From the NCBI GenBank assembly GCA_043819035.1, contig JBDRFD010000009.1, forward strand, positions 1-52,977: DNA of 52,977 nucleotides, read 5' to 3'. Below are positions 1 through 52,977 of the stretch, one piece after another (within the stretch, counting starts at the first letter, position 1; each line of letters opens with the position of its first letter). Source of the DNA: Patescibacteria group bacterium (lineage in GTDB: Bacteria > Patescibacteriota > Gracilibacteria > Peribacterales > Peribacteraceae). Below the pieces are notes generated by a model that had not been told where the DNA came from, made no database searches, and was given only the letters and a program-made list of their open reading frames with translations. The translations under genes and the position numbers were made by a program.

Positions 1-40
1 TTATCAGATTATTTGTAAGATAAATCTTTATAAGCAGACC

Positions 41-74
41 GGTGACTTGCGACCTTCGACCTGTGACCTGTGAC
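41..74. repeat. heptamer-word repeat arm (GTGACTT GCGACCT TCGACCT GTGACCT GTGAC)
   Basis: 7-nt periodic run. Same word family as 45490-45644. The partner arm may lie outside the window. Confidence 0.6.
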
Positions 75-120
75 AAATCCCCCACCCATATACTCCAACA
101 AAAACTCTAATCTCCACTCA

Positions 121-387
121 TCACTCAATCCTCCCAATCCAGCTCGGCCACTCATGGTTCGCAAGTGTGGGAACATACATCGCGCGCTGAGGAGTTACTG
201 ACCTCTTCCCATCTAAGCGTCCAATCCATGCAGGCCACTCTTCTTTTTCCAGAAGCATCGGCATGACTTTTGTGGGAACTCTGTACCCGCCCGTGACATC
301 TTCGATGAAGTACGCCGAAGCGAATGGAGTACTAGCAATCACTGCTGCAAACGATGCAACAGCAACGAGAGAACGTTTAAACATCAT
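121..387 (-). CDS. small secreted protein, unknown function
   Basis: ORF 121-441. The ATG at 387 precedes a signal-like MMFKRSLVAVASFAAVIASTPFASA. A Trp-rich motif occurs twice (EEWPAWIGRLD / HEWPSWIGRIE). Confidence 0.4.
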   Translation of the reverse strand: MMFKRSLVAVASFAAVIASTPFASAYFIEDVTGGYRVPTKVMPMLLEKEEWPAWIGRLDGKRSVTPQRAMYVPTLANHEWPSWIGRIE

Positions 388-490
388 AATGTTGTGGGAA
401 GAGATGCGGTAATGGTAAATCTCCTTGTCATCGAAAGCCACATAAATTCAATGATTTTGTGCACTATATCACAACCGGAACTCCCACTAC

Positions 491-877
491 TCACCCCTCC
501 TCCAGCTCAAATTCCCGCTGGCACGTGATGCACCTCTCTGCATATGGAAGTGCATTGAGCCTGGCAAGTGGGATGACTACACCACACGCAACACACTCTC
601 CATAAGTTCCATCCTGTATAAGCTTAATGGCTTCCTCGACTTTTCTTAATTCACGATCTTCAATTTCCACAAGTCTTGATGCCACATCAACTTGTTCTTC
701 CAGCAAATCATCACCTCCCTCAGCAGCGCGCATTTCTTGAAATTCCTTTTCACCACCAGCAAAAGCTTTCCTGATGGCATCTCTTCTATTAATGAGCCGT
801 TTTTGAATTACCTGTAGGTGTGCTGCTCTTGTTTTGACACCCTTGGACGGAGCCGATGGTTTATTTGGCAAAGGCAT
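491..877 (-). CDS. DksA/TraR-family C4 zinc-finger protein
   Basis: C-terminal CVAC-x17-CITC zinc finger preceded by a coiled-coil region. Size (128 aa) is typical. Confidence 0.7.
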   Translation of the reverse strand: MPLPNKPSAPSKGVKTRAAHLQVIQKRLINRRDAIRKAFAGGEKEFQEMRAAEGGDDLLEEQVDVASRLVEIEDRELRKVEEAIKLIQDGTYGECVACGVVIPLARLNALPYAERCITCQREFELEEG

Positions 878-1010
878 AAAAACTCAGTGGCGAGGAATAC
901 TATCTGCATTCCAGATATTTACAAATATATTGGCATAAAAAAGGACCCAGCTGCACGATGGCGGCCAAAACCTTGCTTGCCGGCCAAAGCCTTGGCAATG
1001 GCTGGGTGAA

Positions 1011-1063
1011 GGTTAGTTAACTGTTAACTGTTAACTGTTAATTGTTAACTGTTAATTGTTAAC
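1011..1063. terminator. heptamer-word repeat (GTTAACT/GTTAATT x7), terminator-like
   Basis: Tandem 7-nt units containing the palindrome GTTAAC. It sits at or just beyond the stop of the 609-aa gene and overlaps its last codons (VNN*). Confidence 0.5.
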
Positions 1064-2881
1064 AAACACCCCATTCTCGATCGCCTTCATGATCGCAAAG
1101 ATCGCATGCTGCGTGTAGTCGATACGCTGTGCATTGTCAGTGATTTTTCCACGGAATCCTCCAATTGCGCGCTTTTGATTCTTGATGTAAAACGCGTTCT
1201 CGGGGATTAATTGTGTGAGGAGTACGAAGCGCGTACCAATCCGAATTGAATCGCGGTATTTTCGGATATGCTCCTCATCACCCATAATCTTCGCAATGGA
1301 ATAGGCATCGTTGATCCCTTCCATGTAAGAAGCAGTGGAATAGCGCGGCTCATTTTTGGGGAAGCCTCCGATGTAATCCAAATGTGAACTCTTTTGAATC
1401 TGATTGTTATCGATAAGCCAGTCATTCATCTCGAAGACAAAGTCTGCCACGCGCGGATCGCGCGTGGCTCGATACAACAGAAGGTACGCTTGCGAATGCC
1501 ACGGGATAAAAGCCGTATTCTTGTTCCCTCTCCAGTATTTCATGTAGTACGGGAAGGCTTTCTGAACCGATTGTAAGTAGCGCTCGTCACCAGTTGCATC
1601 ATAAAGCTGCATAAGCGCGTACATTGCCTCACCGGGATAGAAATCTGTCCCCGAATTGCGATCAGATTCGAAGTATGTGTTGTAGGACCCGTCCTTTTGT
1701 TGTTGCGACAATATACCATCCGCCAAAATGCGCATCCATTTGTCAGCAAGCGGATACTCGGGTGCGTGCAAAAGCGTAAGGATCATGAAAGCGTTGTATG
1801 CCAACTTTGCGTCACCATCAACATTAATGAAACAGTAACTGTCATTGCATTCCATTTCCTTTACGTATCTATCCAGTGTTGCATGAACTAAGGGAGTGAG
1901 AGACTCATCGTTAATAACGTTGCGCAAGACTGCCACAGACCACACCGTAGCAATCTGCCGGACGTGATTGTTATCAGAAGAGTACTTATCATCACTTGGC
2001 TCATACTGATACTCAAGCATCCCATTCTCGTCCGTATTGTTTCTGAACCAATCGGCTGCCAACTCGATCCTGTCACGCAGAAGAACATTATCAATCGCAT
2101 CCGCGTTCAGAAGTGTGTTGTATCGGTAGAGATCCACCACGTCCCCTTCCCGATCTCCCGTAAACGAAAGCGTATCGTACTTCGAAATCTCTACCGAAGG
2201 ATCCCTGTAACAGTCTTCATCCAGTTTTGCCTTTAGGCACAATCGTTCCAATGTCTTCTTTAGTGAATAATTTTTGCTGATAGGTACCGATTCTTTGAAG
2301 TACGCACGTTTGCTCCCCTTGGAAACTTCAATGGCATGGATGCCAAGTTCGATCTGACTCCCGAGTTCTTCAATTGTTGTACCTTGTACCGGTTGTTTTC
2401 GGAAGAAAATACTAAAACTGATGTCCGCATCTTCAACTTCTGCCTTTTTGAATACACCACCGAAGCGCTCATCATCGATACAGTCTTCCACAGCTTCCCC
2501 GATATCCAGACGGGTTCGTGCAGTATCATCCTCATCTGCAGATCCGCTCTGACAGCAACGAATTGTGTTGTCAGAAAGGAGTGTAATATAAATCTTGTCG
2601 TACCCTTCGACCTCAGGAACATTCTTGGGGGAAACAAACGGTCTGCCGAAGTGTGATTCCAGAGTGGCATACGCGTGCTGCATCATGAGTTGCTTATCCT
2701 CATAAGGAATCGTATCTTCTCCCACTCTTTGGAACAAAGACGCACTCGAGTGTGCCTCTTGCGAAGACGGTGCATCGGGAGTGGATGTTGTTTTGTTGGA
2801 TGCAAAAAAAGCGGCCAGAGAAATAATGCTAAGACCGATCATGACAACAGCAATGGGGTGTGCTCGGAGTGAACGAAGCAT
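1052..2881 (-). CDS. membrane-anchored protein with AMMECR1-like region and C-terminal alpha/alpha-toroid-like domain
   Basis: 609-aa ORF with an N-terminal TM helix (AVVMIGLSIISLAAFFA). The middle segment IELGIHAIEVSKGSKRAYFKESVP...LCLKAKL resembles AMMECR1. The Trp/Tyr-rich C-terminal half resembles six-hairpin toroid proteins. The function call is tentative. Confidence 0.5.
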   Translation of the reverse strand: MLRSLRAHPIAVVMIGLSIISLAAFFASNKTTSTPDAPSSQEAHSSASLFQRVGEDTIPYEDKQLMMQHAYATLESHFGRPFVSPKNVPEVEGYDKIYITLLSDNTIRCCQSGSADEDDTARTRLDIGEAVEDCIDDERFGGVFKKAEVEDADISFSIFFRKQPVQGTTIEELGSQIELGIHAIEVSKGSKRAYFKESVPISKNYSLKKTLERLCLKAKLDEDCYRDPSVEISKYDTLSFTGDREGDVVDLYRYNTLLNADAIDNVLLRDRIELAADWFRNNTDENGMLEYQYEPSDDKYSSDNNHVRQIATVWSVAVLRNVINDESLTPLVHATLDRYVKEMECNDSYCFINVDGDAKLAYNAFMILTLLHAPEYPLADKWMRILADGILSQQQKDGSYNTYFESDRNSGTDFYPGEAMYALMQLYDATGDERYLQSVQKAFPYYMKYWRGNKNTAFIPWHSQAYLLLYRATRDPRVADFVFEMNDWLIDNNQIQKSSHLDYIGGFPKNEPRYSTASYMEGINDAYSIAKIMGDEEHIRKYRDSIRIGTRFVLLTQLIPENAFYIKNQKRAIGGFRGKITDNAQRIDYTQHAIFAIMKAIENGVFVNN

Positions 2882-3219
2882 ATTGTCCTCTATTAAAGCA
2901 AAATACTCGCAAGAAAGAAACTTGAAATAGGAAGAGGCTGATATACTTGTGCTATGTCAGATCGTTTCAACACCAATGTGTGCAGAGAAAATGGTGGGAA
3001 TCACGACATTGATTTTGCGCGATTTCAGCCTTCAAATGCGGAGCGTCGCAAAAATGTGGAGGGGCAGGCGGAGGGGGTCATTTTTGCAGCGAAGCATTTG
3101 ATAAGGCTGATTCGCTCAAAATCACGGAGCGAAACTTTTTTTGATTCTTTTTTTGGTTACAAAAAAAGAATAGGCTTTGGAAATAATGTACATGCTCTAC
3201 CTCTCCCCTATTCTTTACA

Positions 3220-3948
3220 GTGAATACGATTCTCCTTTGTTTACACGGCTGGGGCGGCTCAAAAGAATCGTTCACAGAGCTGCTTCGTGAGCTCGAAGGA
3301 ACTGACATTCAAATACTCACCCCAGACCTTCCAGGTTTCGGAACTGAACCAGAACCCGATCGCCCTTGGACAGTTGATGATTATGCACAGTGGGTAGAGG
3401 AATGGACCAAGAATAAATCAAGTCAAATGTTAAATGTTAACTGTCAACTGTTGCTTTTAGGCCATTCTCATGGCGGCCGCATCGCCATCAAACTAGCAAC
3501 CAGAGGAAATATGAAAATTGATCATCTCTATCTCTGCGCAGCAGCTGGCATCAAGAGCAAGAAAACTGTTAAACGATCAATAGGACTAACATTCGCCAAA
3601 GTCGGAAATTCAATCCTCTCCATCCCTGGATTACATCTACTCAAACCAATCGGAAGAAAAGTTCTTTACAAGGCATTACGCGTGCACGACTACGAACACG
3701 CCTCCCCGCTCATGCAGCAGACAATGCAGAACGTGACGAAGGAAGACTTGCGTCCCTTGCTATCAAACATTACCGTTCCAACCGACATCTTCTGGGGAGA
3801 AGAAGACACGATGACGCCGATTGAAGATGCACACATCATGCAAGAAGAAATTCAAGGAAGCTCCCTGCATACCTATCCAGGAGTACGTCACCGTGTGCAT
3901 AGGGATAGAGCAAAAGAGATTGCGCGAGTTATTCAGAATACCCTATGA
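3220..3948 (+). CDS. alpha/beta-fold hydrolase
   Basis: GTG start. N-terminal HGWGGS motif, nucleophile elbow GHSHGG, and C-terminal His (GVRHRVH). 242 aa. Confidence 0.75.
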   Translation: MNTILLCLHGWGGSKESFTELLRELEGTDIQILTPDLPGFGTEPEPDRPWTVDDYAQWVEEWTKNKSSQMLNVNCQLLLLGHSHGGRIAIKLATRGNMKIDHLYLCAAAGIKSKKTVKRSIGLTFAKVGNSILSIPGLHLLKPIGRKVLYKALRVHDYEHASPLMQQTMQNVTKEDLRPLLSNITVPTDIFWGEEDTMTPIEDAHIMQEEIQGSSLHTYPGVRHRVHRDRAKEIARVIQNTL

Positions 3949-4183
3949 GATTATATTGTCTCATATCGAGTTTGCTACCTCCTAAATGAAGATTATAAAA
4001 GAGGCATGAACATCATCACATATACGAAAAACATCGATGCAAGGATAAACCCTGAAACGACATCCCTAAGATTGAAATCTTTTTCCATTTGGAATTGGAT
4101 AAGAAAATAAATCTTATTATTATGCCTTAATTCCCCACATATTACAATAACCAACCACTTGCAATATTATAAATTTGTCCTTT

Positions 4184-4246
4184 AGTATGTCATCGTGTCC
4201 ACAGGGGTAAGGCCAGAGAGATTGCTGAGGTTATTAGAAAATCTGA
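4184..4246 (+). pseudogene. relic copy of the 3' end of the upstream hydrolase gene
   Basis: 4191-4246 reads RVHRGKAREIAEVIRKSE versus RVHRDRAKEIARVIQNTL at 3890-3945. Roughly three quarters of nucleotides match by eye. There is no upstream ORF body. Confidence 0.5.
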
Positions 4247-4395
4247 ACCGCAGATTTCTTGAACATACGGTTGTTCTAATTTATCTATCATCTTCGATAT
4301 CTGCCTGCCCTTTTGAAGTCCAGCCTGCCCCTCGTAACCAAGAGGCGAAGTGGGGAGGCAAAGGAGGGCGTCATCTGCGCTATCTGCGGTTCAGA
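4242..4395. repeat. inverted-repeat-bounded element directly upstream of the MurF-like gene
   Basis: TCTGAACCGCAGAT (4242-4255) is perfectly complementary to ATCTGCGGTTCAGA (4382-4395). The interior contains the GAGGCGAAGTGGGG motif shared with the tRNA-Lys repeats. Confidence 0.5.
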
Positions 4396-4418
4396 AATCA
4401 TAAGCTACAATATCCCAC

Positions 4419-5957
4419 ATGAACCCCACCTTCCTCGCCCTCCTCACTACTGCGGCCTCTCTTTCTCCACTCATTACATTTGCCTCACTCTGGCAGATCA
4501 AGGAGTGGCGCACCGATCGTTTGCGTGAACATCTAAGAAGTGAAGGACTACTCAGACAACTATTCGGAATTCTGAGACCTGCCACCCTTGGTTTCTTTGG
4601 ATTCCTTGGTTTCCTTGGATTCCTTTCCAGGGACTTGTGGCCCATCGCAACACTTGCCGGTTACCTCGCTCTCAGCGCAATCCAAATCATCCTCCATCGA
4701 CATCCCAAACCTGTCTGGACGAAGAAAGCAATGACGCTTGTCACAACGGCACTATTACTCACATTCCTCACAACGATCTCCTACAAGCTGCAAGCTGCAA
4801 GTTTTCAATTAGTTGTGACTCCTCTTCTTCAACCCTTCTATCTTTTTATAGCTTGGATCTTGTGGTCACCAACTGATAAGTACCTCAAAGCACGCATAAT
4901 GTACCGGGCACAAAAACTTCGCATGGATCGCCCCGAATTGAATGTCATCGGAATCACAGGAAGTGTGGGAAAGAGTACAACCAAAGAGCTCCTGGCGCAC
5001 ATTTTGGAAGAGAAGCACCCACTCACCACACCCGATCACGTGAACACAGAAATGGGTGTATCACAGTGGTTACTCAGCACATTACCAAAAAATCCTGAAG
5101 CAGAAATACTCATTGTAGAAATGGGCGCCTATCAATCGGGTGAAATCGCACTCCTCTGCTCTATCACTCAGCCAACCATGGGTGTGGTGACCTTCATTGG
5201 TACACAACACATTGCCCTCTTTGGTTCACAGGAGGAACTATGCCAGGCAAAAGGTGAGCTGGTCGCTGCCCTACCGGATAATGGCTCCGCATTTCTTAAT
5301 AGTGACAGCGCGTTATGCAATGATCTCAAAGAACTCTGTGCGTGTCCGATCACCACTATCGGAACTGGCGGCGTTTCAGACATCGAGGCGTTTGATATTG
5401 AAGAAACTCCAAACGGTATTCAATTCCGCCTCAGTTCTACCTCCTTTTTTGTTCCTCTCCACGGAACCCATAACGTAACAAACGTCCTCTTGGCCATCGC
5501 TGTTGCAGAAAAACTTGGCATGGATCGATCAGCTATTGCACAGAAGTTGAAAAGTTACCGTCCCGCCCTCCATACCTTCTCCGTGCGTGAAGAGAGAGGA
5601 GTGACGATTCTCGACGATACGAACAACGCAAGTCAGGCGAGTTTCAAGGCGGCACTCGCGTGGGCCAAATCTCAACCTGCAGAGAATAAGATTCTTCTGA
5701 CGAGTGGCTTAATAGAGCTCGGCGATGCTCAGGATCGCACACACACAGAACTCGGTACACTCTCGGCGGGAATCTTTGACCGTGTCGTTTTTACACACAG
5801 AAAAAGTGCTCGCAGTTTCGCACGTGGCTATGGCCAGGACATCGAAATCTTTACAAAGTACTCAGAAAAAGTAGATCCGGATTCACTTTTGGTCTGCGTT
5901 GGAAGAATGTCCACGAGCATTATCGAGAAACTACTTCCCAAAATTTCTGAACCTTGA
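4419..5957 (+). CDS. murF: MurF-family Mur ligase (UDP-MurNAc-peptide D-Ala-D-Ala-adding type) with N-terminal multi-TM domain
   Basis: P-loop VIGITGSVGKSTTKE and the MurF-like DDTNNAS motif. The first ~170 aa form 4-5 hydrophobic helices instead of the usual soluble domain 1. Confidence 0.6.
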   Translation: MNPTFLALLTTAASLSPLITFASLWQIKEWRTDRLREHLRSEGLLRQLFGILRPATLGFFGFLGFLGFLSRDLWPIATLAGYLALSAIQIILHRHPKPVWTKKAMTLVTTALLLTFLTTISYKLQAASFQLVVTPLLQPFYLFIAWILWSPTDKYLKARIMYRAQKLRMDRPELNVIGITGSVGKSTTKELLAHILEEKHPLTTPDHVNTEMGVSQWLLSTLPKNPEAEILIVEMGAYQSGEIALLCSITQPTMGVVTFIGTQHIALFGSQEELCQAKGELVAALPDNGSAFLNSDSALCNDLKELCACPITTIGTGGVSDIEAFDIEETPNGIQFRLSSTSFFVPLHGTHNVTNVLLAIAVAEKLGMDRSAIAQKLKSYRPALHTFSVREERGVTILDDTNNASQASFKAALAWAKSQPAENKILLTSGLIELGDAQDRTHTELGTLSAGIFDRVVFTHRKSARSFARGYGQDIEIFTKYSEKVDPDSLLVCVGRMSTSIIEKLLPKISEP

Positions 5958-6015
5958 TTCACACGATTAAAAAGATTACTTGATGAATCCTGTCCATCCA
6001 GTAATCATGTAAATC

Positions 6016-7287
6016 ATGGTTCAGACAACAAATGGATCACTAATCATTACAATGCCTATCCTTCCCATCCACCACACTTTCGCCCCGCACATCGATGCAC
6101 GATATGTGCTACGAACACTCACAATCCTCCTCGCACCATGTAAATGGCGTTCGGGAAAGAGTAAGAAAATCCTTTCGCAAGAACTGAAGCAAAGACTCAG
6201 TGCAGATGTCTATCTCTTTTCCTCCGGACGTGAAGCGCTATGCACACTATTGCGCGCACTTAAGCTCAATAACGGCGAAGAAGTAGTCGTACAAAGCTAT
6301 ACCTGTGTAGCTGTACCCAATGCAATCCATTCCGCAGGCGGTGTGCCGATCTACGCCGACATTGATCGTGAAACGTTGAACCTAACCTCAGAGACTGTTG
6401 AAGAAAAAATTACCCAGCATACCAAGGCAGTCATCTGCCAGCACACATTCGGCATTCCCTCTCCAACCAGTGAGCTCAGAGAGCTTTGTGACAGACACGG
6501 TCTCCTTCTGATTGAAGACTGTGCGCACATAATCCCTGATCAACAAGGACCTGAATCGATCGGACAGCACGGTGACTTCGTCTTCTACAGTTTCGGGCGT
6601 GATAAAGCCGTTTCCGGTATTACCGGTGGTGTCCTCCTCTCCAGAAAGAGCGATATTTCCCTGAAACTCAACGAGGAAATCAAACGAGCAGTTCCTTTCA
6701 GTCACTTCACCATTCTGCGATATCTCACCTATCCGCTCGTGTACTTCATTGCACGACCATTCTATGGGCTCTTCCTCGGAAAAGCATTTTTGTATCTCTT
6801 AAAGAAGCTTAAATGGATGGTTCCGGTGCTGACCATACAAGAAAAAGAGGGGCATCAGTCCCCCATTACTCATCAACTTCCTAACGCTTTAGCATTTTTG
6901 GTGATCGGGCAATTTAAACGTTTAAATATTATTAATGATCATCGACGAAAGCTGACGAAATTCTACTTAGAAGAAGGAACAAAACACAACTGGCCACTTC
7001 TTGCCGGAATCACATCCGACCTTCCGCTCCAGAAGTTCCCTCTCTTCGTCCGCAATGCAGGAGACATTCGCAGGCAGCTCAAGAAAAAAAATATTCATCT
7101 TGACGATGGCTGGACCGGCTGCGTGGTCTGCCCTGCAACTATCGACCTCGATCCGACGAATTACGTTCCTGGGAGTGACCCAGAAGCAGAAGCTGCTTGT
7201 GAGCTGATACTGTCGCTGCCTACACATCCGACGATGACTCTGAGACAAGCTCGAGAAATGTCTAGACAACTTAACAAGCTCTTGTAG
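6016..7287 (+). CDS. DegT/DnrJ/EryC1/StrS-family PLP-dependent aminotransferase-like protein
   Basis: VVVQSYTCVAVPNAI..PIYADID, KAVICQHTFG, LIEDCAHI, and FYSFGRDKAVSG (candidate PLP Lys). The start is uncertain (alternative ATG at 6052). Confidence 0.65.
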   Translation: MVQTTNGSLIITMPILPIHHTFAPHIDARYVLRTLTILLAPCKWRSGKSKKILSQELKQRLSADVYLFSSGREALCTLLRALKLNNGEEVVVQSYTCVAVPNAIHSAGGVPIYADIDRETLNLTSETVEEKITQHTKAVICQHTFGIPSPTSELRELCDRHGLLLIEDCAHIIPDQQGPESIGQHGDFVFYSFGRDKAVSGITGGVLLSRKSDISLKLNEEIKRAVPFSHFTILRYLTYPLVYFIARPFYGLFLGKAFLYLLKKLKWMVPVLTIQEKEGHQSPITHQLPNALAFLVIGQFKRLNIINDHRRKLTKFYLEEGTKHNWPLLAGITSDLPLQKFPLFVRNAGDIRRQLKKKNIHLDDGWTGCVVCPATIDLDPTNYVPGSDPEAEAACELILSLPTHPTMTLRQAREMSRQLNKLL

Positions 7288-7312
7288 AATCTAGGTTCTT
7301 AAAGACGCATCA

Positions 7313-7585
7313 ATGCTAATTCCAAATCAACCATCTTTGGCTGAAATTGCTGCTATTGTTGATGGAATGGCAATATTAAACAAAGATTGTATGCGAGAAC
7401 CTAGTGGAACAGTGAATCGAACAATACAAATGGGTCAGAAGCTAGCCATAAACCAATTAAGAAAGTGCTTAGTATCCAAACTAGGCTTAAGTAGAGACGT
7501 AGATCAGGCAGAGGCTATCTGTTATCTAATGCACGCATTAGAAGCTTTAGAATCACCTTCCTTACTTGAGGTATCCATAAGGTAA
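7313..7585 (+). CDS. hypothetical protein (90 aa)
   Basis: The ORF fills the gap between two same-strand genes. No motif recognised. Confidence 0.3.
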   Translation: MLIPNQPSLAEIAAIVDGMAILNKDCMREPSGTVNRTIQMGQKLAINQLRKCLVSKLGLSRDVDQAEAICYLMHALEALESPSLLEVSIR

Positions 7586-7595
7586 GATACTTCCA

Positions 7596-8603
7596 ATGAC
7601 AATTTCCCAAGCCGCTAATCAAGATCAGTGGGATTCCTTCCTCGCTTCCCAGAAGTATTCCCCCTTCCTCCAGAGCTGGACGATGGGCGAAGTGTACAGA
7701 GACATCGGTGAAGAACCGTTGCGACTTGAGATGAGAGAAGGAAATGAATTAGTAGGAATTTGTCAGGCGATTGTGGTTCCGGCGAAGCGCGGCAGACACC
7801 TCGCTGTCCCCTACGGACCTGTCTTAGATGTCAATTGTCAATTATCAATTGTCAATTACCTCTTAGAGGAACTAAAAAAAATCGCATCCAATCATAACTG
7901 CGCTTTTATCCGCCTCAGTCCTTTTTGGACAGTAACTACTTCACACATTGAGGGAACCAAACCTTCCCCACTCCATCTACTTGCTGAACATATTTGGTAC
8001 TTGGATTTAAAAGGAAAAACCGAAGACGATCTTATGAAGAACATGCGTCAAAATCACAGAAACCTCATTCGCCGAGCACAAAAGGAAGGCGTGGAAGTAA
8101 TTGCATCAACTAATCCAACCCAAGACATAAATGAATTCTTCCGACTTTATGATGAAACAAGAAAGCGCCACCACTTCGTCCCCTATCCAAACAACTTCAT
8201 TACTTCACAGCTTAAGCACTTCTCAACTCGCAACGAATGTACGCTTTACCTCGCAAAATATCAGGGCGAAGTCATCGCATCCTCGCTACACATGCACTTT
8301 GGTAGCGAGACGAGCTACCACCACGGTGCAAGTACACATAAGTATCCGAAAATTCCCGCAAGTTATCTGCTTCAGTGGACTGCAATCACAGATGCAATGA
8401 AGCGAGGTGATCATATGTACAACTTCTGGGGCATCGCACCTGAGGAAGAAAAGAAGCACCCTTTCCGTGGGGTAACACTATTCAAAACCGGATTCGGTGG
8501 AGAACTCCTGGAGCTTCAGCACTGCAGCGACCTGCCGCTCAAACCTTCTTACCACGCAACACGTGCGTTTGAGATGTGGAGGAAGTGGAGACGGGGATTT
8601 TAG
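7596..8603 (+). CDS. FemAB-family peptidoglycan interpeptide-bridge peptidyltransferase
   Basis: FLQSW.WGEV-type N-terminus, NMRQNHRNLIRRAQKEGVEV, YHHGAS..YLLQW..I..A...G...YNFWGI, and FK.GFGG. Confidence 0.75.
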   Translation: MTISQAANQDQWDSFLASQKYSPFLQSWTMGEVYRDIGEEPLRLEMREGNELVGICQAIVVPAKRGRHLAVPYGPVLDVNCQLSIVNYLLEELKKIASNHNCAFIRLSPFWTVTTSHIEGTKPSPLHLLAEHIWYLDLKGKTEDDLMKNMRQNHRNLIRRAQKEGVEVIASTNPTQDINEFFRLYDETRKRHHFVPYPNNFITSQLKHFSTRNECTLYLAKYQGEVIASSLHMHFGSETSYHHGASTHKYPKIPASYLLQWTAITDAMKRGDHMYNFWGIAPEEEKKHPFRGVTLFKTGFGGELLELQHCSDLPLKPSYHATRAFEMWRKWRRGF

Positions 8604-8613
8604 CTTGCTGTCT

Positions 8614-8864
8614 GACCTCACCCCCGACCCCCCCAATGACCTCACCCCCTACCCCTCTCCTTTTCTCACTCATTATAAGTGTTCCCAATTGAGTTCAAAC
8701 ATATCCTTTTTTCGTGGGAAAAAGAGAGGGGAGCTTCGCTGCACACATATCGAAATCTGTGTAATGGTAGCTCCCCTCTCTTTCGCCAACATTTCAGCAT
8801 TACCATAGGCAAAGTAATTCACTCGAAAAGCAGCTCAGCGAAGGAGAGGGGCAGGGGTGAGGTC
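8614..8864. repeat. nested long hairpin element (C-rich / G-rich arms)
   Basis: GACCTCACCCCCTACCCCTCTCC (8638-8660) pairs with GGAGAGGGGCAGGGGTGAGGTC (8843-8864). An inner perfect 14-bp stem pairs AAAGAGAGGGGAGC (8721-8734) with GCTCCCCTCTCTTT (8770-8783). Confidence 0.6.
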
Positions 8865-8953
8865 TTTAATAATCCTAAATTATCTACTGATCCATTAATC
8901 GAATACTATCAGCTTCCTTGGACTCCTCGGCTTCCTTTCTATACACTTCCATC

Positions 8954-9247
8954 ATGTCCAAAGCAGAAGCCCCACCAAAGAACACCGAAGAGAAACTTGA
9001 TGCCATTCTTGGACATCTCGCAGCAATGGATCGACGTGATCGGCTTCGCACTATCGGAGGATTTATTAAAAGCATTATTACCATTATTCCTGTAATCATC
9101 TTGGTTGCGAGTGTGTGGTATGCCTATAAGTACGGAGATCAATTACTCGAAAAAATCGCACAGCAGGCAGCCAAACAAGCAGCCATTGTCACCGAGCAGC
9201 AGGGTAGCGCTGTGATACAACAGTTTCAGGATTTGATTGGGAGATAA
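8954..9247 (+). CDS. small single-pass membrane protein
   Basis: The ATG at 8954 lies inside ORF 8918-9247. TM helix IITIIPVIILVASVWYAY, followed by an AAKQAA helix. Confidence 0.4.
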   Translation: MSKAEAPPKNTEEKLDAILGHLAAMDRRDRLRTIGGFIKSIITIIPVIILVASVWYAYKYGDQLLEKIAQQAAKQAAIVTEQQGSAVIQQFQDLIGR

Positions 9248-9286
9248 CTTGCATTTTTGGATACGGTGTGTAAAGTCTGCTTTCCT

Positions 9287-9907
9287 ATGGCAGATATTAA
9301 GAAATTCATTCTGGAATCACCTGCTCAAGCAGAAGCAATATTGGAAGTTGCTGGTGGACATGATCGAGTAGCACGTCGAGAAGGAGTAGAGAAAAAGGGC
9401 GTCACAATTGAGCCTGTATTGAGAAGTTTTAGTTCAAAAACTGAATATAGAAACCTCATTGTTTTTCAAAGAGCTTTACTACTCGTAGATGATGCGAGAG
9501 AAGAAATTACTCGAGTACTTCTTACAGAACGAGCTGGCCAAGAAACTCAAGGAGGCACACAGGTGAAGAGAATCACGAGTGGGCCTTCGGTCTTACTCAG
9601 TCACACACCAGACTGGAACCTCCAGCATATTATTGATTGGAAACTTGCACATGCTGGCATCAGGATTACACTTCCAGATCAGCCATCGGAATTCTTTGCT
9701 GTACGACAAACAGAAACTGCTGGCGCGTACGTATTTGGAGTAAATGCAGTGCGTGCAGACTTATTACGAGTTCTTAAGGGAAAATATCCTGATAAGAGAA
9801 TTTCTGTTGTTTTTACTGAAGACGCCATGGAAAGACTCCATGCTGAAAACAGAGAAATGGAGATAAACTTCTTGCAAGCAGCAATGCATGCCAACATTCA
9901 GGAATAG
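9287..9907 (+). CDS. hypothetical protein (~206 aa)
   Basis: ORF 9257-9907 (TTG). The first ATG is at 9287. No motif recognised. Confidence 0.45.
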   Translation: MADIKKFILESPAQAEAILEVAGGHDRVARREGVEKKGVTIEPVLRSFSSKTEYRNLIVFQRALLLVDDAREEITRVLLTERAGQETQGGTQVKRITSGPSVLLSHTPDWNLQHIIDWKLAHAGIRITLPDQPSEFFAVRQTETAGAYVFGVNAVRADLLRVLKGKYPDKRISVVFTEDAMERLHAENREMEINFLQAAMHANIQE

Positions 9908-10046
9908 TCTACGAATCATCCGCAGCAGCGGCGCGGATTCGCCTGTGGTGAGCAATGCCGAAACAGCTATCCGCGCGGATCGTGCAGGTAACCGAACCTG
10001 CACTGCGTGTTGTTCAGATATTCCTTACAAGCTACAAGCTAGAAAT

Positions 10047-11468
10047 TCATTCCCCTTTCACCAACCCCACCACTTCATCCGCACTCGCTGATGCGGAAAT
10101 GACGAAACTTGGGATTCTGAGTAATTGCTCGCGCATAAACGTGCGTTCCTGGCCGGTGCCGACACCGAGCAGATACCCTGCTTCTGCCACCTTGGCTGTG
10201 ATCCGAGTATTAACACCGCCAAGCGGATACGCGAGTGCAAACACTTCTTTTCCCGTGTACTCCTCCAAAAGCTTGCGGCTCTGCTTAAGCTCAAGTTCCA
10301 CCTGTGCATTCGTCAGTGACCGCAAGTCATCACCCGTATGGCCACCCGACTGCACATCATGACCATTGGCAATCAGAGTTAGCACCTTTTTCTGGGTGAT
10401 CCCATCAAGCCCCAGATGCTTGGTAGCAATGAAGATTGTTGCCTGCACATTACTGGCACGTAAAACATCTGAAACATCATCGATATTTCCCGGTGTCACA
10501 TCGGAAACCATGAGTGTTATTGAATTTGGTACCAAACGAACATCGCGATCCTCTTGTGTCAGGAGGAGATCCTTGAATTTTCTTAGCGGAATAAACGTCA
10601 GACCCGCCTCCTTTAAGCGACTGATATGCCCCGGCATTATACTCAGTACATCATCTTGACTCAGGCGATAATGCACCACCGGGAACGTGAATTCTTCCTG
10701 ACGAACCAGGAAGTTTGGCAAGAAGGGCGTGAGGTATTCCGCCGCCACATATCCTTCTTTTCCTTCAAATGGAATCCGTGCCCACACATCATCTTTGCTC
10801 AGCACTGTGACAAATGATTGGCCCGGAAGTTCGCCGATTTTTTCGCTGCGTGTATCCGCCGTCTTACGGACATTCAGAAACCCGAAGTCCACGAAGTAGA
10901 GATCCTTATATTTTTCTTTTGCCTCAGCCAACCGTGCTTCTGACGTAAGCTTGGCAATATAACGCTGTGCTACATACCCTTCACGCCCCCCGGAGAGCTC
11001 CACCTTCGCCCATGCAGCATCTTTGAATTCCAGAACAGTCAATACGGCACCTCGATTCAATCGTTCAATCGATTCGGCTGTAATACTCGGACCATCGCGC
11101 ACGTTTAAAAATTCGTTCGTCACAGCAAAGAGATTATCACCAGTAGCTGCAGGACCGGATCGAATCGCATTAAACGCAGAGATCATTGAAAGATCAATCA
11201 CCGGCACATCACCCATATCTTGTCCCTCAAGGTATAGCGGAGGCCCTCCTTCTTCGTCCAATGCGGCTATTCCATCCTCCGCCTGTTGTGAAAGCTCCTT
11301 AAAACGTGCGACATCATCTTCAGTGAATGTGAAGTCTTCCGCAGGACGTTCTTCCTTATTCTCAGAACATCCCACGAATAGAATGCCAAAGGAAGCGATG
11401 AGTAAAAACGCCACAAGTGGACGTGTGGAGCTCACAGAGGAGCGGCGGCGGCGAGTGTGTGGTGCCAT
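10047..11468 (-). CDS. lipoprotein with two SH3b-like domains and a C-terminal polysaccharide-deacetylase-like (NodB-type) domain
   Basis: Lipobox LFVGC. Two segments of the type LNVR.GPS....I..L..G..L.VL......WAKV. The C-terminus has NGHDVQSGGH and ALAYPLGG. The first NodB motif looks degenerate. Confidence 0.55.
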   Translation of the reverse strand: MAPHTRRRRSSVSSTRPLVAFLLIASFGILFVGCSENKEERPAEDFTFTEDDVARFKELSQQAEDGIAALDEEGGPPLYLEGQDMGDVPVIDLSMISAFNAIRSGPAATGDNLFAVTNEFLNVRDGPSITAESIERLNRGAVLTVLEFKDAAWAKVELSGGREGYVAQRYIAKLTSEARLAEAKEKYKDLYFVDFGFLNVRKTADTRSEKIGELPGQSFVTVLSKDDVWARIPFEGKEGYVAAEYLTPFLPNFLVRQEEFTFPVVHYRLSQDDVLSIMPGHISRLKEAGLTFIPLRKFKDLLLTQEDRDVRLVPNSITLMVSDVTPGNIDDVSDVLRASNVQATIFIATKHLGLDGITQKKVLTLIANGHDVQSGGHTGDDLRSLTNAQVELELKQSRKLLEEYTGKEVFALAYPLGGVNTRITAKVAEAGYLLGVGTGQERTFMREQLLRIPSFVISASASADEVVGLVKGE

Positions 11469-11574
11469 GGGAAAGAAAGGGAAGCTATTGTGCACATAAG
11501 CGCTTACACGCTTGATGCGGAGCGGGAGGAGAAAGTTGTTGGAGAATTGGAATTCATCATTGGAGAAAATGTAA

Positions 11575-13272
11575 TCACATGCGATCGGGAACGCGGATAG
11601 TCAAAATCTCCGCACCCGACTTAAGGACAGACGCAGTGAGAGATGTCAGACAAAGACGAAGAGTACGAGCCGGCTCCTCTGATTTGAGAATGGGCTCTGC
11701 ATTGTAGAACGCGTTGTATTCCTGACAGAGGGCGAAGAGATAATTTGTGAGAATGTGTGGCATGCGAGATTCACGAGCTTCTGCCAAAACCTTTTCGAAC
11801 TGCAATAGCACATTCACCAAACTTCGTTCTTTGTCTGTGAGATTTTCGACCTCATCAGGAACCTCCACTTCCTCTTTGTCCGCTTTTCTAAGAACAGACT
11901 TCGCACGCGCGTGCGTGTACTGCAGGTATGGCGCCGAGTTTCCGTCAAAACTTAAAAACTTGTCCCAATCGAAGACAATGTCCATTTTTCGATTCTGGCT
12001 CAATACTCCATATGTCAGTGCCCCGATACCCATCATTTCCGCCAAATCCTCCCGATCATCTGTCTGAATGTCATCCCCATGTTCCTCTATCACACTGTCT
12101 GCACGTTTAACCGCTTCATCGAGAACGTCTTCGAGCTTCAAAACCGTTCCAGAACGCGTACTCATTTTCTTGTCACGGAAACTCATACGGCCAAACACCG
12201 TATGCTCAAGCTCAGGAAGTTCCCACTCAAGTTGCCGGCATACTTCGAATAGCTGCTCGAAATGCAGGCTCTGTGCACGATCGACAACATAGTAGATCGC
12301 TTGCGGATGGTACTTATCTATCCGATAACGGATCATCGCCAGATCGCGTGTGGAGTAGAGCGTGGACCTGTCGCTTTTACGCACCAAATACGGAGGCAGG
12401 TTCAGCTCTTGGGGAAACTCAACAATGAGCGCACCCTCTTCACCTTCAATAAATACTCCCTTCTCCAGACCTTCTTCGATAATCGGTTGCATTTTGTCCT
12501 CATAAAAGCTCTCCCCTGTTTCTTCATCGAGTTCTATATGCAACCTCTCGTAGAGCCGCGTGAGATGCTCTCTGCTGACACCGACAACATCTTCCCAGAA
12601 TTTGCGCATTTCTTTATCTCCTTCCTCAAGCCTGCGAAATGCATCCCGCGCTTCATCCTCCAACGAAGGATCGTTCTGAGATTCTGCGTGAAACTTAACA
12701 TATAACGTGAGTAGTTCATCGATGGAACAATTTCCTGCCTGTTTGCCCTCTCCCCACCTGGAGAATGCAACCGCGAGCTTTCCAAATTGCGTCCCCCAAT
12801 CACCGGGATAACTCCACCCGATCACATTATCTCCATTGTGCTTATATATATTGATGAGTGCCTGACCTATGACATGCGGAAGAATGTGGTGAATACCAAG
12901 GGGCTTGGCGATATTCGGTCCACAATAATCGAGAATGACCGGCGGCTCCTTCCTCTTCACTTTCGCAGTACAAGCTTCGCGTGTGTTGTTGAGCTGCTTT
13001 ATCAAGTATTCAGGCGAGAGCCACACATTGACGTACCCCGCACCCGCTACTTCTGCGTTTTCGATGCCTTTTTCCTTTCTTAATTCCTCCGCAAGAACCT
13101 TGGCAATCTCCAAAGGATTTTTTTTGAGATCCTTGGCGCATTGAAGAGCAACTGCCGTTGATAGGTCACCATGTCCTTTTGCTCCGGCATGCTTCCACTC
13201 AACATTGACCGATGGTGCATCAAAATGCTTCTTGAGGATACTCTGGGCCATCGTTGTAAGTGCATCATACAT
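11575..13272 (-). CDS. argS: arginine--tRNA ligase
   Basis: Class I HIGH-like GIHHILPH, an MSTRSG (KMSKS-like) motif, a DALR-type anticodon-binding C-terminus ending in ..RM. 565 aa. Confidence 0.9.
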   Translation of the reverse strand: MYDALTTMAQSILKKHFDAPSVNVEWKHAGAKGHGDLSTAVALQCAKDLKKNPLEIAKVLAEELRKEKGIENAEVAGAGYVNVWLSPEYLIKQLNNTREACTAKVKRKEPPVILDYCGPNIAKPLGIHHILPHVIGQALINIYKHNGDNVIGWSYPGDWGTQFGKLAVAFSRWGEGKQAGNCSIDELLTLYVKFHAESQNDPSLEDEARDAFRRLEEGDKEMRKFWEDVVGVSREHLTRLYERLHIELDEETGESFYEDKMQPIIEEGLEKGVFIEGEEGALIVEFPQELNLPPYLVRKSDRSTLYSTRDLAMIRYRIDKYHPQAIYYVVDRAQSLHFEQLFEVCRQLEWELPELEHTVFGRMSFRDKKMSTRSGTVLKLEDVLDEAVKRADSVIEEHGDDIQTDDREDLAEMMGIGALTYGVLSQNRKMDIVFDWDKFLSFDGNSAPYLQYTHARAKSVLRKADKEEVEVPDEVENLTDKERSLVNVLLQFEKVLAEARESRMPHILTNYLFALCQEYNAFYNAEPILKSEEPARTLRLCLTSLTASVLKSGAEILTIRVPDRM

Positions 13273-13479
13273 TGAACAAATCTGCTACTCAGAGATTAAG
13301 GGAAATGTACCACTAAAAAGTACCCTTTCCACCTGAAAACAAAATTTGATCTTGCTCAAATATTATCCTCATGTTTTGAACACAAATTGTATGCATACAT
13401 TCTATCGGGGGAATGCGGGCAAAAAAGTTGATCAGAGAAGTCGCAAAGTTTGCTCTATATTGCGAAAAAACGCCAGAAA

Positions 13480-14286
13480 ATGTACAATAAGGGGGTGAAA
13501 TACAGACACTTTCTATTCTGCATAGTCTTCACCCTGGGTCTTCCACTCATTAGTTGTCATAAAAATGGTGAAACACCCGCCTCTTCCGTTTTGAAAGTAA
13601 GCGGAGCTAAGAGTTCTGTCTTTGCAACACTGCTCACGGCCAAACCAACTTCTGTTTCTCAGACAAGGCCGGGGGCATCTCTTGGAATGTATGTGAGTAT
13701 CTACCTGACACAAAGAATGATGATGGGAACCGCAAGCGCTCTGGAAGGTATTGATACGCAAATCCACCTTGCCCGTGCAGATTCGATCATTGAAGATGAA
13801 ACATTCACTCTCCTGCAGGAGTACGGAACCGTCCTTCAGGTAAATATAATCGATACGCTCAATCGATCCGTAGATCGTGAGAAGACGCTCGATAAGTACA
13901 CACTCTCACTGACACAAATGAATACTCGTATTGTACAAAAGCAGACCGAGCTTAAGCAGAAACTAGATGATATTGGGGAGAAGAGAAAGGTCGAACGGAA
14001 AGAAGTACGTGATATGGAGCGGATGATCAAGGATGCTCTTCGTGAAAAGGATTATGTCGCCGCAGGTCCTATACAGAAGGGACTTGCTTTGAAGGAAGCG
14101 AAGCTGGCCGGAACCGAATCCCTGGAGAAACAGACAGATAAAGTACTAGATATTGTCAAGGATCTGCTCGAAGTGGGAGAAGAGCGTCTACAGGCCATCA
14201 TTAAGAATCGTGAAATTTTGATCGCAGGACTGCAGGTGATTGATGTTCCCGGGATTGAGGAGCTGGGCATTGTGATTGAGGAATAA
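13480..14286 (+). CDS. coiled-coil lipoprotein, unknown function (adjacent to VirB4-like gene)
   Basis: ATG at 13480. Signal plus lipobox LPLISC. The C-terminal half is rich in heptad-like charged helices. Confidence 0.5.
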   Translation: MYNKGVKYRHFLFCIVFTLGLPLISCHKNGETPASSVLKVSGAKSSVFATLLTAKPTSVSQTRPGASLGMYVSIYLTQRMMMGTASALEGIDTQIHLARADSIIEDETFTLLQEYGTVLQVNIIDTLNRSVDREKTLDKYTLSLTQMNTRIVQKQTELKQKLDDIGEKRKVERKEVRDMERMIKDALREKDYVAAGPIQKGLALKEAKLAGTESLEKQTDKVLDIVKDLLEVGEERLQAIIKNREILIAGLQVIDVPGIEELGIVIEE

Positions 14287-14291
14287 AGCAT

Positions 14292-14373
14292 ATGGCTAAA
14301 TGGTTGGATGGCTGGATGGTCCTAAACTTGCCATTCGCTTGCGAACCATCCAGCCATTTAGCCATTTAGCCAT
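14292..14373. terminator. long hairpin built from 8-nt words (ATGGCTAA ATGGTTGG ATGGCTGG / complement)
   Basis: The left arm (14292-14320) is complementary to the right arm (14345-14373) with a few mismatches. Loop is CCTAAACTTGCCATTCGCTTGCGA. It lies between two + strand genes. Confidence 0.6.
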
Positions 14374-14467
14374 TATTATTATTACTAAACAGTACTAACA
14401 ATAATGCAACTTCGCTCAATAGAAGAATTTGCACTTTTCCGCTATAATAAAAGGATTTATTGAACCT

Positions 14468-16780
14468 ATGGCTCAAAAAAGCGCCAATACTCTGCCGGCA
14501 CAACAGATTAGGCTCAGCCGTGTGCTCGTTGCCGCGATTGATGACCTTCTTGGGCTGCAACGCAGGGTTGAAAATACGCTGAAGGCGGCAAAACTTGCGA
14601 AGAGGCAAAAATTGACCACTGAGGATCAGGAGGAACTGAAACGTTACGAAGAAGGACTGCAGAAAACGCTCGATATTATTGCGCCTGCGGGAATGGAGAT
14701 TAAACCGGATGAATTCATTCTCAACGATCTGCATGGTCGAGTCCTCTATGCACTGAACTGGCCGCATTACATCTATCCAAACTGGCTCTCGGAGGAAATC
14801 AACTTCGATGCACACATGAATATCAGTCAGTTTATCTATCCTGCAGACAATAAGACGATAATGCGGATGCTCAGGAAAAAGGTGACGCAAATGCGTTCAT
14901 CTATTCACATGCTGGAACAACGAGGTATTGTTCGTGATCCATCGCTGGAAGCGGCACTGCAAGATGCGGAGGAGCTCAGAGACCTTCTCACACGTGGACG
15001 TGAAAAGCTCTTCCAAATCGGACTCTATGTGACGATTTACTCAGATGATCAGGAGAAGCTCAAGAAACTCCAGACAGATATTGAATCGCTTCTCGGCGGA
15101 AAGCTGGTCATTACCAAACCTGCTTTTATGCAAATGGAACATGGCTGGATTTCCACACTCCCATTCGGTATCGATGAACTGGAAGTAAACCGCAATATGA
15201 ATACATCGCCTGCAGCTGCATGCTTCCCTTTCTCCAGCTCCGACCTAACCGACGATCACGGTATCCTTTACGGTATTAACCGGCACAACGACAGTCTCGT
15301 GATCTTTGACCGCTTCGATCTGCCAAATGCAAATGCAACTGTGTTCGCTACATCCGGAGCAGGTAAATCCTTCGCGGTGAAGCTAGAAATCCTACGATCG
15401 TTAATGTTTGACACCGATATGTACGTAATAGACCCGGAAAATGAGTACCGCGAGCTGTGTGAAACGGTGGATGGAACATACATTCCGATTTCTTTGGAGA
15501 GTTCCAACCGTATTAATCCGTTCGACCTTCCTAAAGCAGTCCGAGGAGAGGAAGCATCCGTTGGTGAAACACTCCGCGCATCGGTCATCAACCTGCACGG
15601 ACTCTTTAAGCTGATGCTGGGAACACTTACTCCTTCTGAAGACGGTATTCTTGATAAGGCAATCTTAGACACGTATGCGCTGAAAGGTATTTCACTCACA
15701 ACAGATAATCATGCTGAAAAAGAAGTTCCGACTCTATCGGACCTTGTCGATGTTCTACTTACAACGGATGGAGGTGAAAACATGGCGAAGACACTTTCGA
15801 AGTACACAGAAGGAAGTTACGCAGGACTCTTCGATAAACCGACAAATGTGCAGATTGAAAACCAGATGGTTGTCTTCCAGATTCGTGATTTGGAAGATCA
15901 ACTCCGACCCATCGCGATGTATGTGGTTATCAACCTAATTTGGAACCGCATCAGAGCAGACTTCAAGAAGCGCATGCTCGTGATCGATGAAGCATGGAGT
16001 CTGATTCAGCATGAAGACTCTGCGCGATTCCTCTATGGCTTGATCAAACGTGCGCGTAAGTACTACCTTGGTGTCACGACTATTACTCAAGATGTGGAAG
16101 ACTTCGTGAATTCTCCGTATGGAAAACCGATTATCACAAATGCATCGCTCCAGATTCTTTTCAAGCAATCCCCTAGCGCGATCGATAATCTCCAGAAGAT
16201 CTTCTATCTTACGGAGGGTGAAAAGTATCTGTTACTGGGATCCGAAGTGGGTCAAGGGCTTTTCTTCGCCGGAAACAGGCACGTGGCAATTCAAATCATC
16301 GCGAGTCCGCAGGAGGCCCGGATCATAACCACAAATCCCGAAGATATCTTGGCAAAGAAGGAATCCAAGAGACTTGCTGCAATAACTGATGAAAAGAACA
16401 AGGGTGGATCTTCCGATCGCACGCCCGCTCCACCAAAGAAAGAAACCGCACAAAGTACAGGCGATGCAGAAGCAAAAACGGAAAATAAACATGAACCACA
16501 ACCGGAACAGAATGAGCAACATCAAGAATCTGAAACCAAAGAAGCATCAATCGAAGATAAAGTGCTCCCGCTTCAAGATTCACTCAAGGAACATGAGCCC
16601 ATCAAGGAACTTCCGGTGGAAGAAACGGAAAAGACACAGAAGAAAACTAAAAAAGAAGGTATCCGAAAGCTCAATAAAAATATCACGCTAAAACAAGCAA
16701 CTGCACCACCTCCCGGGAGGAAAAAGAAAGAAGAAGAACTATTGGAGGCTGAAGAAGAGAAAAGTGAAGACGAAGAGTAA
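14468..16780 (+). CDS. VirB4/TrbE-type type IV secretion ATPase (Gram-positive conjugation-like architecture) with long Lys/Glu-rich tail
   Basis: IAPAG..I-type N-domain, FPF motif, Walker A FATSGAGKSF, Walker B MLVIDEAWSL. The last ~140 aa are low-complexity K/E/Q-rich. Confidence 0.8.
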   Translation: MAQKSANTLPAQQIRLSRVLVAAIDDLLGLQRRVENTLKAAKLAKRQKLTTEDQEELKRYEEGLQKTLDIIAPAGMEIKPDEFILNDLHGRVLYALNWPHYIYPNWLSEEINFDAHMNISQFIYPADNKTIMRMLRKKVTQMRSSIHMLEQRGIVRDPSLEAALQDAEELRDLLTRGREKLFQIGLYVTIYSDDQEKLKKLQTDIESLLGGKLVITKPAFMQMEHGWISTLPFGIDELEVNRNMNTSPAAACFPFSSSDLTDDHGILYGINRHNDSLVIFDRFDLPNANATVFATSGAGKSFAVKLEILRSLMFDTDMYVIDPENEYRELCETVDGTYIPISLESSNRINPFDLPKAVRGEEASVGETLRASVINLHGLFKLMLGTLTPSEDGILDKAILDTYALKGISLTTDNHAEKEVPTLSDLVDVLLTTDGGENMAKTLSKYTEGSYAGLFDKPTNVQIENQMVVFQIRDLEDQLRPIAMYVVINLIWNRIRADFKKRMLVIDEAWSLIQHEDSARFLYGLIKRARKYYLGVTTITQDVEDFVNSPYGKPIITNASLQILFKQSPSAIDNLQKIFYLTEGEKYLLLGSEVGQGLFFAGNRHVAIQIIASPQEARIITTNPEDILAKKESKRLAAITDEKNKGGSSDRTPAPPKKETAQSTGDAEAKTENKHEPQPEQNEQHQESETKEASIEDKVLPLQDSLKEHEPIKELPVEETEKTQKKTKKEGIRKLNKNITLKQATAPPPGRKKKEEELLEAEEEKSEDEE

Positions 16781-16782
16781 TT

Positions 16783-16836
16783 CAGAATTGAAAATGCAGA
16801 ATTAAGAATTAATTCTGAATTCTTAATTCTTAATTC
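16783..16836. terminator. heptamer-word hairpin (AGAATTA/AGAATTG vs AATTCTT)
   Basis: Complementary 7-nt word arms between the convergent VirB4-like (+) and DHH (-) gene ends. Confidence 0.6.
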
Positions 16837-17848
16837 ACGCAAGTACTTGCTCCACGGCACTCACATCGACATCACCATCAGCGGGTTCCACCACCTTCCA
16901 CCGCACCTCAGATTTAAGCGATCCGGGAAGAGAAAACCCTGCTGCTTTCTTGTGCCCTCCACCGCTGAATTTCCCCGCCATTGCAGCGACATCCACATCA
17001 TCACGAAGCGTGCGCAATGATCCTTTCACCATCCCCTCACGTTCAGACAGAATCAGAGAAAAACGCATGCCTGGTACGGCGTTGACATAATCGATTGCGC
17101 CGGTTAGTTGTGAAGTCTTCGCACCGGATGCTTTGAAATCGCTCTCCCTCACCGCAGAAATCGCACAACCCTCTTCCGTCAGGGTAATATTTTCCAGAAC
17201 TCTCCCCCATAATCTCAACGTGCTTAAGGATGCCGTGCGAAATACCGCCTTCACAATCTCCTGCTGACGCGCACCTGCCCTAAGCAAACGTGCAACGGTC
17301 CGATACACCCCTGCTGTGGTGTTGCTATGCAGCAAACCACCGGTGTCGGTGAACACACCGGTGAGCAAACACGTCGCGATATCGCTGTTCATTTCCCACC
17401 CAAGAAAATCGGCCAGTGCTACTACAATTTCACAACTGGAAGCCGCATCGGAATCAACGAGATTCACATTCGCATACTTAGTATTCGTCGGGTGATGATC
17501 AATATTGATTGTAAAAAATGACCCGTCGAATAGTTGCGGACACAAACTATCCAGACCAGTGAGTTTTGGTTCCGCAGCATCAAGGAATATGACCGTATCC
17601 CCTTCTATAAAGCTGCACTCTTCTTGCACTTTGAGCACATTTGGCAAAAACCTGAAGGTTTCCGGCACAGAATCAAGACAATGCAGTACTACAGGCACAT
17701 CCTTCAACGTTTTATCCAATAAAAGTCCCACCCCCAAAAGCGCCCCAATTGCATCACCATCGGGATTGCGATGGCATGCGCAGACCACACGCTTGGCTTG
17801 ATTCATATGCGCGAATGCCAGGTCAGCTTCCTGCTTTGTTATAGACAT
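16835..17848 (-). CDS. nrnA: DHH/DHHA1-family phosphoesterase (NrnA-like oligoribonuclease/pAp phosphatase)
   Basis: CHRNPDGDAIGA, DHH motif (NIDHHPTN), and DHHA1 motif GGGHKKAAG. Confidence 0.7.
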   Translation of the reverse strand: MSITKQEADLAFAHMNQAKRVVCACHRNPDGDAIGALLGVGLLLDKTLKDVPVVLHCLDSVPETFRFLPNVLKVQEECSFIEGDTVIFLDAAEPKLTGLDSLCPQLFDGSFFTINIDHHPTNTKYANVNLVDSDAASSCEIVVALADFLGWEMNSDIATCLLTGVFTDTGGLLHSNTTAGVYRTVARLLRAGARQQEIVKAVFRTASLSTLRLWGRVLENITLTEEGCAISAVRESDFKASGAKTSQLTGAIDYVNAVPGMRFSLILSEREGMVKGSLRTLRDDVDVAAMAGKFSGGGHKKAAGFSLPGSLKSEVRWKVVEPADGDVDVSAVEQVLA

Positions 17849-18159
17849 AGTGCACAGTGATTTCCTATAAAGGGACTGAGTCTACGGTTATTATCCTTCC
17901 CCCATCAACTCCAAAGAGATTGCGTGAAAGAAGTAGGTATCCTCTGGTAGTGAAGTGAATATTTCTCGTAACATTGCATAGTTTTATCACAACCTTCGAA
18001 TATCCTTATGTGAGAGAAACAATCTATCTTCCGGAAATGAAATTAAGTTTTTGCATAGGTCTCAACAAGTTCCACTTGCAGATTTATCAGCATTATCATT
18101 CTATCAATAATCAAGTTCTCCCGCCGTGCACACTCGCAAGACAGTGTACACTACTGCAC

Positions 18160-19041
18160 ATGCCCACTACGAAAAGTATCATCTTCTGCGACACACCGAA
18201 GTTTGCGGTCCCATCACTTGAAGCGCTCATTGCAGACTCTGCATTCTCAGTTGACCTCGTAATCACTCAGCCGGATAAGCCTGTCGGTCGCAAGCAAGAA
18301 CTAACATCCCCACCCGTAAAAAAATGCGCGCAATCACATGGAATTTTTGTGGCACAACCTGATAATCTCAACTCCGATTTATCCGCTCTAGAAAGCCATA
18401 ATCCTGACTTTCTAGTTACGGTTGCTTACGGTCAAATTCTAAAAGAACCAATCCTGGATCTTCCAAACATTGCGAGCGTGAATATCCATCCATCCCTCCT
18501 CCCCCACTGGCGGGGTGCCTCACCCATTCAGCATGCGATACTTGCCGGTGATCATGAGACAGGTGTAACTCTTCAAGAGATGACCGACGAACTTGATGCC
18601 GGTCCGATTCTCGCACAAGTAACAACTGTGATCGAAGAACGAGAGACTGCAACATCCCTCCACGATCGCTTAAGCACGCTCAGTGCTCAACTCCTTATAG
18701 ACACTCTGAAGAAACCTCTTGATCCAAAACCTCAAGATGAATCGCAGGTCACGTTTTGCCAGAAGCTCACGCGTAAAGATGGCGAAGTTGATCTATATGC
18801 GATGACTGCTGAAGAAATTGATCGGCACGTTCGTGCGCTTGTTCCTTGGCCCGGGGTTCGAGGATTTTTTAATGGAACTGAACTCAAACTCATTGAGACA
18901 TCACTGAAGGAAACTGCTGACTCTATTTCTGTCCACTGTGCAGGAGGTTCGATACTTCATCTTGTCCGGCTCCAACCACCCGGAAAAAAACTGATGATGG
19001 GGAGGGAATGGAAACGAGGAATGCATAGAAAGGAAACCTAA
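18160..19041 (+). CDS. fmt: methionyl-tRNA formyltransferase
   Basis: ATG at 18160 within ORF 17974-19041. IIFCDTPKFAVPSLEAL, ITQPDKPVGRK, NIHPSLLPHWRGASPIQHAIL.GD.ETGVT. Confidence 0.9.
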   Translation: MPTTKSIIFCDTPKFAVPSLEALIADSAFSVDLVITQPDKPVGRKQELTSPPVKKCAQSHGIFVAQPDNLNSDLSALESHNPDFLVTVAYGQILKEPILDLPNIASVNIHPSLLPHWRGASPIQHAILAGDHETGVTLQEMTDELDAGPILAQVTTVIEERETATSLHDRLSTLSAQLLIDTLKKPLDPKPQDESQVTFCQKLTRKDGEVDLYAMTAEEIDRHVRALVPWPGVRGFFNGTELKLIETSLKETADSISVHCAGGSILHLVRLQPPGKKLMMGREWKRGMHRKET

Positions 19042-19151
19042 GAATCCGAAGAAACCAAGGAATCCGAAGGGATGTAAAACAACTCCTTCGTTTTCTTTGG
19101 TTTCTTTGGTTTCCCTTCGGCCTGAGGCTCAGGGCCGAATGGCCTCGGATT
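19042..19151. terminator. hairpin built from 9-nt words (GAATCCGAA GAAACCAAG ... / TTCTTTGGTTTC)
   Basis: Complementary arms plus an outer stem GAATCCGAAG / CCTCGGATTC. It lies between convergent fmt (+) and the PUR-like gene (-). Confidence 0.6.
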
Positions 19152-19153
19152 CT

Positions 19154-19456
19154 TTATAGATGATTTTTCATCTCCTGGAATGCTTCGATGAACTTATCCA
19201 AATCCTCCGCATCGAACATGATGGTCGTCTTCTGGCCACCACGGGACTTCTCGGAAACTTTGAAGAACTTGCCGTTCGCAGACTTTTTGAGATCGATGTA
19301 AAACGTGCGTTGTGCTGCGTGAATGGTTACCGAGTGTATCTCGTCGGCAAATTTACGATTGCCACCTTGAGCACCTGCAGGTGCCGAAGAAGCCGGAGTA
19401 CCCTCATCTTCCGAGATACCACCGTCACCGGCAAGATCAGACATAGGATCAAACAT
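19154..19456 (-). CDS. PUR-alpha-like ssDNA/RNA-binding protein
   Basis: FYIDLKKSANGKFFKVSEKSRGGQKTTIMFDAEDLDKFIEAF matches the PUR repeat pattern. The start is ambiguous (ATG at 19456 or 19444, TTG at 19486). Confidence 0.5.
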   Translation of the reverse strand: MFDPMSDLAGDGGISEDEGTPASSAPAGAQGGNRKFADEIHSVTIHAAQRTFYIDLKKSANGKFFKVSEKSRGGQKTTIMFDAEDLDKFIEAFQEMKNHL

Positions 19457-19654
19457 ACTAATAATTGGAAAGAAATAAGAACTCAAGCCCCCTTCACCAC
19501 AATCCTCAGCTTTTCGCTGAATGGTTTGACTTGTGAGAGCAGGAGTAGTGTAGCAAGCGTTTTTTGGTTTTCAAGGAAAAACTTACGCAGATTAGGTTCG
19601 GTACCTCAGCTGCCCCTTGCCGCGGTACCCGAACCGCGGCTGCGGGGATTTTTA

Positions 19655-21211
19655 CTACCCTAGCGGCTCAAACAATATCTCCGGCTCTCCAACCTTCTTC
19701 CAGCCTTTCTCACTCCCCCACTCCGTCTTGCCCTCAATTGTCTCAGGAACTTTGAGTCCAAGCTGTGTGAGTATCTTTTTTGACGTACCCGGAGTAAACG
19801 GCAAAAGCATCAGAGCAATGTGTCGTAACGCCTCCACAAGTTGCGTAAGAATATTCACCTTTTCCTTTCCCTCAAGCCCCCACGGCTTGCGGTCGTCTAT
19901 CAATTGATTGCACCGAACTACTACTTCCATCGCTCCCTGAAGCGCATTTTCCAGAGCAAACTCATTCATTTTTTCTTTGTACATCTCCCAAGTTTTAGAA
20001 ACTTCAAGAGGATCACTCCCGACATTTCCAAGGTCTCCACCTTCCTTCTGTAACAACACAAGAACTCTGTTTAATAGATTCCCCAAATCATTCCTAAGCT
20101 TGGAATCATACAATTTCTCAATCCGATCCCACGAGAAATCTCCATCACGACCGACCGGAACTTCATGACTCAAATAAAATCGAAGTGGATCTGGGTTATC
20201 GCCAAACTTTTTTAAAACTTCCTTAGGATCAACAACGTTTCCTGTGGTTTTACTCATCTTCTCACCCTCACTAGTCAGAAACCCATGGATCAAAAGCTTG
20301 TCTGGCGTGCGAACACCGGAATGTTTAAGCATTGCAGGCCAAATTAGCGCATGGAACCGTGCGATGTCCTTTCCAATCACATGTGTAACTTCTGCATCAT
20401 CCCACCATTCGACTCCCAGGCGGCTTGCGCCGCCTGCTCGCTCATGGCAGGCCACCTCGCTTATTCCACTCTTACCAAAATAATCGAGCCCAGAGATATA
20501 GTTCGTAAGCGCATCACACCAAACATACATCGTATGCTCACTGTCCCCAGGAACGGGAATGCCCCACGCAAGACTTGTTTTGGGGCGCGAGAAAGAAACA
20601 TCCTCCAACCCCTGATCGATCAAAGATAGTGTCTCATTTTCGCGAAATTGCGGAACAATGCGGTACTCCTCTCCATCCAAATCTTTGGTCAAAAGCTTCT
20701 TTAGGTTTTCTCCATCTTTACTGAGTGAAAAAAAATAGTTTTCCTCCGTGACCTCCTCCGGTTCTTTCTTATGATTGACACACTTCCCGTCTTCCAAATC
20801 TTTTTTGGTCATAAACCGCTCACATCCGGAACAATAGAGACCCGTGTAACTTTGTTTCTTAAGCTTCCCGGCTTTATCCAGCTTTTTCCAAAGCTCAATT
20901 ACCGTAGGCCAGTGATCCTTCTGATCGGACGTGCGGATGAATTTGTCATCAGAGATATTAAGACGCATATAAAGATCTTGATATAGCGGAACATTCCGAT
21001 CTACAAGTTGCTGAGGAGTGAGACCCTCTGCTTCCGCCGTCCGCTGCACCTTTACTCCATGTTCATCCGTTCCAATCTGGAATCGGACATCATCTCCTCG
21101 CAAGCGAAACCAGCGCGCTACTACATCTGCGAGCACTTTTTCCAATACATGCCCCATGTGCGGAGCGGCATTGGGGTAATCGATCGCTGTGGTTACGTAC
21201 TGGCGGGACAC
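19655..21211 (-). CDS. metG: methionine--tRNA ligase
   Basis: HIGH-type PNAAPHMGHV, a CSGC..(x)..C.NH zinc knuckle, and KMSKTTGNVV. 518 aa with no C-terminal dimerisation/tRNA-binding appendage. Confidence 0.9.
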   Translation of the reverse strand: MSRQYVTTAIDYPNAAPHMGHVLEKVLADVVARWFRLRGDDVRFQIGTDEHGVKVQRTAEAEGLTPQQLVDRNVPLYQDLYMRLNISDDKFIRTSDQKDHWPTVIELWKKLDKAGKLKKQSYTGLYCSGCERFMTKKDLEDGKCVNHKKEPEEVTEENYFFSLSKDGENLKKLLTKDLDGEEYRIVPQFRENETLSLIDQGLEDVSFSRPKTSLAWGIPVPGDSEHTMYVWCDALTNYISGLDYFGKSGISEVACHERAGGASRLGVEWWDDAEVTHVIGKDIARFHALIWPAMLKHSGVRTPDKLLIHGFLTSEGEKMSKTTGNVVDPKEVLKKFGDNPDPLRFYLSHEVPVGRDGDFSWDRIEKLYDSKLRNDLGNLLNRVLVLLQKEGGDLGNVGSDPLEVSKTWEMYKEKMNEFALENALQGAMEVVVRCNQLIDDRKPWGLEGKEKVNILTQLVEALRHIALMLLPFTPGTSKKILTQLGLKVPETIEGKTEWGSEKGWKKVGEPEILFEPLG

Positions 21212-21390
21212 TGTTTATAGAATACGTACAGATTAACCAAAAGTCACCTGATTAGAGCACGAAGCTTAAGATACCCCTTATGCCAAATTGCATAATGCAT
21301 GATATACTCCTTCACCAAAATAATTTCGATTTATGGAGATTCTATAGCTAAGCAAGCGTAATTCTGCACAGGATAAATAGGATTAAATCT

Positions 21391-21692
21391 GGATAAGGAG
21401 AAAATTTGGTGGAGAAATGTATAGTCCAGTTGGCTATTAACTGGGAATGGCAAACGCACCCGAACGAGGAGCCAAACTTTGGTACTTTAATTATGCGAGC
21501 AGATGGCGAGCGAGTCCTGAGTAAGCGAAGGACTCGACTCGTCTCTGCGAGCCAATCCAAGCAGCTTGTGTGGCGCGACGAGTGAGTTGCGTTTGCCTTG
21601 ATTTTTTTCTTTGTTTCTTTCTTTTTTTATCAAGAAAAAAAGAAAGAATAAGCAAGACTAAATGTTTTCTCCGGCAAATTTTCTCCTGATCC
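21391..21692. ncRNA. candidate structured RNA or MITE bounded by ~30-nt inverted repeats
   Basis: GGATAAGGAGAAAATTTGGTGGAGAAA (21391-) pairs with TTTCTCCGGCAAATTTTCTCCTGATCC (-21692). An inner helix pairs GGCAAACGCA (21449-21458) with TGCGTTTGCC (21588-21597), followed by a T-run. Internal hairpins carry GCGAAG-type loops. It sits in a 740-bp ORF-poor gap. Confidence 0.3.
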
Positions 21693-21952
21693 TTAAATCT
21701 TATATTTAAGTCAATCTTGTTAATTCGGGTTATGAATATTTATGGTAGTTTAGCTATATTGATCAAACAAAACTACTTCTAATGGCTACGGATTACAAGA
21801 TTGCATTATAAAGAACTAAAGAAGGTTTCGGAATTATTAACTAAAAGCAGTATACAAACTTATATCTGGCTCTGTCTTCGAATTATGCCAATGCAGTCCC
21901 GCTTGATTCGCCAAGCACACCATGACAATTTGGATTGTTTTTCAGGGCTTAC

Positions 21953-22297
21953 TTATCCGATACCACCCACAAATGCGCCAATAAACGTGATAATCGCTTC
22001 CGCAGCAATAGCCAGAACGAGCCCGACGAGTGCTGCAATAATGATCTTCTTGGCATCTTCTTTGCCCTGATCGTTCCCTCCGGATGCAATAAGTTTGATA
22101 GCTCCATAAACGATTGCAATCACCGCAGCTCCGGCTATCACAATGGCAAAGAAGTTTCCGATGCGGGCCGCAAGTACCACTGCAAAAGCGCTTCCCGCCG
22201 AACAGTCCGGATGAAGCTTTTCGCAATACACATCAAAAGCATTTGCATGCGCTTTTTCGATTATCAGGCCGACAAGAGCAGAGAAAGCAATCATCAT
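21953..22297 (-). CDS. VirB2/TrbC-like (T4SS pilin-like) small membrane protein
   Basis: Signal peptide (..EKAHA), a Cys pair, then two TM helices separated by a short charged loop (ASGGNDQGKEDAKK). There is a 4-nt overlap with the upstream gene. Confidence 0.5.
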   Translation of the reverse strand: MMIAFSALVGLIIEKAHANAFDVYCEKLHPDCSAGSAFAVVLAARIGNFFAIVIAGAAVIAIVYGAIKLIASGGNDQGKEDAKKIIIAALVGLVLAIAAEAIITFIGAFVGGIG

Positions 22298-22872
22298 AAA
22301 GGAAGATTCATAACAGAAACCACCAGCGCCTGAGCGACATTAACAACAATCGCGCCAATCACCGCCCAGATGATAATGCCACGGGCTTTGGTGAATTCGT
22401 CACTGCTGCCGCGGGCAAAAGCCATGCGAAAACCGGACGCAACCATCATAAGCGCAAAAACCGCGTTGAAGAGGACCACCATCGCATTCACTGCATATCC
22501 CATAAGGTGGAAGACGGGATCACTGCTTCCCATCAAACCACCGAATTGCGCACCAACAAAAGCCGCAATGCTTTGCGCGAGGAGTGTGATACCCAATCCC
22601 ACAAGCGCATAAACAATGGACATCTTCCCCTTTTGTATCTGGCCTTCTTCTCCCAGGCTCGTAAGCATTAGCGCACCGCCAACAACCACGAAAACAACAG
22701 ACAATCCTGCGGCAACGGAAACCAGTAAGTTCGCAACGGGGCCGACTGCGATTGCAAGAACATTAGCAGGTCCGCACCCGCCGACATACGCGCACGGATT
22801 AGCCATCGCAGAAGCGGAGAGAGGAAAAACACCAACCGTGAAACCGATCTGGAGCGGGATAAGTTTTTTCAT
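22294..22872 (-). CDS. tandemly duplicated VirB2/TrbC-like pilin-type membrane protein
   Basis: Signal peptide and a Cys pair (CAYVGGC). Two successive TM-loop-TM units (..SLGEEGQIQKGKM.. and ..ARGSSDEFTKARG..). ATGA overlaps at both ends. Confidence 0.5.
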   Translation of the reverse strand: MKKLIPLQIGFTVGVFPLSASAMANPCAYVGGCGPANVLAIAVGPVANLLVSVAAGLSVVFVVVGGALMLTSLGEEGQIQKGKMSIVYALVGLGITLLAQSIAAFVGAQFGGLMGSSDPVFHLMGYAVNAMVVLFNAVFALMMVASGFRMAFARGSSDEFTKARGIIIWAVIGAIVVNVAQALVVSVMNLPL

Positions 22873-23345
22873 ACAAAGAAACTTGCATTGAGGAAGTTAA
22901 GTATCACACCAACAAAAACCAGTGCAATCAGCCCGATAATCGCCCACTTGATGTGCTCGATCCATTTGCTTCGTCCGCTCTGGTCTCCTCCAAAAACAAT
23001 AATCATGCCGCCGCTCACCAGTACCCACAGCGTTACAAGACCTACTGCAACAAGAACAAGCCAATTCCACGCTCTTTGTACATATACTAAAAATGGCAAG
23101 ACGCCCCCTACAGCTACAGGAACATTGGCATCACCTGCAATCGGCTCGATGAGTGGAACAGCATTCTGTTTTTGTTCGACATGATGTCTATTAAAATATA
23201 TACATCCTTCAATTTCACATTGTTCTTTTGATACTCCTTCTGGACAAATTCCATCAGGATGAGCACAAGCAAAAGCCATTTCAGAACTTGTGAAGCTAAC
23301 GAGTATCCCCAGCAATACGCCGGTGATGATTAGACGCAAAGACAT
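22869..23345 (-). CDS. VirB2/TrbC-like pilin-type membrane protein with Cys-rich ectodomain
   Basis: ATG at 23345 (MSLRLIITGVLLGILV signal). Six-Cys segment CAHPDGICPEGVSKEQCEIEGC. The C-terminal TM-loop-TM reads VSGGMIIVFGGDQSGRSKWIEHIKWAIIGL. Confidence 0.5.
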   Translation of the reverse strand: MSLRLIITGVLLGILVSFTSSEMAFACAHPDGICPEGVSKEQCEIEGCIYFNRHHVEQKQNAVPLIEPIAGDANVPVAVGGVLPFLVYVQRAWNWLVLVAVGLVTLWVLVSGGMIIVFGGDQSGRSKWIEHIKWAIIGLIALVFVGVILNFLNASFFV

Positions 23346-23566
23346 CAAAGTATTATACCTTAAATTTGGCTTTATTTCGAGCTGAAAATGGGCATCTATA
23401 AGGCAAGAGAATGACAAAGAATCTTGCATCGAGGTTCAATTCTACGTAGCATTCTCGGGCTCCTTCACACACGGACAGCGCTTCCACCTTCGTCCCGTAT
23501 GCGCGGGACTACGGTTGACAGGTTCTCTGCGGGAGATGGATGCGATATACCGTTCATTTCAATCAT

Positions 23567-23643
23567 GCGGATGTAGCTCAGTTGGCTAGAGCGTCGCCTT
23601 GCCATGGCGAAGGTCGCGGGTTCGACCCCCGTCATCCGCTCCA
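23567..23643 (+). tRNA. tRNA-Gly (GCC), CCA encoded
   Basis: Cloverleaf traced by hand: acceptor GCGGATG/CATCCGC, anticodon arm TCGCC-TTGCCAT-GGCGA, T arm GCGGG-TTCGACC-CCCGT, discriminator U. Confidence 0.85.
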
Positions 23644-23735
23644 ACCTGCGCAGCAGGTTGCCGACCGAAGCTCGCCCGAAGGCGAGCGCAGGTTGGCTCT
23701 TCAACGAAGACCTGCTGCTACGGTTGTCAAGCCAT

Positions 23736-23809
23736 GCGGGATTAGTACAGTGGTAGTACGCGAGCTTCCCAAGCTTGTAACGCGGGTTCGATTCCCGTAT
23801 CCCGCTCCA
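23736..23809 (+). tRNA. tRNA-Gly (CCC), CCA encoded
   Basis: Acceptor GCGGGAT/ATCCCGC, anticodon arm CGAGC-TTCCCAA-GCTTG, T arm GCGGG-TTCGATT-CCCGT, discriminator U. Confidence 0.85.
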
Positions 23810-23936
23810 GCCTTCGCCCCTGGAGGGAGTGTTACAAGAAACAAGTTCGTAGAAGTTTTTGCATACACAGAGACGGGGCTACGGCTGGCGGGCCAACCAA
23901 TTTACTGTGATATTTACGAAGCGAAGGCTGTCCGCC
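23803..23936 (+). repeat. 133-134-bp direct repeat, copy 1 (begins in the tRNA-Gly(CCC) 3' end)
   Basis: Nearly identical to 24309-24441, with two mismatches seen. Contains GCTACGGCTGGCGGGCCAACC and GCGAAGG hairpin motifs. Confidence 0.85.
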
Positions 23937-24049
23937 GTAGCCCGATACTGTTCATGCTCAGCAATCGGGTAACTCAATTCGCCAATTGCTTATAAAAGGG
24001 CGCAGGCGGACTTAACAACCATCAACAAAACCATATACAATAACTTGCT

Positions 24050-24295
24050 ATGCCTCATTTTGTATATTTACTACGCAATCCACACGGCAGACAATACGTC
24101 GGCCAGACTACTGATCTAAATGGCAGATTGCGTGAACATAATGAAGGATCTGTAGTAGCCACTAAGGGAGGCAGGCCGTGGTCTATAGAATGGTTCTGTG
24201 GCTTTCGCATGAAGAAAACCGCTCTGCGCTTTGAAAAATATCTCAAATCAGGTTCGGGTCGCAGTTTTAGAGATAAGCATTTGCTTTCCGAATAA
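24050..24295 (+). CDS. small GIY-YIG nuclease-superfamily protein
   Basis: FVYLLRN..GRQYVGQTTDL..RL.EHN matches the GIY-(x10)-YVG core. 81 aa. Flanked by the 133-bp direct repeats. Confidence 0.7.
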   Translation: MPHFVYLLRNPHGRQYVGQTTDLNGRLREHNEGSVVATKGGRPWSIEWFCGFRMKKTALRFEKYLKSGSGRSFRDKHLLSE

Positions 24296-24308
24296 GCTCC
24301 ACTATCTC

Positions 24309-24441
24309 GCTCCAGCCTTCGCCCCTGGAGGGAGTGCTACAAGAAACAAGTTCGTAGAAGTTTTTGCATACACTGAGACGGGGCTACGGCTGGCGGGCCA
24401 ACCAATTTACTGTGATATTTACGAAGCGAAGGCTGTCCGCC
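24309..24441 (+). repeat. 133-bp direct repeat, copy 2
   Basis: See 23803-23936. It is preceded by TTCCGAATAAGCTCCACTATCTCGCTCCAGCC, which recurs at 24879-24910. Confidence 0.85.
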
Positions 24442-24522
24442 GAAGCCTTGGCGGAGGCGGACACTTCACTCTCATGAGGTCGCTTCGCTTCGGCAGGCCA
24501 TTCGGTCAAAGTTCATCCCATT

Positions 24523-24774
24523 TCAGACAGATATCTTCTCAAGTTTCTGTTGATGTTTCACTTGCATCGCAATTGTGGCTTCCAGATCTTCTTGTAATGC
24601 TTGCCTGTGTTGCCTTGCTTCTTCAAATCCATCTTCCGCCTGTTGCGAGAGTTGCTTCAAATTCACTTCCACTCTTTCCATTCGCATACCCAGACCGGTT
24701 ATTTGTTGCTGAAGCTCATGCTTCATGCCCTGCATGTGCTCCAAAAGGACTTTGTTGGTGATCTCATCTGCCAT
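24523..24774 (-). CDS. small coiled-coil protein (83 aa), unknown function
   Basis: Uninterrupted ORF with heptad-like Q/E/L-rich sequence. It lies between tRNA-end repeat copies. Confidence 0.4.
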   Translation of the reverse strand: MADEITNKVLLEHMQGMKHELQQQITGLGMRMERVEVNLKQLSQQAEDGFEEARQHRQALQEDLEATIAMQVKHQQKLEKISV

Positions 24775-25134
24775 AAGGGGGCGTCATGCTACATGACATT
24801 CGGATTATTTCAATGAGAAATTTGCTCATTTTCATTTACCCGATCTATCTATACACCTAACGAGAGTGTTCGAACCAGTTCCGAATAAGCTCCACTATCC
24901 CGCTCCAGCCTACGCGAAGCGTAGGCTGCCAACCGAAGCGCGAAGCGCGTAGGTTGGCTCAACTCAAACTAGCTCGCTTCGCTACGGCTGGCAGGCCAAC
25001 TTTAATCTACGCAGCAAATTTCCACCCGCAGGCGAGCGCAGGTTGGCCTTTCAACGATGAACAATGAACTTCTAACACTTAAATTAAAAGAGTAACCACT
25101 TCATTGCTTGATTTGTTAATTGTTAACTGTTACC

Positions 25135-25965
25135 ATGAAATGGGGATTGGTTCTCTCCGGCGGTTCCGCGCTTGGCATGGCGAATGCCGGGGTTCTTGAA
25201 CGACTGGAAGAAGAACATCTGAAACCGGATTACATTGCGGGCTCCAGTATGGGCGCAATTGTTGGAGCAATCTATGCGCTTGGCAATCCGCCTGCAGTCT
25301 TCCATGATCTACTTAAAGAGTTGAAGATTTCTAGGCTTGCTTCATTAAGTGAGAAACCACTTGAGCACGGACTTCATGGTGGAATACTTCGCCAAAACAT
25401 TAAAGAACATATGGAACCACTCATAGGAGACGCAAAGATATCTGACTGCAGTATCCCCTTCATTTGTATTGCATGCAGAGTCAAAGAGCCTATCCGCTGG
25501 GAACGCATTGTGCAGAAAGGATTTTCTGATCACGTTACATCGATTGTGGAGAAACATGTTTTTCCTCCAGAAACAAAGATCTTGGATGCCATCATGGCCT
25601 CAAGCTCTCTCCCTGTCATTTTCTCTCCCTATGAAATAAACGGCGATACATTCGTGGACCTGTGCAACTTCGGCGCCATACCCGCGCGCACGATGCACGA
25701 AATATTCCACCCGGACATCGTCATCGCAACAGACACCACACCCTCCTATCCCCTCCTCCGGAAGTACGGCCCTCCGGGTGTGCGCCGGTTCATTGAAGAG
25801 GCAGCCAATAGCAGGGATGAAAGCAGAGCTGCCTGCGACCTCATCATTGAACCGAAGTTCCCTAAAGGCGCACTGCGGTTTGATAAGGGGGAAGAATTTG
25901 TGGAAGCCGGGCGTGAGGCTGTGAAGGATAATTTGCCAGAATTAAGAAGGCTTCTTGCTGTATAA
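25135..25965 (+). CDS. patatin-like phospholipase
   Basis: GLVLSGGSALG (oxyanion Gly-rich motif), GSSMG (GxSxG nucleophile), and a downstream Asp-containing FVDLCNFGAIP. Confidence 0.75.
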   Translation: MKWGLVLSGGSALGMANAGVLERLEEEHLKPDYIAGSSMGAIVGAIYALGNPPAVFHDLLKELKISRLASLSEKPLEHGLHGGILRQNIKEHMEPLIGDAKISDCSIPFICIACRVKEPIRWERIVQKGFSDHVTSIVEKHVFPPETKILDAIMASSSLPVIFSPYEINGDTFVDLCNFGAIPARTMHEIFHPDIVIATDTTPSYPLLRKYGPPGVRRFIEEAANSRDESRAACDLIIEPKFPKGALRFDKGEEFVEAGREAVKDNLPELRRLLAV

Positions 25966-26044
25966 ACCCAATATCTGAATATGGCGTTTATCACTAAATT
26001 GAGGTATAATAATGGTGATATACACATTATTCCCATTTAATCTT

Positions 26045-27022
26045 ATGGATCACAATTTCTCAGAAAGAAGGCCTGTCTTCCGACGCATTGAGCATCCACG
26101 CGGAGTACCAAATCCGGATGAAGAGTTCGCTGCACCCGAAGTGCCCGACGCAGAAAGAAGACTCGAGAATCTCAGGGGGCAGATGCCCGATGTCGCACCG
26201 GAAGTACTTGAAATGAATACAGAAGAGAAGCAACGTCTTCTGGGTGCCCTTGTAGGTTTTACAGATGTCATACGATCAAAAGGCCTTGTAATTGATCCGG
26301 TAGATGAAGGTATCGAAGGAGATCCAAATCGGGCTCTCACACTCAAGATTGCACAAGCGACCGAAAAATTGATAGAAGGCCTTAAAAGCAAGAAAAACAA
26401 ATTGGGTCTCTATCTGGATGAAGGAAACCTGTTTGCAGAGTGCTACTGGAAGGACAAGTGGGAATCGCGGGCTGAGCATCCTCAAACACTCGTGTGTACC
26501 GACTTCGAAACAATGCTCAGAGAACATCCTTCTCAAATCAGTGCCATGAGTGGCCTGAGTGCAGTGGTTGAAAAAAACACCCACGATTGGCAACTAAGCA
26601 TGGGGATGGAGCCATCAAAGAAAGTATTCGATGCATTAGAGAGGGTTGATAAAGTGACTAGTATTCCTAGCACCGAGAAGCCACTTACGGAAAATGAAAA
26701 GAAGAACCTTGATGAAGGAGCAAGGAAAGCTGTCGAAAAGTATGGAAAGTATTTGCGCCTGGCAAAAGATGGATCGCTCTATGCCAACACAGTGGCGTTC
26801 TTCGGAGCTTCAGTTCCTTACGAATTGGTCTATGTGAATTTCGTTGAAGATTTTAAGAGCAAACCAAAAGTAGTTGCAAACAGCTTAAATCTCCATAGCC
26901 AGTCTCTTGAGTGGAGGGTGAACAATGTGTTTGCGCCAGGGGGCAAGAAGGAAGAGTCGTTCAAAGCACTTGCAAATCTTCAGGAGGATCTGAAAAAACT
27001 GGCACAAGAAGAAAAGGTTTAG
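26045..27022 (+). CDS. hypothetical protein (~325 aa)
   Basis: Long ORF (26012/26045-27022) with no recognisable motif. Acidic N-terminus and Lys-rich C-terminus. Confidence 0.5.
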   Translation: MDHNFSERRPVFRRIEHPRGVPNPDEEFAAPEVPDAERRLENLRGQMPDVAPEVLEMNTEEKQRLLGALVGFTDVIRSKGLVIDPVDEGIEGDPNRALTLKIAQATEKLIEGLKSKKNKLGLYLDEGNLFAECYWKDKWESRAEHPQTLVCTDFETMLREHPSQISAMSGLSAVVEKNTHDWQLSMGMEPSKKVFDALERVDKVTSIPSTEKPLTENEKKNLDEGARKAVEKYGKYLRLAKDGSLYANTVAFFGASVPYELVYVNFVEDFKSKPKVVANSLNLHSQSLEWRVNNVFAPGGKKEESFKALANLQEDLKKLAQEEKV

Positions 27023-27128
27023 AATTGGTACCCCCGACCCTCCTTCACCCAGCTGAAGCGGGACTACGGCAGGGCGGGCAGGAATCGAACCCTTCGACTC
27101 GCTCAGGGCAAGCCTGCTTTATTCAAAT

Positions 27129-27205
27129 TGGTACACCTGGAGGGACTCGAACCCACAACCTTCAGCTCCGGAAGCTGACGCTCTATCCAGTTGAGCTACA
27201 GGTGC
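27129..27205 (-). tRNA. tRNA-Arg (CCG), CCA encoded
   Basis: The reverse complement gives acceptor GCACCTG/CAGGTGT, anticodon arm TCAGC-TTCCGGA-GCTGA, T arm GTGGG-TTCGAGT-CCCTC, discriminator A. Confidence 0.85.
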
Positions 27206-27217
27206 ATATTCTTAATT

Positions 27218-28012
27218 CTAGGAAGGTAATCTGTAAAACGCCACCGTATTCTTAGTCGTCACCTCGCCCACTTCTTCAATAGGAACATTCTTGAATCTTG
27301 CAATGAGTTTCGCGACCTCGACAACAAACGCAGGTTCATTTCGTTTCCCACGATGAGGTTCAGGACTTAAATATGGAGCATCGGTCTCAATCATTATTTG
27401 CTCTAAAGGACAGTTCTCAATCACTTCTCGGATCTCTTTCGCTTTTGGATACGTTGCTATCCCGGTGAACCCAATCATGGCTCTCCTGTCCACCAACCAC
27501 TCAACGTCTTCCCATTTTTCTGTGCAACAGTGCAGTACAATTTTTTGATGATCCACCTCCTCGATAATACTTCTTAGATCACCAATCGCATTGCGACAGT
27601 GGATCACAACCGGAACATCCAATTCTTTTGCTAGCTGCAGTTGAACTTTGAATACATCCCGCTGAGCATCGCGCGGAGAGTTGCCCACCGGCCGTAGCTT
27701 CTGCGAAGGCTGGTCGTAGTAGTAGTCGAGCCCGATCTCTCCTATTGCTCTCACTTTTGGTGATAACTTCATCATCGACTTAAGCTTTTCTGAATCTAAT
27801 TCTTGCCAATTCTTCGCTGCATGTGGATGAACTCCGGCTGTCGCAAAAACATTTGGATATTTTTCAGCAATTTGTATGCACTGCCCACTCTCCTTGAGGG
27901 TATCTGCAATGGTCACTATCTTCTCGACTCCGGCTTCATGTGCTCGTTTAAGAACCTGATCTAGATCATGGGTGAATTTTCGGTCGGCTAAATGACAGTG
28001 GGAGTCGATCAT
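27218..28012 (-). CDS. tatD: TatD-family metal-dependent hydrolase/DNase
   Basis: N-terminal IDSHCHL, internal GEIGLDYYY, VVIHCR, and ETDAPYL. Confidence 0.85.
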   Translation of the reverse strand: MIDSHCHLADRKFTHDLDQVLKRAHEAGVEKIVTIADTLKESGQCIQIAEKYPNVFATAGVHPHAAKNWQELDSEKLKSMMKLSPKVRAIGEIGLDYYYDQPSQKLRPVGNSPRDAQRDVFKVQLQLAKELDVPVVIHCRNAIGDLRSIIEEVDHQKIVLHCCTEKWEDVEWLVDRRAMIGFTGIATYPKAKEIREVIENCPLEQIMIETDAPYLSPEPHRGKRNEPAFVVEVAKLIARFKNVPIEEVGEVTTKNTVAFYRLPS

Positions 28013-28017
28013 AGGAA

Positions 28018-28088
28018 AGTGAATAGTGAATAGTGAATAGTGAAAAATGCCCCTCTTATATTACACACTATTAACTTTTAACTATTCA
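28018..28088. repeat. heptamer-word hairpin (GTGAATA x3 ... CACTATT/AACTATTCAC)
   Basis: The left arm GTGAATAGTGAATAGTGAATAGTG is imperfectly complementary to CACTATTAACTTTTAACTATTCAC. It sits immediately upstream of the tatD start. Confidence 0.55.
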
Positions 28089-28267
28089 CTGTTAGTTCTT
28101 GCTTGAGTTTCTTCTGCATCAACAACATCTGCAAAATGATTACGAGTACATTGTTGAATGAAACCTCGAAAATCACCCGGTGATGGTGCTTCTCTCTGAC
28201 ACCTCCGGCATAGAATTGAATCAGTAGTTACAAGACACTCGTCTGATCGGCCACAGTTAACTTCCAT
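28082..28267 (-). CDS. possible small Cys-rich protein (61 aa)
   Basis: The Cys pattern C-x5-C...C-x2-C suggests a zinc ribbon. Weak support. Confidence 0.25.
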   Translation of the reverse strand: MEVNCGRSDECLVTTDSILCRRCQREAPSPGDFRGFIQQCTRNHFADVVDAEETQARTNSE

Positions 28268-28293
28268 ATTACAAATTTGGGAAAAAAGAATAA

Positions 28294-28527
28294 CTACTTA
28301 TCTCTAAGGTCTTCTCCATGACATTCCGCACTAGTTGAATTATCCTCATCAGAATCTGTGACATCCGCTCCGGTCTCTCCAAAATATCCAAGTGTTCGAG
28401 CTATTCTGTGACCATACTTCTCCACAGCCTGCTGACGTGTGAGGTGCTCGCGCTTCGCACCAGCCTTATCAGGTATTTCTGGGAGGGATTCCCTGTACAT
28501 AACATTTAAATTATAGCAATATTTCAC
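28294..28527 (-). CDS. hypothetical small acidic protein
   Basis: ORF only. Alternative ATG at 28500. Confidence 0.25.
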   Translation of the reverse strand: MKYCYNLNVMYRESLPEIPDKAGAKREHLTRQQAVEKYGHRIARTLGYFGETGADVTDSDEDNSTSAECHGEDLRDK

Positions 28528-28593
28528 TCCCTGTCAATTCTTGTTAATTCTTCTGAAATCCCCAATTCCCATGTATAATTAGCAACTTTCATT

Positions 28594-30120
28594 ATGCGCG
28601 AAATTCAGGGCAAATGCGGCATTGTTGCGATTCACGACTATCGAGTGCGCAATAACGTAACTGATACTTACGAATATACACGCAAACTTAAACACCGCGG
28701 GCAGCATGCGTGCGGGCATCTGTATGTCCAGGAGGGAACTAGGGAAAATACCCTTACGGTAGTCACTCACAATGGATCAATAGAGGGACTTGAAAAGAAA
28801 CTGCATGAAGCTCAACGAGTACCTTATACACGCATCACCGCTGGGCACACGCAATACCGCACGAGTGGTCCACATGAGACAGAGGTTGATTTAACTGTAC
28901 CCGATCCATGTTCAGCGCAACCCATGGCGAGCAAAGATGGTTCACTTGCCATCCTTTGGAATGGCAATCTCCCCGATCCCGACATCAGGAGAAAAGATGA
29001 GTCCGTAGACACGCAGACACTTCTTCGCCTTATCGAAGAAAGTGTATGTCAATCTCAGCGACAAGATATGACGGAAGTAATGAGCGGCACATTCCGGAGC
29101 ATAGAGCAAGTGGCGATTGGAGCATTCAATATCGCCGTGGTGCATAAGGGGGATCCCGAAAACCACATACTTGCCTCTCTTTTTGCATACCGAGACCGAA
29201 GGGGAACCAGACCTTTTGGATACACCATGTACAACGGTCAACTACTCGTCGCTTCCGAAAATCGCGCATGTCCTTACCCCGATGCCGTTTGGAGAGACAT
29301 TCCCCCAGGGCACATGATTAACTCACTCACTCCTTATCCAGAACCTCAAGAAGTGATACCAGCAGACAAGTGCCATTGCTTCTTCGAATGGACATACTTT
29401 GCACATGTGACATCACGATTTGATGGTATCGGTGTTGCAGAAGCTCGTAATCACTTCGGAAGGATTCTAGCACAAGGAGATCGGGGTGCAGAATTCACTG
29501 CAAATAAGCAAGGCGTATATGTAGTACCAGTACCCGATTCAGCGAAAGCCGGAGCTGCAGGCTATGCCGATGAGCTGAAAATCCCCACCAATACCGATGC
29601 GATAACAAGGAATCCCGCTTTCCTTGGTCGTAAATTTATCGATCAGAGCAGTGAAGGGAAGAAACACATGATTCATGAAGAAGAGATACACGGAAAAACG
29701 CTTATCGTGGTTGAGGATAGTTTTGTACGTGGCGATACAATCATAGACCTCATTGAGGACCTGCTCAGAGCTCACCCAAAAGAAATTCACCTTCGTTTTT
29801 GTTCGCCACCCTTCCTTGGACCCTGCTACAAAGGAATCGACATCCGCTCCAGTAATGAACTCTTTATTCCCAAGCTCTTCAATTACCAAGTACCACCATT
29901 TGATAAAGATGGCTGCCTACCACAGCGGGCTTTAGAAAGAATTGCACAGGCACTGCATGTGAATTCCGTACGTTTCCTCCCCATACCCGGCGTCCCCGAA
30001 GCACTGAGAAAGGAACAACATGATCTTTGCATGTCCTGTGTTGATTGTCAGTATAATACTGAAGTGGAAAGGAGACTTTATAATCTGGATTTGAAGAAGG
30101 TGCGTACACAAAAAACATAG
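28594..30120 (+). CDS. purF: amidophosphoribosyltransferase-like (class II glutamine amidotransferase + PRTase)
   Basis: Short propeptide then CGIVAI (Ntn Cys), VVPVPDSAKAG, the PRPP motif LIVVEDSFVRGDT, and C-terminal Cys cluster CMSCVDC. Confidence 0.7.
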   Translation: MREIQGKCGIVAIHDYRVRNNVTDTYEYTRKLKHRGQHACGHLYVQEGTRENTLTVVTHNGSIEGLEKKLHEAQRVPYTRITAGHTQYRTSGPHETEVDLTVPDPCSAQPMASKDGSLAILWNGNLPDPDIRRKDESVDTQTLLRLIEESVCQSQRQDMTEVMSGTFRSIEQVAIGAFNIAVVHKGDPENHILASLFAYRDRRGTRPFGYTMYNGQLLVASENRACPYPDAVWRDIPPGHMINSLTPYPEPQEVIPADKCHCFFEWTYFAHVTSRFDGIGVAEARNHFGRILAQGDRGAEFTANKQGVYVVPVPDSAKAGAAGYADELKIPTNTDAITRNPAFLGRKFIDQSSEGKKHMIHEEEIHGKTLIVVEDSFVRGDTIIDLIEDLLRAHPKEIHLRFCSPPFLGPCYKGIDIRSSNELFIPKLFNYQVPPFDKDGCLPQRALERIAQALHVNSVRFLPIPGVPEALRKEQHDLCMSCVDCQYNTEVERRLYNLDLKKVRTQKT

Positions 30121-30272
30121 AGTTCTCTACACACTACAAATAACGTACAATGCTTATTACAAGGGTCAGTAGCTCCCACCTTCCCTTGCACCGATCGCGC
30201 TATGCGCTCTGGTGCAGGGTACGGCGGGCGAGATATGCTTCTTTCCTTCACTTGTTCTTTCATTTGTTTCTC

Positions 30273-30347
30273 GGGTCAGTAGCTCAGTGGTAGAGCAGAG
30301 GCCTTTTAAGCCTTTGGCCGTGGGTTCGATCCCCACCTGACCCACCA
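30273..30347 (+). tRNA. tRNA-Lys (UUU), CCA encoded
   Basis: Acceptor GGGTCAG/CTGACCC, anticodon arm GAGGC-CTTTTAA-GCCTT, T arm GTGGG-TTCGATC-CCCAC, discriminator A. Confidence 0.85.
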
Positions 30348-30625
30348 GCCTTCGCGCAGCGAAGGCTGCCCGCTGTAGCCCTCTGGGCTTCGGGGATTAT
30401 ACTATTTGCAAAGTCGCTGCGGCTACGGCTGGCAAGCCAACCAGAGGCGAAGGTGGGCTACTAAAGTCAAGCCAAGGAACGAATACGACCCCACCTGACC
30501 CACCAGCCTTCGCGCAGCGAAGGCTGCCCGCTGTAGCCCTCTGGGCTTCGGGGATTATACTATTTGCAAAGTCGCTGCGGCTACGGCTGGCAAGCCAACC
30601 AGAGGCGAAGGTGGGCTAGTCAAAG
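30331..30625 (+). repeat. two tandem ~158-bp units, each starting with the last 17 nt of tRNA-Lys
   Basis: CCCCACCTGACCCACCAGCCTTCGCGCAGCGAAGG... occurs at 30331 and again at 30489. About 128 nt are identical. A third partial copy (CCTAACCTGACCCACCA) lies at 30690-30706. Confidence 0.85.
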
Positions 30626-30931
30626 GCGTAGCCGGTTTGACCTACACGGGGGCAAGCCCCCGCGATTCTGACAGGGTTTTTTAGAGGAGCCTAACCTGAC
30701 CCACCATTCTTAGGAAGATTTTTCACTGGCATCAGAACTAAGACATTTCTGAACATCATCGCACGTATGGCGAAAAGTCCCCTGCCTTGCGCACAGTGCA
30801 AGAAGGTCGCTATGCGGCCTGTGTGCATTAGAAATTCCTATTTCTACTGGACGCATATAATCTCTGGCCGCTTTTGTTACTCTCTGTTCCATGCAGTAAA
30901 TATACTCTTTATTCTCTATAATCAACAAGAC

Positions 30932-32047
30932 ATGAAAGTAGCCCTCGTCCATGAATTATTGACTATGAGAGGCGGCGCTGAGCGCGTTCTGCGGATCATT
31001 GCAGATATGTTCCCGGATGCTCCTATCTACACACTCCTCTATGACGAGAAGAAGTTGGGTGATTGGTTTCCAAAAGAACGTATATACATGAGTTCCCTTC
31101 AAAAAAGTTTTCCCCTTACCCCTTTCCAATTTCCCCTTAACCACCACCTCTATCTTCCGTTTTTCCCGAAAGCTGTCGAAAGCTGGGATTTCTTTGAATA
31201 CGATCTTGTGCTTTCTACTTCCTCCGCATTTGTTCACGGAATCATCACCAACGGGAAACCCAAACACCTAAGCTACATCCACTCCCCTGCCCGCTACCTG
31301 TGGGACCGGACGCATGATGTTTTAGATCGAGCAGGTAAAGGAATATTCGGACCGATCAAAAGACGATATCTTGAACGCACATTCCACAAACTTCGCATTT
31401 GGGATAGCGAAGCAGCCGCGCGACCGGATAAACTCTTAGCGGCATCAAAAGAAGTACAAAGGAGAATCGAGCTTTATTGGAGACGGGAGAGTGACGTTGT
31501 ATATCCGCCGATTGATGACTCTTGGCTCACAATCAAAACACAGAAAACAAAACCCAAAACCCAATCGTATTTTCTAATAGCCTCAACGTTAGTACCTTAT
31601 AAGAAAATCGAGTTAGCCATTGAAGCATGTAATAAAGGGAAAAAAATATTGATGATCGTTGGCGATGGACCGGACAAGAAGAGACTTCAGAATCTCGCCG
31701 GACCTACAGTCGAATTCCTCGGATACGTTCCACATGAAGAACTTAAAGATCTCTACACAAACGCAAAAGCAACAATCTTCCCAGGTCTGGAGGACTTTGG
31801 CCTTGTCCCCGTTGAATCCATGGCATGCGGGACACCGGTGGTCGCCTTCGGAAAAGGAGGAGCACTGGAAACAATCACGGAAGAGACAGGTGTGTTCTTT
31901 GGAGAACAAACTTCTGATTCTCTTTTGGAAGCTATAGGAAAAGTTGAACAGAGGAATTTCGAAGCACATACATTGAACGTACAGGCGAAGAAGTTTTCAC
32001 GGGAACGATTTGAGGAGGGAATCCGTAGGGCTATCGAGAAAATATAG
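30932..32047 (+). CDS. GT-B fold glycosyltransferase (family 4-like)
   Basis: ATG at 30932 (MKVALVHE..GGAERV). The C-terminus has FPGLEDFGLVPVESMACGTPVV (EX7E-type). Confidence 0.75.
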   Translation: MKVALVHELLTMRGGAERVLRIIADMFPDAPIYTLLYDEKKLGDWFPKERIYMSSLQKSFPLTPFQFPLNHHLYLPFFPKAVESWDFFEYDLVLSTSSAFVHGIITNGKPKHLSYIHSPARYLWDRTHDVLDRAGKGIFGPIKRRYLERTFHKLRIWDSEAAARPDKLLAASKEVQRRIELYWRRESDVVYPPIDDSWLTIKTQKTKPKTQSYFLIASTLVPYKKIELAIEACNKGKKILMIVGDGPDKKRLQNLAGPTVEFLGYVPHEELKDLYTNAKATIFPGLEDFGLVPVESMACGTPVVAFGKGGALETITEETGVFFGEQTSDSLLEAIGKVEQRNFEAHTLNVQAKKFSRERFEEGIRRAIEKI

Positions 32048-32050
32048 AAT

Positions 32051-32095
32051 CTACGGGAATGTAGAATTGAGAATTGTAATTCTTAATTCCCGTAG
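32051..32095. terminator. hairpin with heptamer words (AGAATTG AGAATTG / AATTCTT AATTCC)
   Basis: Outer stem CTACGGGAAT / ATTCCCGTAG. It lies between the convergent glycosyltransferase (+) and ruvB (-). Confidence 0.65.
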
Positions 32096-32106
32096 GTTTT
32101 AAATTC

Positions 32107-33156
32107 TTAATTCTGGAACAATTGCCCCTGCACGCTATCCGGAATCGCCATCCCCAGAAGTTCATACGCAAGCCTGGTAGCTGTTCTGCCCTTTGGTGTC
32201 CTTTGAAGAAAACCTTCCTGCAGAAGATACGGCTCATACATGTCTTCCAAAGTCTGCTCTTCCTCAGATGTAGCAGCCGCTAATGTGGAAAGCCCAACAG
32301 GCCCTCCGTCAAATTTTTCGATAATCGCCATTAAAATCGCACGATCCGTTCGATCAAGTCCCCGATCATCTACCCCAAGAGAATCGAGTGTTTCGCAAAC
32401 TCGCTTCACGGTGACGCACGATTCCCCATTCACCTGTGCGAAATCCCGGACAGCGCGAACGAGGCGATTGCCAACTCGCGGTGTCGCTCTGCAACTTTTC
32501 GCAATACGCTCGGCAGCATCCTTATCTATTTTGATCTCCAGAATTCCGGCGCTGCGTTCCACAATTTGCTGCATCTCAATGTGAGAATAGAACTGCAGCT
32601 TAAACGTCTGAACGAAACGATCCCTGAGCGGTGCACTGATGGATCCGGCTTTGGTTGTAGCACCAACGAGCGTGAAAGGCTTGAGGTCCAATCGCATCGA
32701 ACGTGCAGTTGGCCCTTTGCCGATGACCAAATCCAAAGCATAATCTTCCATTGCACTGTAGAGCACTTCTTCGATTACAGGACGTAAGCGATGAATCTCA
32801 TCAATGAAGAGGACATCCCCTGCCGAAAGATTCGTTAATAAGGAGGCGAGGTCACCGGGCTTCTCGATCGCCGGACCGGATGTGATACGCACCTGTGATT
32901 CCATCTCGTGCGCGATGATATGCGCAAGTGTTGTCTTCCCCAGCCCCGGGGGCCCGTGCAGAAGCGTGTGCCCGAGTGGCTCAGAGCGCTTCTTCGCTGC
33001 CTCTATGTGCACAAGGAGGTGTCCTTTGATTTCGCTCTGACCAACATATTCACTCAGACGCTTCGGACGGAGCGTCTGCTCAAACGCATCATTGTCACGG
33101 AGCGTCTTCGTCGGTTGGATCACGTGCTCGTGCCTTGAGGTTCGTTGGACTGCCAT
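32107..33156 (-). CDS. ruvB: Holliday junction branch-migration ATPase RuvB
   Basis: LRPK.L.EYVGQ, Walker [12 protein letters not shown], Walker B FIDEIHRL, and sensor TLVGATT. Confidence 0.92.
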
Positions 33157-33210
33157 AGGTAATCATTGTAGCAGAATCATATTTTTTGGGTGTTTTGAAA
33201 TAATAAAAAA

Positions 33211-33306
33211 GAAACCAAAGAAACCAAGGAATCCAAAGAAACCAAAGGAGAAGTGAAACAGTGCCCATTGGTTTCTTAGGTTTCTTTGGTTTCCTTGGAT
33301 TCCTTG
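33211..33306. repeat. hairpin of 9-nt words (GAAACCAAA GAAACCAAG GAATCCAAA ... / complement) in a divergent gap
   Basis: The arms are complementary. It lies between the ruvB start (33156, -) and the next + strand gene start, so it is not in a terminator position. Confidence 0.6.
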
Positions 33307-33310
33307 CCCA

Positions 33311-33907
33311 TTGCGGTACAATCCCCCCGTGAGCAAGACGCTCGTCACCCTCGGCCTCATCGTCGTCCTCGTGGGACTTGGCACCGCCGATGCCATCTTT
33401 ACGGAAGCAAGACTTCCTTCGATAGAGCCTGCGGATCAAGAGCCTGTCATCAGGCCTCCCAGCCAACCAACGGTGACTCAAAAATCGTATGGTCCCAACG
33501 TACTGGAAACAATCGTCTCTCAGCGCTTCACATTCAGTAACACCGGTGAGTCCGGTTTGATCGAGCGCATCATCACTGATGGAACGAAAGTGGAATCCCG
33601 CACGCTCATCAAAGATGGAGACCGCAGCGGCTTGATTGCCTGGACGGATTCTCCGCGTGTAAAGGTGTACTTCCTAGCATTAAAGGAGGCACTGCACACG
33701 TCTTTCTCGCCTCAGGTGCAAGATCTCATCGATGAAACTCAGCGGGAACCCGGACGCCCGATTCAGAACCTTCTCACCTTCTTCGACCCCGCGATTAGTG
33801 AAGACCGTCTCGTTTTCATCCGTGTCCGAGAGAGGCTCTTTGAGTTCCATATCGCCAAGGATAAGGACGATGTGTTGTTTGGGTTGATTGAGGAGCTGAC
33901 AAAGTAG
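33311..33907 (+). CDS. secreted/membrane-anchored hypothetical protein
   Basis: ORF from TTG 33311 (alternative GTG at 33329). N-terminal hydrophobic LVTLGLIVVLVGLGTADA. Confidence 0.45.
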   Translation: MRYNPPVSKTLVTLGLIVVLVGLGTADAIFTEARLPSIEPADQEPVIRPPSQPTVTQKSYGPNVLETIVSQRFTFSNTGESGLIERIITDGTKVESRTLIKDGDRSGLIAWTDSPRVKVYFLALKEALHTSFSPQVQDLIDETQREPGRPIQNLLTFFDPAISEDRLVFIRVRERLFEFHIAKDKDDVLFGLIEELTK

Positions 33908-33910
33908 GAT

Positions 33911-34135
33911 GCATAGATAGACCTTAAAAGGTGATAGGTTTTAGGTGATTAGCCTGCCTGCCGGCAGGCAGGGTTTGGGGAATAGGTTTTTGGGTTATAA
34001 GGTTTGTATTCTGTTTCAGTTTTCTAACCCCTTCCCTAATCACCTTCAACCCAAACCTGCTTGTCCGCCGTAGTCCCACTATTCTCCTAAAGATGTAGGA
34101 CGAAAGTGGATTAAACCTATCACCTATAACCTTTT
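33911..34135 (-). mobile_element. MITE-like hairpin element, copy 1 (inverted orientation, with ~50-nt internal insertion)
   Basis: The reverse complement aligns with 40152-40308. Shares the GGTTATAGGT.../...ACCTATAACC termini and the central palindrome CCTGCCTGCCGGCAGGCAGG. Confidence 0.65.
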
Positions 34136-34256
34136 CATTGCTACAACATCTACCATTTATCCCAATAAAAGGAGTAAAATTCCACTTTAACGTTTGACGA
34201 TACATCCGCCAGTCCTTAAAGTACTGCCACTTTATACTTCGATTTCCTCAGTACAA

Positions 34257-34679
34257 GTGGCAAAACCTGTCTCCAAAGTTATCAAGGCTCAAGCACGCGG
34301 CGGGCAGGCAAATCCAGCTCCTCCTCTGGGGCCTGTACTTGGACAAGCAGGGATCGATATCAATGCGTTTTGTACTCAATTTAATGAGAAGACGAAGGAT
34401 CGCATGGGCCAGGTGATTCCGGTGGTTATCAAAGTCTACGATGATCGCAGCTTCAGCTTCGAACTCAAGCAACCTCCTGCTGCCAACTTGATCATGGAAA
34501 AAGCGAAAATTCAGAAAGGAAGTGGCGAACCTAACAAGACCAAAGTGGGGAAGATCACAAAGGCACAGCTCAAAGAAATTGCGGAAACAAAAATGTCCGA
34601 CCTTAATACTACAAACGTTGAACAGGCTATGAAGATCATTGAGGGAACTGCTAAAAATATGGGCGTGACAGTAGAGTAA
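34257..34679 (+). CDS. rplK: 50S ribosomal protein L11
   Basis: In-frame GTG at 34257 gives [10 protein letters not shown]...[23 protein letters not shown]. 140 aa. Confidence 0.9.
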
Positions 34680-34782
34680 AAAGATAAAGAAGAAAAAAAA
34701 AGAAAAAGAGGAAAGATTTGGAGAGAAATAGAATCCTTTTTTTCTTTTTTTGCCTTTTTATCTTTTTTCCCTCTACGAAGAC
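34680..34782. terminator. purine-run / pyrimidine-run hairpin after rplK
   Basis: AAAGATAAAGAAGAAAAAAAAAGAAAAAGAGG faces CCTTTTTTTCTTTTTTTGCCTTTTTATCTTTTTTCCCTC. A similar A/G-run hairpin occurs at 21613-21648. Confidence 0.5.
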
Positions 34783-34886
34783 ATAACAATAGTTAGAACA
34801 CGCGAAAGTGGTGTTGGCAATATTAAAAACGTGCAGACTCAAGCCCAAATCCGTAGTCTTACCCAGATCCTTCCCTTCCCCTCATC

Positions 34887-35552
34887 ATGATCGAAAATCC
34901 ACTCTCCACTGTGTTTGGTTCTGTTGGCGTAGTCTACGGACTCATTATGCCGGTCGTTCTGATTTTACTTTTTGCATTGTTCCTGATTGCAAGTTCGCTC
35001 AGTCCCGGCGCAAAGGCGCGCGGTACTGCGCAAGCAATGTATTGCACCGTCATGATGGCGATAGGTGTGCTCTTAATGACGATCGCAGCAATCCCAACAG
35101 TCACAAGTGTGCTCGCCGGTGAATCGTACGCAAGCGAGACATACTTGGGGCTCCTGATAGTCTTCGCCACCGGAGGATGCCTCTTCCTTTGGCATGATCA
35201 CTGGATGCGCACGCTGGATCCTGCTTCACGCTTGGTCCCCTCTCTCATCTTCCTATTCACGATCAAAACCATAGGAACACTCACAACGCTCCTTGCTGGT
35301 CTCTCCATCATTCTTACTTTTACTCTTGGTGGCGCTGAATATGGATGGTGGATCATGCCACTGACGCTCTTCCTCTATGGTGCGGTTCTCTTCATCAGCA
35401 CAGGAACAGTAAAGTCTCCTGCTGCAAAAAAGTTTAATTGCGCCCCTCTGTGTAAAACCTGCTTCAAGCCAAAACTTCCTAAGGTTATCACGGCATCTTC
35501 ACCAAGGAAGACCGCAACTAAGAAGAAAAAGGCACGAAAGAAGAATAAATAA
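34887..35552 (+). CDS. polytopic membrane protein (about 6 TM) with Lys-rich tail, unknown function
   Basis: 221-aa ORF with repeated hydrophobic helices. The C-terminus reads CAPLCKTC...KKKKARKKNK. It lies between rplK and rplA. Confidence 0.55.
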   Translation: MIENPLSTVFGSVGVVYGLIMPVVLILLFALFLIASSLSPGAKARGTAQAMYCTVMMAIGVLLMTIAAIPTVTSVLAGESYASETYLGLLIVFATGGCLFLWHDHWMRTLDPASRLVPSLIFLFTIKTIGTLTTLLAGLSIILTFTLGGAEYGWWIMPLTLFLYGAVLFISTGTVKSPAAKKFNCAPLCKTCFKPKLPKVITASSPRKTATKKKKARKKNK

Positions 35553-35697
35553 GGAGATATTTCGTTGCAAACACTTCCATCATCGGACAGAATTGACTTC
35601 CCTTTGTGGGAGCTAGACGCGCTGTCTCGTTTCGAGGGTATCTCGAAATAATGAAATGACGGTGATCGAGCATTTGTACCACATACCCCCAATTCAC

Positions 35698-36399
35698 ATG
35701 CCTTCACAGAAATCCCCTGTTGCGCGGAAGCACGGAAAGAAATATGCAGAAAAAAGTGCGCTTGTTGAAATGAAGAAGTATTCCATTGAAGAAGCGGTTG
35801 CGCTGCTTCCAAAACTCTCGACTACCTCTTTTGATGCTACTGCAGAACTCCACATTCGCATCAATGCCGATACCACCCAGGCAGATCAGCTTGTCCGCAC
35901 GACCGTCTCACTTCCACATGGAACAGGTAAGAAAGTGCGCGTTGCTGCATTTGTGCCGGATGACATGATCGACAAAGCCAAGAAAGCCGGTGCTACCAAA
36001 GCTGGTAATGAAGATTTAATTAAGGAAGTTGCCGCTGAGAAGATCGATTTTGATATCGCCGTAGCACATCCCACTCTCATGAAAGATCTCGGTAAGGTTG
36101 CAAAGATCCTCGGCCAGCGCGGCATGATGCCCAATCCCAAAGCAGGAACAGTCACTCCAAACATCGAGAAGGCAATTGATGAGCTCAACAAAGGCCGTAT
36201 CGAATGTAAGATGGATAACCAAGGCATCATCCACACCATTTTTGGAAAGATGTCGTTTGGAGAAGAAAAACTTAAGGAGAACCTCGAAGCGATTATCAAA
36301 GCGGTCAAAGATGCCAAGCCCGCCGGAATCAAGAGTACATATATTGCATCTGCGACCATTGCTCCGAGTATGGGACCGGGGATTAAGATTGAAGTGTAG
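35698..36399 (+). CDS. rplA: 50S ribosomal protein L1
   Basis: ATG at 35698. KHGKKY, FDATAELHIRIN.D....DQ.VR..V.LPHGTGK.VRVA.F. Confidence 0.9.
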   Translation: MPSQKSPVARKHGKKYAEKSALVEMKKYSIEEAVALLPKLSTTSFDATAELHIRINADTTQADQLVRTTVSLPHGTGKKVRVAAFVPDDMIDKAKKAGATKAGNEDLIKEVAAEKIDFDIAVAHPTLMKDLGKVAKILGQRGMMPNPKAGTVTPNIEKAIDELNKGRIECKMDNQGIIHTIFGKMSFGEEKLKENLEAIIKAVKDAKPAGIKSTYIASATIAPSMGPGIKIEV

Positions 36400-36418
36400 A
36401 CCTGGACGCTCTCTACAC

Positions 36419-36558
36419 GGACGCTTCGCGTCCTTTCGACACGCTTCGCTTTCAACAATCGACTGTTGACTGTTGAAAGATCGCCGCGGCCGAGGACGGC
36501 CGCTGCTGGGTTCTTAATCTTTTTCCACCCCAGCAGCAGCCCTCCGGGCTGCGGCGAT
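36419..36558. terminator. cluster of GC-rich hairpins between convergent rplA and dus
   Basis: GGACGCTTCGCGTCC; CTTTCAAC..GACTGTTGACTGTTGAAAG; ATCGCCGC...GCGGCGAT enclosing GGCCGAGGACGGCC and GCTGCTGGG..CCCAGCAGC. Confidence 0.55.
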
Positions 36559-36579
36559 TCTTCAGACGGAACGAGCGTG

Positions 36580-37611
36580 TTACATGAGGATATTTTTCAC
36601 ATCATTAAACGTTTCAACCCTCACCAATCTCGATCTCAGCTCCTTCGCCCCGTCAATTCCTTTGACGTAACTGGCCAGATGTTTACGCATTTCGAGCATT
36701 CCCCTTCTCTCTCCTTTTAATTTAACCGCGAGTTCGCAGTGTTCGATGATCAGAGGAATTTTTTCCTCGAAGCTTAGTTGTTCGATGGTTGGAATGAACT
36801 TCGAAGAATCGTCTAACGTCCAACGTCTAACGACGCGAGATACTAGACGTTTGACGTTAGACTTTGGACTTCTCAGCGCCTCACACACATCTTTCATTAT
36901 CCATGGATTTCCGAATGTGGCGCGCCCGATCATTACACCATCTAGGTTTCCGAGTTTTTCGACTGCAACTTCTGCTGAAGTCACATCGCCATTTCCGATC
37001 ACCGGCACTGAAACTTCCTTCTTCAGTTCATAAATCGGTTTCCAATCTGCTTCTCCTCCATACTTTTGAGCATAAGTTCTGCCATGAATCGCCAGCGCAT
37101 CAGCACCGGCTTCTATGAGCTTCGAGCAGAACGTTATGAGTTGATCCGGAGATTCCCACCCTAAACGTGTCTTCACGCTTACAGGGATCTTCACCGCCTC
37201 TTTTGTTGCCTGAACTAATTCTGCCGCAAGTTGCGGCTCACGCATCAATGCAGAACCGTGACACGATGACGTGACACGTGCTGCGGGGCATCCCATATTT
37301 ATATCTATTCCATCCGCACCCATTTCCTCGACAATTTTAGCAGCCGAGAGGAAATTCTCCGGCTTCTTCCCAAAGACCTGCACAATGAAGGGGTGCTCTA
37401 GTTTTGGATCGAAGTTCATCATACCCATCGTCTTCTTCGCTCCATAATGAATAGCATCGGTACTCAAGAATTCGGAATAGACAATCACCTCTGGCGCTAG
37501 CTTTTTGATGAGCTGGCGGTACGCCGCGTCCGTTACTCCCGCCATGGGAGCCAGTGCAACAATGGGCCGGTCTGTTGTACTCCAAGCAAACATGAGTGAA
37601 GAGACTATCAA
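36580..37611 (-). CDS. dus: tRNA-dihydrouridine synthase
   Basis: LAPMAGVTD.AYR, NMGCPA, the FMN-binding TIM-barrel pattern, and a C-terminal helical domain. Confidence 0.85.
   Translation of the reverse strand: MIVSSLMFAWSTTDRPIVALAPMAGVTDAAYRQLIKKLAPEVIVYSEFLSTDAIHYGAKKTMGMMNFDPKLEHPFIVQVFGKKPENFLSAAKIVEEMGADGIDINMGCPAARVTSSCHGSALMREPQLAAELVQATKEAVKIPVSVKTRLGWESPDQLITFCSKLIEAGADALAIHGRTYAQKYGGEADWKPIYELKKEVSVPVIGNGDVTSAEVAVEKLGNLDGVMIGRATFGNPWIMKDVCEALRSPKSNVKRLVSRVVRRWTLDDSSKFIPTIEQLSFEEKIPLIIEHCELAVKLKGERRGMLEMRKHLASYVKGIDGAKELRSRLVRVETFNDVKNILM
36810..36863. repeat. 54-nt heptamer-word hairpin embedded in frame in dus
   Basis: CGTCTAACGTCCAACGTCTAACG ... TAGACGTTTGACGTTAGAC. The 19-nt arms match at 18 of 19 positions. 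It encodes an 18-aa Arg/Val-rich insert (..KSNVKRLVSRVVRRWTLDD..). Confidence 0.7.
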
Positions 37612-37630
37612 AAATCAACTACTTTGTTGA

Positions 37631-37680
37631 TAGTGTTAAATGTTAATAGTTAACTGTTAAGAGTCTCGCGTAAGCGAGAC
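37631..37680. repeat. GTTAA-word heptamer run plus GTAA-tetraloop hairpin upstream of dus
   Basis: TAGTGTTAAATGTTAATAGTTAACTGTTAAG followed by GTCTCGC-GTAA-GCGAGAC. Confidence 0.5.
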
Positions 37681-37779
37681 GTGTTGTCCAGTAGACCATA
37701 TTTTTCATTCCCTGACGAGCTGATTCTTATCGAACTGCCCTCAACACTTCGAAGCTTTTGAAGCACAATACAATACAAT

Positions 37780-38178
37780 ATGCTTCATGGTCGTTCAGAT
37801 TATTTAAGCGCTCTGAGTACACCGTTAATTCTGTGGCTGCTGACGATTCCCGTTTTTGTTAGTGCGCAAGCTTCTACGTTAATTCCTTCATCAGGGACAC
37901 TTGGAACCTGCAATTTTCGTACAGGAACAATTCATGCCGATTGCGTACCAGTATACATCGGTTATTTGATTGAAATACTCTTCATGCTCATCGGCGCATT
38001 CTTTTTTATCATGATCCTCTTATCGGGATATCAAATCGCTGTAGGAAGTCTGGCCGGCGGTGAAGGATTGTCATCGGGACTTCAGAGGTTAAAATGGGCT
38101 ATACTTGGGTTCATGATCAGCGCGTTTTCTTTCTTCATTATAGCTTTCTTTATTTCCGCTCTCGGTTTCGGTACTTAA
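37780..38178 (+). CDS. VirB2/TrbC-like pilin-type membrane protein (fourth paralog)
   Basis: Signal peptide (..VFVSAQA), a Cys pair (C..x..C), and TM-loop-TM (..SLAGGEGLSSGLQRLKW..). Confidence 0.5.
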   Translation: MLHGRSDYLSALSTPLILWLLTIPVFVSAQASTLIPSSGTLGTCNFRTGTIHADCVPVYIGYLIEILFMLIGAFFFIMILLSGYQIAVGSLAGGEGLSSGLQRLKWAILGFMISAFSFFIIAFFISALGFGT

Positions 38179-38180
38179 CT

Positions 38181-39422
38181 ATGACTCCCAAAAAATCCCA
38201 AACGGCTTTTACTTCCCTCCGCATTGTTGGCGAAAAAGCACAGAGGATTATCGAACGTGCCCGCAAAGGCACAAAGGCAAAGAAAGGGAAATCCATCCCA
38301 CTACCCAGCCAGACTGAACATGATGCCTTCGTAGTGCACATTTCCATCCAGAGTGCCGTAAAAGCAGCATTTTCAATTCTTCTGATTGCCATTGGCGTGT
38401 TCGCCGTATATCACCTGCGTGATAAGTTGATCTTGCTGTTCCTTGGTGTCTTTGTCGCAGCAGTTATTGATCCCGGAGTTGAGAAGTTACAGCACTTTGG
38501 CATGCCAAGAGGAATAGCGGTTCTCGTTCACTACGTTGTCGCACTTCTCGTCATTTTCTTTCTCCTCTTCTCCTTCATCCCGATTATCGCCAAACAGCTG
38601 CAAGACATTTCAACATTCATAAGTACGGAGGTAGACGTTTTCTTATCAAATCCTCAGATCTCTGTCCCTCTGCTCTCAGGTGAACTCAATCATCGCCTGA
38701 CCATGCTGACACAAACAACTTTGCAGAGTCTGTCTATTAATGAATTCAGCGATGCGCTCCAGCAAATGGGACAGACACTTTCAACCGCAGCACAAGGATC
38801 TATTCTTTTTGTTGCGAAACTTGCAGGTTCCGTCGCTAAGTTTCTCATTAACCTGATTATTGTTCTCGTTCTTGGATTCTTTATTCAACTAGAGAAGGAA
38901 CGCATTCTCAAGTGGATAGTGAGTTTCATGCCCGAGAGATACCGAACATATCTCCACTCGAAGTCCGAAGCGATGCACACCAAGATCGGCCAGTGGGCCA
39001 GAGGAGAGCTCCTGTTGATGCTTTCCATTGCCATTCTTACATTTATAGCATTGATCATACTCGGCATGCCATACGCACTGACTTTGGCCGTACTCGCCGG
39101 TTTTTGTGAATTCATCCCGGCAGTCGGTCCGCTCATCGCCGCTATTCCTGCTGTCATGATCGCACTGTCTGACAAAGGGTTGGTCTATGCACTTATCGTC
39201 GCCGGTGTGTACTACATCATCCAGTGGTGCGAAAATAATCTCCTGGTTCCCCTCATCATGCGGCGAGCCGTGGGCCTATCCCCCGTAGCGATTCTTTTCG
39301 CCATGATGGTCGGCATCAGCTTCCCGAATACGATTCATCCGCTTGTAGGAGTAATGTTGGCGATTCCGATTACGACGATACTGGCGTTGTTTTTGGAGGA
39401 TTGGCAGAAGATTCATCGGTAA
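38181..39422 (+). CDS. AI-2E (PerM/UPF0118) family transporter
   Basis: ATG at 38181, directly after the pilin stop. Multi-TM, with the conserved GFCEFIPAVGPLIAAIPAV segment. Confidence 0.75.
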   Translation: MTPKKSQTAFTSLRIVGEKAQRIIERARKGTKAKKGKSIPLPSQTEHDAFVVHISIQSAVKAAFSILLIAIGVFAVYHLRDKLILLFLGVFVAAVIDPGVEKLQHFGMPRGIAVLVHYVVALLVIFFLLFSFIPIIAKQLQDISTFISTEVDVFLSNPQISVPLLSGELNHRLTMLTQTTLQSLSINEFSDALQQMGQTLSTAAQGSILFVAKLAGSVAKFLINLIIVLVLGFFIQLEKERILKWIVSFMPERYRTYLHSKSEAMHTKIGQWARGELLLMLSIAILTFIALIILGMPYALTLAVLAGFCEFIPAVGPLIAAIPAVMIALSDKGLVYALIVAGVYYIIQWCENNLLVPLIMRRAVGLSPVAILFAMMVGISFPNTIHPLVGVMLAIPITTILALFLEDWQKIHR

Positions 39423-39433
39423 ACCTGTTCCCA

Positions 39434-39606
39434 AAAAGGTTATAGGTGATAGGTTTAATAGGTTTGGGTTATAGGTTAAAAGGGAAGAGGTTGTGTATTT
39501 TGATACCAAGAAAACCTTTTCCCTAAACACCTCTTCCCCAAACCCTGCCTGCCGGCAGGCAGGCTAATCACCTAAAACCTATAGCCTTTTAAGGTCTATC
39601 TATGCA
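39434..39606 (+). mobile_element. MITE-like hairpin element, copy 2
   Basis: AAAAGGTTATAGGTGATAGGTTTAATAGGTTTGGG ... CCTGCCTGCCGGCAGGCAGG ... CACCTAAAACCTATAGCC. Its arms are self-complementary. Confidence 0.7.
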
Positions 39607-39608
39607 TT

Positions 39609-39989
39609 CTATGATTTCTTAGAAGCCTGGAGCTTCCTGATAAGGGAATTCAACATTTTCATAACTCCAAACAAAAGACTGCTGATCTTTCTGTAATCGA
39701 AGTCCTTTGTTTGTGGAAGTCTCTTAGCAATTTCAATCTGCGTCTCCAATTCTGCGCCTGAAGAATATGCAATATTCAGAAACTTGATGTAATCCTTTTT
39801 GGTCTTCCGAGACTTCCCCTCTGCAATGTTGGAGGGAATGGAAACCGCCGATCGTCTCAACTGACTCGTGAGACCGTAGAGTTCTTCTTTAGGAAACTTC
39901 TGTGTAAGTTCATACAGAATAGTTACGAGCTCAACGGACTGCTGCCAGACGATGAGGTCTCTGTACGAGCGAATCTGTGCTGATGCCAT
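39609..39989 (-). CDS. four-helix-bundle protein (23S rRNA intervening-sequence protein family)
   Basis: YRDLIVWQ.S..L....Y.LT..FPKEE.YGLTSQLRR.AVSIPSNIAEG. Bracketed by MITE copies 2 and 3. Confidence 0.8.
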   Translation of the reverse strand: MASAQIRSYRDLIVWQQSVELVTILYELTQKFPKEELYGLTSQLRRSAVSIPSNIAEGKSRKTKKDYIKFLNIAYSSGAELETQIEIAKRLPQTKDFDYRKISSLLFGVMKMLNSLIRKLQASKKS

Positions 39990-40151
39990 GGGAGAATGGG
40001 GGTATAAAAATAAAGGTCCACAGCTTAGGAGCTTTGAATAGCCAAAAGGAGCCCTCCAGAAAAAAATGTTCTTCCGGTAGCGACTTTTTGTCTAAAGTAT
40101 AAGAAGAATGACGTTCCATCCCCTCTAAGAACGCCTCAATTATCTATATTT

Positions 40152-40308
40152 AAGGTTATAGGTTTTAGGTTTAATAGGTTTGGGTTTAAGGTAATTAGGG
40201 AAGAGGTTAGAAAACTGAAACAGGAAACGAACCTTACAACCCAAATACCCATTCCCCAAACCCTGCCTGCCGGCAGGCAGGCTAATCACCTATCACCTAT
40301 AACCTTTT
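40152..40308 (+). mobile_element. MITE-like hairpin element, copy 3
   Basis: Same termini and central palindrome as 39434-39606, in the same orientation. Confidence 0.7.
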
Positions 40309-40419
40309 TTGAAAGCAAAAAGTTTAATATACATCCTATAATGACACCATTATTCTGGGTAATCTGTAACTTTCATACGCAATAAAAAGAAGGTAAAATA
40401 TTTTGATGATTACTGCAAA

Positions 40420-40446
40420 TTAGCACTCTGTATGTTAAACTGCTAA
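40420..40446 (+). promoter_or_regulatory. CIRCE-like inverted repeat (possible HrcA operator) upstream of clpC-type gene
   Basis: TTAGCACTC-N9-AACTGCTAA versus the consensus TTAGCACTC-N9-GAGTGCTAA. The left half is perfect and the right half matches 7 of 9. It lies 52 nt upstream of the ATG. Confidence 0.4.
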
Positions 40447-40497
40447 TTGCTCTATTCTCCTCCAACTCCTAGCCCCTAGTCCCTAACCCCTAGAACA

Positions 40498-43116
40498 ATG
40501 CACCCCTTCGACAGATTCACTCCCAATGCAAAGCTTGCTCTGCAGATCGCAGAGCAGGAAGCGAAGAATATGAAGAGCAGCTACATTGGAACAGAACATC
40601 TGCTGCTGGGATTACTGAGTATTCCCAAATCTCTTGGATTTTCTCTCTTCACGGGTGCGGGAGTGACACAGGAGAACGTGCGCATTCTTTTGAAGGCTCT
40701 CAAGACGAAAGATATTGAAGGGAAGCAAGTGAAGCATGGGCTCTCTACATACTTACATAACGTCATCGAACAGAGCGTGATCACCGCACACAAATTTCGT
40801 CATGCGAATGTCGGAACGGAACACCTGCTTCACTCTCTGGTTTCCACAGGAAAGAATGTCGCCACTGCCATTTTGGAAGAGATGCAGGTGGACCCGGAAG
40901 ATCTAAAATCGCATGTGGAAGAAATGTTCGGACAAATCAGCCAGTTCAAACAACAGAACCGAAACATGGAACAGTCACTGGAAGCATTCTTTCAGGGGCT
41001 CCAAGGTGCGATCGTAGGCATGCAGGGTGAAGCAGGAAACATGTTAATGGGTGGACCGGATGGAGGATTAAAACGCCAAAAGGCAGACGGCAAGAGCAAG
41101 ACTCCCGTACTCGACTACTTCACAGATGACCTTATTGCTCGTGTGAAGGAGGGGAAGATCGATCCAATTATCGGCCGCGAAGAGGAAATCGAGAGGATGA
41201 TTCACATCCTCAATCGCAAGACTAAAAATAATCCCGTACTGATCGGGGAACCCGGCGTTGGAAAGACCGCTGTAGTGGAAGGGCTAGCGCAGCGCATTAC
41301 TGCGGGGCAAGTTCCTGCGACACTCAAGAACAAGCGTCTACTCGTCCTCAACATGGGATCACTTATTGCCGGAACCAAGTACCGCGGTGAGTTCGAACAG
41401 CGATTCGATGACCTCATTAAGGAAGCACTACAGAGTAATAATGAAATACTTTTGTTTATCGACGAAATTCACACTGTTGTTGGGGCAGGATCCGCCGAAG
41501 GGTCGTTGGATGCCGCCAATATTCTAAAACCGGCGCTATCCCGGGGTGCGCTGCAAATTATCGGCGCCACCACGACAGATGAATTTCGAACAGTAGAGAA
41601 AGACCGCGCACTGGAAAGGCGCTTGCAATCAATGATGATAGAAGAGCCCAATATCGAAGACTCCATCACCATATTGCAGGGGTTACGGCAAAGTTATGAG
41701 GAATTCCACAACCTCTCTATTACGGACGAAGCGATCGAAGCTGCGGTGCGCTTAAGCAAACGATATCTCGCTGAACGTTTTCTGCCGGACAAGGCGATTG
41801 ACGTTCTGGATGAAGCAGCAGCTAAGAAGAACTTGCAACGTGGAGGAGTTTCGCCGGAACTGAAGAAGCTGGATGACAAACTTGAAAAGCTAATCATCAA
41901 ACAGCAGGAGGCCGTACGCGAGCAGAAGTATCACATCGCTCTTAAACTGAAGCAGGAGCAACAAGCTCTGCAAGAACAGTACGATCAACTCAAAAGCGAA
42001 GAAGACGGAGATCGTCGCACACCAATACAGATCACCGATGACGACATCACAGATGTTATTGGACGGATGACAGGGATTCCGGTAACCAAGCTTCTTGGAT
42101 CCGAGAAGAAACGCCTGCAGAACCTGGAAGTCGTTATGCGCAAACGTGTAGTAGGACAAGACAAGGCTATCAAGCAGGTGGCACGCGCCATTCGCCGCTC
42201 TCGTGTCGGGATTTCCGACCGTCGCCGTCCCATTGGCTCGTTCCTGTTCCTAGGACCGACAGGAGTTGGGAAAACCGAGCTCGTGCGCACCATAGCATCA
42301 GAAGTGTTCGGCAAAGAAGATTCTCTAATCAAAATGGATATGTCTGAGTTTATGGAACGCCACAACGTTTCACGCCTTATCGGGACTACGGCAGGATACG
42401 TCGGATACGAAGAAGGAGGTCAACTGACGGAAGCTGTCCGACGCAAACCGTATTCAGTAGTCCTCTTTGATGAGGTCGAAAAGGCACACCCCGAATTCTT
42501 TAATATTCTTCTACAGATTATGGAAGATGGGACGCTGACTGACGGACAGGGAAAGAAAGTGGATTTCACAAATACAATCATTGTGATGACTAGTAATATC
42601 GGTGCGGAGAAACTGACAAAACAGGCGGCTAAAATCGGCTTCCACCTGGAAAGTGAATTGGGAAAGGAGGAGAAGGATTACGAAGAAAAGTGTGAGGAAG
42701 TTATCGCAGAGCTCAAAGAAAAGCTGCGCCCGGAATTCCTCAATCGTGTAGACAACATCATCGTCTTTAATGCACTTACACAGGAAGAGATCCGCAAGAT
42801 AGTCTTGATACACTTGAATCAGCTCCAAGAACGAATCAAAGATCAGGGCCTTACTCTCGACGTAGATAAAAAAGTGGTCAATATGCTGGCGGAGAAAGGC
42901 TTCGATCCGGAATACGGTGCTCGCCCCGTGCGGCGCGTGATTCAGGAATTGATAGAAGATGAGATCGCAGAACACATTCTAAAGGGCATCTTCTCCAAAG
43001 GAGACATTGTACACATAATTATGAAGGACAAAGATAAACTGGAGTTCTTGCCCGGCGTGAAGAAGGAACGTGCTGCGAAGAAGAAAGAGACTGAAACTGT
43101 TGGAGTGAAATCTTAA
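40498..43116 (+). CDS. clpC: ClpC-type Hsp100/Clp AAA+ ATPase (two NBDs, Clp_N repeats, short middle domain)
   Basis: Clp N repeats, GEPGVGKTA and GPTGVGKTE Walker A motifs, a ~60-aa coiled-coil linker, and a KIGF loop after TSNIGA (ClpP-docking type). Confidence 0.8.
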
Positions 43117-43182
43117 AAAAGTTAAAAGTGAAGAGTGAATAGTTGTATGATGTGGTATTGCAATTATACAATTAACAAGTCT

Positions 43183-43743
43183 ATGAAATTCATTCTCATA
43201 TTTGGTCCACCGGCTGTTGGAAAAATGACTGTTGGTCACGAGTTAGAAAAACTCACTGACTTCAAATTATTTCACAATCATATGAGCATCGATTTGGTTT
43301 TACCCTTCTTTAAACACGGAACACCAAGCTTTCATAGGCTTAATAATCTATTCCGAAATGAATTGTTCAAAGAAGTAGCAAAAAGTGATCTAAAGGGTTT
43401 CATTTTTACTTATGTTTGGGCTCTCGATGAAGAATCTGATAACAAGTATGTAGATACAATAACAGAAATTTTCAAAAAAGAAGGTGCTGAAGTTTTTTAC
43501 GTTGAACTTGAAGCAGAACTTGATGAAAGATTGAAGCGTAATAAAACACCACATCGACTTGAGCACAAACCATTTAAAAGAAATATCAAAGATTCAGAAA
43601 GAAGATTGCTAAAAGATGATAAAGATTATCGGCTCAATACCAATGAGAATGAATTTCAAAGAAACAACTATCTTAAAATTGATAATACATCGTTAAGTGC
43701 AGACAAAACTGCAAGATTGATAAAAGACCACTTTGATTTATAG
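43183..43743 (+). CDS. P-loop NTPase/kinase-like protein
   Basis: MKFILIFGPPAVGKMT Walker A. 186 aa. The gene is visibly more A+T-rich than its neighbours. Confidence 0.5.
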   Translation: MKFILIFGPPAVGKMTVGHELEKLTDFKLFHNHMSIDLVLPFFKHGTPSFHRLNNLFRNELFKEVAKSDLKGFIFTYVWALDEESDNKYVDTITEIFKKEGAEVFYVELEAELDERLKRNKTPHRLEHKPFKRNIKDSERRLLKDDKDYRLNTNENEFQRNNYLKIDNTSLSADKTARLIKDHFDL

Positions 43744-43935
43744 AACAAATTATAATACCACATTCTATAACGCATTTTTCACCCCCCAATATCCATAACA
43801 AACAACATCCCGACCAAGTCAATTTCACAACATTCTTAATAAATTGACAACCACATGCCCACCCCAAAGAGCCGCTTTTCTGCTATAATAATAGGATTTC
43901 CTCGTAGTGAGTTTTTATCACACTATTGAAACTCT

Positions 43936-44562
43936 ATGCCTATCGAACCTGTAAAAATTCCACAGAATGTCCAGATCGAGGACCGGCTAATCGGGCCGAT
44001 CACTCTCAGACAGGTTATTATCTGTCTCATTGGCGGAGGTATGAGTTTTGTAATCTGGAATATGATGAAGTCAGTCGGAATGGTGACTATTATACACTTT
44101 GCCTTTTCATGGATTCCATTTGTTATCGCAGCGGCATTTGCATTTATTAAATTCCAAAACTTATCTCTTCTACGGATCATTCTTCTGATGATAGAAAAAG
44201 GCCAAAAACCTTCAAAGCGAACATTCGGACCCCGTGAAGGAATTGCGATTAATGTTCGCACGTATTTCCACACCGAAAAACAGAAGCAGAAGTATTCCAT
44301 TGATCAAACCAGAGTTACAGAGGATAAATTCCAACACTTGAGTTCTGTGTTAGATAAAGAATCCGCTCAAGCTCAGGAATCACATACTGAAACCGATAAA
44401 AGCGAACTCCATGATGAAACGGGAAAGAGCACACCGGTTGATCCAAAGCGAGTGTCGGTGGAACCTTCCGCAAAGTCACAGCCAAACATTGATGGGATGA
44501 GTCCTTCTTCTATGCAATCAAACACTACTGTAACCAAGGAATCTTCACCTTCTGTTCCCTAA
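43936..44562 (+). CDS. PrgI-like (VirB3-type) T4SS membrane protein with disordered tail
   Basis: N-terminal VKIPQNVQIEDRLIGPITLRQVIICLIGG followed by two TM helices, as in PrgI-family proteins. The C-terminal ~90 aa are polar and low-complexity. Confidence 0.55.
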   Translation: MPIEPVKIPQNVQIEDRLIGPITLRQVIICLIGGGMSFVIWNMMKSVGMVTIIHFAFSWIPFVIAAAFAFIKFQNLSLLRIILLMIEKGQKPSKRTFGPREGIAINVRTYFHTEKQKQKYSIDQTRVTEDKFQHLSSVLDKESAQAQESHTETDKSELHDETGKSTPVDPKRVSVEPSAKSQPNIDGMSPSSMQSNTTVTKESSPSVP

Positions 44563-44563
44563 T

Positions 44564-45382
44564 ATGCCAAATGACCCTTTGCCACAGGCAGAAGAAGAAA
44601 TGACCGCTTCCACTTACAAAGAAGAGGAATTAGACGATAAATTCGAAGAGGAAGAAGAACCGGCCAAGAAGAAAACGTTCATCGAAAAAATAAAATGTAC
44701 GGTACGTCAGCGGAAAAGGAACGAAAAAGCAACTACACAGCGCTATCTGCCAATCGCGGAAATCCGCAATGATACGGTGGTTCTGAAAAACGGTGGCTTG
44801 CGTGCGGTTCTGTCGGTTGAACCTCTTAATTTCAACCTCAAGAGCGAAACCGAACAGGAAGGAATCATCGCACGCTACCAAAACTTCCTCAACACGCTCA
44901 CTTTCCCCATTCAGATTGTGGTGGCATCCACACGGGTAAACATCGATCCGTACATCAATAAGATTCGCATGCGCGCGGGTTCACAGAAGAATGAACTCTT
45001 GCGGCAGCAATCGTTGCTGTACGCGACATTTGTGGAGAAACTCGTAGAAGTGGCAGATATCATGCAGAAGGATTTTTACGTCGTTGTGCCTCAGGATGAC
45101 CAGCCCCCCAAAAGAAACTCCATATTACAATTCATGAGATGGTTTAAAACGGAAGACACAGCTGCCAAAATCAGCCAGCGCAATCAACGCTTCCACCAGC
45201 GAAGTGTGCTCCTGCGAGACCGCGTTAACCTGGTGCAATCAAGCCTTCATAATGTTGGGATTCAATCTCGTCGCTTGAACACCCAGGAGCTCATTGAAAC
45301 GTACTATCAGCTATATAATCCTCGTACAAGTCAGGAGCAGAAATTACCGAGCAACCTCAATACAGAAGAATTGGTGTTATAA
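44564..45382 (+). CDS. T4SS-associated protein resembling the N-terminal domain of VirB4/TrsE-type ATPases (no ATPase domain)
   Basis: YLPIAEIRNDTVVLKNGGLRAVLSVEPLNFNLKSETEQEGIIARYQNFLNTLTFPIQIVV pattern. It starts 1 nt after the PrgI-like stop. No Walker motifs. Confidence 0.5.
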   Translation: MPNDPLPQAEEEMTASTYKEEELDDKFEEEEEPAKKKTFIEKIKCTVRQRKRNEKATTQRYLPIAEIRNDTVVLKNGGLRAVLSVEPLNFNLKSETEQEGIIARYQNFLNTLTFPIQIVVASTRVNIDPYINKIRMRAGSQKNELLRQQSLLYATFVEKLVEVADIMQKDFYVVVPQDDQPPKRNSILQFMRWFKTEDTAAKISQRNQRFHQRSVLLRDRVNLVQSSLHNVGIQSRRLNTQELIETYYQLYNPRTSQEQKLPSNLNTEELVL

Positions 45383-45489
45383 CTTCAAACCGAAGAATGA
45401 GTATTCTAATTCAAAGATGGAAACAATAGGGTTATGGGTTTTATACCGGATTAACTATTACATTTTCGCTTATTCTAAGTGATTTAGTT

Positions 45490-45644
45490 GGTGACAAGTC
45501 ACAGGTCGCATGCCCGCCTGCCGGACGGGCAGGGCACAAGTCTTGGCCCAGGTCGCATGTCGCAGGACCTGTCACGGCGTACGCGAACGCCGTGACCTGT
45601 GACCTGCGACCAAACCTGCGACTTGTGACCTTCGACCTGTGATC
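45490..45644. repeat. compound hairpin of GACCTGT/GACCTGC heptamer words
   Basis: CAGGTCGCATGTCGCAGGACCTGTCACGGCG-loop-CGCCGTGACCTGTGACCTGCGACC, plus the palindrome CCCGCCTGCCGGACGGGCAGGG. Confidence 0.6.
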
Positions 45645-45884
45645 GATTACATCCATTATTCAATTCGAAAAAGCATTTCTTAATTTGGTATTAGGTGATT
45701 AGCCCCCAATGCAGCGGCGACGCAGCGTCGCCGATGCGTCTTGTCAAACTAGTCTAAAAGAATCTCTCCAAATTCTTGACATTATTCATCAGAATTGCGA
45801 TCCTCAAATCGATCAGTTGCTGCTCGTGCAAGGGCGCTGCTCTCAAAATATCTTATTTCTTCCCACTTGCACCATTTCTTTACT

Positions 45885-47375
45885 ATGGTTACTGCAGCAA
45901 CAACGAACAAAATCATGGAAGACCTCCTGAAGGCTTCCCCTGCTATTATCCGTGTCCGACCGGGTGAACTTGTGGAGGGGGTGGTCGTTTTCCGTGGCAA
46001 GAACAAGCTCCTATTGGATATTGAAGGCGGATCGACAGGAATTGTCTCCGGTCGTGAATTGCGAGATTCCTTCAATACATTTAGAAATCTCCAATTGGGA
46101 GACAAAGTGAGCGCCATGGTACTCGAGGAAGAGAACAGCGAGGGGATGGTGGTGCTGAGCCTGCGCATGGCCAGCCAGCAAAAAGCATGGGATCGTTTCC
46201 ATGACTTGGTGGACGGCGAAAGGACGATGGAGTTTGTGCCACAGGAAGCAAACAAAGGAGGACTCCTGGCAAATATTGATGGTATTCGTACATTCCTTCC
46301 CGTCAGCCAACTTGCTCCCGTGCACTACCCGCGCGTGAATAATGCAGACGCCTCGGAGATCATTAATCGCCTCCTTAAGTACGTCGGTTACAGGTTCACC
46401 GTCAAAATTATCACAATGGATGAGGAAGCGGGGAAAATAGTCGTTTCCGAACGAGAAGCCATGTCAGAGGAACGTGCGAAATCATTCGAGAAACTCAAGA
46501 TCGGTGATGCGAAGGAAGGGGTGGTGACAGGTATCGTGAAGTTCGGTCTCTTTGTGGCCTTCGAAGGATTGGAGGGGCTTGTCCATATTTCAGAAATTGC
46601 ATGGGGCCATGTAAAAAATCCCGCAGAACTTGCCGAAGTGGGAGATAAAGTTACGGTAAAAATCATCGGCGTCGATAGCAACAAACTTTCCCTCTCCATA
46701 AAGCAACTTACCAAGGATCCCTGGGAAGAAATCGCCGAGCACTATCCGGTTGGGAAGAAAGTCTCCGGAACGGTGGTGCGCTTCGCGGACTACGGAGCCT
46801 TCATCAAGCTCGAAAAGGATATCAACGGACTCGTGCACCTTACGGAACTTGCTCACCACAAAGTCACCGATCCGTCTGAAGTTCTAACCATCGGGCAGAA
46901 ATTGGATGCACAGGTGATCAATATAGATGTGGACGAACGTCGTATCGGACTATCCATAAAAGCTCTTAAACCGATTGATAAAGAAACACTCGAGCGTATT
47001 AAAAAGGATCGCGAAGAGGAGGAGGCCAAGAAGAAGGAATCCGAGGGAAAGGAAGAAGAAAAAAAGAAAAAAATGGAATCTGAGAAAGCCGAGGAAGAAC
47101 CAACAGCAGCAGATGCAGAGCAGGCGTTCCAGCCTGCGGAACCAGAGGTATCCACGCCTGTGGGACCAGAGAAAAGTAAAACAGAGAAAAAGAAACCACC
47201 TACCAAGGAAAAGCCAGTTGAAGAAGTTCCATCAAAAGAAGGAACCTTCGTCGCTTCTAAGACCGGTAAGAAGTATTACGCAGTGGACTCTGCTCAAGGA
47301 AAGAAGATCAAAGAGGAAAACAGGGTTTACTTCAAAGATGAAAAGGAGGCAGAGAAGGGTGGGTATAGCAATTAG
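45885..47375 (+). CDS. rpsA: 30S ribosomal protein S1 (four S1 domains) with Lys/Glu-rich C-terminal extension
   Basis: Four repeats of the G..V.G.V......G.FV......G..H.SE pattern. The start is taken as ATG 45885 within ORF 45795-47375. The tail covers 46971-47375. Confidence 0.8.
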   Translation: MVTAATTNKIMEDLLKASPAIIRVRPGELVEGVVVFRGKNKLLLDIEGGSTGIVSGRELRDSFNTFRNLQLGDKVSAMVLEEENSEGMVVLSLRMASQQKAWDRFHDLVDGERTMEFVPQEANKGGLLANIDGIRTFLPVSQLAPVHYPRVNNADASEIINRLLKYVGYRFTVKIITMDEEAGKIVVSEREAMSEERAKSFEKLKIGDAKEGVVTGIVKFGLFVAFEGLEGLVHISEIAWGHVKNPAELAEVGDKVTVKIIGVDSNKLSLSIKQLTKDPWEEIAEHYPVGKKVSGTVVRFADYGAFIKLEKDINGLVHLTELAHHKVTDPSEVLTIGQKLDAQVINIDVDERRIGLSIKALKPIDKETLERIKKDREEEEAKKKESEGKEEEKKKKMESEKAEEEPTAADAEQAFQPAEPEVSTPVGPEKSKTEKKKPPTKEKPVEEVPSKEGTFVASKTGKKYYAVDSAQGKKIKEENRVYFKDEKEAEKGGYSN

Positions 47376-47379
47376 CTTG

Positions 47380-47409
47380 TTAGCAGTTAGCTAATTAGCT
47401 AACTGCTAA
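47380..47409. terminator. perfect 30-nt palindrome TTAGCAGTTAGCTAATTAGCTAACTGCTAA
   Basis: Verified as self-reverse-complementary. It lies between convergent rpsA (+) and the HIT gene (-). Confidence 0.7.
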
Positions 47410-47420
47410 TTGCTAACATG

Positions 47421-47762
47421 CTAATCTTTCAGCGTTTGCTCACTCAACAAATGCAAATGTAGAAAGAAGACCTCTTGCCCCCCACCTTTCCCAACGTGGA
47501 ACGTGAGTTTGTAGCCGTCAATCCCCTTCTCCTTTGCAAACATCTGAGCTTTACGGATAAGCATAAGCGGAACATGTTCAGTCTCGTCAGTTAAGTCTGC
47601 AATCGAAGGTACGAAGTCTTCCTCCTTTTTTGCAATGAGAAGTATGTGAGTCGGAGCCTTGGGATTTATGTCTTTGAAAATAAAAACATCCTCATCTTCG
47701 TAGACTGTGTCTGCTGGTATCTCTTTCCGCAGGATTTTGTGGAAGATAGTTTCATCATTCAT
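47421..47762 (-). CDS. HIT-family (histidine triad) nucleotide hydrolase
   Basis: ATG at 47762 (MNDETIFHKILRKEIPA..). Histidine triad HLHLHLL near the C-terminus. Confidence 0.85.
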   Translation of the reverse strand: MNDETIFHKILRKEIPADTVYEDEDVFIFKDINPKAPTHILLIAKKEEDFVPSIADLTDETEHVPLMLIRKAQMFAKEKGIDGYKLTFHVGKGGGQEVFFLHLHLLSEQTLKD

Positions 47763-47867
47763 GACATAATGTTGGAAAACCAATAATAAGATACACCCTG
47801 AGCGCAGTCGAAGGGTGGAAGATGGTGTCTTCGGGCATAACAAACCACATTGTATCACTTTTGATTA

Positions 47868-48012
47868 TGGATTGGATGGTTAGATGGCTCTAAAGAGGCA
47901 GCAGATCTGAATATCGCTTGCCACGGTCATTCGTGAATGACGTGGCTTGCGAACCATCCAATCCTTCAACTTCGTTCAGGACAAGCCATCCAACCATCCA
48001 GCCATCCAAACC
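47868..48012. repeat. compound hairpin of 8-nt ATGG/CCAT words (same family as 14292-14373)
   Basis: Shares the core CTTGCC..CTTGCGAACCATCC with 14330-14350, with an extra inner hairpin ACGGTCATTCGTGAATGACGTGG. It lies in a divergent gap. Confidence 0.55.
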
Positions 48013-48050
48013 ATTGACTTTTCAGCTAAAAAGAGAGAAAATATATACAC

Positions 48051-48548
48051 ATGGGAACAAATCCCTCCCCTGAAAAAGGCAAATCACTCTCGCAGTCTAC
48101 CGAGCATCAAAGCGCTTTGATTGTGGAACAACCACACAAGCTTGAGGGGCTTCTGGAGACTATTACGCTGCTCGATAAAATTAGCGAACGCAGTGGTGAG
48201 GATCGATCCGGTGATTTGGGTGGCGCAGGTGCAGGTGCGGTAGCTGCTGGCGCACAAGCGCAAGCAGGGCAATCTGCACGTGATCAGGCGATTGCCAATC
48301 TCCCGAAAGAACTTGTGCTACGCAAACAACTTGCTCGGCATATCGAAAAGGAAGTAAAAACACTCAGGAAAGAAGTCCGCCGCGCAACACGGCGTGTGTC
48401 CAAACCCGGAGCAGCGCATAATTTAAATGACCTTTACGCGCGCATTCGAAGACTTAACTCACTCCTCGCGACAATTCTGGAGGCATCGTACGAAGTTGTG
48501 AAGAGGCTCTTTATTCGAGTGTTTATTGATAAGCAACCAATACTTTAG
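48051..48548 (+). CDS. hypothetical protein (165 aa)
   Basis: ORF with a Gly/Ala-rich linker and a basic helical C-terminus. No motif recognised. Confidence 0.45.
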   Translation: MGTNPSPEKGKSLSQSTEHQSALIVEQPHKLEGLLETITLLDKISERSGEDRSGDLGGAGAGAVAAGAQAQAGQSARDQAIANLPKELVLRKQLARHIEKEVKTLRKEVRRATRRVSKPGAAHNLNDLYARIRRLNSLLATILEASYEVVKRLFIRVFIDKQPIL

Positions 48549-48550
48549 AA

Positions 48551-48710
48551 AAAGGTTATAGGTTTTAGGTTTAATAGGTTTGGGGAATAGGTTACTAGGT
48601 TAAAGGTTAATATTTCCAAACTTTTTCTGACCTGTTCCCTGAAAACCTCGTAACCCAAACCTAATCACCTAAAACCTATAACCATTTAAATACTAATCAC
48701 CTAACACCTT
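48551..48710 (+). mobile_element. MITE-like hairpin element, copy 4 (variant lacking the central GC palindrome)
   Basis: AAGGTTATAGGTTTTAGGTTTAATAGGTTTGGGG ... CCCAAACCTAATCACCTAAAACCTATAACC. Confidence 0.6.
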
Positions 48711-48717
48711 CAGGTTT

Positions 48718-49005
48718 TCACCTTCCAAACCCATTCATCTGTGACACTTCTTCTATGCGCTTAATAATTTGCGTTACAAAATCCCCAATGAGCGGAACCC
48801 ATTCTATCCACTGAAAGAGCCAGACGATTACCGGAATGACGATGGCAATGGCGAAAAGAATGCCCAAGCCATACATCACACCGCGCAAAAAGAAGATACT
48901 GAGATTCTTCCCCGAACGAACCATTAATGATCGTTCAGAAAAATCGTGAAAGGCATCAGTGAGTGATTCGAGGGATTTGATAAGCTTTTCTTCTTGAGAA
49001 GGCAT
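48718..49005 (-). CDS. small membrane protein (95 aa)
   Basis: Two adjacent hydrophobic helices (GVMYGLGILFAIAIVIPVIVWLF). Confidence 0.45.
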   Translation of the reverse strand: MPSQEEKLIKSLESLTDAFHDFSERSLMVRSGKNLSIFFLRGVMYGLGILFAIAIVIPVIVWLFQWIEWVPLIGDFVTQIIKRIEEVSQMNGFGR

Positions 49006-49031
49006 GGCAGAGAAAGGAACCGGGGTGAGAA

Positions 49032-49280
49032 TTACTTCTTCTTAGACTTCTTCTTGGAAGATTTATTGTCTTTCTCGATGTACTCCATCACCCACTGCAA
49101 AATATGGTCCGCCATCGAAATCGGCTTCATCACCGTATCCTCTATCTGTCGGGTGACATCATTCACCCTCCGCATAGTTTTCCTGAGGTCCACTGTGATA
49201 AATAACCCGTGATACAAAATGATTAGCAGAAAAATAACCGCTGCAATCTGCAGAACAGTGAGGACTTGATCCATGGTCAT
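49032..49280 (-). CDS. small N-terminally anchored membrane protein with Lys-rich tail
   Basis: VLTVLQIAAVIFLLIILYHGLFI TM helix. The C-terminus is KKKSKKK. Confidence 0.45.
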   Translation of the reverse strand: MTMDQVLTVLQIAAVIFLLIILYHGLFITVDLRKTMRRVNDVTRQIEDTVMKPISMADHILQWVMEYIEKDNKSSKKKSKKK

Positions 49281-49327
49281 AGTGCAAACGAGGAAGTGTA
49301 GAATGTATGTTACCGCTATCCTTTTCC

Positions 49328-49624
49328 ATGCGCAAATTTCTTCTTTTCATATGGCATATCCCTCGCAATAGCATTGCATTCCTGATCACCTGCTACCAGC
49401 ACACGCTCTCGCCCGATCACGGTCCGCTCAAAGAGCTCTTTGCGTACGGCTATTGCCGTCATGAGCCGACGTGCAGTGAGTATGGGAAGAGAGCAATCCG
49501 GGATCGCGGAGTGATTGTTGGGGTGCTGCTTCTTTCAAAGAGACTGTTGACGTGCCACCCGTGGAGGAAACCGAGCTCAGAAAAGATTCTGAAAACCTCT
49601 CTGAAATCTTCACAAGACGGCTAA
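49328..49624 (+). CDS. yidD: membrane protein insertion efficiency factor YidD
   Basis: CYQ...SP.....CR..PTCSEY...A....G...G..L...R...CHP signature. Confidence 0.8.
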   Translation: MRKFLLFIWHIPRNSIAFLITCYQHTLSPDHGPLKELFAYGYCRHEPTCSEYGKRAIRDRGVIVGVLLLSKRLLTCHPWRKPSSEKILKTSLKSSQDG

Positions 49625-49661
49625 ACCTAAGTATCCTTCTTCAAGATTTGCTCTTTCCATC

Positions 49662-49736
49662 GCGGGCGTCGTATAACGGTTATTACTCCAGCCTTCCAAG
49701 CTGGTGATGGCGGTTCGATTCCGCTCGCCCGCTCCA
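49662..49736 (+). tRNA. tRNA-Gly (UCC), CCA encoded
   Basis: Acceptor GCGGGCG/CGCCCGC, anticodon arm CCAGC-CTTCCAA-GCTGG, T arm GGCGG-TTCGATT-CCGCT, discriminator U. Confidence 0.85.
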
Positions 49737-49771
49737 TTGACATAAACACAATTTAATATTATTTTGCAGTT

Positions 49772-50875
49772 ATGAATAACCATCTGGATCAAGAACAGCT
49801 GCCATGGGACGAATCGAAACTGGCGGATTACGATGGCTTTGCAATAGTCGCACTGGATACATTCCTGGAAGACAATGAGCTATATAAGCATGAACGAAGT
49901 GTTCTCGTTGGTAATAAACATACGGGAACAATTATTCCAGGCCTTGGTTCTGTGCAGCTTGCATGGGCTAGGTATGAAAAAGAACTACAAGATAGCTGGC
50001 AAGATACCATTGGGCATATCCAAGATAATAGTTTAACTTCTTGGATAAGACATTCAGATATTGAAACAGCGCTTCTTGAAAAGATCGATCACGACACAGC
50101 GCAGCTTATTCTAGAAGGAAGGCTACGTGTGATTGCTCTGCTCCGCACTCGCGGTGGACTTGGTAGACATGTGCGTCAACTTGCAGGCGCATTAGCTCAT
50201 TGGTCAGAAAAAAAAGGTAAGGTCGGAATCGTCTGTTCGGAATATGCTGCCAGTGGGGGGGCAAGTCTTGCTCTTCTTCCTGCAAGGGAGAACAGATATT
50301 GTACGCCAGACACAGATCTCATGTTCCATCAAGGAGAGACTGGATTAGGACAGTTAATGCCAAAGGGAATACGTGTATTCGAAAGCAGAATGTTGCAACA
50401 ACTTCTTGCAACTTTTAATCAAGAAACACAGGATTTACCAAAGGGATTGCAGGAGCAACTTCGTGAAAAACTAATGGATGCAATTCAAAATCCATTTGAC
50501 CAAGTACCCGTTCGTTTCAATGATTCCGAGCTACAGCACTTCAGGATGATTTCCAATCGAGTGACATTCGACGATCTTGCATTGCTGTTCGAAGGAGAAC
50601 TTGGAATAGAGATGAAGCAGAACCCAGAATGCAATCCCATGAAGAGATTCATTGAACTCGCACGTATTCAACATGATGTACGAATGCAATTTGGCTTACA
50701 GCCCTGGAATATCACATTGGATTGGCAGTTTCGCCCTGACAAGCACCTGGGGAAATTGCACGCATTTTCCTATCACTCAATGGAACCTCCTGAAGTGGAG
50801 AAAAATGCAGTACGTGCATGGAATGCAATGGTACCTCTTCTGTTGGAAGCTGGATTCGATGCTTCGACTGATTGA
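49772..50875 (+). CDS. protein with central ClpP/S14-like serine peptidase motif pair, otherwise unknown
   Basis: EYAASGGASLALLPARENRYCTPDTDLMFHQGE parallels the ClpP pattern G.AAS.G..LL.AG..G.R......I.IHQP (candidate Ser and His). The flanking ~140-aa regions are unrecognised. Confidence 0.4.
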   Translation: MNNHLDQEQLPWDESKLADYDGFAIVALDTFLEDNELYKHERSVLVGNKHTGTIIPGLGSVQLAWARYEKELQDSWQDTIGHIQDNSLTSWIRHSDIETALLEKIDHDTAQLILEGRLRVIALLRTRGGLGRHVRQLAGALAHWSEKKGKVGIVCSEYAASGGASLALLPARENRYCTPDTDLMFHQGETGLGQLMPKGIRVFESRMLQQLLATFNQETQDLPKGLQEQLREKLMDAIQNPFDQVPVRFNDSELQHFRMISNRVTFDDLALLFEGELGIEMKQNPECNPMKRFIELARIQHDVRMQFGLQPWNITLDWQFRPDKHLGKLHAFSYHSMEPPEVEKNAVRAWNAMVPLLLEAGFDASTD

Positions 50876-51034
50876 TGTATTACAAACTGAACTCCCAATT
50901 TAACATTGATATTGAAGGCAACTCTATTGATTAGGTTACTGATGAAGTCCCCATGGACACAAACTCCTAGGTACACCAGTATTGAGTTGTAATAACATCC
51001 AGCCACCTGCTCCACTTAACATCAAACAATTGCC

Positions 51035-51427
51035 TTATATTACATTCAGATTCGCAATATCGATTACAAGAGACCTCATCATAAGAAATAATGCCGTACA
51101 AATAATAACAGTAATGAAGAGGGCAATAATTTGATACCACCAATATGAAAAATGCTTCTTGAGTATTCTTTCAAAGAAAATGGTAACAGGAATTTGAACA
51201 TGAAGACCGATCATCAATACAGATATGGCTAAAAATATCCAAGCTGCAATATGTCCGGTCTCCTCTCGCAGATATTCCAAGGTGCCTATGATTGCTAGCC
51301 ACCCCAATAGCTGAAACCAAAATTTGGATATTGTTTTGACTCCTGACTTAGTCCATTCATAAAATTCTTCGTCAAGAGACCTCTTGTGTACAAATATCCC
51401 CCTTATTTTTGATAGAATCTTCCGCAT
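51035..51427 (-). CDS. membrane protein (3 TM), unknown function
   Basis: 130-aa ORF with three hydrophobic helices. A+T-rich. Confidence 0.4.
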   Translation of the reverse strand: MRKILSKIRGIFVHKRSLDEEFYEWTKSGVKTISKFWFQLLGWLAIIGTLEYLREETGHIAAWIFLAISVLMIGLHVQIPVTIFFERILKKHFSYWWYQIIALFITVIICTALFLMMRSLVIDIANLNVI

Positions 51428-51644
51428 ACCTCAATTATAGCTCTTTTCCTCTGCATTTTCCTTAGCAGCAAGAAGAACCACCCCCTTAACTAGAAAGCTC
51501 GAACTTTTCTGTGATAAGCTCTAGTAAGGAGCTCCACTGAGTTTATGACTTATACAAGCCTTTTTTTATACTGGTAAGTAGAAATATGACTAAATCAATA
51601 ATTCAAGTGACTTATTTAAGTATGTACAGTAAATTAGTGACGAT

Positions 51645-51833
51645 ATGATTTTTTCAAGGAAAAATGCAGGCAAGTGGGTAGCGAGCAAAGGCGATAGAAT
51701 AATCGCTACAGGTCGCAAGCTGGACACAGTAGCAAAAAAGGTGGAGTCTAGGAAAGATAAGAAGGAGATTCGATTTGACTTGGTTCCGCCAAATTCATAC
51801 TTCGCAGGTACAAGTGGAATTTTCATACGTTAA
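51645..51833 (+). CDS. small protein resembling DUF5678-type domain (recollection, needs HMM check)
   Basis: 62 aa with the pattern GKWVA..GD.IIATG..L..V..KV. It overlaps the next gene. Confidence 0.35.
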   Translation: MIFSRKNAGKWVASKGDRIIATGRKLDTVAKKVESRKDKKEIRFDLVPPNSYFAGTSGIFIR

Positions 51834-52239
51834 ATGTGAGGCCGGTCATGGATTTTCATATAGACCGCAATTACCGATCACTTTTTCGTATGGCGATAAA
51901 AGTCTTTCTATAGGACATGCATTGGTTGATACAGGATCCGATCTTTCTATTGTTCCATTACAGATAGCTCATTATTTGCATATTGAACTTGATGATACAA
52001 AGAAGGTTACTGTCGATTGCGCTGGTGGTGGAAGATTTACTGCAATGCCATCTCAGAAGAAGATCGGGTATGCCATTGAACAGGAAGGATATCGTCCGAT
52101 CAAATGGAAAGGGACAGTATATTTTGCAGAAGATGAGCCTGTGGTATTACTTGGGCATCATCAATGTCTGGAAAAGTTTGACTTAACTTTTCAGGGGCCA
52201 GAGAAGAAACTTGGAGTAATGCCTCGATTTAAGATTTAA
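51814..52239 (+). CDS. retropepsin-like (clan AA) aspartic peptidase
   Basis: ALVDTGSDLSIVP contains the D-T-G catalytic signature with a hydrophobic context. The GTG at 51814 is the plausible start within ORF 51775-52239. Confidence 0.55.
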   Translation: MEFSYVKCEAGHGFSYRPQLPITFSYGDKSLSIGHALVDTGSDLSIVPLQIAHYLHIELDDTKKVTVDCAGGGRFTAMPSQKKIGYAIEQEGYRPIKWKGTVYFAEDEPVVLLGHHQCLEKFDLTFQGPEKKLGVMPRFKI

Positions 52240-52244
52240 TGCAT

Positions 52245-52351
52245 ATGCCAAAATACTACTTTTAACAGGGCCAGGTGGTTCTGGTAAAACAACAATTGCT
52301 CAGATATCCATTTTTTTGTACTTTATTTTTACAAATACTCTATTTAGATAA
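52245..52351 (+). pseudogene. decayed 5' fragment of a P-loop NTPase gene
   Basis: ATGCCAAAA then, after a 1-nt frame slip in the A-run, KILLLTGPGGSGKTTIAQ (Walker A), ending at a stop at 52349-52351. No intact ORF. Confidence 0.35.
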
Positions 52352-52398
52352 TCTAGCATTTCTATAAAATATGTCTACTTAAATCATTCAAACACCGT

Positions 52399-52782
52399 AT
52401 GACAAGACCTGATGAAATTGATTTTGGATTTACCCATGATGATAAGAAGTTATGGGATTTAAATATTCCCACAGAAGAAATTTCTATTGATGAGCTTGAG
52501 CACAATCTTGATATTGCGTATCTCGAAAAGGATGGAACTAATGATTGGAATTTAACACTACAGGAATTGATAGATGCACCAGAGCAACAGCCGGAACATT
52601 ATGCTGTAATTAAGCATGTTGATATGCAATTTCCAATAGAGATTTACTTCTTTAAAGGATCTTGGAAAATTCTTGATGGAACTCACAGATATTGCCGTGC
52701 CGTCATGGAAGGAATGAAGACAATATTTGTTAGGAAAATCCCTGACAATATGATTCCTCAGATCCTCAAGGGAGCGTCATGA
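52399..52782 (+). CDS. ParB/Srx-fold (ParB-like nuclease domain) protein, tentative
   Basis: WKILDGTHRYCRAVMEGMKTIFVRKIP resembles the DGxHR core of ParB-like domains. Confidence 0.35.
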   Translation: MTRPDEIDFGFTHDDKKLWDLNIPTEEISIDELEHNLDIAYLEKDGTNDWNLTLQELIDAPEQQPEHYAVIKHVDMQFPIEIYFFKGSWKILDGTHRYCRAVMEGMKTIFVRKIPDNMIPQILKGAS

Positions 52783-52839
52783 AGAGTATTAGCAATAAAA
52801 GATAAGATGAGGGGAAAATTGATGTCACATATCGTTTAA

Positions 52840-52977
52840 CGGCGCGGCTGATCCGAAGTGCCCGTCGAGCCGTCTGTGCCCGCAGGCACAGGAAAGGCGA
52901 GACGGGGATTTCGGATAGCCAGTGTTCGACGAAGTCACTCGTACGCTTCAGCGTCATGACTGAGGAGAACACGAGGC
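52840..52977. other. abrupt GC-rich structured segment truncated by the window end
   Basis: CCGTCT-GTGCC-CGCA-GGCAC-AGGAAAGGCG-AGACGG nested helices. Composition shifts sharply from the A+T-rich flank. The only ORF is a 68-aa antisense one. Confidence 0.3.

Follow-up and report, generated by a model that had tools for sequence, protein, structure and literature searches.

What are the hairpins of short periodic words that populate the gene gaps of this genome, and how did they come to be there? The window, by which we mean the whole 52,977-nt stretch analysed (GCA_043819035.1 JBDRFD010000009.1), derives from an uncultured member of Candidatus Peribacteria (CPR), not from a cyanobacterium. The earlier note had likened its repeats to the tandem heptanucleotide (STRR) repeats of cyanobacteria. 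The comparison is apt, as STRR hairpins are documented in Nostoc and Anabaena, where their function is unknown (PMC2670836); in Xanthomonas, heptamer arrays have been described in inverted pairs (PMC4692102). For Peribacteria, our literature search turned up no description of repeats of this type.

Same-base autocorrelation was computed over 54 gaps (8.3 kb of intergenic DNA), with 200 dinucleotide shuffles as the control. The predicted intergenic excess was confirmed at lags 7 (z = 9.1), 8 (z = 7.3) and 9 (z = 5.4), and the signal extended to lags 14 (z = 5.0) and 21 (z = 4.8), whereas coding DNA displayed 3-periodicity alone and no 7/8/9 signal. Tandem Repeats Finder (TRF) placed short period-7, period-8 or period-9 arrays at almost every previously reported locus, the AGAATTG locus at 32051-32115 being confirmed by reading and folding instead, and added arrays at 3425, 4586, 7829, 34678/34736, 40149-40305 and 48553-48709. 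An unbiased inverted-repeat scan of the whole window (stem score >= 12, loop <= 120) returned 22 hairpins, 13 of them with arms periodic at 7-9 nt; the dinucleotide shuffle control returned no hairpins, periodic-armed or otherwise. The loci share the proposed architecture of a word array, a loop and a reverse-complement array, with differing words. RNA folds of the two-armed loci lie between -16 and -89 kcal/mol (z -3.5 to -8.6), but not every listed locus is a hairpin: 41-74, 25112-25134, 40457-40493 and 43121-43148, with z about 0 or positive, each consist of one array that has no pairing partner; the first lies at the edge of the window and the other three next to start codons. As described, the same word families turn up at several loci: 15 pairs have at most one mismatch, where chance predicts about 4.5-5 (P about 0.002). 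A single duplicated segment does not account for the pattern, since long-range similarity in a self-BLAST was limited to three repeat groups: a MITE family, the family of 9-mer words and a repeat close to a tRNA.

Several hairpins lie in convergent gaps. The AGAATTA/AGAATTG hairpin at 16779..16835 (z = -4.0) occupies the whole gap that separates the VirB4 gene from the NrnA-like gene and extends over the stop codons of both, and the AGAATTG-word hairpin at 32041..32105 (-28.1 kcal/mol, z = -7.7) occupies that between a glycosyltransferase gene and ruvB, where RuvB gains 2 aa from the array. Between rplA and dusB, a GACTGTT mini-hairpin (36455-36480) abuts a long GC-rich hairpin (36474-36564), the pair at 36455..36564 folding at -68.3 kcal/mol (z = -6.6). 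The S1/HIT gap is occupied by a TTAGCTT/TTAGCAG/TTAGCTA-word hairpin (47366..47425, z = -6.7), whose 30-nt palindrome at 47380-47409 is indeed perfect, and a minimal ACAAGCT array detected by TRF in a further convergent gap (10026..10041) has only 2.3 copies. Others begin at or just past a stop codon, such as the 8-nt-word hairpin at 14292..14373, found by TRF and folding (ATGGCTAA/ATGGTTGG paired with AGCCATTT; 29-bp stem, -50.9 kcal/mol, z = -8.6), which begins 5 nt past one, and an A-rich/T-rich hairpin of period 8-9 (34678..34767, z = -4.1), which begins on the rplK stop codon and has a related hairpin in the sister species L170. The GTTAACT/GTTAATT array at 1012..1067 (6.9 copies, TRF) overlaps the stop codon of a minus-strand 609-aa gene. 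It had been described as a two-armed hairpin at 1011-1063, but proved to be a single array without distinct arms that folds on itself (-18.1 kcal/mol, z = -4.1) because its word is quasi-palindromic.

As also proposed, hairpins or arrays are found in divergent gaps and beside start codons. Upstream of ruvB, a 9-mer hairpin at 33211..33302, (GAAACCAAA)4 paired with (TTTGGTTTC)4, forms a 35-38-bp stem (-41.7 kcal/mol, z = -6.4). In the divergent gap upstream of dusB, GTTAAAT/GTTAACT words form an array after which comes the GC mini-hairpin GTCTCGCgtaaGCGAGAC (37631..37680), and a third divergent gap contains an 8-mer hairpin at 47868..48012 (ATGGATTG/ATGGTTAG paired with CCATCCAA; -55.6 kcal/mol, z = -5.8) with a GC mini-hairpin in its 94-nt loop. 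AGTGAAT in four copies, paired with ACTATTA/ATTCACT (28018..28090, z = -3.5), lies 6 nt upstream of the start of a minus-strand TatD-family gene. Two further elements are composite: at 19042..19150 a 9-mer hairpin (GAAACCAAG/GAATCCGAA paired with TTTCTTTGG; -56.4 kcal/mol, z = -7.0) is followed by a GC-rich mini-hairpin (19116-19139) within an enclosing outer stem, and at 45490..45644 outer GACCTGT/GACCTGC heptamer arms enclose nested GC-rich palindromes at 45510-45535 and 45571-45596 (-89.4 kcal/mol, z = -8.4).

Comparison with relatives shows that the hairpins were acquired as additional DNA, both between genes and in a single permissive protein linker. In many relatives the orthologous gaps measure 0-20 nt and are hairpin-free; in L004, L006, L007, L009, L017, L021, L084 and L085, orthologous convergent gaps of 0-27 nt have no strong hairpin. 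Per 10 kb, the window has 2.6 period-7 arrays, Peribacteria loci (365 kb) have 1.0 and Firmicutes ruvB loci (901 kb) 0.09, so that the Peribacteria loci exceed the Firmicutes controls about 11-fold in heptamer-array density, and true periodic-word hairpins built from other words are present in L001, L003, L007, L015, L016, L018 and L021. In the sister species L170/L171 (about 85% identity) corresponding gaps keep an element while its word family changes. The 9-mer of the 33211..33302 gap is replaced in L170 by a GTAGCTT 7-mer hairpin, and the AGAATTG of 32041..32105 by an AAGTTAA/AAAGTGA hairpin; the 37631..37680 gap carries a two-armed ATCAACT hairpin there. The compound hairpin at 45490..45644 is missing from the orthologous L170 gap, as is the 47868 hairpin, whose gap is much shorter there with a different single array, and an AGTGGTC hairpin of L170/L171 is new relative to the window. 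Word families are common to the window and the sister-species genomes, at different loci.

The permissive linker lies between the domains of DusB, where a CGTCTAA-word hairpin (36811..36862, minus strand, z = -5.2) is inserted in frame. In the alignment an insert of about 17 residues, PKSNVKRLVSRVVRRWT, falls exactly at the hairpin, and L021, L012 and L013 have independent GC-hairpin or heptamer inserts in the same linker; the hairpin is 98.4% identical in L170 against 88.8% for dusB overall. Three further arrays lie within plus-strand ORFs: AAATGTT/AACTGTC heptamers in an alpha/beta-hydrolase ORF (3425..3452, TRF, translated LNVNCQL), where a variant word avoids an in-frame TAA; one 9-mer-family arm standing alone, CCTTGGTTT/CCTTGGATT, in the N-terminal extension of a MurF ORF (4586..4625, translated LGFFGFLGFLGFL), which matches both arms of 33211-33302 at 92-97% identity; and 4.1 copies of TGTCAAT in a FemX-like ORF (7829..7857, TRF, translated DVNCQLSIVN).

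The MITEs, like the 20-nt palindrome that some of them carry, behave as discrete insertions; they are a family of four copies with a conserved core and heptamer-periodic ends, identified by self-BLAST at 33909..34135 (minus strand), 39433..39607, 40152..40308 and 48549..48689 (plus strand). The first has AGGTTAT-word terminal inverted repeats and contains both the 20-nt palindrome CCTGCCTGCCGGCAGGCAGG and an extra 51-nt insertion; ORF 33924-34205, called across it, is probably spurious. The palindrome is found at 39544..39563, 33953-33972 and 40262-40281, in every case inserted at TAG|G, and is a precise presence/absence indel between MITE copies and between species: the 48549 copy does not have it, nor does the L170 ortholog of the 39433 copy. 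It is present also in L001, L089 and L174. The earlier note mentions neither the MITE family nor the nested palindrome, nor any link to the gene at 39609-39989.

That gene (39609..39989, minus strand, 126 aa) encodes a four-helix-bundle (Avd-like), or 23S-rRNA-IVS, protein (Pfam PF05635, 6e-37; PDB 2gsc, 9e-28). It sits between two MITEs, with 39433..39607 directly downstream and 40152..40308 upstream, and the outer heptamer arrays of these MITEs are in inverted orientation (score 22-23). The cassette is 99.2% identical at the nucleotide level to that of L170, against 81-91% in the flanks (P about 3e-19), and the gene is absent from the orthologous gap of L001 and other relatives. Inverted periodic arrays bracket such genes in three phyla: in all 8 cyanobacterial plasmid loci sampled, in other CPR (L174-L177), and in Gemmatirosa (Gemmatimonadota), Leptolyngbya, Stanieria and Nostoc ATCC 53789. 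At a uniform score cut-off of >= 12, the bracketed fraction was 10/17 four-helix-bundle genes against 4/249 background genes (P = 4e-11), and the TTAGCTT/TTAGCAG/TTAGCTA family of 47366..47425 is among the words that flank them in other CPR. In the known IVS, terminal inverted repeats form the stem, the loop holds the S23p ORF, and RNase III excises the element (PMC4990558).

These results lead us to favor, at a probability of roughly 55%, the reading that the elements are small selfish palindromic repeats of IVS-like build, the Peribacteria counterpart of cyanobacterial STRR/SDR. Their arms are tandem words of 7-9 bases, comparable to the heptamer repeats of cyanobacteria, and they resemble the IVS in their inverted terminal arrays and long stem, with a loop that is short or contains the four-helix-bundle gene. 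New copies would arise by transposition or by gene conversion between loci, and the gene-less hairpins may be relatives of the gene-carrying element that lack its ORF, or sites at which it lands. Against this reading, the window contains one four-helix-bundle gene but more than 20 gene-less elements, and the hairpin-bearing 20-kb Peribacteria loci contain no such gene. Mobility of the gene-less hairpins is putative, as most of those in the window have words unique to their own locus and lack a detectable target-site duplication, and the window encodes neither a transposase nor a RAYT. Arm length could change via replication slippage, which a periodic stem would tolerate because any register pairs, so that the arms need not change jointly. 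Arrays containing stop codons would be purged from coding DNA and hence remain intergenic. When transcribed, the perfect stems of 17-38 bp are predicted RNase III substrates, or barriers to exonuclease or RNA polymerase, so that a subset may serve the host as signals for 3' ends or for processing.

A stronger host role, which we regard as possible but less probable, is that the hairpins are host-selected signals (U-tract-less bidirectional terminators or 3'-end stabilisers, plus 5'-UTR structures), made in place by slippage as a mutational route only and kept as the genome lacks canonical intrinsic terminators. The expected enrichment between convergent gene ends was found, with hairpins or MITEs in 6/11 convergent against 10/46 other gaps (Fisher P = 0.04), and many hairpins begin on stop codons or within a few nt of them, making a terminator role possible. 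A terminator-pattern scan detected fewer sites than in shuffles and almost none at gene ends. A similar role has been proposed for the Nostoc STRR hairpins (PMC2670836). The persistence of elements in the same gaps of the sister species despite complete word turnover, together with the convergent enrichment, also fits a host function. So does the comparison of two conspecific assemblies (98.6% identity), in which a single substitution in 387 nt of element DNA against 5.6 expected (P = 0.025) looks like constraint rather than junk. However, three or four hairpins are in divergent promoter gaps and one is inside dusB, the many hairpin-free orthologous gaps show that the signal is not required, and the hairpins are strand-symmetric, without G-U asymmetry or, as noted earlier, T-tracts, none having been flagged by the scan. 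The MITE copies are insertional, as are the 20-nt indel and the arrays that bracket genes, and the word families common to different loci and species likewise argue against signals made in place.

It is also improbable that the elements are pure in-place minisatellites, long simple-sequence repeats of 5-11 nt (a class surveyed by Mrazek and co-workers), generated by heptamer-biased polymerase slippage and quasi-palindrome template switching and neither mobile nor functional. Heptamers do make up 14/23 arrays, in keeping with the predominance reported for many bacteria (Mrazek 2007, as cited in PMC4679880); paired arms differ in variant-word order and copy number, as independent slippage would give, and most words are confined to one locus. 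Yet word families recur above chance and shift loci across species, four MITE copies share a conserved core, the 20-nt indels are precise, and the association with one gene family would be unexpected from slippage alone. The copy-number polymorphism proposed in the earlier note was absent between the two conspecific assemblies.

The unpaired arrays may have a separate role in translation initiation. On the plus strand, GTTAATT/GTTAACT words (25112..25134, z = -0.2) lie directly upstream of the ATG of a patatin-like gene, a CCTAGCC/CCTAGTC/CCTAACC array (40457..40493) ends 4 nt before that of clpB, and an AAAAGTG/AGTGAAT array (43117..43148) lies between the clpB stop and the next start codon; none of the three is accompanied by a Shine-Dalgarno motif. 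The latter two are kept word for word in L170, the clpB array being interrupted there by an inserted copy of the 20-nt palindrome CCTGCCTGCCGGCAGGCAGG. The fourth, a GACCTGT-type array of 5.4 copies at the window edge (37..74, z = +0.7, TRF), shares its word with 45592-45642; its partner arm, if any, lies beyond the window. That all the elements are repeated binding sites through which a nucleic-acid-binding protein (ribosomal protein S1, a cold-shock protein, a CsrA-like protein or a nucleoid protein) regulates translation or transcription is the least probable reading despite these arrays and the precedents of similar roles proposed for Beggiatoaceae TAACTGA repeats and for heptamer repeats near recF/recO in Nostoc (PMC4679880; bioRxiv 10.1101/2022.06.06.494920), as it would apply to this single-array minority only, most loci being paired stems rather than accessible single strands, and one sequence-specific protein would not suffice for at least 10 unrelated word families in 53 kb.

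For the selfish palindromic repeats that we favor, the periodic arrays around four-helix-bundle genes in several phyla provide a testable lead on the origin of the repeats.

The earlier note had described arrays of 7-, 8- and 9-nt words in the intergenic DNA of the window. Tandem Repeats Finder recovered nearly all of the coordinates listed for these period-7/8/9 arrays and several more; the locus at 32051-32115 was confirmed by reading and folding, not by that program. The layout of a word array, a loop and the reverse-complement array was seen on reading the loci. Genes were called by greedy ORF selection, with approximate gene starts, which left 54 gaps with 8.3 kb of intergenic sequence altogether. 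The autocorrelation comparison that the note had proposed gave an intergenic excess of same-base matches over 200 dinucleotide shuffles, with z = 9.1 at lag 7, 7.3 at lag 8 and 5.4 at lag 9, and likewise at multiples of 7 (z = 5.0 at lag 14 and 4.8 at lag 21); 3-periodicity was the only periodic signal in coding DNA. Short arrays with 2.5 or more copies of a 5-11-nt unit numbered 23, of which 14 had period 7, against one in the shuffle, and 9 of the 13 strongest arrays were intergenic, the intergenic share of the window being 16%. Strong hairpins in the whole-window inverted-repeat scan numbered 22, against none in the shuffle, and in 13 of these the arms showed a period of 7-9 nt; the two-armed loci folded at -16 to -89 kcal/mol (z -3.5 to -8.6). 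The proposal of a hairpin at every locus failed at 25112, 40457, 43121 and 41-74, which do not fold and are single arrays; the first three adjoin start codons and the last lies at the window edge. The 30-nt palindrome was found to be perfect, and the recurrence of word families between loci was upheld, with 15 pairs of words within one mismatch compared to about 5 expected (P ~0.002) and at least 10 families in the window. Since periodicity, hairpin excess, folding and word recurrence all hold with these corrections, the observation is confirmed, with the proviso that some loci are single unpaired arrays.

Five classes of element coexist in the window: two-armed hairpins of periodic words (about a dozen loci), single arrays abutting start codons, MITEs, a 20-nt palindrome (CCTGCCTGCCGGCAGGCAGG) and GC-rich mini-hairpins. 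The two-armed hairpins, single arrays and MITEs together cover 21% of the intergenic bases. Aligned ends and core define four MITE copies of 140-230 bp (33909-34135, 39433-39607, 40152-40308 and 48549-48689), whose terminal inverted repeats are AGGTTAT-type heptamer arrays. Several copies, terminal inverted repeats and a conserved non-coding core thus characterize the AGGTTAT family but not the unique-word hairpins. No clear target-site duplication was found in the flanks of the MITE alignment, and no IS in the 53-kb window. The palindrome is present in three MITE copies and missing from the fourth, and its insertion site is always between TAG and G. Perfect GC-rich mini-hairpins number 26, compared to 3.2 ± 1.8 in shuffles, and are often nested in or adjoining periodic hairpins. 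At gathering thresholds, Rfam returned only five tRNAs from the window.

Several other repeats and gene sets were recorded in the same DNA. Immediately behind tRNA-Lys, a GC-hairpin module occurs twice in tandem (30346-30434 and 30504-30592, a 158-nt period), and similar hairpins of the form CAGCCTxCGC-gNa-GCGxAGGCTG occur after tRNA-Gly at 23642 and at 24906. The segment 23798-23942, whose start falls in the 3' end of tRNA-Gly(ccc), recurs 500 nt downstream as 24303-24447 (145 nt, 97% identity), and shorter repeats around this tRNA pair 23675-23707 with 25025-25057 and 24286-24318 with 24879-24911; these look like an att-type duplication left by an element that had integrated at this tRNA. 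A GC-rich hairpin at 45709-45739, ATGCAGCGGCGACG cag CGTCGCCGATGCGT, precedes the gene for ribosomal protein S1 by about 60 nt and is kept in the sister species, where the surrounding gap is not conserved; it may be a regulatory leader. Type IV secretion-like genes (a VirB4/CD1110-family ATPase, two T4SS pilins, PrgI and a TraC-like gene) are located among housekeeping genes at 14429-16780, 22294-23429 and 43936-45382.

Window proteins scored well under the NCBIfam equivalog cut-offs. The nearest genomic neighbours by RuvB are Candidatus Peribacteria/Peregrinibacteria MAGs with 60-76% amino-acid identity, and the order clpB - AI-2E transporter - dusB - rplA - rplK - ruvB - glycosyltransferase is kept across these MAGs. 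On both counts a cyanobacterial origin of the window was rejected. A set of 80 ruvB loci, with flanks of up to 20 kb in the relatives, provided a natural control. Per 10 kb, the window had 2.6 period-7 arrays, the Peribacteria loci 1.0 (365 kb) and the Firmicutes and other loci 0.09 (901 kb), and the few Firmicutes hairpin 'hits' were low-complexity sequence. Periodic-arm hairpins of unrelated words were found in the compared loci L001, L003, L007, L015, L016, L018 and L021. The closest contigs by RuvB in a metagenome scan, L081 and L082 (80% at the amino acid level), are hairpin-poor, and the informative relatives, the sister species L170 and L171 and the conspecific strains L172 and L173, were reached only through a search with the four-helix-bundle protein considered below. 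Applied to 50 kb of the Nostoc PCC 7120 alpha plasmid, the same pipeline returned 8 arrays together with a single 9-mer hairpin. A 97-kb metagenome contig, L096 (RuvB 57% identical, GC 38%), carries heptamer-word hairpins at 14213-14288 (ACATTTT) and 14823-14897 (GGATTCG), and the architecture is therefore present in at least one further lineage.

Comparison of orthologous gaps revealed how the elements change. Across the family, two orthologous convergent gaps measure 0-27 nt without a strong hairpin in many genomes and carry differently-worded periodic hairpins in others; because the same gaps lack a strong hairpin in many relatives, the hairpins are gained DNA and are not universally required. 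In L170 and L171, whose genes are 81-91% identical to those of the window, the same gaps are usually occupied but the words differ. Upstream of ruvB, the window gap has (GAAACCAAA)4 and the L170 gap (GTAGCTT)3; downstream of ruvB, AGAATTG in the window stands where L170 has AAGTTAA/AAAGTGA. L170 lacks the 45490 complex and the 47868 hairpin, and has an AGTGGTC hairpin at a site without a hairpin in the window; its words belong to families found at other loci of the window. The 20-nt palindrome behaves as a precise indel between the species, being present in the clpB-leader array of L170 only and in the MITE adjoining the four-helix-bundle gene of the window only. The strains L172 and L173, both NCBI assemblies, are 98.6-98.7% identical to the window. 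In the 4.5 kb shared with L172 there are 65 differences, one of which falls in the 387 nt of element DNA (P = 0.025), and no copy-number change of the kind expected from phase-variation-like instability was seen between the conspecific strains in this stretch. A one-copy difference in a 104-nt tandem repeat separates two otherwise identical Peregrinibacteria contigs, L004 (13374-13633) and L087. At window positions 32107-32115, RuvB ends in LFQN, where its relatives end in LF. Its two final codons and its stop are formed by the first AGAATTA word of the adjoining array, so that the array overwrote the ancestral ruvB stop.

Genes carry such elements as well. In dusB, the 36811-36862 hairpin is in frame, and an alignment with ten orthologues places about 17 extra residues in the linker after the GNPW motif. 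This linker is a recurrent insertion site: the Peribacteria MAG locus L021 has a perfect GC hairpin in it (5350-5420), L012 an array of GGAAAGT and L013 one of GTGGCTC, and each insert is translated in frame. Translated heptamer or 9-mer arrays occur in hydrolase, FemX-like and MurF ORFs as well, and in the hydrolase ORF a variant word abolishes a potential in-frame TAA. The coding arrays point to mutation or insertion as their source, with selection acting as a filter, as with Rickettsia palindromic elements. Those elements likewise insert in frame in protein-coding genes, as one window element does.

The main rival to the selfish-element reading set out below is host selection of the hairpins as terminators lacking a U-tract, or as stabilisers. 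The placement between convergent genes that the earlier note had pointed out agrees with such a role: two-armed hairpins, single arrays and MITEs occupy 6 of the 11 convergent gaps compared to 3 of 12 divergent and 7 of 34 tandem gaps (convergent enrichment P = 0.04), and many begin on a stop codon or a few bases from one. Positional persistence and strain-level conservation also argue for selection. As that note had said, however, elements are located in divergent gaps too (3-4, with one more inside a CDS), and these divergent and coding locations, the absence of elements from relatives and their insertional behaviour all argue against such selection. A pattern scan of the window for intrinsic terminators found fewer sites than in shuffles, and none of these sites was a periodic hairpin; the stems are mostly AT-rich and do not combine a G+C-rich stem with a U/T tract behind it. 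The two strands resemble each other in folding energy and in the number of G-U pairs, and the G-U asymmetry between strands is uninformative on whether the hairpins act at the RNA or DNA level, since Watson-Crick pairs make up nearly the whole of each stem on either strand. Two gene-like calls over repeats, 33924-34205 (93 aa, on a MITE copy) and 45441-45656 (71 aa, on the GACCTGT hairpin complex), are probably spurious and caused by the repeats. Periodic stems will mislead gene callers and terminator predictors in CPR genomes.

An alternative in which the arrays serve as protein-binding sites accounts for parts of the data only. It may apply to the conserved single arrays at start codons, by analogy with the proposal for TAACTGA repeats (PMC4679880). 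Those arrays, known from marine Beggiatoaceae, cyanobacteria and Bacteroidetes, have 2-6 copies a few nt upstream of starts without a Shine-Dalgarno sequence (MacGregor 2015, PMC4679880). The window single arrays at 25112, 40457 and 43117 resemble them, and the window word TAACTGT (GTTAACT) is one mismatch away. That system nevertheless uses one word, nearly always in direct orientation (one indirect repeat compared to 169 direct sets; PMC4679880), whereas inverted pairs dominate in the window. Pure slippage also covers only parts of the data. A single duplicated segment is ruled out by self-BLAST of the window, in which cross-locus similarity among repeat elements is restricted to the MITE and 9-mer families, and an assembly artefact by the identical hairpins in the independent NCBI assemblies L172 and L173.

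Cyanobacteria are fingerprinted with heptanucleotide tandem repeats, which have also been noted in Xanthomonas, Beggiatoaceae and Bacteroidetes; among the cyanobacterial STRRs, the STRR3 word is CAACAGT. STRR hairpins of 7-bp repeats are known from filamentous cyanobacteria, where their function is unknown (PMC2670836, PMC2408588); the hupS-hupL spacer is one example. The window elements share with STRRs tandem heptamers above chance, many dispersed word families per genome, a mainly intergenic location and an often hairpin-forming arrangement. Some individual words are also nearly the same, as in TTGTCAA, TTGTTAA and ACTGTTG of the window and ttgtcag and ttgttag of Nostoc (PMC2408588 Table 3). 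In contrast to the original definition, which specified a heterocystous or filamentous cyanobacterium, the host here is a CPR bacterium with a small genome. The window is also denser than the Nostoc plasmid sample (in about 50 kb each, 13 periodic hairpins compared to 1 and 23 short arrays compared to 8). Words of 8 and 9 nt are common in it, and its arrays are short, with 2-7 copies.

The SDRs of Nostoc are reportedly nested in heptamer arrays and minitransposons. As SDRs are generally described, that is, as nested palindromic units of about 21-27 nt with precise presence or absence, the GC-rich palindrome of the window, lying precisely inside heptamer arrays and a MITE, resembles them in organisation, with a unit of 20 nt and the target TAG/G. 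In Xanthomonas, GGGAATC arrays form convergent pairs close together, 70-75 per genome, with an excess in non-coding DNA and stem-loop potential (Rehm et al. 2015, PMC4692102). These are inverted heptamer pairs as in the window, and an S23p-family protein is encoded there too; the Xanthomonas GGGAATC and Nostoc GGGGA(C/T)T systems, however, have one dominant G-rich word with G-quadruplex potential, whereas the window has many words, mostly AT-rich. REPINs are inverted doublets (PMC3116915). Like REP/REPIN elements and MITEs, the window elements are extragenic hairpin-forming palindromes enriched between convergent genes, and the AGGTTAT family is a typical MITE. They differ from REP/REPIN in having internally periodic arms and no core of 20-40 nt common to all loci, and neither a transposase nor a RAYT was found among the genes of the 53-kb window. 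Origin-proximal repeats are the only ones mentioned in the paper on complete Peribacteria genomes.

One gene is closely associated with the arrays. The ORF at 39609-39989 on the minus strand (126 aa) matches PF05635, the 23S rRNA intervening sequence protein or four-helix-bundle family (IVP), at 6e-37, and its closest solved structure is Xanthomonas XCC0516 (PDB 2gsc). A MITE copy flanks it on each side, with the outer heptamer arrays of the two copies in inverted orientation, and the gene is missing from the corresponding gap in the other Peribacteria compared. In a search of 72,556 plasmids, almost all homologues were cyanobacterial. At 8 of 8 sampled cyanobacterial plasmid loci an array (W)n stands on one side of the gene and its reverse complement on the other, the word differing from locus to locus, the four-helix-bundle loci sampled being top-ranked matches and not a random sample. 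These plasmid cassettes are often wedged into operons, between cas10 and cmr3 (L162), between cas6 and cas4 (twice; L167 and L169) and between the beta and alpha genes of ribonucleotide reductase (L164). Bracketed IVP genes also occur in Gemmatirosa, Leptolyngbya, Stanieria and another Nostoc, and in four other CPR lineages, where TTAGCTT-type words recur that are the words of the gene-less window hairpin 47366-47425. With a uniform bracket score, 10 of 17 four-helix-bundle genes were bracketed compared to 4 of 249 other genes (P = 4e-11), with scores of 13-35 around the former. The only strong bracket among the 249 background genes that involves neither an IVP nor a transposase gene surrounds ruvB of L021, with inverted AAGTTCC-word arrays at 9828-9921 and 11047-11075 and a score of 35.

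Nucleotide identity to L170 is 99.2% for the IVP gene (8847-9227 in L170) and 96.6% for its leader, compared to 90.8% for rplK and 87% for clpB in the flanks and 81-91% for housekeeping genes (P ~3e-19). Because the cassette is so similar despite its less identical flanking genes, the sequences suggest its recent transfer, exchange or conversion. More than 20 gene-less window elements carry no PF05635 ORF, and tblastn found no IVP gene remnants in hairpin loops.

Within 23S rRNA, ORF-less IVS hairpins of about 100 nt exist, for example in Salmonella. The IVS of Coxiella and Leptospira is selfish, with an inverted-repeat stem of about 28 bp (20-30 bp or more) and an S23p ORF in the loop, and is excised by RNase III (PMC4990558). 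The window elements have terminal inverted repeats as a long stem (17-38 bp in the gene-less hairpins), and 39609-39989 and its homologues elsewhere place a PF05635 ORF in the loop. The sites differ: IVSs occupy helix 25 or 45 of 23S rRNA, whereas the window has no rRNA and its elements are located between or within protein-coding genes. At the 23 four-helix-bundle loci examined and in the window, the element lies between protein-coding genes and, unlike in the IVS, the stems consist of tandem 7-9-nt words.

The best-supported reading is that the elements are selfish palindromic repeats with an STRR/SDR-like sequence organisation and an IVS-like architecture. They are gained and lost, turn over their words at fixed gaps, insert as discrete units, are tolerated in a protein linker and are associated with gene bracketing. 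Under this reading, gene-less hairpins would move between loci, and may derive from, or be targeted by, the gene-bearing element. Their arms would grow by slippage; a duplication in one arm pairs in shifted register, so that stems could lengthen without simultaneous compensatory change. Transcripts of the elements may be subject to RNase III or 3'-end effects. A bolder and rather doubtful extension is that STRR-type hairpins, unexplained in cyanobacteria since 1990 and present in Xanthomonas and CPR, are the ORF-less form, or an obligate landing or processing site, of one widespread mobile element whose cargo is the Avd-like IVS protein, the same as in the 23S rRNA IVS, and that this protein helps to make, move or maintain the arrays.

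This kind of element is already known, since STRR hairpins have been described in cyanobacteria (PMC2670836) and inverted heptamer pairs in Xanthomonas (PMC4692102). What is new is the high density in CPR Peribacteria, the comparative dynamics, an SDR-like 20-nt element in CPR and the association of IVP genes with arrays. Our literature search found no description of such repeats in CPR and nothing pairing four-helix-bundle or IVS-protein names with heptamer repeats, although papers on either may still exist. The repeats are dense, at about one fifth of intergenic bases, in a reduced CPR genome in which non-coding DNA is scarce. The comparison of sister species and strains adds their dynamics: the same gaps, replaced words, a stable copy number among strains and a tolerated insertion in a protein linker. 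The association with the 23S-rRNA-IVS/four-helix-bundle family spans Cyanobacteriota, several CPR classes and Gemmatimonadota. Were this association causal, rRNA intervening sequences, STRRs and the intergenic hairpins of CPR would be brought together, and a very large protein family with more than 7,900 close homologues would gain a role.

Follow-up and report, generated by a model that had tools for sequence, protein, structure and literature searches.

In-frame repeat tracts in three Candidatus Peribacteria genes as probable tolerated members of a class-wide array population

This study provided evidence that four in-frame repeat tracts in three genes of a Candidatus Peribacteria (CPR) genome are best explained, with a probability of about 0.72, as local members of a class-wide Peribacteria population of arrays and mini-hairpins, tolerated as passengers and not acting as switches; an on/off role is probably not theirs. 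The window, that is, the whole 53-kb stretch of DNA analysed, comes from the metagenome-assembled genome (MAG) of an uncultivated organism. All sequences compared were MAG or metagenome consensus sequences, and this species is sampled by three to five assemblies. The genes and tracts are the following.

3220..3948, + strand: alpha/beta hydrolase gene, 242 aa (Pfam Abhydrolase_1/6, Hydrolase_4)
3425..3452, + strand: in-frame heptamer array AAATGTT x2 + AACTGTC + AACTGTT (TRF)
4419..5957, + strand: MurF-like Mur ligase with N-terminal membrane domain, 512 aa (Pfam Mur_ligase_M/C; hydropathy)
4586..4627, + strand: in-frame 9/18-nt array encoding LGFFGFLGFLGF (TRF; predicted TM segment 48-69)
4783..4803, + strand: in-frame heptamer array CAAGCTG x2.6 (TRF; loop between TM segments 104-122 and 129-150)
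7596..8603, + strand: FemAB-family peptidyl transferase gene, 335 aa (Pfam FemAB; AF2 model pLDDT 92.5)
7829..7857, + strand: in-frame heptamer array GTCAATT x4.1 (TRF; AF2 structure model)

Rechecking of sequence and translation placed all four tracts, with their peptides, where the initial annotation had put them, and TRF detected each one. The annotation had also described the same words in three enzymes; the units are related, as with the TGTCAA common to GTCAATT of FemAB and the hydrolase tract, but they are not identical. The tie to cell-envelope enzymes is incidental, since a Dus gene and the DegT and GT4 glycosyltransferase genes also carry heptamer arrays. In Dus, an inverted pair lies between domains; compared with PDB 1vhn, about 25 aa are inserted there, between residues 251 and 281.

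36810..36866, - strand: inverted heptamer pair CGTCTAA x3.3 / GACGTTT x3.1, in frame in the Dus inter-domain linker

The quantitative census of tandem repeats gave 18 period-7 and 3 period-14 non-redundant arrays in the window, against 0.85 and 0.15, respectively, in dinucleotide shuffles (a roughly 20-fold excess for period 7), and none in a 50-kb E. coli control. Across 34 Peribacteria genomes (545 kb of sequence), period 7 (n=122) exceeded period 8 (n=37) and period 6 (n=28), and it was the top tandem-repeat class across more than 50 related loci. Array density in intergenic DNA is about four times that in coding DNA (about 1.2/kb non-coding vs about 0.30/kb coding). Arrays usually have no more than five units, and each genome holds a small set of related unit families. 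A secondary length peak at 30-34 nt, strongest among coding arrays, is not explained by simple slippage.

Within the window, 18 pairs of array units match with at most one mismatch, compared with 5.9 for random heptamers (P~0.0005), although A+T-rich composition may account for part of this similarity. The TGTCAAy family (peptide VNCQLSIV) is found in FemAB and the hydrolase of the window, in the hydrolases of the related loci L070 and L004, and in MurF of L001, L002 and L005, while the AGCTrCA family (peptide SYKLQA) is found in MurF of the window and in the hydrolases of L001 and L002. Intergenic DNA and other sites of related genomes share unit families with the coding heptamer arrays. The intergenic arrays of the window are often inverted pairs forming long hairpins, which fold far better than shuffled sequences, with z-scores down to about -6.

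1016..1063, intergenic: heptamer array GTTAACT x6.9 (TRF; self-folds, z -4.3)
16779..16836, between convergent genes: inverted heptamer arrays AATTAAG / TTAATTC (TRF; fold z -3.0)
19033..19113, intergenic: hairpin of inverted 9-nt arrays, MurF-tract family (dG -41.2, z -6.0)
25053..25132: inverted heptamer pair AACAATG / TTGTTAA
28018..28094: hairpin-forming heptamer arrays AGTGAAT x3.9 and ACTATTA/ACTGTTA (TRF; folding)
33208..33306, intergenic: hairpin of inverted 9-nt arrays, MurF-tract family (dG -41.7, z -6.2)
37634..37664, intergenic: array TGTTAAA x3.9 (TRF)
45592..45642: GACCTGT array with the unit of the array at 37-74 (TRF; type C mini-element at 45513-45533)

GC-rich hairpin mini-elements of about 21-30 nt often lie within or adjoin these arrays. 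The type A family also occurs within arrays of L002 (MurF) and L015 (hydrolase), and a 21-nt member is present in L041 and absent from L040, the pair being 93 % identical. The stem of type B covaries over 14 copies, with an observed score reached by none of 500 shuffles. Nested mini-elements stay in phase with their host arrays; their presence indicates that at least part of the repeat system is mobile.

975..1010, + strand: type A GC-rich hairpin mini-element (..GCCGGCCAAAGCCTTGGCAATGGCTGG..), adjoining the 1016-1063 array
24430..24465, + strand: second copy of the type A mini-element
47799..47812, - strand: conserved 14-nt loop TTCGACTGCGCTCA of a type B hairpin mini-element with a 5-bp stem

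The alpha/beta hydrolase gene is syntenic in about 30 Peribacteria loci. Its tract encodes ..SQMLNVNCQL.., immediately followed by LLLLGHSHGG, and occupies the loop between helix alphaA and strand beta5, ahead of the nucleophile strand. In orthologues the length of this loop is hypervariable, and many carry different heptamer units there. Rotating AACTGTC/T gives the unit of the 1016-1063 array, and rotating AAATGTT gives that of the 37634 array. The sole deviating base of the tract, C at 3445, prevents an in-frame TAA, which is indicative of purifying selection to keep the frame open.

Concerning the MurF-like ligase, the heptamer tract (ACAAGCT GCAAGCT GCAAGTT, peptide YKLQAAS) lies in a short loop, residues 122-129, which hydropathy places between hydrophobic segments. 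At this site orthologues carry TGTCAAT x5, TTATTGG x4, TTGGGAT x4 or no array, and some have CAACTGT arrays interrupted by 30-50-nt inserts. The 9-nt tract has a different character. Its 18-mer is confined to MurF and both arms of the hairpins at 19033-19113 and 33208-33306 (9 matches vs 0.11 expected), so the initial annotation was correct in calling the 9-nt word the complement of the intergenic 9-nt family; an exact 20-mer is common to the tract and the arm at 33268-33306. The tract is one arm-type copy of this family, now encoding an (L/F)GF-repeat transmembrane helix. It aligns without gaps to the nearest orthologues, shows no length variation among close relatives, and has near-identical repeat DNA in L001. 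As its period of 9 equals 3x3, it is incapable of shifting the frame.

In FemAB, the tract peptide VNCQLSIVNY spans, in the AF2 model, the coil at residues 78-84 and the opening turn of helix 85-99, and the G-to-A change at 7844 is synonymous. Arrays of different units occur at this site in more than 15 species. The loop is hypervariable across 117 homologues, with length modes of 23, 26-27 and 28-30 aa, which are only partly fitted by a model of a native copy plus three units (predicting 23 and 30 aa). Because S. aureus FemA has a segment of nearly equal length at this position, the tract is not a pure insertion.

The idea in the initial annotation that intergenic repeats were tolerated in coding DNA is supported for the three heptamer sites, where the residues are lineage-specific, length-variable and located in loops; the 9-nt tract differs from these sites in its constant length and its placement in a TM helix.

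Comparison with close relatives revealed how the arrays turn over. Between the window and L066 (98.2 % identical), length differences of +7 and +42 nt are seen in intergenic arrays, the 1016-1063 array being 42 nt (6 units) longer in L066, and a change of +7 separates the window from L070. The hydrolase array and both MurF tracts are unchanged in L066. Just 3' of a stop codon, L066 carries ACTACTA/ACTACTC, in which 7 nt of non-repeat sequence have been duplicated in tandem de novo. The FemAB arrays of L010 and L059 (94.7 % ANI) are both perfect and of the same total length, and in every copy 3 of the 7 unit positions differ between the two, a concerted change; a 31-nt array in DegT is whole in L010 and missing in L059. 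The turnover events observed are 7-nt tandem duplication, whole-unit changes and replacement of an entire array or patch, and these data show a lineage-specific mutational or mobility process that creates, resizes, homogenises and replaces arrays. The following replacement covers the FemAB array and its helix.

7817..7908, + strand: 90-nt patch, array plus following helix, wholly different in L066

The replacement is in frame, its flanks are 100 % identical in the window and L066, and the L066 patch is similar to the 'ESGK' type of loop seen in distant Peribacteria. As it runs past the array, homologous recombination also shapes these sites.

Several alternatives were weighed against the passenger interpretation. 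Purely local slippage, driven by an intrinsic 7-nt replicase preference (the idea of Mrazek 2007) without dispersal or a mobile component, is unlikely, yet it is the most probable of them. The de novo duplication in L066 and the whole-unit changes of intergenic arrays count in its favour, contraction and subsequent re-expansion would account for the concerted change between L010 and L059, and over-representation of heptamer SSRs has been reported for many bacteria (Mrazek et al. 2007, as cited in PMC4692102). However, unit families recur at unrelated sites and genes of related genomes beyond the level of random heptamers, close relatives can differ by the presence of an entire perfect array as a block, expansion of a single copy within a gene must traverse frameshifted intermediates, and the nested mini-elements belong to an at least partly mobile system. 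Conversely, the 53-kb window contains no transposase, RAYT or reverse transcriptase, and this absence of enzyme candidates for the array-generating process counts against the passenger interpretation.

The proposal that the tracts are phase-variable contingency loci, in which slippage by one heptamer toggles the hydrolase, the MurF-like ligase and FemAB, is improbable. In its favour, three of the four sites have a unit length not divisible by 3, the changes in unit number noted above do occur, and the reading frame of L029 FemAB shifts precisely where its array and mini-element lie. This shift, which may reflect a pseudogene or faulty assembly, is the sole exception among more than 50 loci: a single frame runs through about 47 of the 48 FemAB orthologues and through every orthologue of the hydrolase and MurF. 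The tracts are also short (2.6-4.1 copies) and imperfect (85-100 % identity), with substitutions that are synonymous or keep the frame, whereas known contingency tracts are longer and perfect. The hydrolase and MurF arrays remained identical in L066 despite its intergenic array changes, and like arrays occur in the Dus, DegT and GT4 genes, as well as in many intergenic hairpins where a switch is inconceivable. The slipped-strand switch of the initial annotation is therefore not upheld.

Less probable still is a diversifying-selection or recombination hot spot, at which loops would be selected for variability and their alleles exchanged among lineages by short-patch recombination, with the repeats as a by-product. 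The patch swap in L066 and the hypervariable FemAB loop speak for it, but nothing obvious would place FemAB, the hydrolase or Dus, which are housekeeping enzymes of the cytoplasm or membrane, under diversifying selection. The 7-nt periodicity of the DNA and the intergenic copies are left unexplained, and the window contains neither a DGR reverse transcriptase nor a template repeat. Chance, or a protein-level need for repeated amino-acid motifs, can be set aside almost entirely, for although the (L/F)GF-type motif of the MurF TM helix is partly kept in L001-L005, the shuffles and the E. coli control rule out chance, the peptides of heptamer arrays differ completely among orthologues, and their reading in all three frames marks a periodicity of DNA and not a codon-level repeat.

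The array and mini-hairpin system of Peribacteria resembles the STRR and SDR elements of Nostoc-type cyanobacteria. STRR heptanucleotide repeats reportedly occur in heterocystous cyanobacteria (Calothrix/Nostoc/Anabaena), and both systems appear to comprise dispersed short 7-nt arrays far above chance that fall into a small number of unit families in each genome, lie mostly between genes and characterise a whole lineage. The host phyla are unrelated (here CPR Peribacteria, whose genomes measure about 1 Mb) and the unit sequences differ; Peribacteria arrays mostly have five copies or fewer, and they lie in frame at position-conserved hot spots of orthologous housekeeping genes with concerted unit turnover. 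The SDR of Nostoc punctiforme are said to be nested in tandem heptamer repeats. Shared features would be multi-copy hairpin mini-elements of 21-30 nt, often within heptamer arrays, with compensatory stem changes and presence/absence differences between close relatives. Sequence similarity is not expected; the Peribacteria type B has a conserved 14-nt loop on a freely varying stem, and several Peribacteria copies lie within coding sequence and are translated.

GGGAATC / GGGGAyT heptamer repeats are found in Xanthomonas and Nostoc (Rehm et al. 2015, PMC4692102). They share with the Peribacteria arrays an intergenic period-7 SSR excess, stem-loop-capable inverted pairs, and length and sequence variation at conserved positions between close relatives, but they are G-rich, G-quadruplex-prone single families, whereas Peribacteria units are diverse and mostly not G-rich, and many of the arrays are coding. 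In Haemophilus influenzae, 7-bp repeats upstream of hmw1A/hmw2A are phase-variable (PMC8262952, PMC12721329). These too are heptanucleotide tandem repeats with a unit that is not a multiple of 3 and a copy number altered by slippage; such switches, however, are long perfect tracts with on/off variants between isolates, unlike the short, degenerate, frame-preserving tracts described here. REP/REPIN elements likewise form many dispersed intergenic hairpins from inverted repeats, although the Peribacteria arms are themselves tandem arrays and the window showed no RAYT gene.

For an array to persist within a gene, its net length change would have to be a multiple of 3, a heptamer array, being read in three frames, should have no stop codon in any of them, and the site should be a loop, linker or other tolerant segment. 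Three of the four tracts would fit these filters, namely those in the hydrolase loop, the MurF membrane-domain loop, and the FemAB loop and helix N-terminus. The stop-avoiding change in the hydrolase and the synonymous change in FemAB suggest that selection filters arrays in coding DNA. On the best reading of these data, the tracts speed up the evolution of these loops.

The initial annotation had described four repeat tracts inside cell-envelope genes; their positions and encoded peptides were borne out, and all four were called by TRF. Together with the neighboring DegT gene, they are arranged as follows:

3425-3452, (+) strand: AAATGTT AAATGTT AACTGTC AACTGTT, peptide SQMLNVNCQL, in the alpha/beta hydrolase gene 3220-3948
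4586-4627, (+) strand: 9/18-nt repeat, peptide LGFFGFLGFLGF, in the MurF-like Mur-ligase family protein gene 4419-5957
4783-4803, (+) strand: CAAGCTG in 2.6 copies, peptide YKLQAAS, in the same Mur-ligase gene 4419-5957
6016-7287: DegT aminotransferase gene, between the Mur-ligase and FemAB genes
7829-7857, (+) strand: GTCAATT in 4.1 copies, peptide VNCQLSIVNY, in the FemAB-family protein gene 7596-8603

The N-terminal domain of the Mur-ligase protein is hydrophobic, and the 9-nt tract lies within the predicted transmembrane segment 48-69 of this protein; since the unit is divisible by 3, this tract cannot shift the frame. Its 18-mer was matched 9 times in the window (0.11 expected), exclusively in the MurF-like gene and in both arms of the intergenic elements 19033-19113 and 33208-33306, and an exact 20-mer is common to the tract and the arm 33268-33306. 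Of the hydrolase words, AACTGTT is a rotation of GTTAACT (array 1016-1063) and AAATGTT of TGTTAAA (array at 37634). No second copy of the FemAB array word was found. The antisense strand of the FemAB array 7829-7857 reads as repeated ATTGACA, so that the sigma-70 -35 consensus TTGACA recurs at 7-nt intervals; these hexamers might conceivably serve as a promoter.

After overlapping TRF rows were removed, the window contained 18 period-7 and 3 period-14 non-redundant arrays, namely 21 compared with about 1 in dinucleotide shuffles (0.85 and 0.15, respectively), and 50 kb of E. coli processed at the same settings contained 0 such arrays. With rotation and reverse complement allowed, 18 unit pairs in the window agreed at no more than one mismatch, compared with 5.9 for random window heptamers (P ~ 0.0005), and the units TGTCAAy, AGCTrCA, and CCCTACG were found repeatedly at different sites and in different genomes. 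Across 34 related genomes (545 kb), period 7 was the top repeat class with 122 arrays; periods 6, 8, and 9 had 28, 37, and 68 arrays, respectively. The density was approximately 4-fold higher outside ORFs (~1.2/kb) than inside (0.30/kb), although 68% of the arrays by count were inside ORFs. The intergenic arrays frequently formed inverted pairs, which folded far better than shuffles (region 33200-33312, -41.7 kcal/mol, z -6.2; region 19025-19120, z -6.0).

The lengths of the period-7 arrays in the pooled loci (776 kb) were bimodal, declining from 14 to 22 nt and rising to a second peak at 30-34 nt (mode 32, ~4.6 copies), in which many arrays were perfect; arrays longer than ~35 nt were rare in coding and non-coding DNA alike. 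The peak was strongest in ORFs, where 52 arrays measured 30-34 nt and the 26-29-nt and 35-39-nt classes held 17 and 9 arrays, respectively. A frame constraint, in which one native copy is followed by three units (21 nt), would explain this peak in coding DNA, and the same model fits the FemAB loop lengths only in part.

The DegT protein had no exact match on record. A DegT protein scan yielded 34 genome loci, all from Candidatus Peribacteria/Peregrinibacteria (CPR) MAGs, and the hydrolase-MurF-DegT-FemAB cluster was syntenic across them. The metagenome scan found no close relative of the window (best match, 65% aa identity); close relatives were obtained through a FemAB protein search, namely L066-L069 (FemAB 94% aa identity; 98.2% nt identity over 13.5 kb) and L070-L072 (FemAB 82% aa identity), where L-numbers denote the related Peribacteria loci. 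By the FemAB search, the window itself belongs to a contig of an NCBI Patescibacteria MAG. The initial annotation had pointed to orthologue alignment as the means of recognizing lineage-specific insertions, and at the three heptamer sites this alignment showed that other species carry other heptamer units at the same places. In the hydrolase, the loop before the GHSxGG strand varies in length by 0 to ~30 residues among orthologues, with the following arrays:

L001: GCTAGAA, 4 copies
L004: TTGTCAA, 4 copies, peptide LSIVNCQLSIV
L014: CCTACGC, 3 copies
L017: GAAAATG, 4 copies
L028: CACTGAT, 3 copies
L034: CCTACAA, 5 copies

The FemAB site carries arrays in more than 15 species, directly after the conserved PYGP, with units including ACAATCA, TTCGAAA, CTCAACC, CTCACAG, CTACCAG, CAACTTT, GGGGTCA, and CAATCAC; across 117 homologues, modes of 23, 26-27, and 28-30 residues were found for the length of this segment. 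The second MurF site is another hot spot, where orthologues carry TGTCAAT (5 copies), TTATTGG (4 copies), TTGGGAT (4 copies), and split CAACTGT arrays. The 9-nt MurF tract differs in behavior: the window and its closest orthologues align here without gaps, and the repeat DNA is almost the same in L001 and weaker in L002, L004, and L005. Elsewhere in FemAB, L001 has an extra insertion of ~27 residues, ATTDACQSKQSSPLPVGEGSGERANKTTY, after YLPL (~11900-12000), which is lacking in the window, and past the conserved SPFW motif lies another hot spot, which holds arrays or mini-elements in L006, L010, L041, L050, and L059.

Concerning the placement of the arrays in protein structure, FemAB residues 78-84 form a coil and residues 85-99 a helix in the AF2 model (pLDDT 92.5), so the array encodes a loop and the first helix turn. 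S. aureus FemA aligns across this segment with a single-residue gap, which indicates that the segment was rewritten and is not a pure insertion. By the established fold, the hydrolase tract falls in the loop that joins helix alphaA to the nucleophile strand, and the second MurF tract lies in a short loop between hydrophobic segments. The Dus gene of the window has an inverted heptamer pair (36810-36866) that corresponds, relative to PDB 1vhn, to a ~25-residue insertion separating the two domains, and DegT is one more array hot spot in other species. As arrays also occur in Dus and DegT, the link to envelope enzymes is incidental.

Several arrays were split in phase by short GC-rich hairpins, as seen in the following loci:

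L028: two AATCTTC units, then CCTGCCTCGCCGGCAGGCAGG, then 2.5 further AATCTTC units
L015, hydrolase: 30-nt insert
L002, MurF: 30-nt insert, 77% alike to the L015 insert
L029, hydrolase and FemAB: the same TTCGGCTCCGCTCA core in both

In-phase inserts within heptamer arrays were also found in L040, L041, and L059. Three families of these mini-elements recur both across genomes and in the window:

975-1010: type A mini-element, beside the array at 1016
24430-24465: type A mini-element
47799, (-) strand: type B mini-element
45513, (-) strand: type C mini-element

Type B (14 copies) has a conserved 14-nt loop and an inner stem in which three pairs covary (CG/GC/UA), the observed covariation score being reached in 0 of 500 shuffles. 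A type A copy of 21 nt occurs in L041 but is missing from the 93%-identical L040. Rfam contained no family for the mini-elements or the arrays, returning only spurious miRNA hairpins far below threshold. We considered that the arrays might be stacked 7-bp target-site duplications left by insertion and excision of mini-elements; such an origin is compatible with the in-phase inserts, but predicts no length peak of the kind found at 30-34 nt.

The comparison with L066 showed how these regions change between close relatives. Three length differences involve arrays. One is a 7-nt tandem duplication that arose de novo immediately 3' of a stop codon, and another is the intergenic GTTAACT array, which is 42 nt (6 units) longer in L066. 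The third is a 90-nt in-frame patch in FemAB (7817-7908) that is wholly different between the two, with both flanks 100% identical, which suggests that the patch arose by short-patch recombination with a distant allele; the L066 patch has a weak heptamer periodicity of its own and resembles loop types of distant lineages. In L010 and L059 (94.7% ANI), the FemAB arrays consist of CAACTTT (4.9 copies) and CAGCTAC (4.7 copies), respectively, both perfect and equal in total length, with the same 3 of the 7 unit positions changed in each copy; this is a concerted change. A 31-nt array inside DegT is present in L010 only, not in L059. Array indels were absent from the near-identical strain pairs L024/L058, L004/L035, and L018/L049, a small sample from other species. 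In 15 pairs at 75-98% identity, where alignments of array regions are unreliable, multiples of 7 were not clearly enriched among the indel lengths (7-nt events, 9; 6-nt events, 22; 8-nt events, 15). Downstream of the hydrolase gene, which ends at 3948 with ..HRVHRDRAKEIARVIQNTL*, lies an A+T-rich insert (3949-4192), and ~245 nt past the gene end (~4193-4262) is a relic, HRVHRGKAREIAEVIRKSEPQIS*, matching the real C-terminus of the L070 orthologue. The region 3949-4262 has the appearance of an insertion by which a replacement gene end was brought in or duplicated, the relic being the apparent original 3' end.

The slipped-strand on/off switch proposed in the initial annotation was not supported by these comparisons, and we regard phase variation at the coding tracts as very improbable. 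The unit length is indeed not divisible by 3 at 3425-3452, 4783-4803, and 7829-7857 (unlike 4586-4627), as in a contingency locus. However, such loci consist of a long run of identical units, while the tracts here are short and degenerate, with 2.6-4.1 units and 85-100% matches. In-frame and out-of-frame copy-number alleles were not found among the assembled close relatives or the recorded protein clusters, the latter holding no length variants, and the coding tracts remain constant where intergenic arrays vary: L066-L069 match the window exactly in the hydrolase tract and in both MurF tracts, and the FemAB tract is replaced in frame. Further, essentially all orthologues keep one reading frame, C3445 is exactly the base that averts an in-frame TAA in the hydrolase, and A7844 in FemAB (TTG to TTA) leaves the amino acid unchanged. 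A broken allele was seen solely in the L029 FemAB, which changes frame exactly at an AGCCGTC array with a 20-nt type B mini-element (L029 6528-6579); this may reflect a true null allele or pseudogene, an allele in the off phase, or a fault of assembly.

A diversity-generating retroelement, considered for an Avd-like ORF, was rejected, as the window has no RT domain and no template repeat. The gene itself, an isolated 23S rRNA intervening-sequence/bAvd-like four-helix-bundle gene (23S_rRNA_IVP/Avd-like; 39609-39989, (-) strand), has no reverse transcriptase nearby and is flanked by repeat arrays at 39514-39543 and 40149-40305. In the Pfam scan, the window had no transposase or reverse transcriptase, its genes being ordinary CPR housekeeping and T4SS-like genes, and no RAYT (Y1 transposase) gene, of the kind associated with REP/REPIN, was found among the window ORFs. 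The T4SS-like set (a TraG/VirB4-like ATPase, two T4SS pilin genes, a PrgI-family gene, and a TraC-like gene) is scattered among the housekeeping genes at 14429-16780, 22294-23429, and 43936-45382. The tRNA genes at 23567-23809 and 49662-49736 comprise three tRNA-Gly (GCC, CCC, UCC), the first two in tandem, tRNA-Arg(CCG), and tRNA-Lys(UUU).

The other reading of the initial annotation, that the tracts are tolerated repeat elements, was supported, and it can be widened to a repeat system that spans the class. STRR heptamer repeats were reportedly described in heterocystous cyanobacteria by Mazel in 1990 (cited in PMC4692102), and SDR mini-elements are nested in these cyanobacterial repeats; together they are the closest known phenomenon. 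The STRR-type features found here are 7-nt tandem arrays dispersed at many loci far above chance, limited unit families shared between loci, and a predominantly intergenic location by density. The SDR-like features are a multi-copy 20-30-nt hairpin with compensatory stem changes, its occurrence as an insert in heptamer arrays, and its presence in one close relative but not in another. However, the host is a CPR Peribacteria lineage, and the units differ from the canonical cyanobacterial CCCCAGT, TTGGTCA, and CAACAGT, although AACTGTT of the window is the complement of a CAACAGT-like unit. The Peribacteria arrays appear to work like STRR without being the cyanobacterial family itself. Mrazek 2007 is cited in PMC4692102 for the finding that heptamer SSRs are generally over-represented in bacteria. 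In Xanthomonas, heptamers occur as inverted pairs and, at intergenic positions that are conserved, change rapidly in both length and sequence (PMC4692102). A non-exhaustive literature search found no work linking heptamer repeats to Peribacteria or CPR.

We tentatively propose, with a probability of roughly one in four, that Peribacteria have an active, dedicated repeat-writing/mobility system, mechanistically equivalent to STRR/SDR of Nostocales, which would produce heptamer arrays with a preferred length of ~30-34 nt and hairpin mini-elements with a conserved 14-nt loop and, even in essential genes, repeatedly overwrite surface loops with same-length arrays. If this is true, comparing the gene content of the ~1-Mb Peribacteria with that of Nostocales could pinpoint the enzyme and solve the origin of heptamer repeats. 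A non-triplet repeat in an ORF is not always a phase-variation switch, and the partly repeat-derived protein loops of Peribacteria are a warning for annotators and structure predictors. Large cyanobacterial genomes are not alone in showing the STRR-like syndrome of dispersed heptamer arrays with mini-hairpins nested in them; the ultra-small genomes of a CPR class are pervaded by it as well, even inside housekeeping genes. Peribacteria offer a second, much simpler system for seeking the mechanism behind bacterial heptamer repeats.

Follow-up and report, generated by a model that had tools for sequence, protein, structure and literature searches.

The gene at positions 14468..16780 (+ strand) of a 52,977-nt stretch of DNA from a Patescibacteria group bacterium (GCA_043819035.1 JBDRFD010000009.1), hereafter the window, encodes a VirB4-like ATPase that a preliminary description presented as standing alone beside a coiled-coil lipoprotein, which raises the question of what system such an ATPase belongs to. 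The answer that we consider very probable is that this is the VirB4 motor ATPase, in a short form and with dispersed partners, of the T4SS that is nearly universal in Patescibacteria (CPR), chromosomal and non-conjugative.

We determined that the ORF enclosing virB4 runs from 14429 to 16780, and that the ATG at 14468 agrees with the start of the database protein P0001; the product thus has 770 aa, rather than the 771 aa first given. We found all four motifs named earlier (IAP, FPF, Walker A and Walker B), and none of them varies among 23 aligned homologs: IAP at ORF residues 84–86, FPF at ORF residues 266–268, Walker A (FATSGAGKSF; G297, A298, G299, K300 and S301) at 15344..15373 (+) and Walker B (MLVIDEAW; D507, E508, A509 and W510) at 15974..15997 (+). 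They include the GAGKS and hhhhDE motifs of P-loop NTPases. Profile searches yielded matches to VirB4-family models above their cut-offs, namely the NCBIfam equivalog conju_CD1110 (365.2 bits; cut-off 325) and the Pfam models P-loop_TraG (97.3 bits, E 1e-27; cut-off 25.8) and TraC_F_IV (29.8 bits; cut-off 28.1), alongside a match to AAA_10. The nearest solved relative was the Thermoanaerobacter VirB4 CTD (PDB 4AG5, 3.4e-46 over 365 residues), and TrwK was matched at 5e-5. All of the top plasmid matches were monoderm VirB4/TrsE proteins (27–35% identity, 83–90% of the core), and diderm TraC/VirB4 proteins aligned to only 41–66% of the core. Together with conju_CD1110 and 4AG5, this bears out the Gram-positive (MPF_FATA-like) type proposed at the outset. 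Judged by its sequence, the gene product belongs to the VirB4 family of ATPases and both of its Walker motifs are intact; no membrane segment was found in it, and it is predicted to be a hexameric, membrane-associated ATPase, as expected of the family.

To find the partners of this ATPase, we ran Pfam on 37 ORFs of the window, chosen for length and lack of overlap from the 82 that reach 100 aa. Three VirB2-like pilin genes lie at 21953..23429 on the – strand (21953–22297, 22294–22872 and 22869–23429), 5.2 kb from virB4, and match T4SS_pilin above its cut-off (E 3.9e-8, 9e-14 and 5.3e-7). The middle gene carries two pilin domains, and a genome search returned four matches at this array, out of 17 genome-wide; two of the pilins also match the NCBIfam Mbov_0395 pilin-like family weakly, below its curated cut-off. 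A prgI gene, encoding a VirB3-like membrane protein, was detected at 43936..44562 (+; Pfam PrgI, 4.4e-9, above the cut-off); its product has three TM-like segments and a C-terminal half of low complexity. Directly after it, at 44564..45382 (+), lies a TrsD-like gene of 272 aa that matches TraC_F_IV at residues 4–183, as well as NCBIfam profiles, among them TrsD (NF041427) at 3.1e-9 and 36.9 bits, which is below the cut-off of 200. The prgI-trsD pair lies 27.8 kb downstream of virB4 on the same strand, and prgI adjoins trsD in 11/11 other loci examined, with trsD cut by a contig end in one. In 10/10 genomes with both genes on one contig, virB4 and trsD share a strand and lie 21–81 kb apart. The claim that the neighbourhood contains only a lipoprotein fails at the scale of the whole window, and 'stand-alone' does not describe this VirB4.

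The same scans agree with the preliminary description that VirD4, VirB6, VirB8 and relaxase are missing from the window; no VirB8 family was matched among the 37 ORFs. In the genome, TrbL/VirB6 and four relaxase families (Relaxase, Mob_Pre, TrwC and Rep_trans) had no match, but two VirD4-like genes with T4SS-DNA_transf and TrwB_AAD_bind domains are present on other contigs, beside rpsB-tsf and among zinc-finger paralogs. Since the genome is 94.8% complete and consists of 100 contigs, these absences are not proven; since neither a VirB6 nor a VirB8 analogue was found, the sequence does not allow all parts of a channel to be listed.

We further compared the two ATPase-related proteins with long VirB4s. 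The profile of this VirB4 aligns to residues 211–781 of a 783-aa Clostridium VirB4 (552 columns, E 4e-54). The TrsD-like protein covers positions 89–237 of the VirB4_plasma profile and 3–184 of VirB4_CagE, so that on models of long VirB4s the two proteins occupy successive stretches without overlap. On a Pontibacillus plasmid, HHalign linked the TrsD-like profile with 99.4% probability to a 274-aa gene that lies between a VirB3-like gene and the gene of a short, 621-aa VirB4. The TrsD-like family matched the long Clostridium VirB4 weakly at its N-terminus (E 0.0088, probability 4.6%) and was not significantly similar to the VirB4 studied here. The protein is a short, TrsE-type VirB4. On HMM coordinates and plasmid gene order, on which this reading rests because those last HHalign links are weak or nonsignificant, the N-terminal module of long VirB4s is encoded as a separate TrsD-like gene beside prgI.

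The lipoprotein gene upstream of virB4 occupies 13480 (ATG) or 13495 (GTG)..14286 (+) and its product has a lipobox; the database protein P0121 (263 aa) begins at 13495. L18 and C21 of the lipobox are kept in at least 90% of 42 lipoprotein homologs. No Pfam or NCBIfam family was matched by the window protein, and its weak matches are to coiled-coil families only. We considered PspA/IM30 as an identity and rejected it: PspA_IM30 was not matched by the window protein, 9 of the 42 homologs match it weakly (best E 8e-6) beside other coiled-coil families, and the likeness of its ESM Atlas model (pTM 0.61) to helical hairpins of the PspA kind reaches a TM of 0.54, 'under the bar'. To our knowledge, monoderm systems do without the VirB7/9/10 core. 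T4SS lipoproteins of the VirB7 type are small, are encoded in the T4SS locus and bind the core complex. This one is helical and has ~263 aa; for VirB7 itself no HMM exists (PMC12102498). Gene order bears out a conserved neighbourhood with virB4: the lipoprotein gene lies directly upstream on the same strand in 28/29 family loci, with gaps of 18–225 nt. Beyond the family, weak lipoprotein homologs are not adjacent to virB4. The lipoprotein is a family-specific neighbour, and may be an extracytoplasmic accessory.

Both hairpins of periodic words reported to flank the pair are real. The first, terminator-like and built of 8-nt tandem words, occupies 14292..14373 (unstranded) in the gap between the two genes, where the inverted repeat I1/I13 lies; it folds at –50.9 kcal/mol (z –7.4), as well as which none of 200 shuffles folded. 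The second, of 7-nt tandem words, lies at 16779..16836 (unstranded), where virB4 and a DHH-family gene converge, and looks like a bidirectional terminator; 16778–16845 folds on either strand (–15.4 kcal/mol on + and –17.9 on –; z –3.6 and –4.4). However, tandem-word hairpins occur at at least nine intergenic sites of the window, and the region between the lipoprotein gene and virB4 is structured (z ≤ –2.5) in 9/28 orthologous loci, with words that differ by locus. Such hairpins are generic to this genome and are nothing special to the pair.

A 28-nt promoter-like motif precedes virB4 at 14433..14460 (+) and consists of a T-tract, an extended –10 with TATAAT at 14443–14448, and then AGGATTT. 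We scored it with a PWM built without the genome under study, for which shuffled genomes peak at 15.8–20.5 bits. The site before virB4 has the second-best score in the genome (34.7 bits), and the best (35.3 bits) belongs to the same motif before prgI at 43874..43901 (+). The motif anchor was matched in 27/28 other virB4 loci of the family, one of these 27 (L014) looking unlike the rest, and for 7 of 11 other genera the best score of the locus, above 20.5 bits, was found upstream of prgI. The genome contains 15 matches above the shuffled maximum, only four of which precede T4SS genes; downstream of the remaining sites are genes for large surface proteins, for a response regulator, for a sortase and an M23 peptidase, and for unknown products. 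The motif is common to virB4, prgI, pilin genes and surface-protein genes, and is not T4SS-specific. The dispersed T4SS genes are probably co-regulated through this predicted promoter-like motif. The lipoprotein gene and virB4 are probably not co-transcribed, since the former lacks the 28-nt motif and is followed by the strong hairpin.

The conserved core of VirB4 (~630 aa) ends at about nt 16363; past ORF residue 645, column conservation drops to 0–0.2, which delimits a low-complexity and probably disordered tail of 138 aa at 16364..16777 (+). The tail is E/K/P-rich (K+E 37%, hydrophobic 12%). A comparison among orthologs confirmed that a long tail is unusual for VirB4, as canonical proteins stop where this core stops: tails in the family range from 0 to 200 aa with a median of 90, against just 3–31 aa in 25 orthologs from other classes. 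Among the 120 best homologs, tails are 9–269 aa long (median 106; E 19.8%, A 13.3%, P 11.3%, K 10.8%). A regular-expression search of these 120 proteins found the pattern LxQATxP in 28 tails, 15–46 residues from the C-terminal end, and in none of the cores; in the window it reads LKQATAP, at 16688..16708 (+). The long tail is class-specific and hypervariable. It occurs in the same class whose virB4 stands apart from prgI-trsD.

If the gene is the motor ATPase of the Patescibacteria T4SS, a VirB4 hexamer in the cytoplasm would dock to the membrane via PrgI and TrsD and would power the assembly of a VirB2-type pilus or channel with ATP. By this route the cell could interact with a host or take up host material; the system would not transfer the cell's own DNA. 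The disordered tail with its short motif would most likely serve as a flexible docking arm. A bolder version, which we regard as unlikely, is that Peribacteraceae and related Gracilibacteria have a remodelled T4SS, in which the coiled-coil lipoprotein would be a new extracytoplasmic subunit replacing the undetectable VirB6/VirB8 parts, the tail and LxQATxP would recruit substrates or partners, elsewhere the role of the coupling protein, and the common promoter element would unite the scattered T4SS and surface-protein genes in one regulon.

The adjacency of the lipoprotein gene and virB4 also admits a distinctly less probable reading, in which the two form a self-contained two-gene module apart from pilin, PrgI, TrsD and VirD4, such as an uptake or export device driven by the ATPase with the lipoprotein as outer partner. 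The pairing on one strand in 28/29 family loci, the distance that this class puts between virB4 and its remaining T4SS genes (also in PMC12102498) and the coincidence of the long-tail class with the detached-virB4 class would suit such a module. However, the adjacency is confined to one family, a strong hairpin separates the two genes, and the two best copies of the motif are at virB4 and prgI, with none at the lipoprotein gene. PrgI and TrsD are kept as single copies in 41/41 family genomes, and a membrane link would still be needed between an extracytoplasmic lipoprotein and a VirB4 that lacks membrane segments.

The distribution of virB4 bears on whether the gene is an orphan, nonfunctional remnant of a decayed Gram-positive conjugative element (ICE or plasmid), as could be supposed from the missing relaxase and VirB6 and from the conjugative-plasmid VirB4s that are its nearest non-CPR relatives. 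The names of the homologs place the genome within Peregrinibacteria/Peribacteraceae. We found virB4 as a single copy in 41/41 family genomes, representing 41 genera, with 62–78% identity and invariant Walker motifs; it was also found in 97/101 genomes of the class and 116/121 sampled genomes of the phylum. Its neighbours and long-range synteny are kept across the 41 genera, the genes around it are housekeeping genes (argS, the DHH-family gene, fmt and metG), the GC content is ordinary, and no conjugative element surrounds it. We saw neither ortholog frameshifts or relaxed selection nor a patchy presence tracking mobile elements. Orthologs from other classes are 43–58% identical to this VirB4, and the best-matching plasmid VirB4s 27–35%. 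A quick tree with 29 rows placed the 18 rows from Patescibacteria, including the query, together and apart from the plasmid VirB4s, split off by a branch with an SH-aLRT of 99; their relation to monoderm versus diderm VirB4s came out as a polytomy, and the reference branches were long. We therefore regard a remnant as very improbable: virB4 is a vertically inherited core gene. Practically negligible is the idea that a non-T4SS HerA/FtsK-type ATPase was mistaken for VirB4, which could draw on a weak match to Pfam DUF87 (the HerA central domain; E 0.0017) and on the many homologs labelled 'DUF87 domain-containing protein' by their sources, but the DUF87 score (18.9 bits) is below its cut-off of 23.2 whereas the VirB4 models pass, the 783-aa protein aligned over 552 columns is a CD1110-family VirB4, and the VirD4-like outgroup, which includes the VirD4-like proteins of this genome, is set apart from the VirB4s in the tree with a support of 100.

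The T4SS of Patescibacteria is currently thought to be central to the life of these ultra-small bacteria on other cells, and passages in PMC12102498 and PMC12857230 describe it as essential, or needed for epibiotic growth, in Ca. Southlakia epibionticum, the single species put to the test (Wang et al. 2023, cited through both). The system in the window is of a known kind, and nothing in it is new in kind. Three leads arise from it: a lipoprotein gene that is fixed beside virB4 within a single family; a tail that is hypervariable and disordered, carries a single conserved short motif and is limited to the class with detached virB4; and a promoter-like motif that could mark out the genes jointly switched on for contact with a host.

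Among known systems, the Mycoplasma ICE (Mbov_0397, Mbov_0395) is related through a match of this VirB4 to VirB4_plasma (4.4e-79), but the matches are below curated cut-offs and those systems belong to mobile elements. The VirB4 CTD of Thermoanaerobacter pseudethanolicus (4AG5/4AG6) aligns, at the level of sequence, with query residues 258–622 against chain residues 2–388, and has no counterpart of the tail. The CD1110-family long VirB4s of clostridial and other Bacillota elements share the passed equivalog; however, they have ~210 extra N-terminal residues and no tail, and directly follow PrgI in an element with relaxase and VirD4. In staphylococcal pGO1-type (TrsD-TrsE) and enterococcal pIP501-type (TraD-TraE) MPF_FATA plasmids, a VirB4 of 653–672 aa follows a ~210–225-aa gene and a small membrane-protein gene. 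They share with this genome the PrgI and TrsD-like pair and a VirB4 of similar core (~630 aa here), with ~24% identity to TrsE and a TrsD model below its cut-off, but their three genes are contiguous and accompanied by relaxase and T4CP, whereas virB4 lies ~28 kb from prgI-trsD here. We rejected a conjugative MPF_FATA plasmid or ICE as an identity, given that no relaxase of the four families searched was found, the VirD4-like genes lie on other contigs and synteny extends over 41 genera.

The closest likeness is to the chromosomal T4SS of Patescibacteria, whose VirB4s were reported to form a monophyletic clade nested in MPF_FATA (Quinonero-Coronel et al. 2025, PMC12102498), and for which the study describes TrsD, VirB3 and VirB2 arrays. 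It places most T4CP genes at a distance from virB4, reports relaxases as rare and names the relaxase types MOBC and MOBM. The VirB4 studied here groups within these proteins and is accompanied by the same TrsD, PrgI/VirB3 and pilin-array genes, a distant T4CP and no relaxase that we could find. In the main text of PMC12102498 we found no mention of the fixed upstream lipoprotein gene, of the long hypervariable tail bearing LxQATxP or of the promoter-like motif common to virB4 and prgI. In Gracilibacteria, according to the same study, TrsD and VirB3 are encoded away from virB4 and VirB6 is absent; this pattern is matched here in both respects, VirB6 being undetected, and the window is a clean example of the dispersed Gracilibacteria-type T4SS layout.

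We examined the open reading frame of the putative VirB4-like ATPase, which extends from 14429 to 16780 on the forward strand; the ATG at 14468 agrees with the start of the database protein P0001 (770 aa). The IAP and FPF motifs, Walker A (nt 15344-15373, +) and Walker B (nt 15974-15997, +) were all present, and were invariant in an alignment with 23 homologs. In profile searches against VirB4 families (Pfam and NCBIfam), the product exceeded the Pfam cut-offs for P-loop_TraG and TraC_F_IV, and scored 365 bits against a cut-off of 325 for the NCBIfam equivalog 'VirB4-like conjugal transfer ATPase, CD1110 family'. Its closest solved relative was 4AG5, the C-terminal domain of Thermoanaerobacter pseudethanolicus VirB4 (3.4e-46), followed by TrwK of R388 (5e-5). 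A tblastn search of 72,556 plasmids matched 4,535 records, the best of which were monoderm (Streptomyces, Bacillales, Clostridia, enterococci and staphylococcal TraE/TrsE; 27-35% identity across 83-90% of the VirB4 core), whereas diderm TraC/VirB4 covered only 41-66% of the core. An ATPase of the HerA type was also considered, and its DUF87 model scored under the cut-off. Because the VirB4 models were passed, the monoderm plasmid matches were best and DUF87 stayed under its cut-off, the preliminary description was right to read the protein as a VirB4 of Gram-positive type.

The gene was single-copy in all 41 genomes (41 genera) of the family Peribacteraceae, with 62-78% identity. Of the class genomes, 97 of 101 had it, at 42-72% identity and in some cases read through in-frame TGA codons; of a sample drawn from the whole phylum, 116 of 121 genomes had it, and identity was 43-58% in those outside the class. 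We built a quick maximum-likelihood tree from 29 rows, taking every fourth family ortholog and every third other-class ortholog; in it, the 18 Patescibacteria rows including the query fell on one side of a branch with an SH-aLRT of 99, and the VirD4-like proteins of the same genome were separated with a support of 100; monoderm, archaeal and diderm references lay on long branches whose mutual order was not settled. The sequence comparisons indicate that virB4 is a vertically inherited core gene. In 25 of 29 family loci, virB4 faces a convergent DHH/DHHA1 (NrnA-like) gene (16835-17848, -, in the window). VirB4 orthologs in several families of the class contained 6-33 in-frame TGA codons, as expected if TGA encodes an amino acid; the genes of the window itself are open under table 11. 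Peribacterales is filed by GTDB under the class Gracilibacteria, and the TGA-recoded relatives in the same-class sample agree with this placement; NCBI places the group under Peregrinibacteriota.

The ATPase had been described as standing alone, and this view did not survive Pfam scans of 37 ORFs of the window, which identified three T4SS_pilin genes (21953-23429, -) and a PrgI (VirB3-like) gene (43936-44562) that is followed at once by a TrsD-like gene of 272 aa (44564-45382). In the genome as a whole, which carries one VirB4 copy, 17 T4SS_pilin matches were spread over eight contigs, and contigs C36 and C80 each encode a VirD4-like protein (841 and 745 aa) with T4SS-DNA_transf and TrwB_AAD_bind domains. 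The genome search recovered neither VirB6 nor a relaxase: there was no match to TrbL/VirB6 or to four relaxase families (Relaxase, Mob_Pre, TrwC and Rep_trans). As the assembly consists of 100 contigs with a completeness of 94.8%, we word these results as 'not found' rather than 'absent'. Polytopic proteins beside T4SS genes or downstream of the promoter-like motif described below were considered as VirB6 candidates, and none was convincing. In the locus C80:1486-11261, the 745-aa VirD4-like gene is flanked by four paralogous genes of ~570-590 aa, three with a C-terminal treble-clef zinc-finger match and one RING-like, all weak and under cut-off; a homolog of one of them was found near a lipoprotein-like gene in another family. 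The window also encodes a 126-aa protein (39609-39989, -) that belongs to the family of 23S rRNA intervening-sequence proteins and has a weak bAvd-like match.

The TrsD-like gene, like virB4, was single-copy in 41 of 41 family genomes, and prgI directly preceded it in all 11 other loci examined; in the 10 genomes with virB4 and trsD on one contig, the two always shared a strand, trsD lying 21-81 kb downstream of virB4. A long VirB4 of 783 aa from a Clostridium perfringens plasmid, whose gene lies directly after PrgI, was aligned with the VirB4 profile over its residues 211-781; compared with this long form, the VirB4 of the window therefore lacks about 150 residues at the N-terminus, and its core stops at the point where the long protein ends. 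The TrsD-like protein aligned with the first half of TraC_F_IV and, in two models of long VirB4, with the N-terminal part; together with VirB4 it occupied consecutive, non-overlapping stretches of all three, namely positions 89-237 and 276-893 of VirB4_plasma, 3-184 and 251-724 of VirB4_CagE, and 4-183 and 248-374 of TraC_F_IV (TrsD-like protein and VirB4, respectively). The match to NCBIfam TrsD was under cut-off. In HHalign, the TrsD-like profile matched a 274-aa gene of a Pontibacillus plasmid (99.4% probability, 208 columns) that sits immediately upstream of a 621-aa VirB4; plasmids of the pIP501 and pGO1 types have the same order, in which a small gene and a ~210-225-aa gene precede a TrsE/TraE of 653-672 aa. 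Aligned directly with the N-terminus of the long Clostridium VirB4, TrsD gave a weak match (E 0.0088, probability 4.6%, residues 21-155), neither BLASTP nor HHalign gave a significant match to the VirB4 of the window, including its own N-domain, and a PDB profile search with the TrsD alignment returned nothing (best E 0.47). Because the direct match is weak and likeness to the window VirB4 was not detected, we propose as a well-grounded inference, rather than a demonstration, that the TrsD-like gene encodes a detached N-terminal module of the long VirB4.

Conservation of VirB4 ends at ORF residue ~645, and the last 138 residues form a low-complexity tail with 37% K+E and 12% hydrophobic residues. 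Tails were 0-200 aa long in 29 family orthologs (median 90), 110 and 144 aa in two same-class orthologs and 9-269 aa in the best 120 database homologs (median 106; at least 30 aa in 112), compared with 3-31 aa (median 8) in the 25 best-scoring other-class orthologs; solved and plasmid VirB4s terminate at the core. Therefore, the tail is unusual for VirB4 generally, as had been proposed, but is typical within the class. Its composition in the best 120 homologs was E 19.8%, A 13.3%, P 11.3%, K 10.8% and W/C 0%, and its sequence was unconserved apart from an LxQATxP motif that 28 of 120 tails carry, 15-46 residues before the C-end, and that none of the 120 cores contains. Charged stretches of low hydrophobicity of at least 60 aa occurred in 56 of 820 crude genes of the genome; 16 were C-terminal, of which the VirB4 tail is the longest. 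Ribosomal proteins S1 (window 45795-47375) and S16 (C22:10111-10644) also carry long K/E/A/P-rich C-terminal extensions. Its composition and missing conservation suggest that the tail is disordered; that it serves as a flexible docking arm is a guess to which we give little weight.

Directly upstream of virB4, the proposed lipoprotein gene (13480 or 13495 to 14286, +) encodes a product with a conserved lipobox. Among the 29 family loci with a complete virB4, 28 have this gene directly upstream in the same orientation, at gaps of 18-225 nt; at the other (L035), no lipoprotein gene was found within 1.5 kb of virB4. A word-indexed search returned 51 homologs, all from Peregrinibacteria-type sources, and when 1.84 billion representatives were searched exhaustively with the profile, 570 were returned at E <= 0.001, 200 of them at E <= 1e-30. 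The protein matched no Pfam or NCBIfam family, individual homologs matched only coiled-coil families, and a PDB profile search with the alignment gave coiled-coil noise only (best E 0.063); an ESM Atlas model (pTM 0.61) was most like PspA-type helical hairpins (TM 0.54). Outside the family, 40 of 92 genomes gave weaker profile matches (E 1e-4 to 1e-22); on contigs that carried both such a gene and virB4, the two were 19-860 kb apart. The partnership is thus real as a conserved adjacency but confined to one family. The two genes are separated by a hairpin and by a distinct promoter-like element. Direct contact between the proteins is unlikely because the lipoprotein is extracytoplasmic and VirB4 cytoplasmic; a role as a possible accessory is a low-weight guess.

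A link between the lipoprotein and pilins was also considered. A pilin gene lay within about 4 kb of the weak homologs of other families in 4 of 10 contexts, and three of these are not independent because they share one syntenic block (glycosyltransferase gene, rpsP, pilin gene and KH-protein gene), so they were not counted as support. At four loci of other class families (L071, L072, L074 and L077), weak homologs of 260-370 aa stand beside this block, some with an N-terminal membrane helix in place of the lipobox; the genome under study has the block on contig C22 without a lipoprotein gene.

The two hairpins flanking virB4 are built of tandem 8-nt and 7-nt words, as first described, and fold far better than shuffled sequences (-50.9 kcal/mol, z -7.4, between the lipoprotein gene and virB4; -15.4/-17.9 kcal/mol, z -3.6/-4.4, 3' of virB4). 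They are not marks of the gene pair, since hairpins of this kind, with arms of 7-9-nt words, occur at nine or more sites of the window, including 14292 and 16779 and the intergenic positions 1016-1063, 19033-19113, 21602-21648, 28018-28094, 33208-33306, 34678-34768, 36810-36862 and 47366-47425. They are located at the 3' ends of genes and also between divergent genes, and are a property of the genome rather than of the lipoprotein-virB4 pair. Orthologous lipoprotein-virB4 spacers were structured at z <= -2.5 in 9 of 28 loci, with different words in each.

Between the hairpin and virB4, a 28-nt promoter-like element (14433-14460) consists of a T-tract, GCTATAAT and then AGGATTT, with TATAAT at 14443-14448 (43884-43889 in the copy upstream of prgI); its anchor was found in 27 of 28 other genera, the site at locus L014 being unlike the rest. 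Using a weight matrix built from the sites of other genera, with this genome excluded, we found that the two best matches in the 1.29-Mb genome were upstream of prgI (43874-43901; 35.3 bits) and of virB4 (34.7 bits), compared with maxima of 15.8-20.5 bits in three shuffled genomes; upstream of prgI in other genera, the best match exceeded 20.5 bits in 7 of 11 loci. Thirteen other matches above 20.5 bits (C37:5484, C11:8585, C57:18717, C21:15052, C30:2814, C1:627, C84:8971, C79:2850, C93:12968, C10:11951, C95:2706, C5:30099 and C3:1923) precede two pilin loci, a sortase, an M23 peptidase, a response regulator, four large surface proteins and four proteins without a family. The pilin targets are arrays, and the surface proteins include fn3/Big and DUF4215/SLH proteins. 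A regulon specific to the T4SS was rejected, as most strong matches precede non-T4SS surface or envelope genes. Because strong matches precede both T4SS and surface genes, the distribution points to a promoter class shared by the two, and the motif may mark a cell-surface regulon. Separately, 39 TGCTAYAAT (extended -10-like) sites in the genome are followed by ATG or GTG only 6-12 nt later, a spacing which suggests that mRNAs with no leader or a very short one are common.

By analogy with VirB4 of other T4SSs, the protein would be a hexameric ATPase that is kept at the membrane by VirB3 and powers pilus and channel assembly, and TrsD might provide the N-terminal module missing from VirB4. According to a 2025 review (PMC12857230) and a 2026 preprint, such systems are essential in Ca. 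S. epibionticum and may be pili at the site of host contact. Literature searches on VirB4 in Patescibacteria/Candidate Phyla Radiation and on Peregrinibacteria type IV secretion brought up no publication that deals with the tail or with the lipoprotein. Quinonero-Coronel et al. 2025 (PMC12102498) do not use 'disordered' or 'low complexity' in their main text, where 'lipoprotein' appears a single time, about VirB7. That study reported VirB4 in 2,417 of 3,035 Patescibacteria assemblies, with 2,425 of 2,474 homologs forming one clade nested in MPF_FATA, together with TrsD, VirB3 and arrays of VirB2-like pilins; relaxases were few, and most T4CP genes lay far from virB4. In Gracilibacteria, TrsD and VirB3 were not near virB4, and VirB6 was absent. 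The window agrees point by point with the Patescibacteria T4SS thus described.

What the first reader, a model, noticed from the sequence alone, without database searches (positions are those of the whole stretch)
21953..23345. Operon of three translationally coupled VirB2/TrbC-like pilin paralogs
Three consecutive minus-strand genes overlap by 4 nt (ATGA) at 22294-22297 and 22869-22872. Each encodes a signal peptide, a Cys-containing ectodomain, and a TM / short charged loop / TM unit, which is the hallmark topology of T4SS pilins. The middle protein carries the TM-loop-TM unit twice. The third carries a six-Cys module (CAHPDGICPEGVSKEQCEIEGC). A fourth paralog sits at 37780-38178. No assembly genes are adjacent: the operon is flanked by a 740-bp structured non-coding gap and a tRNA cluster. 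Several diverged pilins with no contiguous machinery suggest a surface filament or adhesion system rather than a classical conjugation locus.
Basis: partly seen in the sequence, partly recalled or inferred. Interest (0 to 1): 0.7.

Follow-up and report, generated by a model that had tools for sequence, protein, structure and literature searches.

The report
Patescibacterial type IV secretion pilin operon
Three overlapping genes in a Peribacteria (candidate phyla radiation) chromosome encode small membrane-hairpin proteins of the type IV secretion pilin family; arrays like this are already described in these bacteria, so it is a clean, conserved but not new example, and its secretion ATPase lies only four genes away.

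Summary
The three minus-strand genes and their ATGA overlaps are real. Each protein has an AXA-type signal peptide, a Cys-containing ectodomain and a TM/short charged loop/TM hairpin. The middle protein has the hairpin twice. All three pass Pfam's cutoff for PF18895 (T4SS_pilin); reversed-sequence controls do not. The ORF at 37780-38178 fails that cutoff but is recovered by a lineage-specific profile.

The "six-Cys" module has four Cys and is not conserved in orthologs. Assembly genes are nearby: a VirB4 ATPase lies four genes from the operon (14429-16780), and PrgI/VirB3 plus TrsD lie at 43936-45382.

The window is a Candidatus Peribacteria chromosome. The gene order pilC-pilB-pilA-MetRS and the tight gene junctions recur in every related contig that covers the region. 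Orthologs are 35-67% identical, against 18-36% between paralogs.

VirB2-like pilin arrays in Patescibacteria are published (Wang 2023; Quinonero-Coronel 2025), so this is a new member of a known kind.

Some details may be undescribed. The fused double pilin is widespread. Concatenated "poly-pilins" reach eight units. One relative has a pilC-pilB fusion, which argues for a heteromeric assembly rather than interchangeable variants.

The parts
22869..23345 (-). pilC: first gene of the operon, 158 aa. It has a signal peptide (MSLRLIITGVLLGILVSFTSSEMAFA|C), a variable ectodomain with a 4-Cys insert, a conserved VPLIEP motif and one TM-loop-TM pilin unit. The open frame extends to 23429.
   Evidence: PF18895 30.1 bits, E 5e-7. 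The unit HMM gives E 6e-6. Orthologs are 148-167 aa and 35-55% identical, and their ectodomain Cys count varies 0/2/4. A promoter-like site ending 6 nt before ATG 23345 supports the short form.
22294..22872 (-). pilB: a 192-aa 'double pilin'. It has a signal peptide (…SASAMA|N), a Cys pair (C27, C33) and two tandem TM-loop-TM units joined by a linker of about 8 residues.
   Evidence: PF18895 51.7 bits, E 9e-14, 2 stretches. AF2 predicts four long helices at pLDDT 63. The architecture is kept in all ten full-length homologs (41-91% identical), and the Cys pair is nearly invariant. 112 of the 148 best cluster representatives have 2 units.
21953..22297 (-). pilA: 114-aa single-unit pilin. It has a leader (MMIAFSALVGLIIEKAHA|N), a Cys pair (C25, C32) and a hairpin whose loop, GGNDQGKEDAKK, is highly conserved.
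   Evidence: PF18895 33.7 bits, E 4e-8. AF2 pLDDT is 69.5 overall and 72-91 over the hairpin, with helices 21-28, 35-71 and 76-112. Orthologs are 42-96% identical, and the invariant residues cluster in the loop and TM2.
23352..23380 (-). Promoter-like site TCGAAA-17 nt-TATAAT directly upstream of pilC ATG 23345. It would give a near-leaderless transcript.
   Evidence: Consensus scan, 10 of 12 matches. The number of such sites in the region is not above the shuffle expectation, so this is suggestive only.
37780..38178 (+). par4: a distant fourth pilin-like paralog, 132 aa. It has a signal peptide (…VSAQA|S), a Cys pair (C44, C55) and one hairpin.
   Evidence: The unit HMM gives E 8e-6 against 1.1 for the next ORF. 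It aligns in register with the other units. It is below the Pfam cutoff at 13.1 bits. Its conservation in relatives could not be tested.
14429..16780 (+). VirB4-like T4SS ATPase, 783 aa, of the monoderm (MPF-FATA, CD1110) type. It is four CDS from pilA.
   Evidence: NCBIfam conju_CD1110 scores 365 bits against a cutoff of 325. Pfam matches P-loop_TraG, AAA_10 and TraC_F_IV. PDB 4AG5, a VirB4, matches at E 4e-46. It is 82-84% identical in relatives.
13450..14286 (+). Conserved partner gene upstream of virB4. It is a probable lipoprotein (…LGLPLISC lipobox) with a charged, probably helical C-terminal half. Its role is unknown.
   Evidence: Sequence read. It lies next to VirB4 in every related locus that reaches that far (L001/L005, L003, L007, L009). 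It has no Pfam, NCBIfam or PDB match.
43936..44562 (+). PrgI/VirB3-like membrane protein.
   Evidence: Pfam PrgI 37.2 bits against a cutoff of 27. Hydrophobic stretches span about residues 18-86.
44564..45382 (+). TrsD-like protein, 272 aa, homologous to the N-terminal part of VirB4.
   Evidence: NCBIfam TrsD 36.9 bits and VirB4 N-terminal hits, all below cutoffs. Pfam TraC_F_IV positions 4-183, E 1e-4.

Best explanation
The operon encodes three non-redundant VirB2-like pilin subunits (Pfam PF18895): pilC, the tandem-fused pilB, and pilA. They belong to the chromosomal, monoderm-type (MPF-FATA-derived) type IV secretion system of a Candidatus Peribacteria bacterium. The other parts of that system are dispersed in the same window: VirB4 with a lipoprotein partner, PrgI/VirB3 with TrsD, and a fourth pilin-like gene.

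Shown: family membership, topology elements, operon structure, conservation, and proximity to VirB4.

Inferred mechanism:
1. The proteins are inserted through Sec and cleaved after the A-x-A site.
2. They sit in the membrane as hairpins, with both termini outside and the conserved Gly/Lys/Arg loop inside.
3. Overlapping stop/start codons give roughly equimolar synthesis.
4. The VirB4 ATPase extracts the subunits and assembles them into a short heteromeric pilus or conduit. The conserved loops line the lumen, and the variable Cys-containing N-terminal parts (above all that of pilC) face outward.
5. The structure serves contact with, or exchange with, a host cell rather than conjugation.
For: Family membership
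- PF18895 hits are above the gathering score for all three proteins. Reversed-sequence controls are negative.
- The pilB profile finds 21,590 cluster representatives at E<=1e-3. Of 101 relatives tested, 99 hit PF18895 and 20 also hit PF04956 TrbC/VirB2, best E 6.9e-26.

Topology
- AF2 models show long helical hairpins.
- Lys/Arg residues are concentrated in the inter-helix loops, and Cys pairs follow the leader.

T4SS context
- VirB4 of the CD1110 type scores above its NCBIfam cutoff and lies four CDS away. PrgI and TrsD are in the window.

Conservation
- The order pilC-pilB-pilA-MetRS occurs in every related Peribacteria contig that covers the region (L001, L003, L004, L006, L007; L008 ends before MetRS). 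L009 and L012 are partial copies. Each gene's best match is its positional ortholog.
- Orthologs are 35-67% identical, against 18-36% between paralogous units.
- Junctions overlap or are at most 2 nt apart in relatives at 9 of 12 junctions by the first in-frame ATG. The three others depend on the start chosen, and the source's own gene call gives a 4-nt overlap for one of them.
- One relative has pilC and pilB fused in a single 362-aa ORF followed by pilA.

Literature
- 441 arrays of 2-11 VirB2-like pilin genes were found in Patescibacteria, and VirB3 and TrsD are typically not next to virB4 in the class Gracilibacteria (PMC12102498).
- The pilin array and T4SS are essential for epibiotic growth of Southlakia epibionticum, and no relaxase or coupling protein was recognisable there (PMC10633639; review PMC12857230).
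Against: - No direct sequence match of the window proteins to PF04956, to VirB2 in the PDB, or to an Agrobacterium VirB2 profile.
- Foldseek returns only generic helical hairpins, for example ATP synthase subunit c, and no pilin in the top 50. The models are of modest confidence.
- No pilus has been seen in any Patescibacterium, and the monoderm T4SSs from which this one derives lack pilins (PMC12102498).
- No VirB6, VirB8 or VirB1 homolog was identified in the window.
- Signal-peptide cleavage, topology and co-assembly are heuristic inferences, since SignalP, DeepTMHMM and AF-multimer were not available.
- The pilA leader lacks a positively charged n-region.
Confidence: 0.7

Rival explanations
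1. Variation array. The paralogs are interchangeable major pilins kept to vary the exposed surface or to match different host strains. This has been proposed for Bartonella and Anaplasma VirB2 paralogs and suggested for Patescibacteria.
For: - PMC12102498 proposes this reading for the arrays.
- The pilins evolve faster than their neighbours: pilC 35-55% and pilA 47-66% identical, against MetRS 68-77% and VirB4 82-84%.
- The pilC ectodomain is hypervariable, with lineage-specific Cys inserts.
Against: - Each paralog has a positional ortholog in every related contig that covers its position.
- Paralogs are far more diverged than orthologs, so the duplications predate the lineage and all copies were retained.
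- The three have distinct fixed architectures: single unit, double unit, and extended ectodomain.
- Translational coupling is conserved.
- A pilC-pilB fusion exists.
- No copy-number variation was seen among the relatives.
Confidence: 0.12
2. Membrane ring or channel. The hairpins oligomerise within the cytoplasmic membrane and cell wall as the translocation pore of a monoderm T4SS, perhaps substituting for the undetected VirB6. They would do this in the manner of c-ring hairpins rather than forming an extracellular filament.
For: - Covalently concatenated relatives carry 3-8 hairpin units (35 of the 148 best representatives, for example P0146 with 820 aa and 8 units). This recalls multiplied ATP-synthase c subunits.
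- ATP synthase subunit c is among the top Foldseek matches.
- VirB6 homologs are reported as absent in the class Gracilibacteria (PMC12102498), and none was found in the window.
- MPF-FATA systems have no pilus.
Against: - The Foldseek match is non-significant (E about 1) and generic.
- The variable, Cys-bearing extracytoplasmic N-termini suggest surface exposure.
- Twenty relatives match bona fide TrbC/VirB2, which forms pili.
- In a VirB2-type lattice both termini are external (my recollection of the F- and T-pilus structures), so short external linkers between units would also be compatible with a filament.
Confidence: 0.15
3. Stand-alone surface filament or adhesin, or generic small membrane proteins, working independently of any T4SS.
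For: - No T4SS gene is directly contiguous; the neighbours are MetRS and tRNA-Gly genes.
- There is no direct VirB2 match.
Against: - VirB4 is four CDS away in this window, and at the same relative position in all four related loci that extend that far (L001/L005, L003, L007, L009).
- PrgI and TrsD are in the window.
- PF18895 membership is specific.
- No alternative assembly machinery for such hairpins is known.
Confidence: 0.05

Closest known systems
Essential VirB2-like pilin array of the Southlakia epibionticum ML1 T4SS (SEML1_0006-0019; Wang et al. 2023, PMC10633639) and the pilin arrays catalogued across Patescibacteria (Quinonero-Coronel et al. 2025, PMC12102498)
   Same: - Tandem, sequence-divergent PF18895/VirB2-like pilin genes in a chromosomal, monoderm-type T4SS without a recognisable relaxase.
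- Array size (3, plus 1 elsewhere) is within the reported range of 2-11.
- Paralog identity of about 18-36% matches the reported mean of 25%.
   Different: - The lineage is Peribacteria, not Saccharimonadia.
- The array is not inside a compact T4SS cluster. It sits between MetRS and tRNA genes, four CDS from virB4, with PrgI and TrsD about 21 kb away.
- One member is a fused double pilin.
- I did not compare sequences directly with the Southlakia proteins.
TrbC/VirB2 pilins of diderm T4SSs (Pfam PF04956; A. tumefaciens VirB2, PDB 8EXH/8CUE; RP4 TrbC) and F-pilin TraA (PF05513)
   Same: - A cleaved leader followed by a two-helix hydrophobic hairpin with a short basic loop, in a small protein.
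- Dependence on a VirB4 ATPase is inferred.
- 20 of 101 relatives of pilB also score on PF04956.
   Different: - The window proteins do not score on PF04956 or on VirB2 in the PDB.
- The host is a monoderm-like CPR cell.
- There are several obligate paralogs and fused units instead of one major pilin.
- There is no evidence for cyclisation or for a VirB5 tip protein.
Mbov_0395 family pilin-like conjugal transfer protein of Mycoplasma ICEs (NCBIfam NF045849)
   Same: A small two-TM pilin-like protein belonging to a wall-less/monoderm VirB4 system. pilA, pilB and pilC give weak hits of 13.8-25.7 bits.
   Different: All hits are below the 40-bit cutoff. The Mycoplasma proteins belong to mobile conjugative elements, not to a chromosomal housekeeping neighbourhood.
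VirB2 paralog arrays of Bartonella and Anaplasma phagocytophilum
   Same: Several diverged VirB2 genes in tandem.
   Different: Those arrays are thought to serve antigenic variation or host range. Here the fixed order, the distinct architectures and a gene fusion point to co-assembling subunits.

Membership tests
Pfam PF18895 T4SS_pilin | Profile score at or above the gathering cutoff (26.6 bits) | tested here: met
   pilA 33.7, pilB 51.7 (2 units) and pilC 30.1 bits. Reversed sequences give no hit at E<=10. par4 scores only 13.1 bits, so the feature is not met for that ORF.
Pfam PF18895 T4SS_pilin | Leader peptide followed by a two-helix hydrophobic hairpin with a short polar loop | tested here: met
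   Hydropathy and A-x-A sites, unit alignment, AF2 helices. Cleavage itself was not tested.
Patescibacteria T4SS pilin array (sensu PMC12102498) | Two or more pilin genes in tandem in a genome with a Patescibacteria-clade VirB4, located near virB4 (within 20 CDS) | tested here: met
   Three tandem genes. VirB4 (CD1110-type, 365 bits against a cutoff of 325) is four CDS away. The phylogenetic placement of VirB4 within the Patescibacteria clade was not computed.
Patescibacteria T4SS pilin array (sensu PMC12102498) | Required for the T4SS-dependent, host-associated lifestyle | not testable with these tools
   Known only for Southlakia, by Tn-seq (PMC10633639). Peribacteria are uncultivated.
Pfam PF04956 TrbC/VirB2 | Profile score at or above the gathering cutoff (27.9 bits) | tested here: not met
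   No PF04956 hit at E<=1 for any of the four proteins. A. tumefaciens VirB2 scores 64.9 bits as a positive control.
Pfam PF04956 TrbC/VirB2 | Detectable homology to bona fide VirB2 (profile-profile or transitive) | tested here: inconclusive
   hhalign against a 45-sequence Agrobacterium-type VirB2 alignment gives probability 0.2, but that profile is very narrow (Neff 1.5). The PDB sequence searches are negative. Transitive link: 20 of 101 relatives of pilB hit PF04956, best E 6.9e-26.
Pfam PF04956 TrbC/VirB2 | Fold match to solved VirB2/TraA pilin structures | tested here: inconclusive
   Foldseek against the PDB finds no match at E<=0.001, and the top 50 are generic helical hairpins. The models have pLDDT 63-70, and the hairpin is a low-information fold.
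Conjugative (DNA-transfer) T4SS | Relaxase and VirD4-type coupling protein associated with the locus | tested here: not met
   None of the ORFs of the window that I scanned with Pfam matched either family. The rest of the genome was not available.

The most novel reading that the evidence does not exclude
The Peribacteria pilins may be obligate partners of one heteromeric T4SS filament or conduit, not variants of one major pilin. In that structure a covalently fused pilin dimer (pilB) would be a fixed building block. More broadly, Patescibacteria may build this structure from concatenated VirB2-like hairpins. Fusions of 2 to 8 units exist, as does a pilC-pilB fusion. That mode of T4SS pilus or channel construction has no described counterpart in diderm or other monoderm systems, and I did not find it mentioned in the papers I read.
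Probability: 0.3. Interest if true: 0.6.

Novelty: new member of a known kind. Interest (0 to 1): 0.33.

Why it matters
T4SS pilin arrays are among the few gene sets shown to be essential for the epibiotic life of Patescibacteria, and what they build is unknown. This locus adds no new kind of system.

It does offer a compact, strongly conserved three-gene version in an uncultivated lineage. The fixed gene order, the translational coupling, a fused double pilin and a Rosetta-stone fusion all argue that the paralogs co-assemble. That is a testable refinement of the published 'antigenic or host-range variation' idea.

The concatenated poly-pilins seen in relatives constrain which subunit contacts are possible in the final structure.

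Tried and rejected
- **Exact-sequence look-up of pilB:** not on record.
- **Foldseek of both AF2 models against the PDB:** only non-significant generic helical bundles and hairpins. Not usable for or against a pilin fold.
- **Sequence and profile searches of the PDB with pilA and the pilB alignment:** nothing relevant.
- **hhalign of my pilin-unit alignment against 45 Agrobacterium-type VirB2 sequences:** no similarity. That VirB2 set is too narrow for the test to be fair.
- **Rfam on 21000-25200:** only the two tRNAs. Weak sub-threshold hits at the 21590-21670 hairpin were rejected.
- **BLASTN of the 741-bp gap against all fetched loci and the rest of the window:** no copy.
- **Conservation of par4:** I scanned metagenome contigs with the neighbouring Dus protein. 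This returned only two distant loci (48% and 38% identity) with no pilin-like ORF. The closer relatives' loci end at Dus, so par4 conservation remains untested.
- **The 186-aa form of pilC starting at 23429:** considered and rejected. Orthologs are 148-167 aa, the extra 28 residues precede the signal peptide, and a promoter-like site lies inside them.
- **Composition artefact as the cause of the Pfam hits:** considered and rejected by the reversed-sequence control.
- **The lipoprotein next to VirB4:** no PDB, Pfam or NCBIfam match.
Full report
**Observation.** ORF listing and direct reading of the minus strand confirm three consecutive genes:
- pilA, 21953-22297, 114 aa.
- pilB, 22294-22872, 192 aa.
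The open frame runs on to 23429.

Both junctions are ATGA overlaps. A hydropathy and Cys scan and a five-way alignment of the hairpin units show the same plan in each protein. A hydrophobic leader ends in A-x-A, Cys residues follow just after it, and then come two long hydrophobic helices separated by a short Gly-rich loop with Lys/Arg.

pilB has two such units. The evidence is Pfam (2 stretches), AF2 helices 38-71, 76-110, 119-152 and 157-188, and 2 HMM domains in the pilB ortholog of every related locus.

Two details in the finding are wrong. The module CAHPDGICPEGVSKEQCEIEGC has four Cys, not six. It is also not a conserved feature: the two closest pilC orthologs have no ectodomain Cys, one has two and one has four.

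The flanks are as described. The 741-bp gap at 21212-21952 folds better than shuffles (z = -5.8). Two tRNA-Gly genes lie at 23567-23809.

**Family.** All three proteins exceed the gathering score of Pfam PF18895 T4SS_pilin (33.7, 51.7 and 30.1 bits against 26.6). Their reversed sequences keep composition and the hydropathy pattern, yet give no PF18895 hit even at E<=10. The matches are therefore not a hydrophobicity artefact.

The ORF at 37780-38178 is below the Pfam cutoff (13.1 bits). However, a profile built only from pilA and pilB orthologs retrieves pilC (E 6e-6) and this ORF (E 8e-6) from 472 six-frame segments of the window, and the next best scores E 1.1. I accept it as a distant fourth paralog. 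Whether it is conserved could not be tested.

**Relationship to VirB2/TrbC.** The direct tests fail:
- No PF04956 hit. Genuine VirB2 scores 64.9 bits as a positive control.
- No PDB sequence match.
- No hhalign signal against an admittedly narrow Agrobacterium VirB2 profile.
- Foldseek returns only generic hairpins.

There is a transitive link. The pilB profile finds 21,590 cluster representatives at E<=1e-3. Of 101 of the best, 99 hit PF18895 and 20 also hit PF04956, the best at E 6.9e-26. So 'VirB2/TrbC-like' is justified at superfamily level, but the window proteins are not members of PF04956.

**Context.** The window is a chromosome of a Candidatus Peribacteria (Peregrinibacteriota, CPR/Patescibacteria) bacterium. 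Related loci carry those names, and the neighbours are housekeeping genes: ArgRS, MetRS, RuvB, L11/L1, Dus and ClpB.

T4SS machinery is present but dispersed:
- A VirB4 ATPase at 14429-16780. It scores 365 bits on NCBIfam CD1110-type (cutoff 325) and matches PDB 4AG5 at E 4e-46. A conserved putative lipoprotein lies just upstream.
- Only four CDS separate VirB4 from pilA: a DHH-family gene, the formyltransferase gene, a small PurA-like gene and MetRS.
- PrgI/VirB3 at 43936-44562, followed by a TrsD-like gene at 44564-45382.

This matches Quinonero-Coronel et al. 2025 (PMC12102498). They report that in the class Gracilibacteria TrsD and VirB3 are usually not next to virB4 and that VirB6 is undetectable. 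(My recollection is that GTDB places Peribacterales in that class.) None of the ORFs of the window that I scanned with Pfam matched a relaxase or coupling-protein family.

**Conservation.** The order pilC-pilB-pilA is found in six related contigs that cover all three genes (L001, L003, L004, L006, L007, L008). Five of them continue into MetRS; L008 ends first. L009 is a partial copy: the end of pilB, then pilA and MetRS. L012 has the first two genes fused. In every case each gene's best match is its positional ortholog.

| Gene | Identity to orthologs |
|---|---|
| pilA | 47-66% |
| pilB | 52-67% |
| pilC | 35-55% |
| MetRS | 68-77% |
| VirB4 | 82-84% |

The paralogous units share only 18-36% identity. 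Gene junctions overlap or are at most 2 nt apart at 9 of 12 junctions in relatives. The three others depend on the start chosen, and the source's own gene call gives a 4-nt overlap for one of them. In one relative pilC and pilB form a single 362-aa ORF followed by pilA.

Within each ortholog set, the invariant residues cluster in the inter-helix loops and the adjacent helix ends, and the N-terminal ectodomains vary.

**Mechanism.**
- *Shown:* family membership, architecture, operon organisation, conservation, and closeness to VirB4.
- *Inferred from what is established for VirB2/TraA pilins and from the Southlakia Tn-seq (PMC10633639; review PMC12857230):* Sec insertion and leader cleavage; membrane hairpins with both termini outside and basic loops inside; roughly equimolar synthesis through termination-reinitiation at the overlaps; and VirB4-driven extraction and assembly into a short pilus or conduit used for host contact or exchange rather than conjugation.

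Ancient paralogs with retained orthologs, fixed order and distinct architectures, together with a gene fusion, favour a heteromeric assembly over the 'interchangeable variants' idea raised in PMC12102498.

A membrane-ring or channel role remains possible. It is suggested by relatives that concatenate 3-8 hairpins in one polypeptide, by the missing VirB6, and by the monoderm ancestry of the system.

**Novelty.** VirB2-like pilin arrays in Patescibacteria are published. PMC12102498 reports 441 arrays of 2-11 genes in 383 assemblies, found with PF18895. PMC10633639 and PMC12857230 describe the essential six-gene array of Southlakia. This locus is a new member of that kind.

Some details are not mentioned in the papers I read:
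- The fused double pilin is a widespread subfamily: 112 of the 148 best representatives have two units, and 90 representatives match at E<=1e-30.
- Poly-pilins reach eight units.
- Positional orthology and a Rosetta-stone fusion support co-assembly.

These are modest refinements, hence the low-to-moderate interest score.

Noticed in passing
window 21212-21952: The pilA-MetRS spacer is 741 bp here but only about 60-180 bp in six related genomes, so roughly 600 bp has been inserted. It contains nested inverted repeats: 27-nt arms at 21391-21417 and 21666-21692 (89% complementary), and 26-nt arms at 21343-21368 and 21733-21758. It also has an A/T-rich hairpin near 21590-21670 and folds with z = -5.8. 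There is no Rfam family above threshold and no other copy in the window or the fetched loci. It is possibly a foldback or MITE-like insertion.
   Followed up: partly
window 23781-24915: The 3' end of tRNA-Gly(CCC) plus downstream sequence is repeated three times, at 23781, 24286 and 24879. One pair is a 150-nt direct repeat, 23793-23942 and 24298-24447, 96% identical. The repeats bracket an 81-aa GIY-YIG nuclease gene at 24050-24295 (Pfam E 1e-15). This looks like two tandem ~500-600-bp insertions at a tRNA 3' end. The adjacent patatin gene and the 336-aa ORF are absent from L001.
   Followed up: partly
proteins P0146, P0147, P0168, P0288 (relatives found): These are single polypeptides of 583-820 aa with 7-8 tandem T4SS_pilin hairpin units. 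P0146 has 8 PF18895 stretches and also hits TrbC/VirB2 at 51 bits. 35 of the 148 best representatives have 3-8 units. Whether they are genuine ORFs or assembly or gene-calling artefacts was not checked.
   Followed up: partly
L012 206-1659: In this 1.7-kb metagenome scaffold the pilC and pilB orthologs form one 362-aa ORF, with a remnant of the pilB leader as linker. It is followed by the pilA ortholog with a 1-nt overlap.
   Followed up: partly
window 13450-14286: A conserved 26x-278-aa protein lies immediately upstream of virB4 in this window and in the four related loci that reach that far (L001/L005, L003, L007, L009). It has a lipobox (LPLISC) and a long, charged, probably helical C-terminal half. 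It has no match in Pfam, NCBIfam or the PDB. It is a candidate unrecognised T4SS component.
   Followed up: partly
window 14429-16780: VirB4 is 82-84% identical among these Peribacteria. That is clearly more conserved than the flanking aminoacyl-tRNA synthetases (62-77%), which points to unusually strong constraint on the T4SS ATPase.
   Followed up: no
window 34887-35552: A 221-aa polytopic membrane protein with no family match is wedged between rplK and rplA. A gene of 224 residues, with no Pfam family on record, occupies the same position in relative L001.
   Followed up: no
window 23352-23380 (minus strand): The -10-like TATAAT ends 6 nt before the pilC ATG and there is no Shine-Dalgarno sequence, which suggests a leaderless or near-leaderless first gene. 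No Shine-Dalgarno-like sequence is visible before pilB or pilA either.
   Followed up: no
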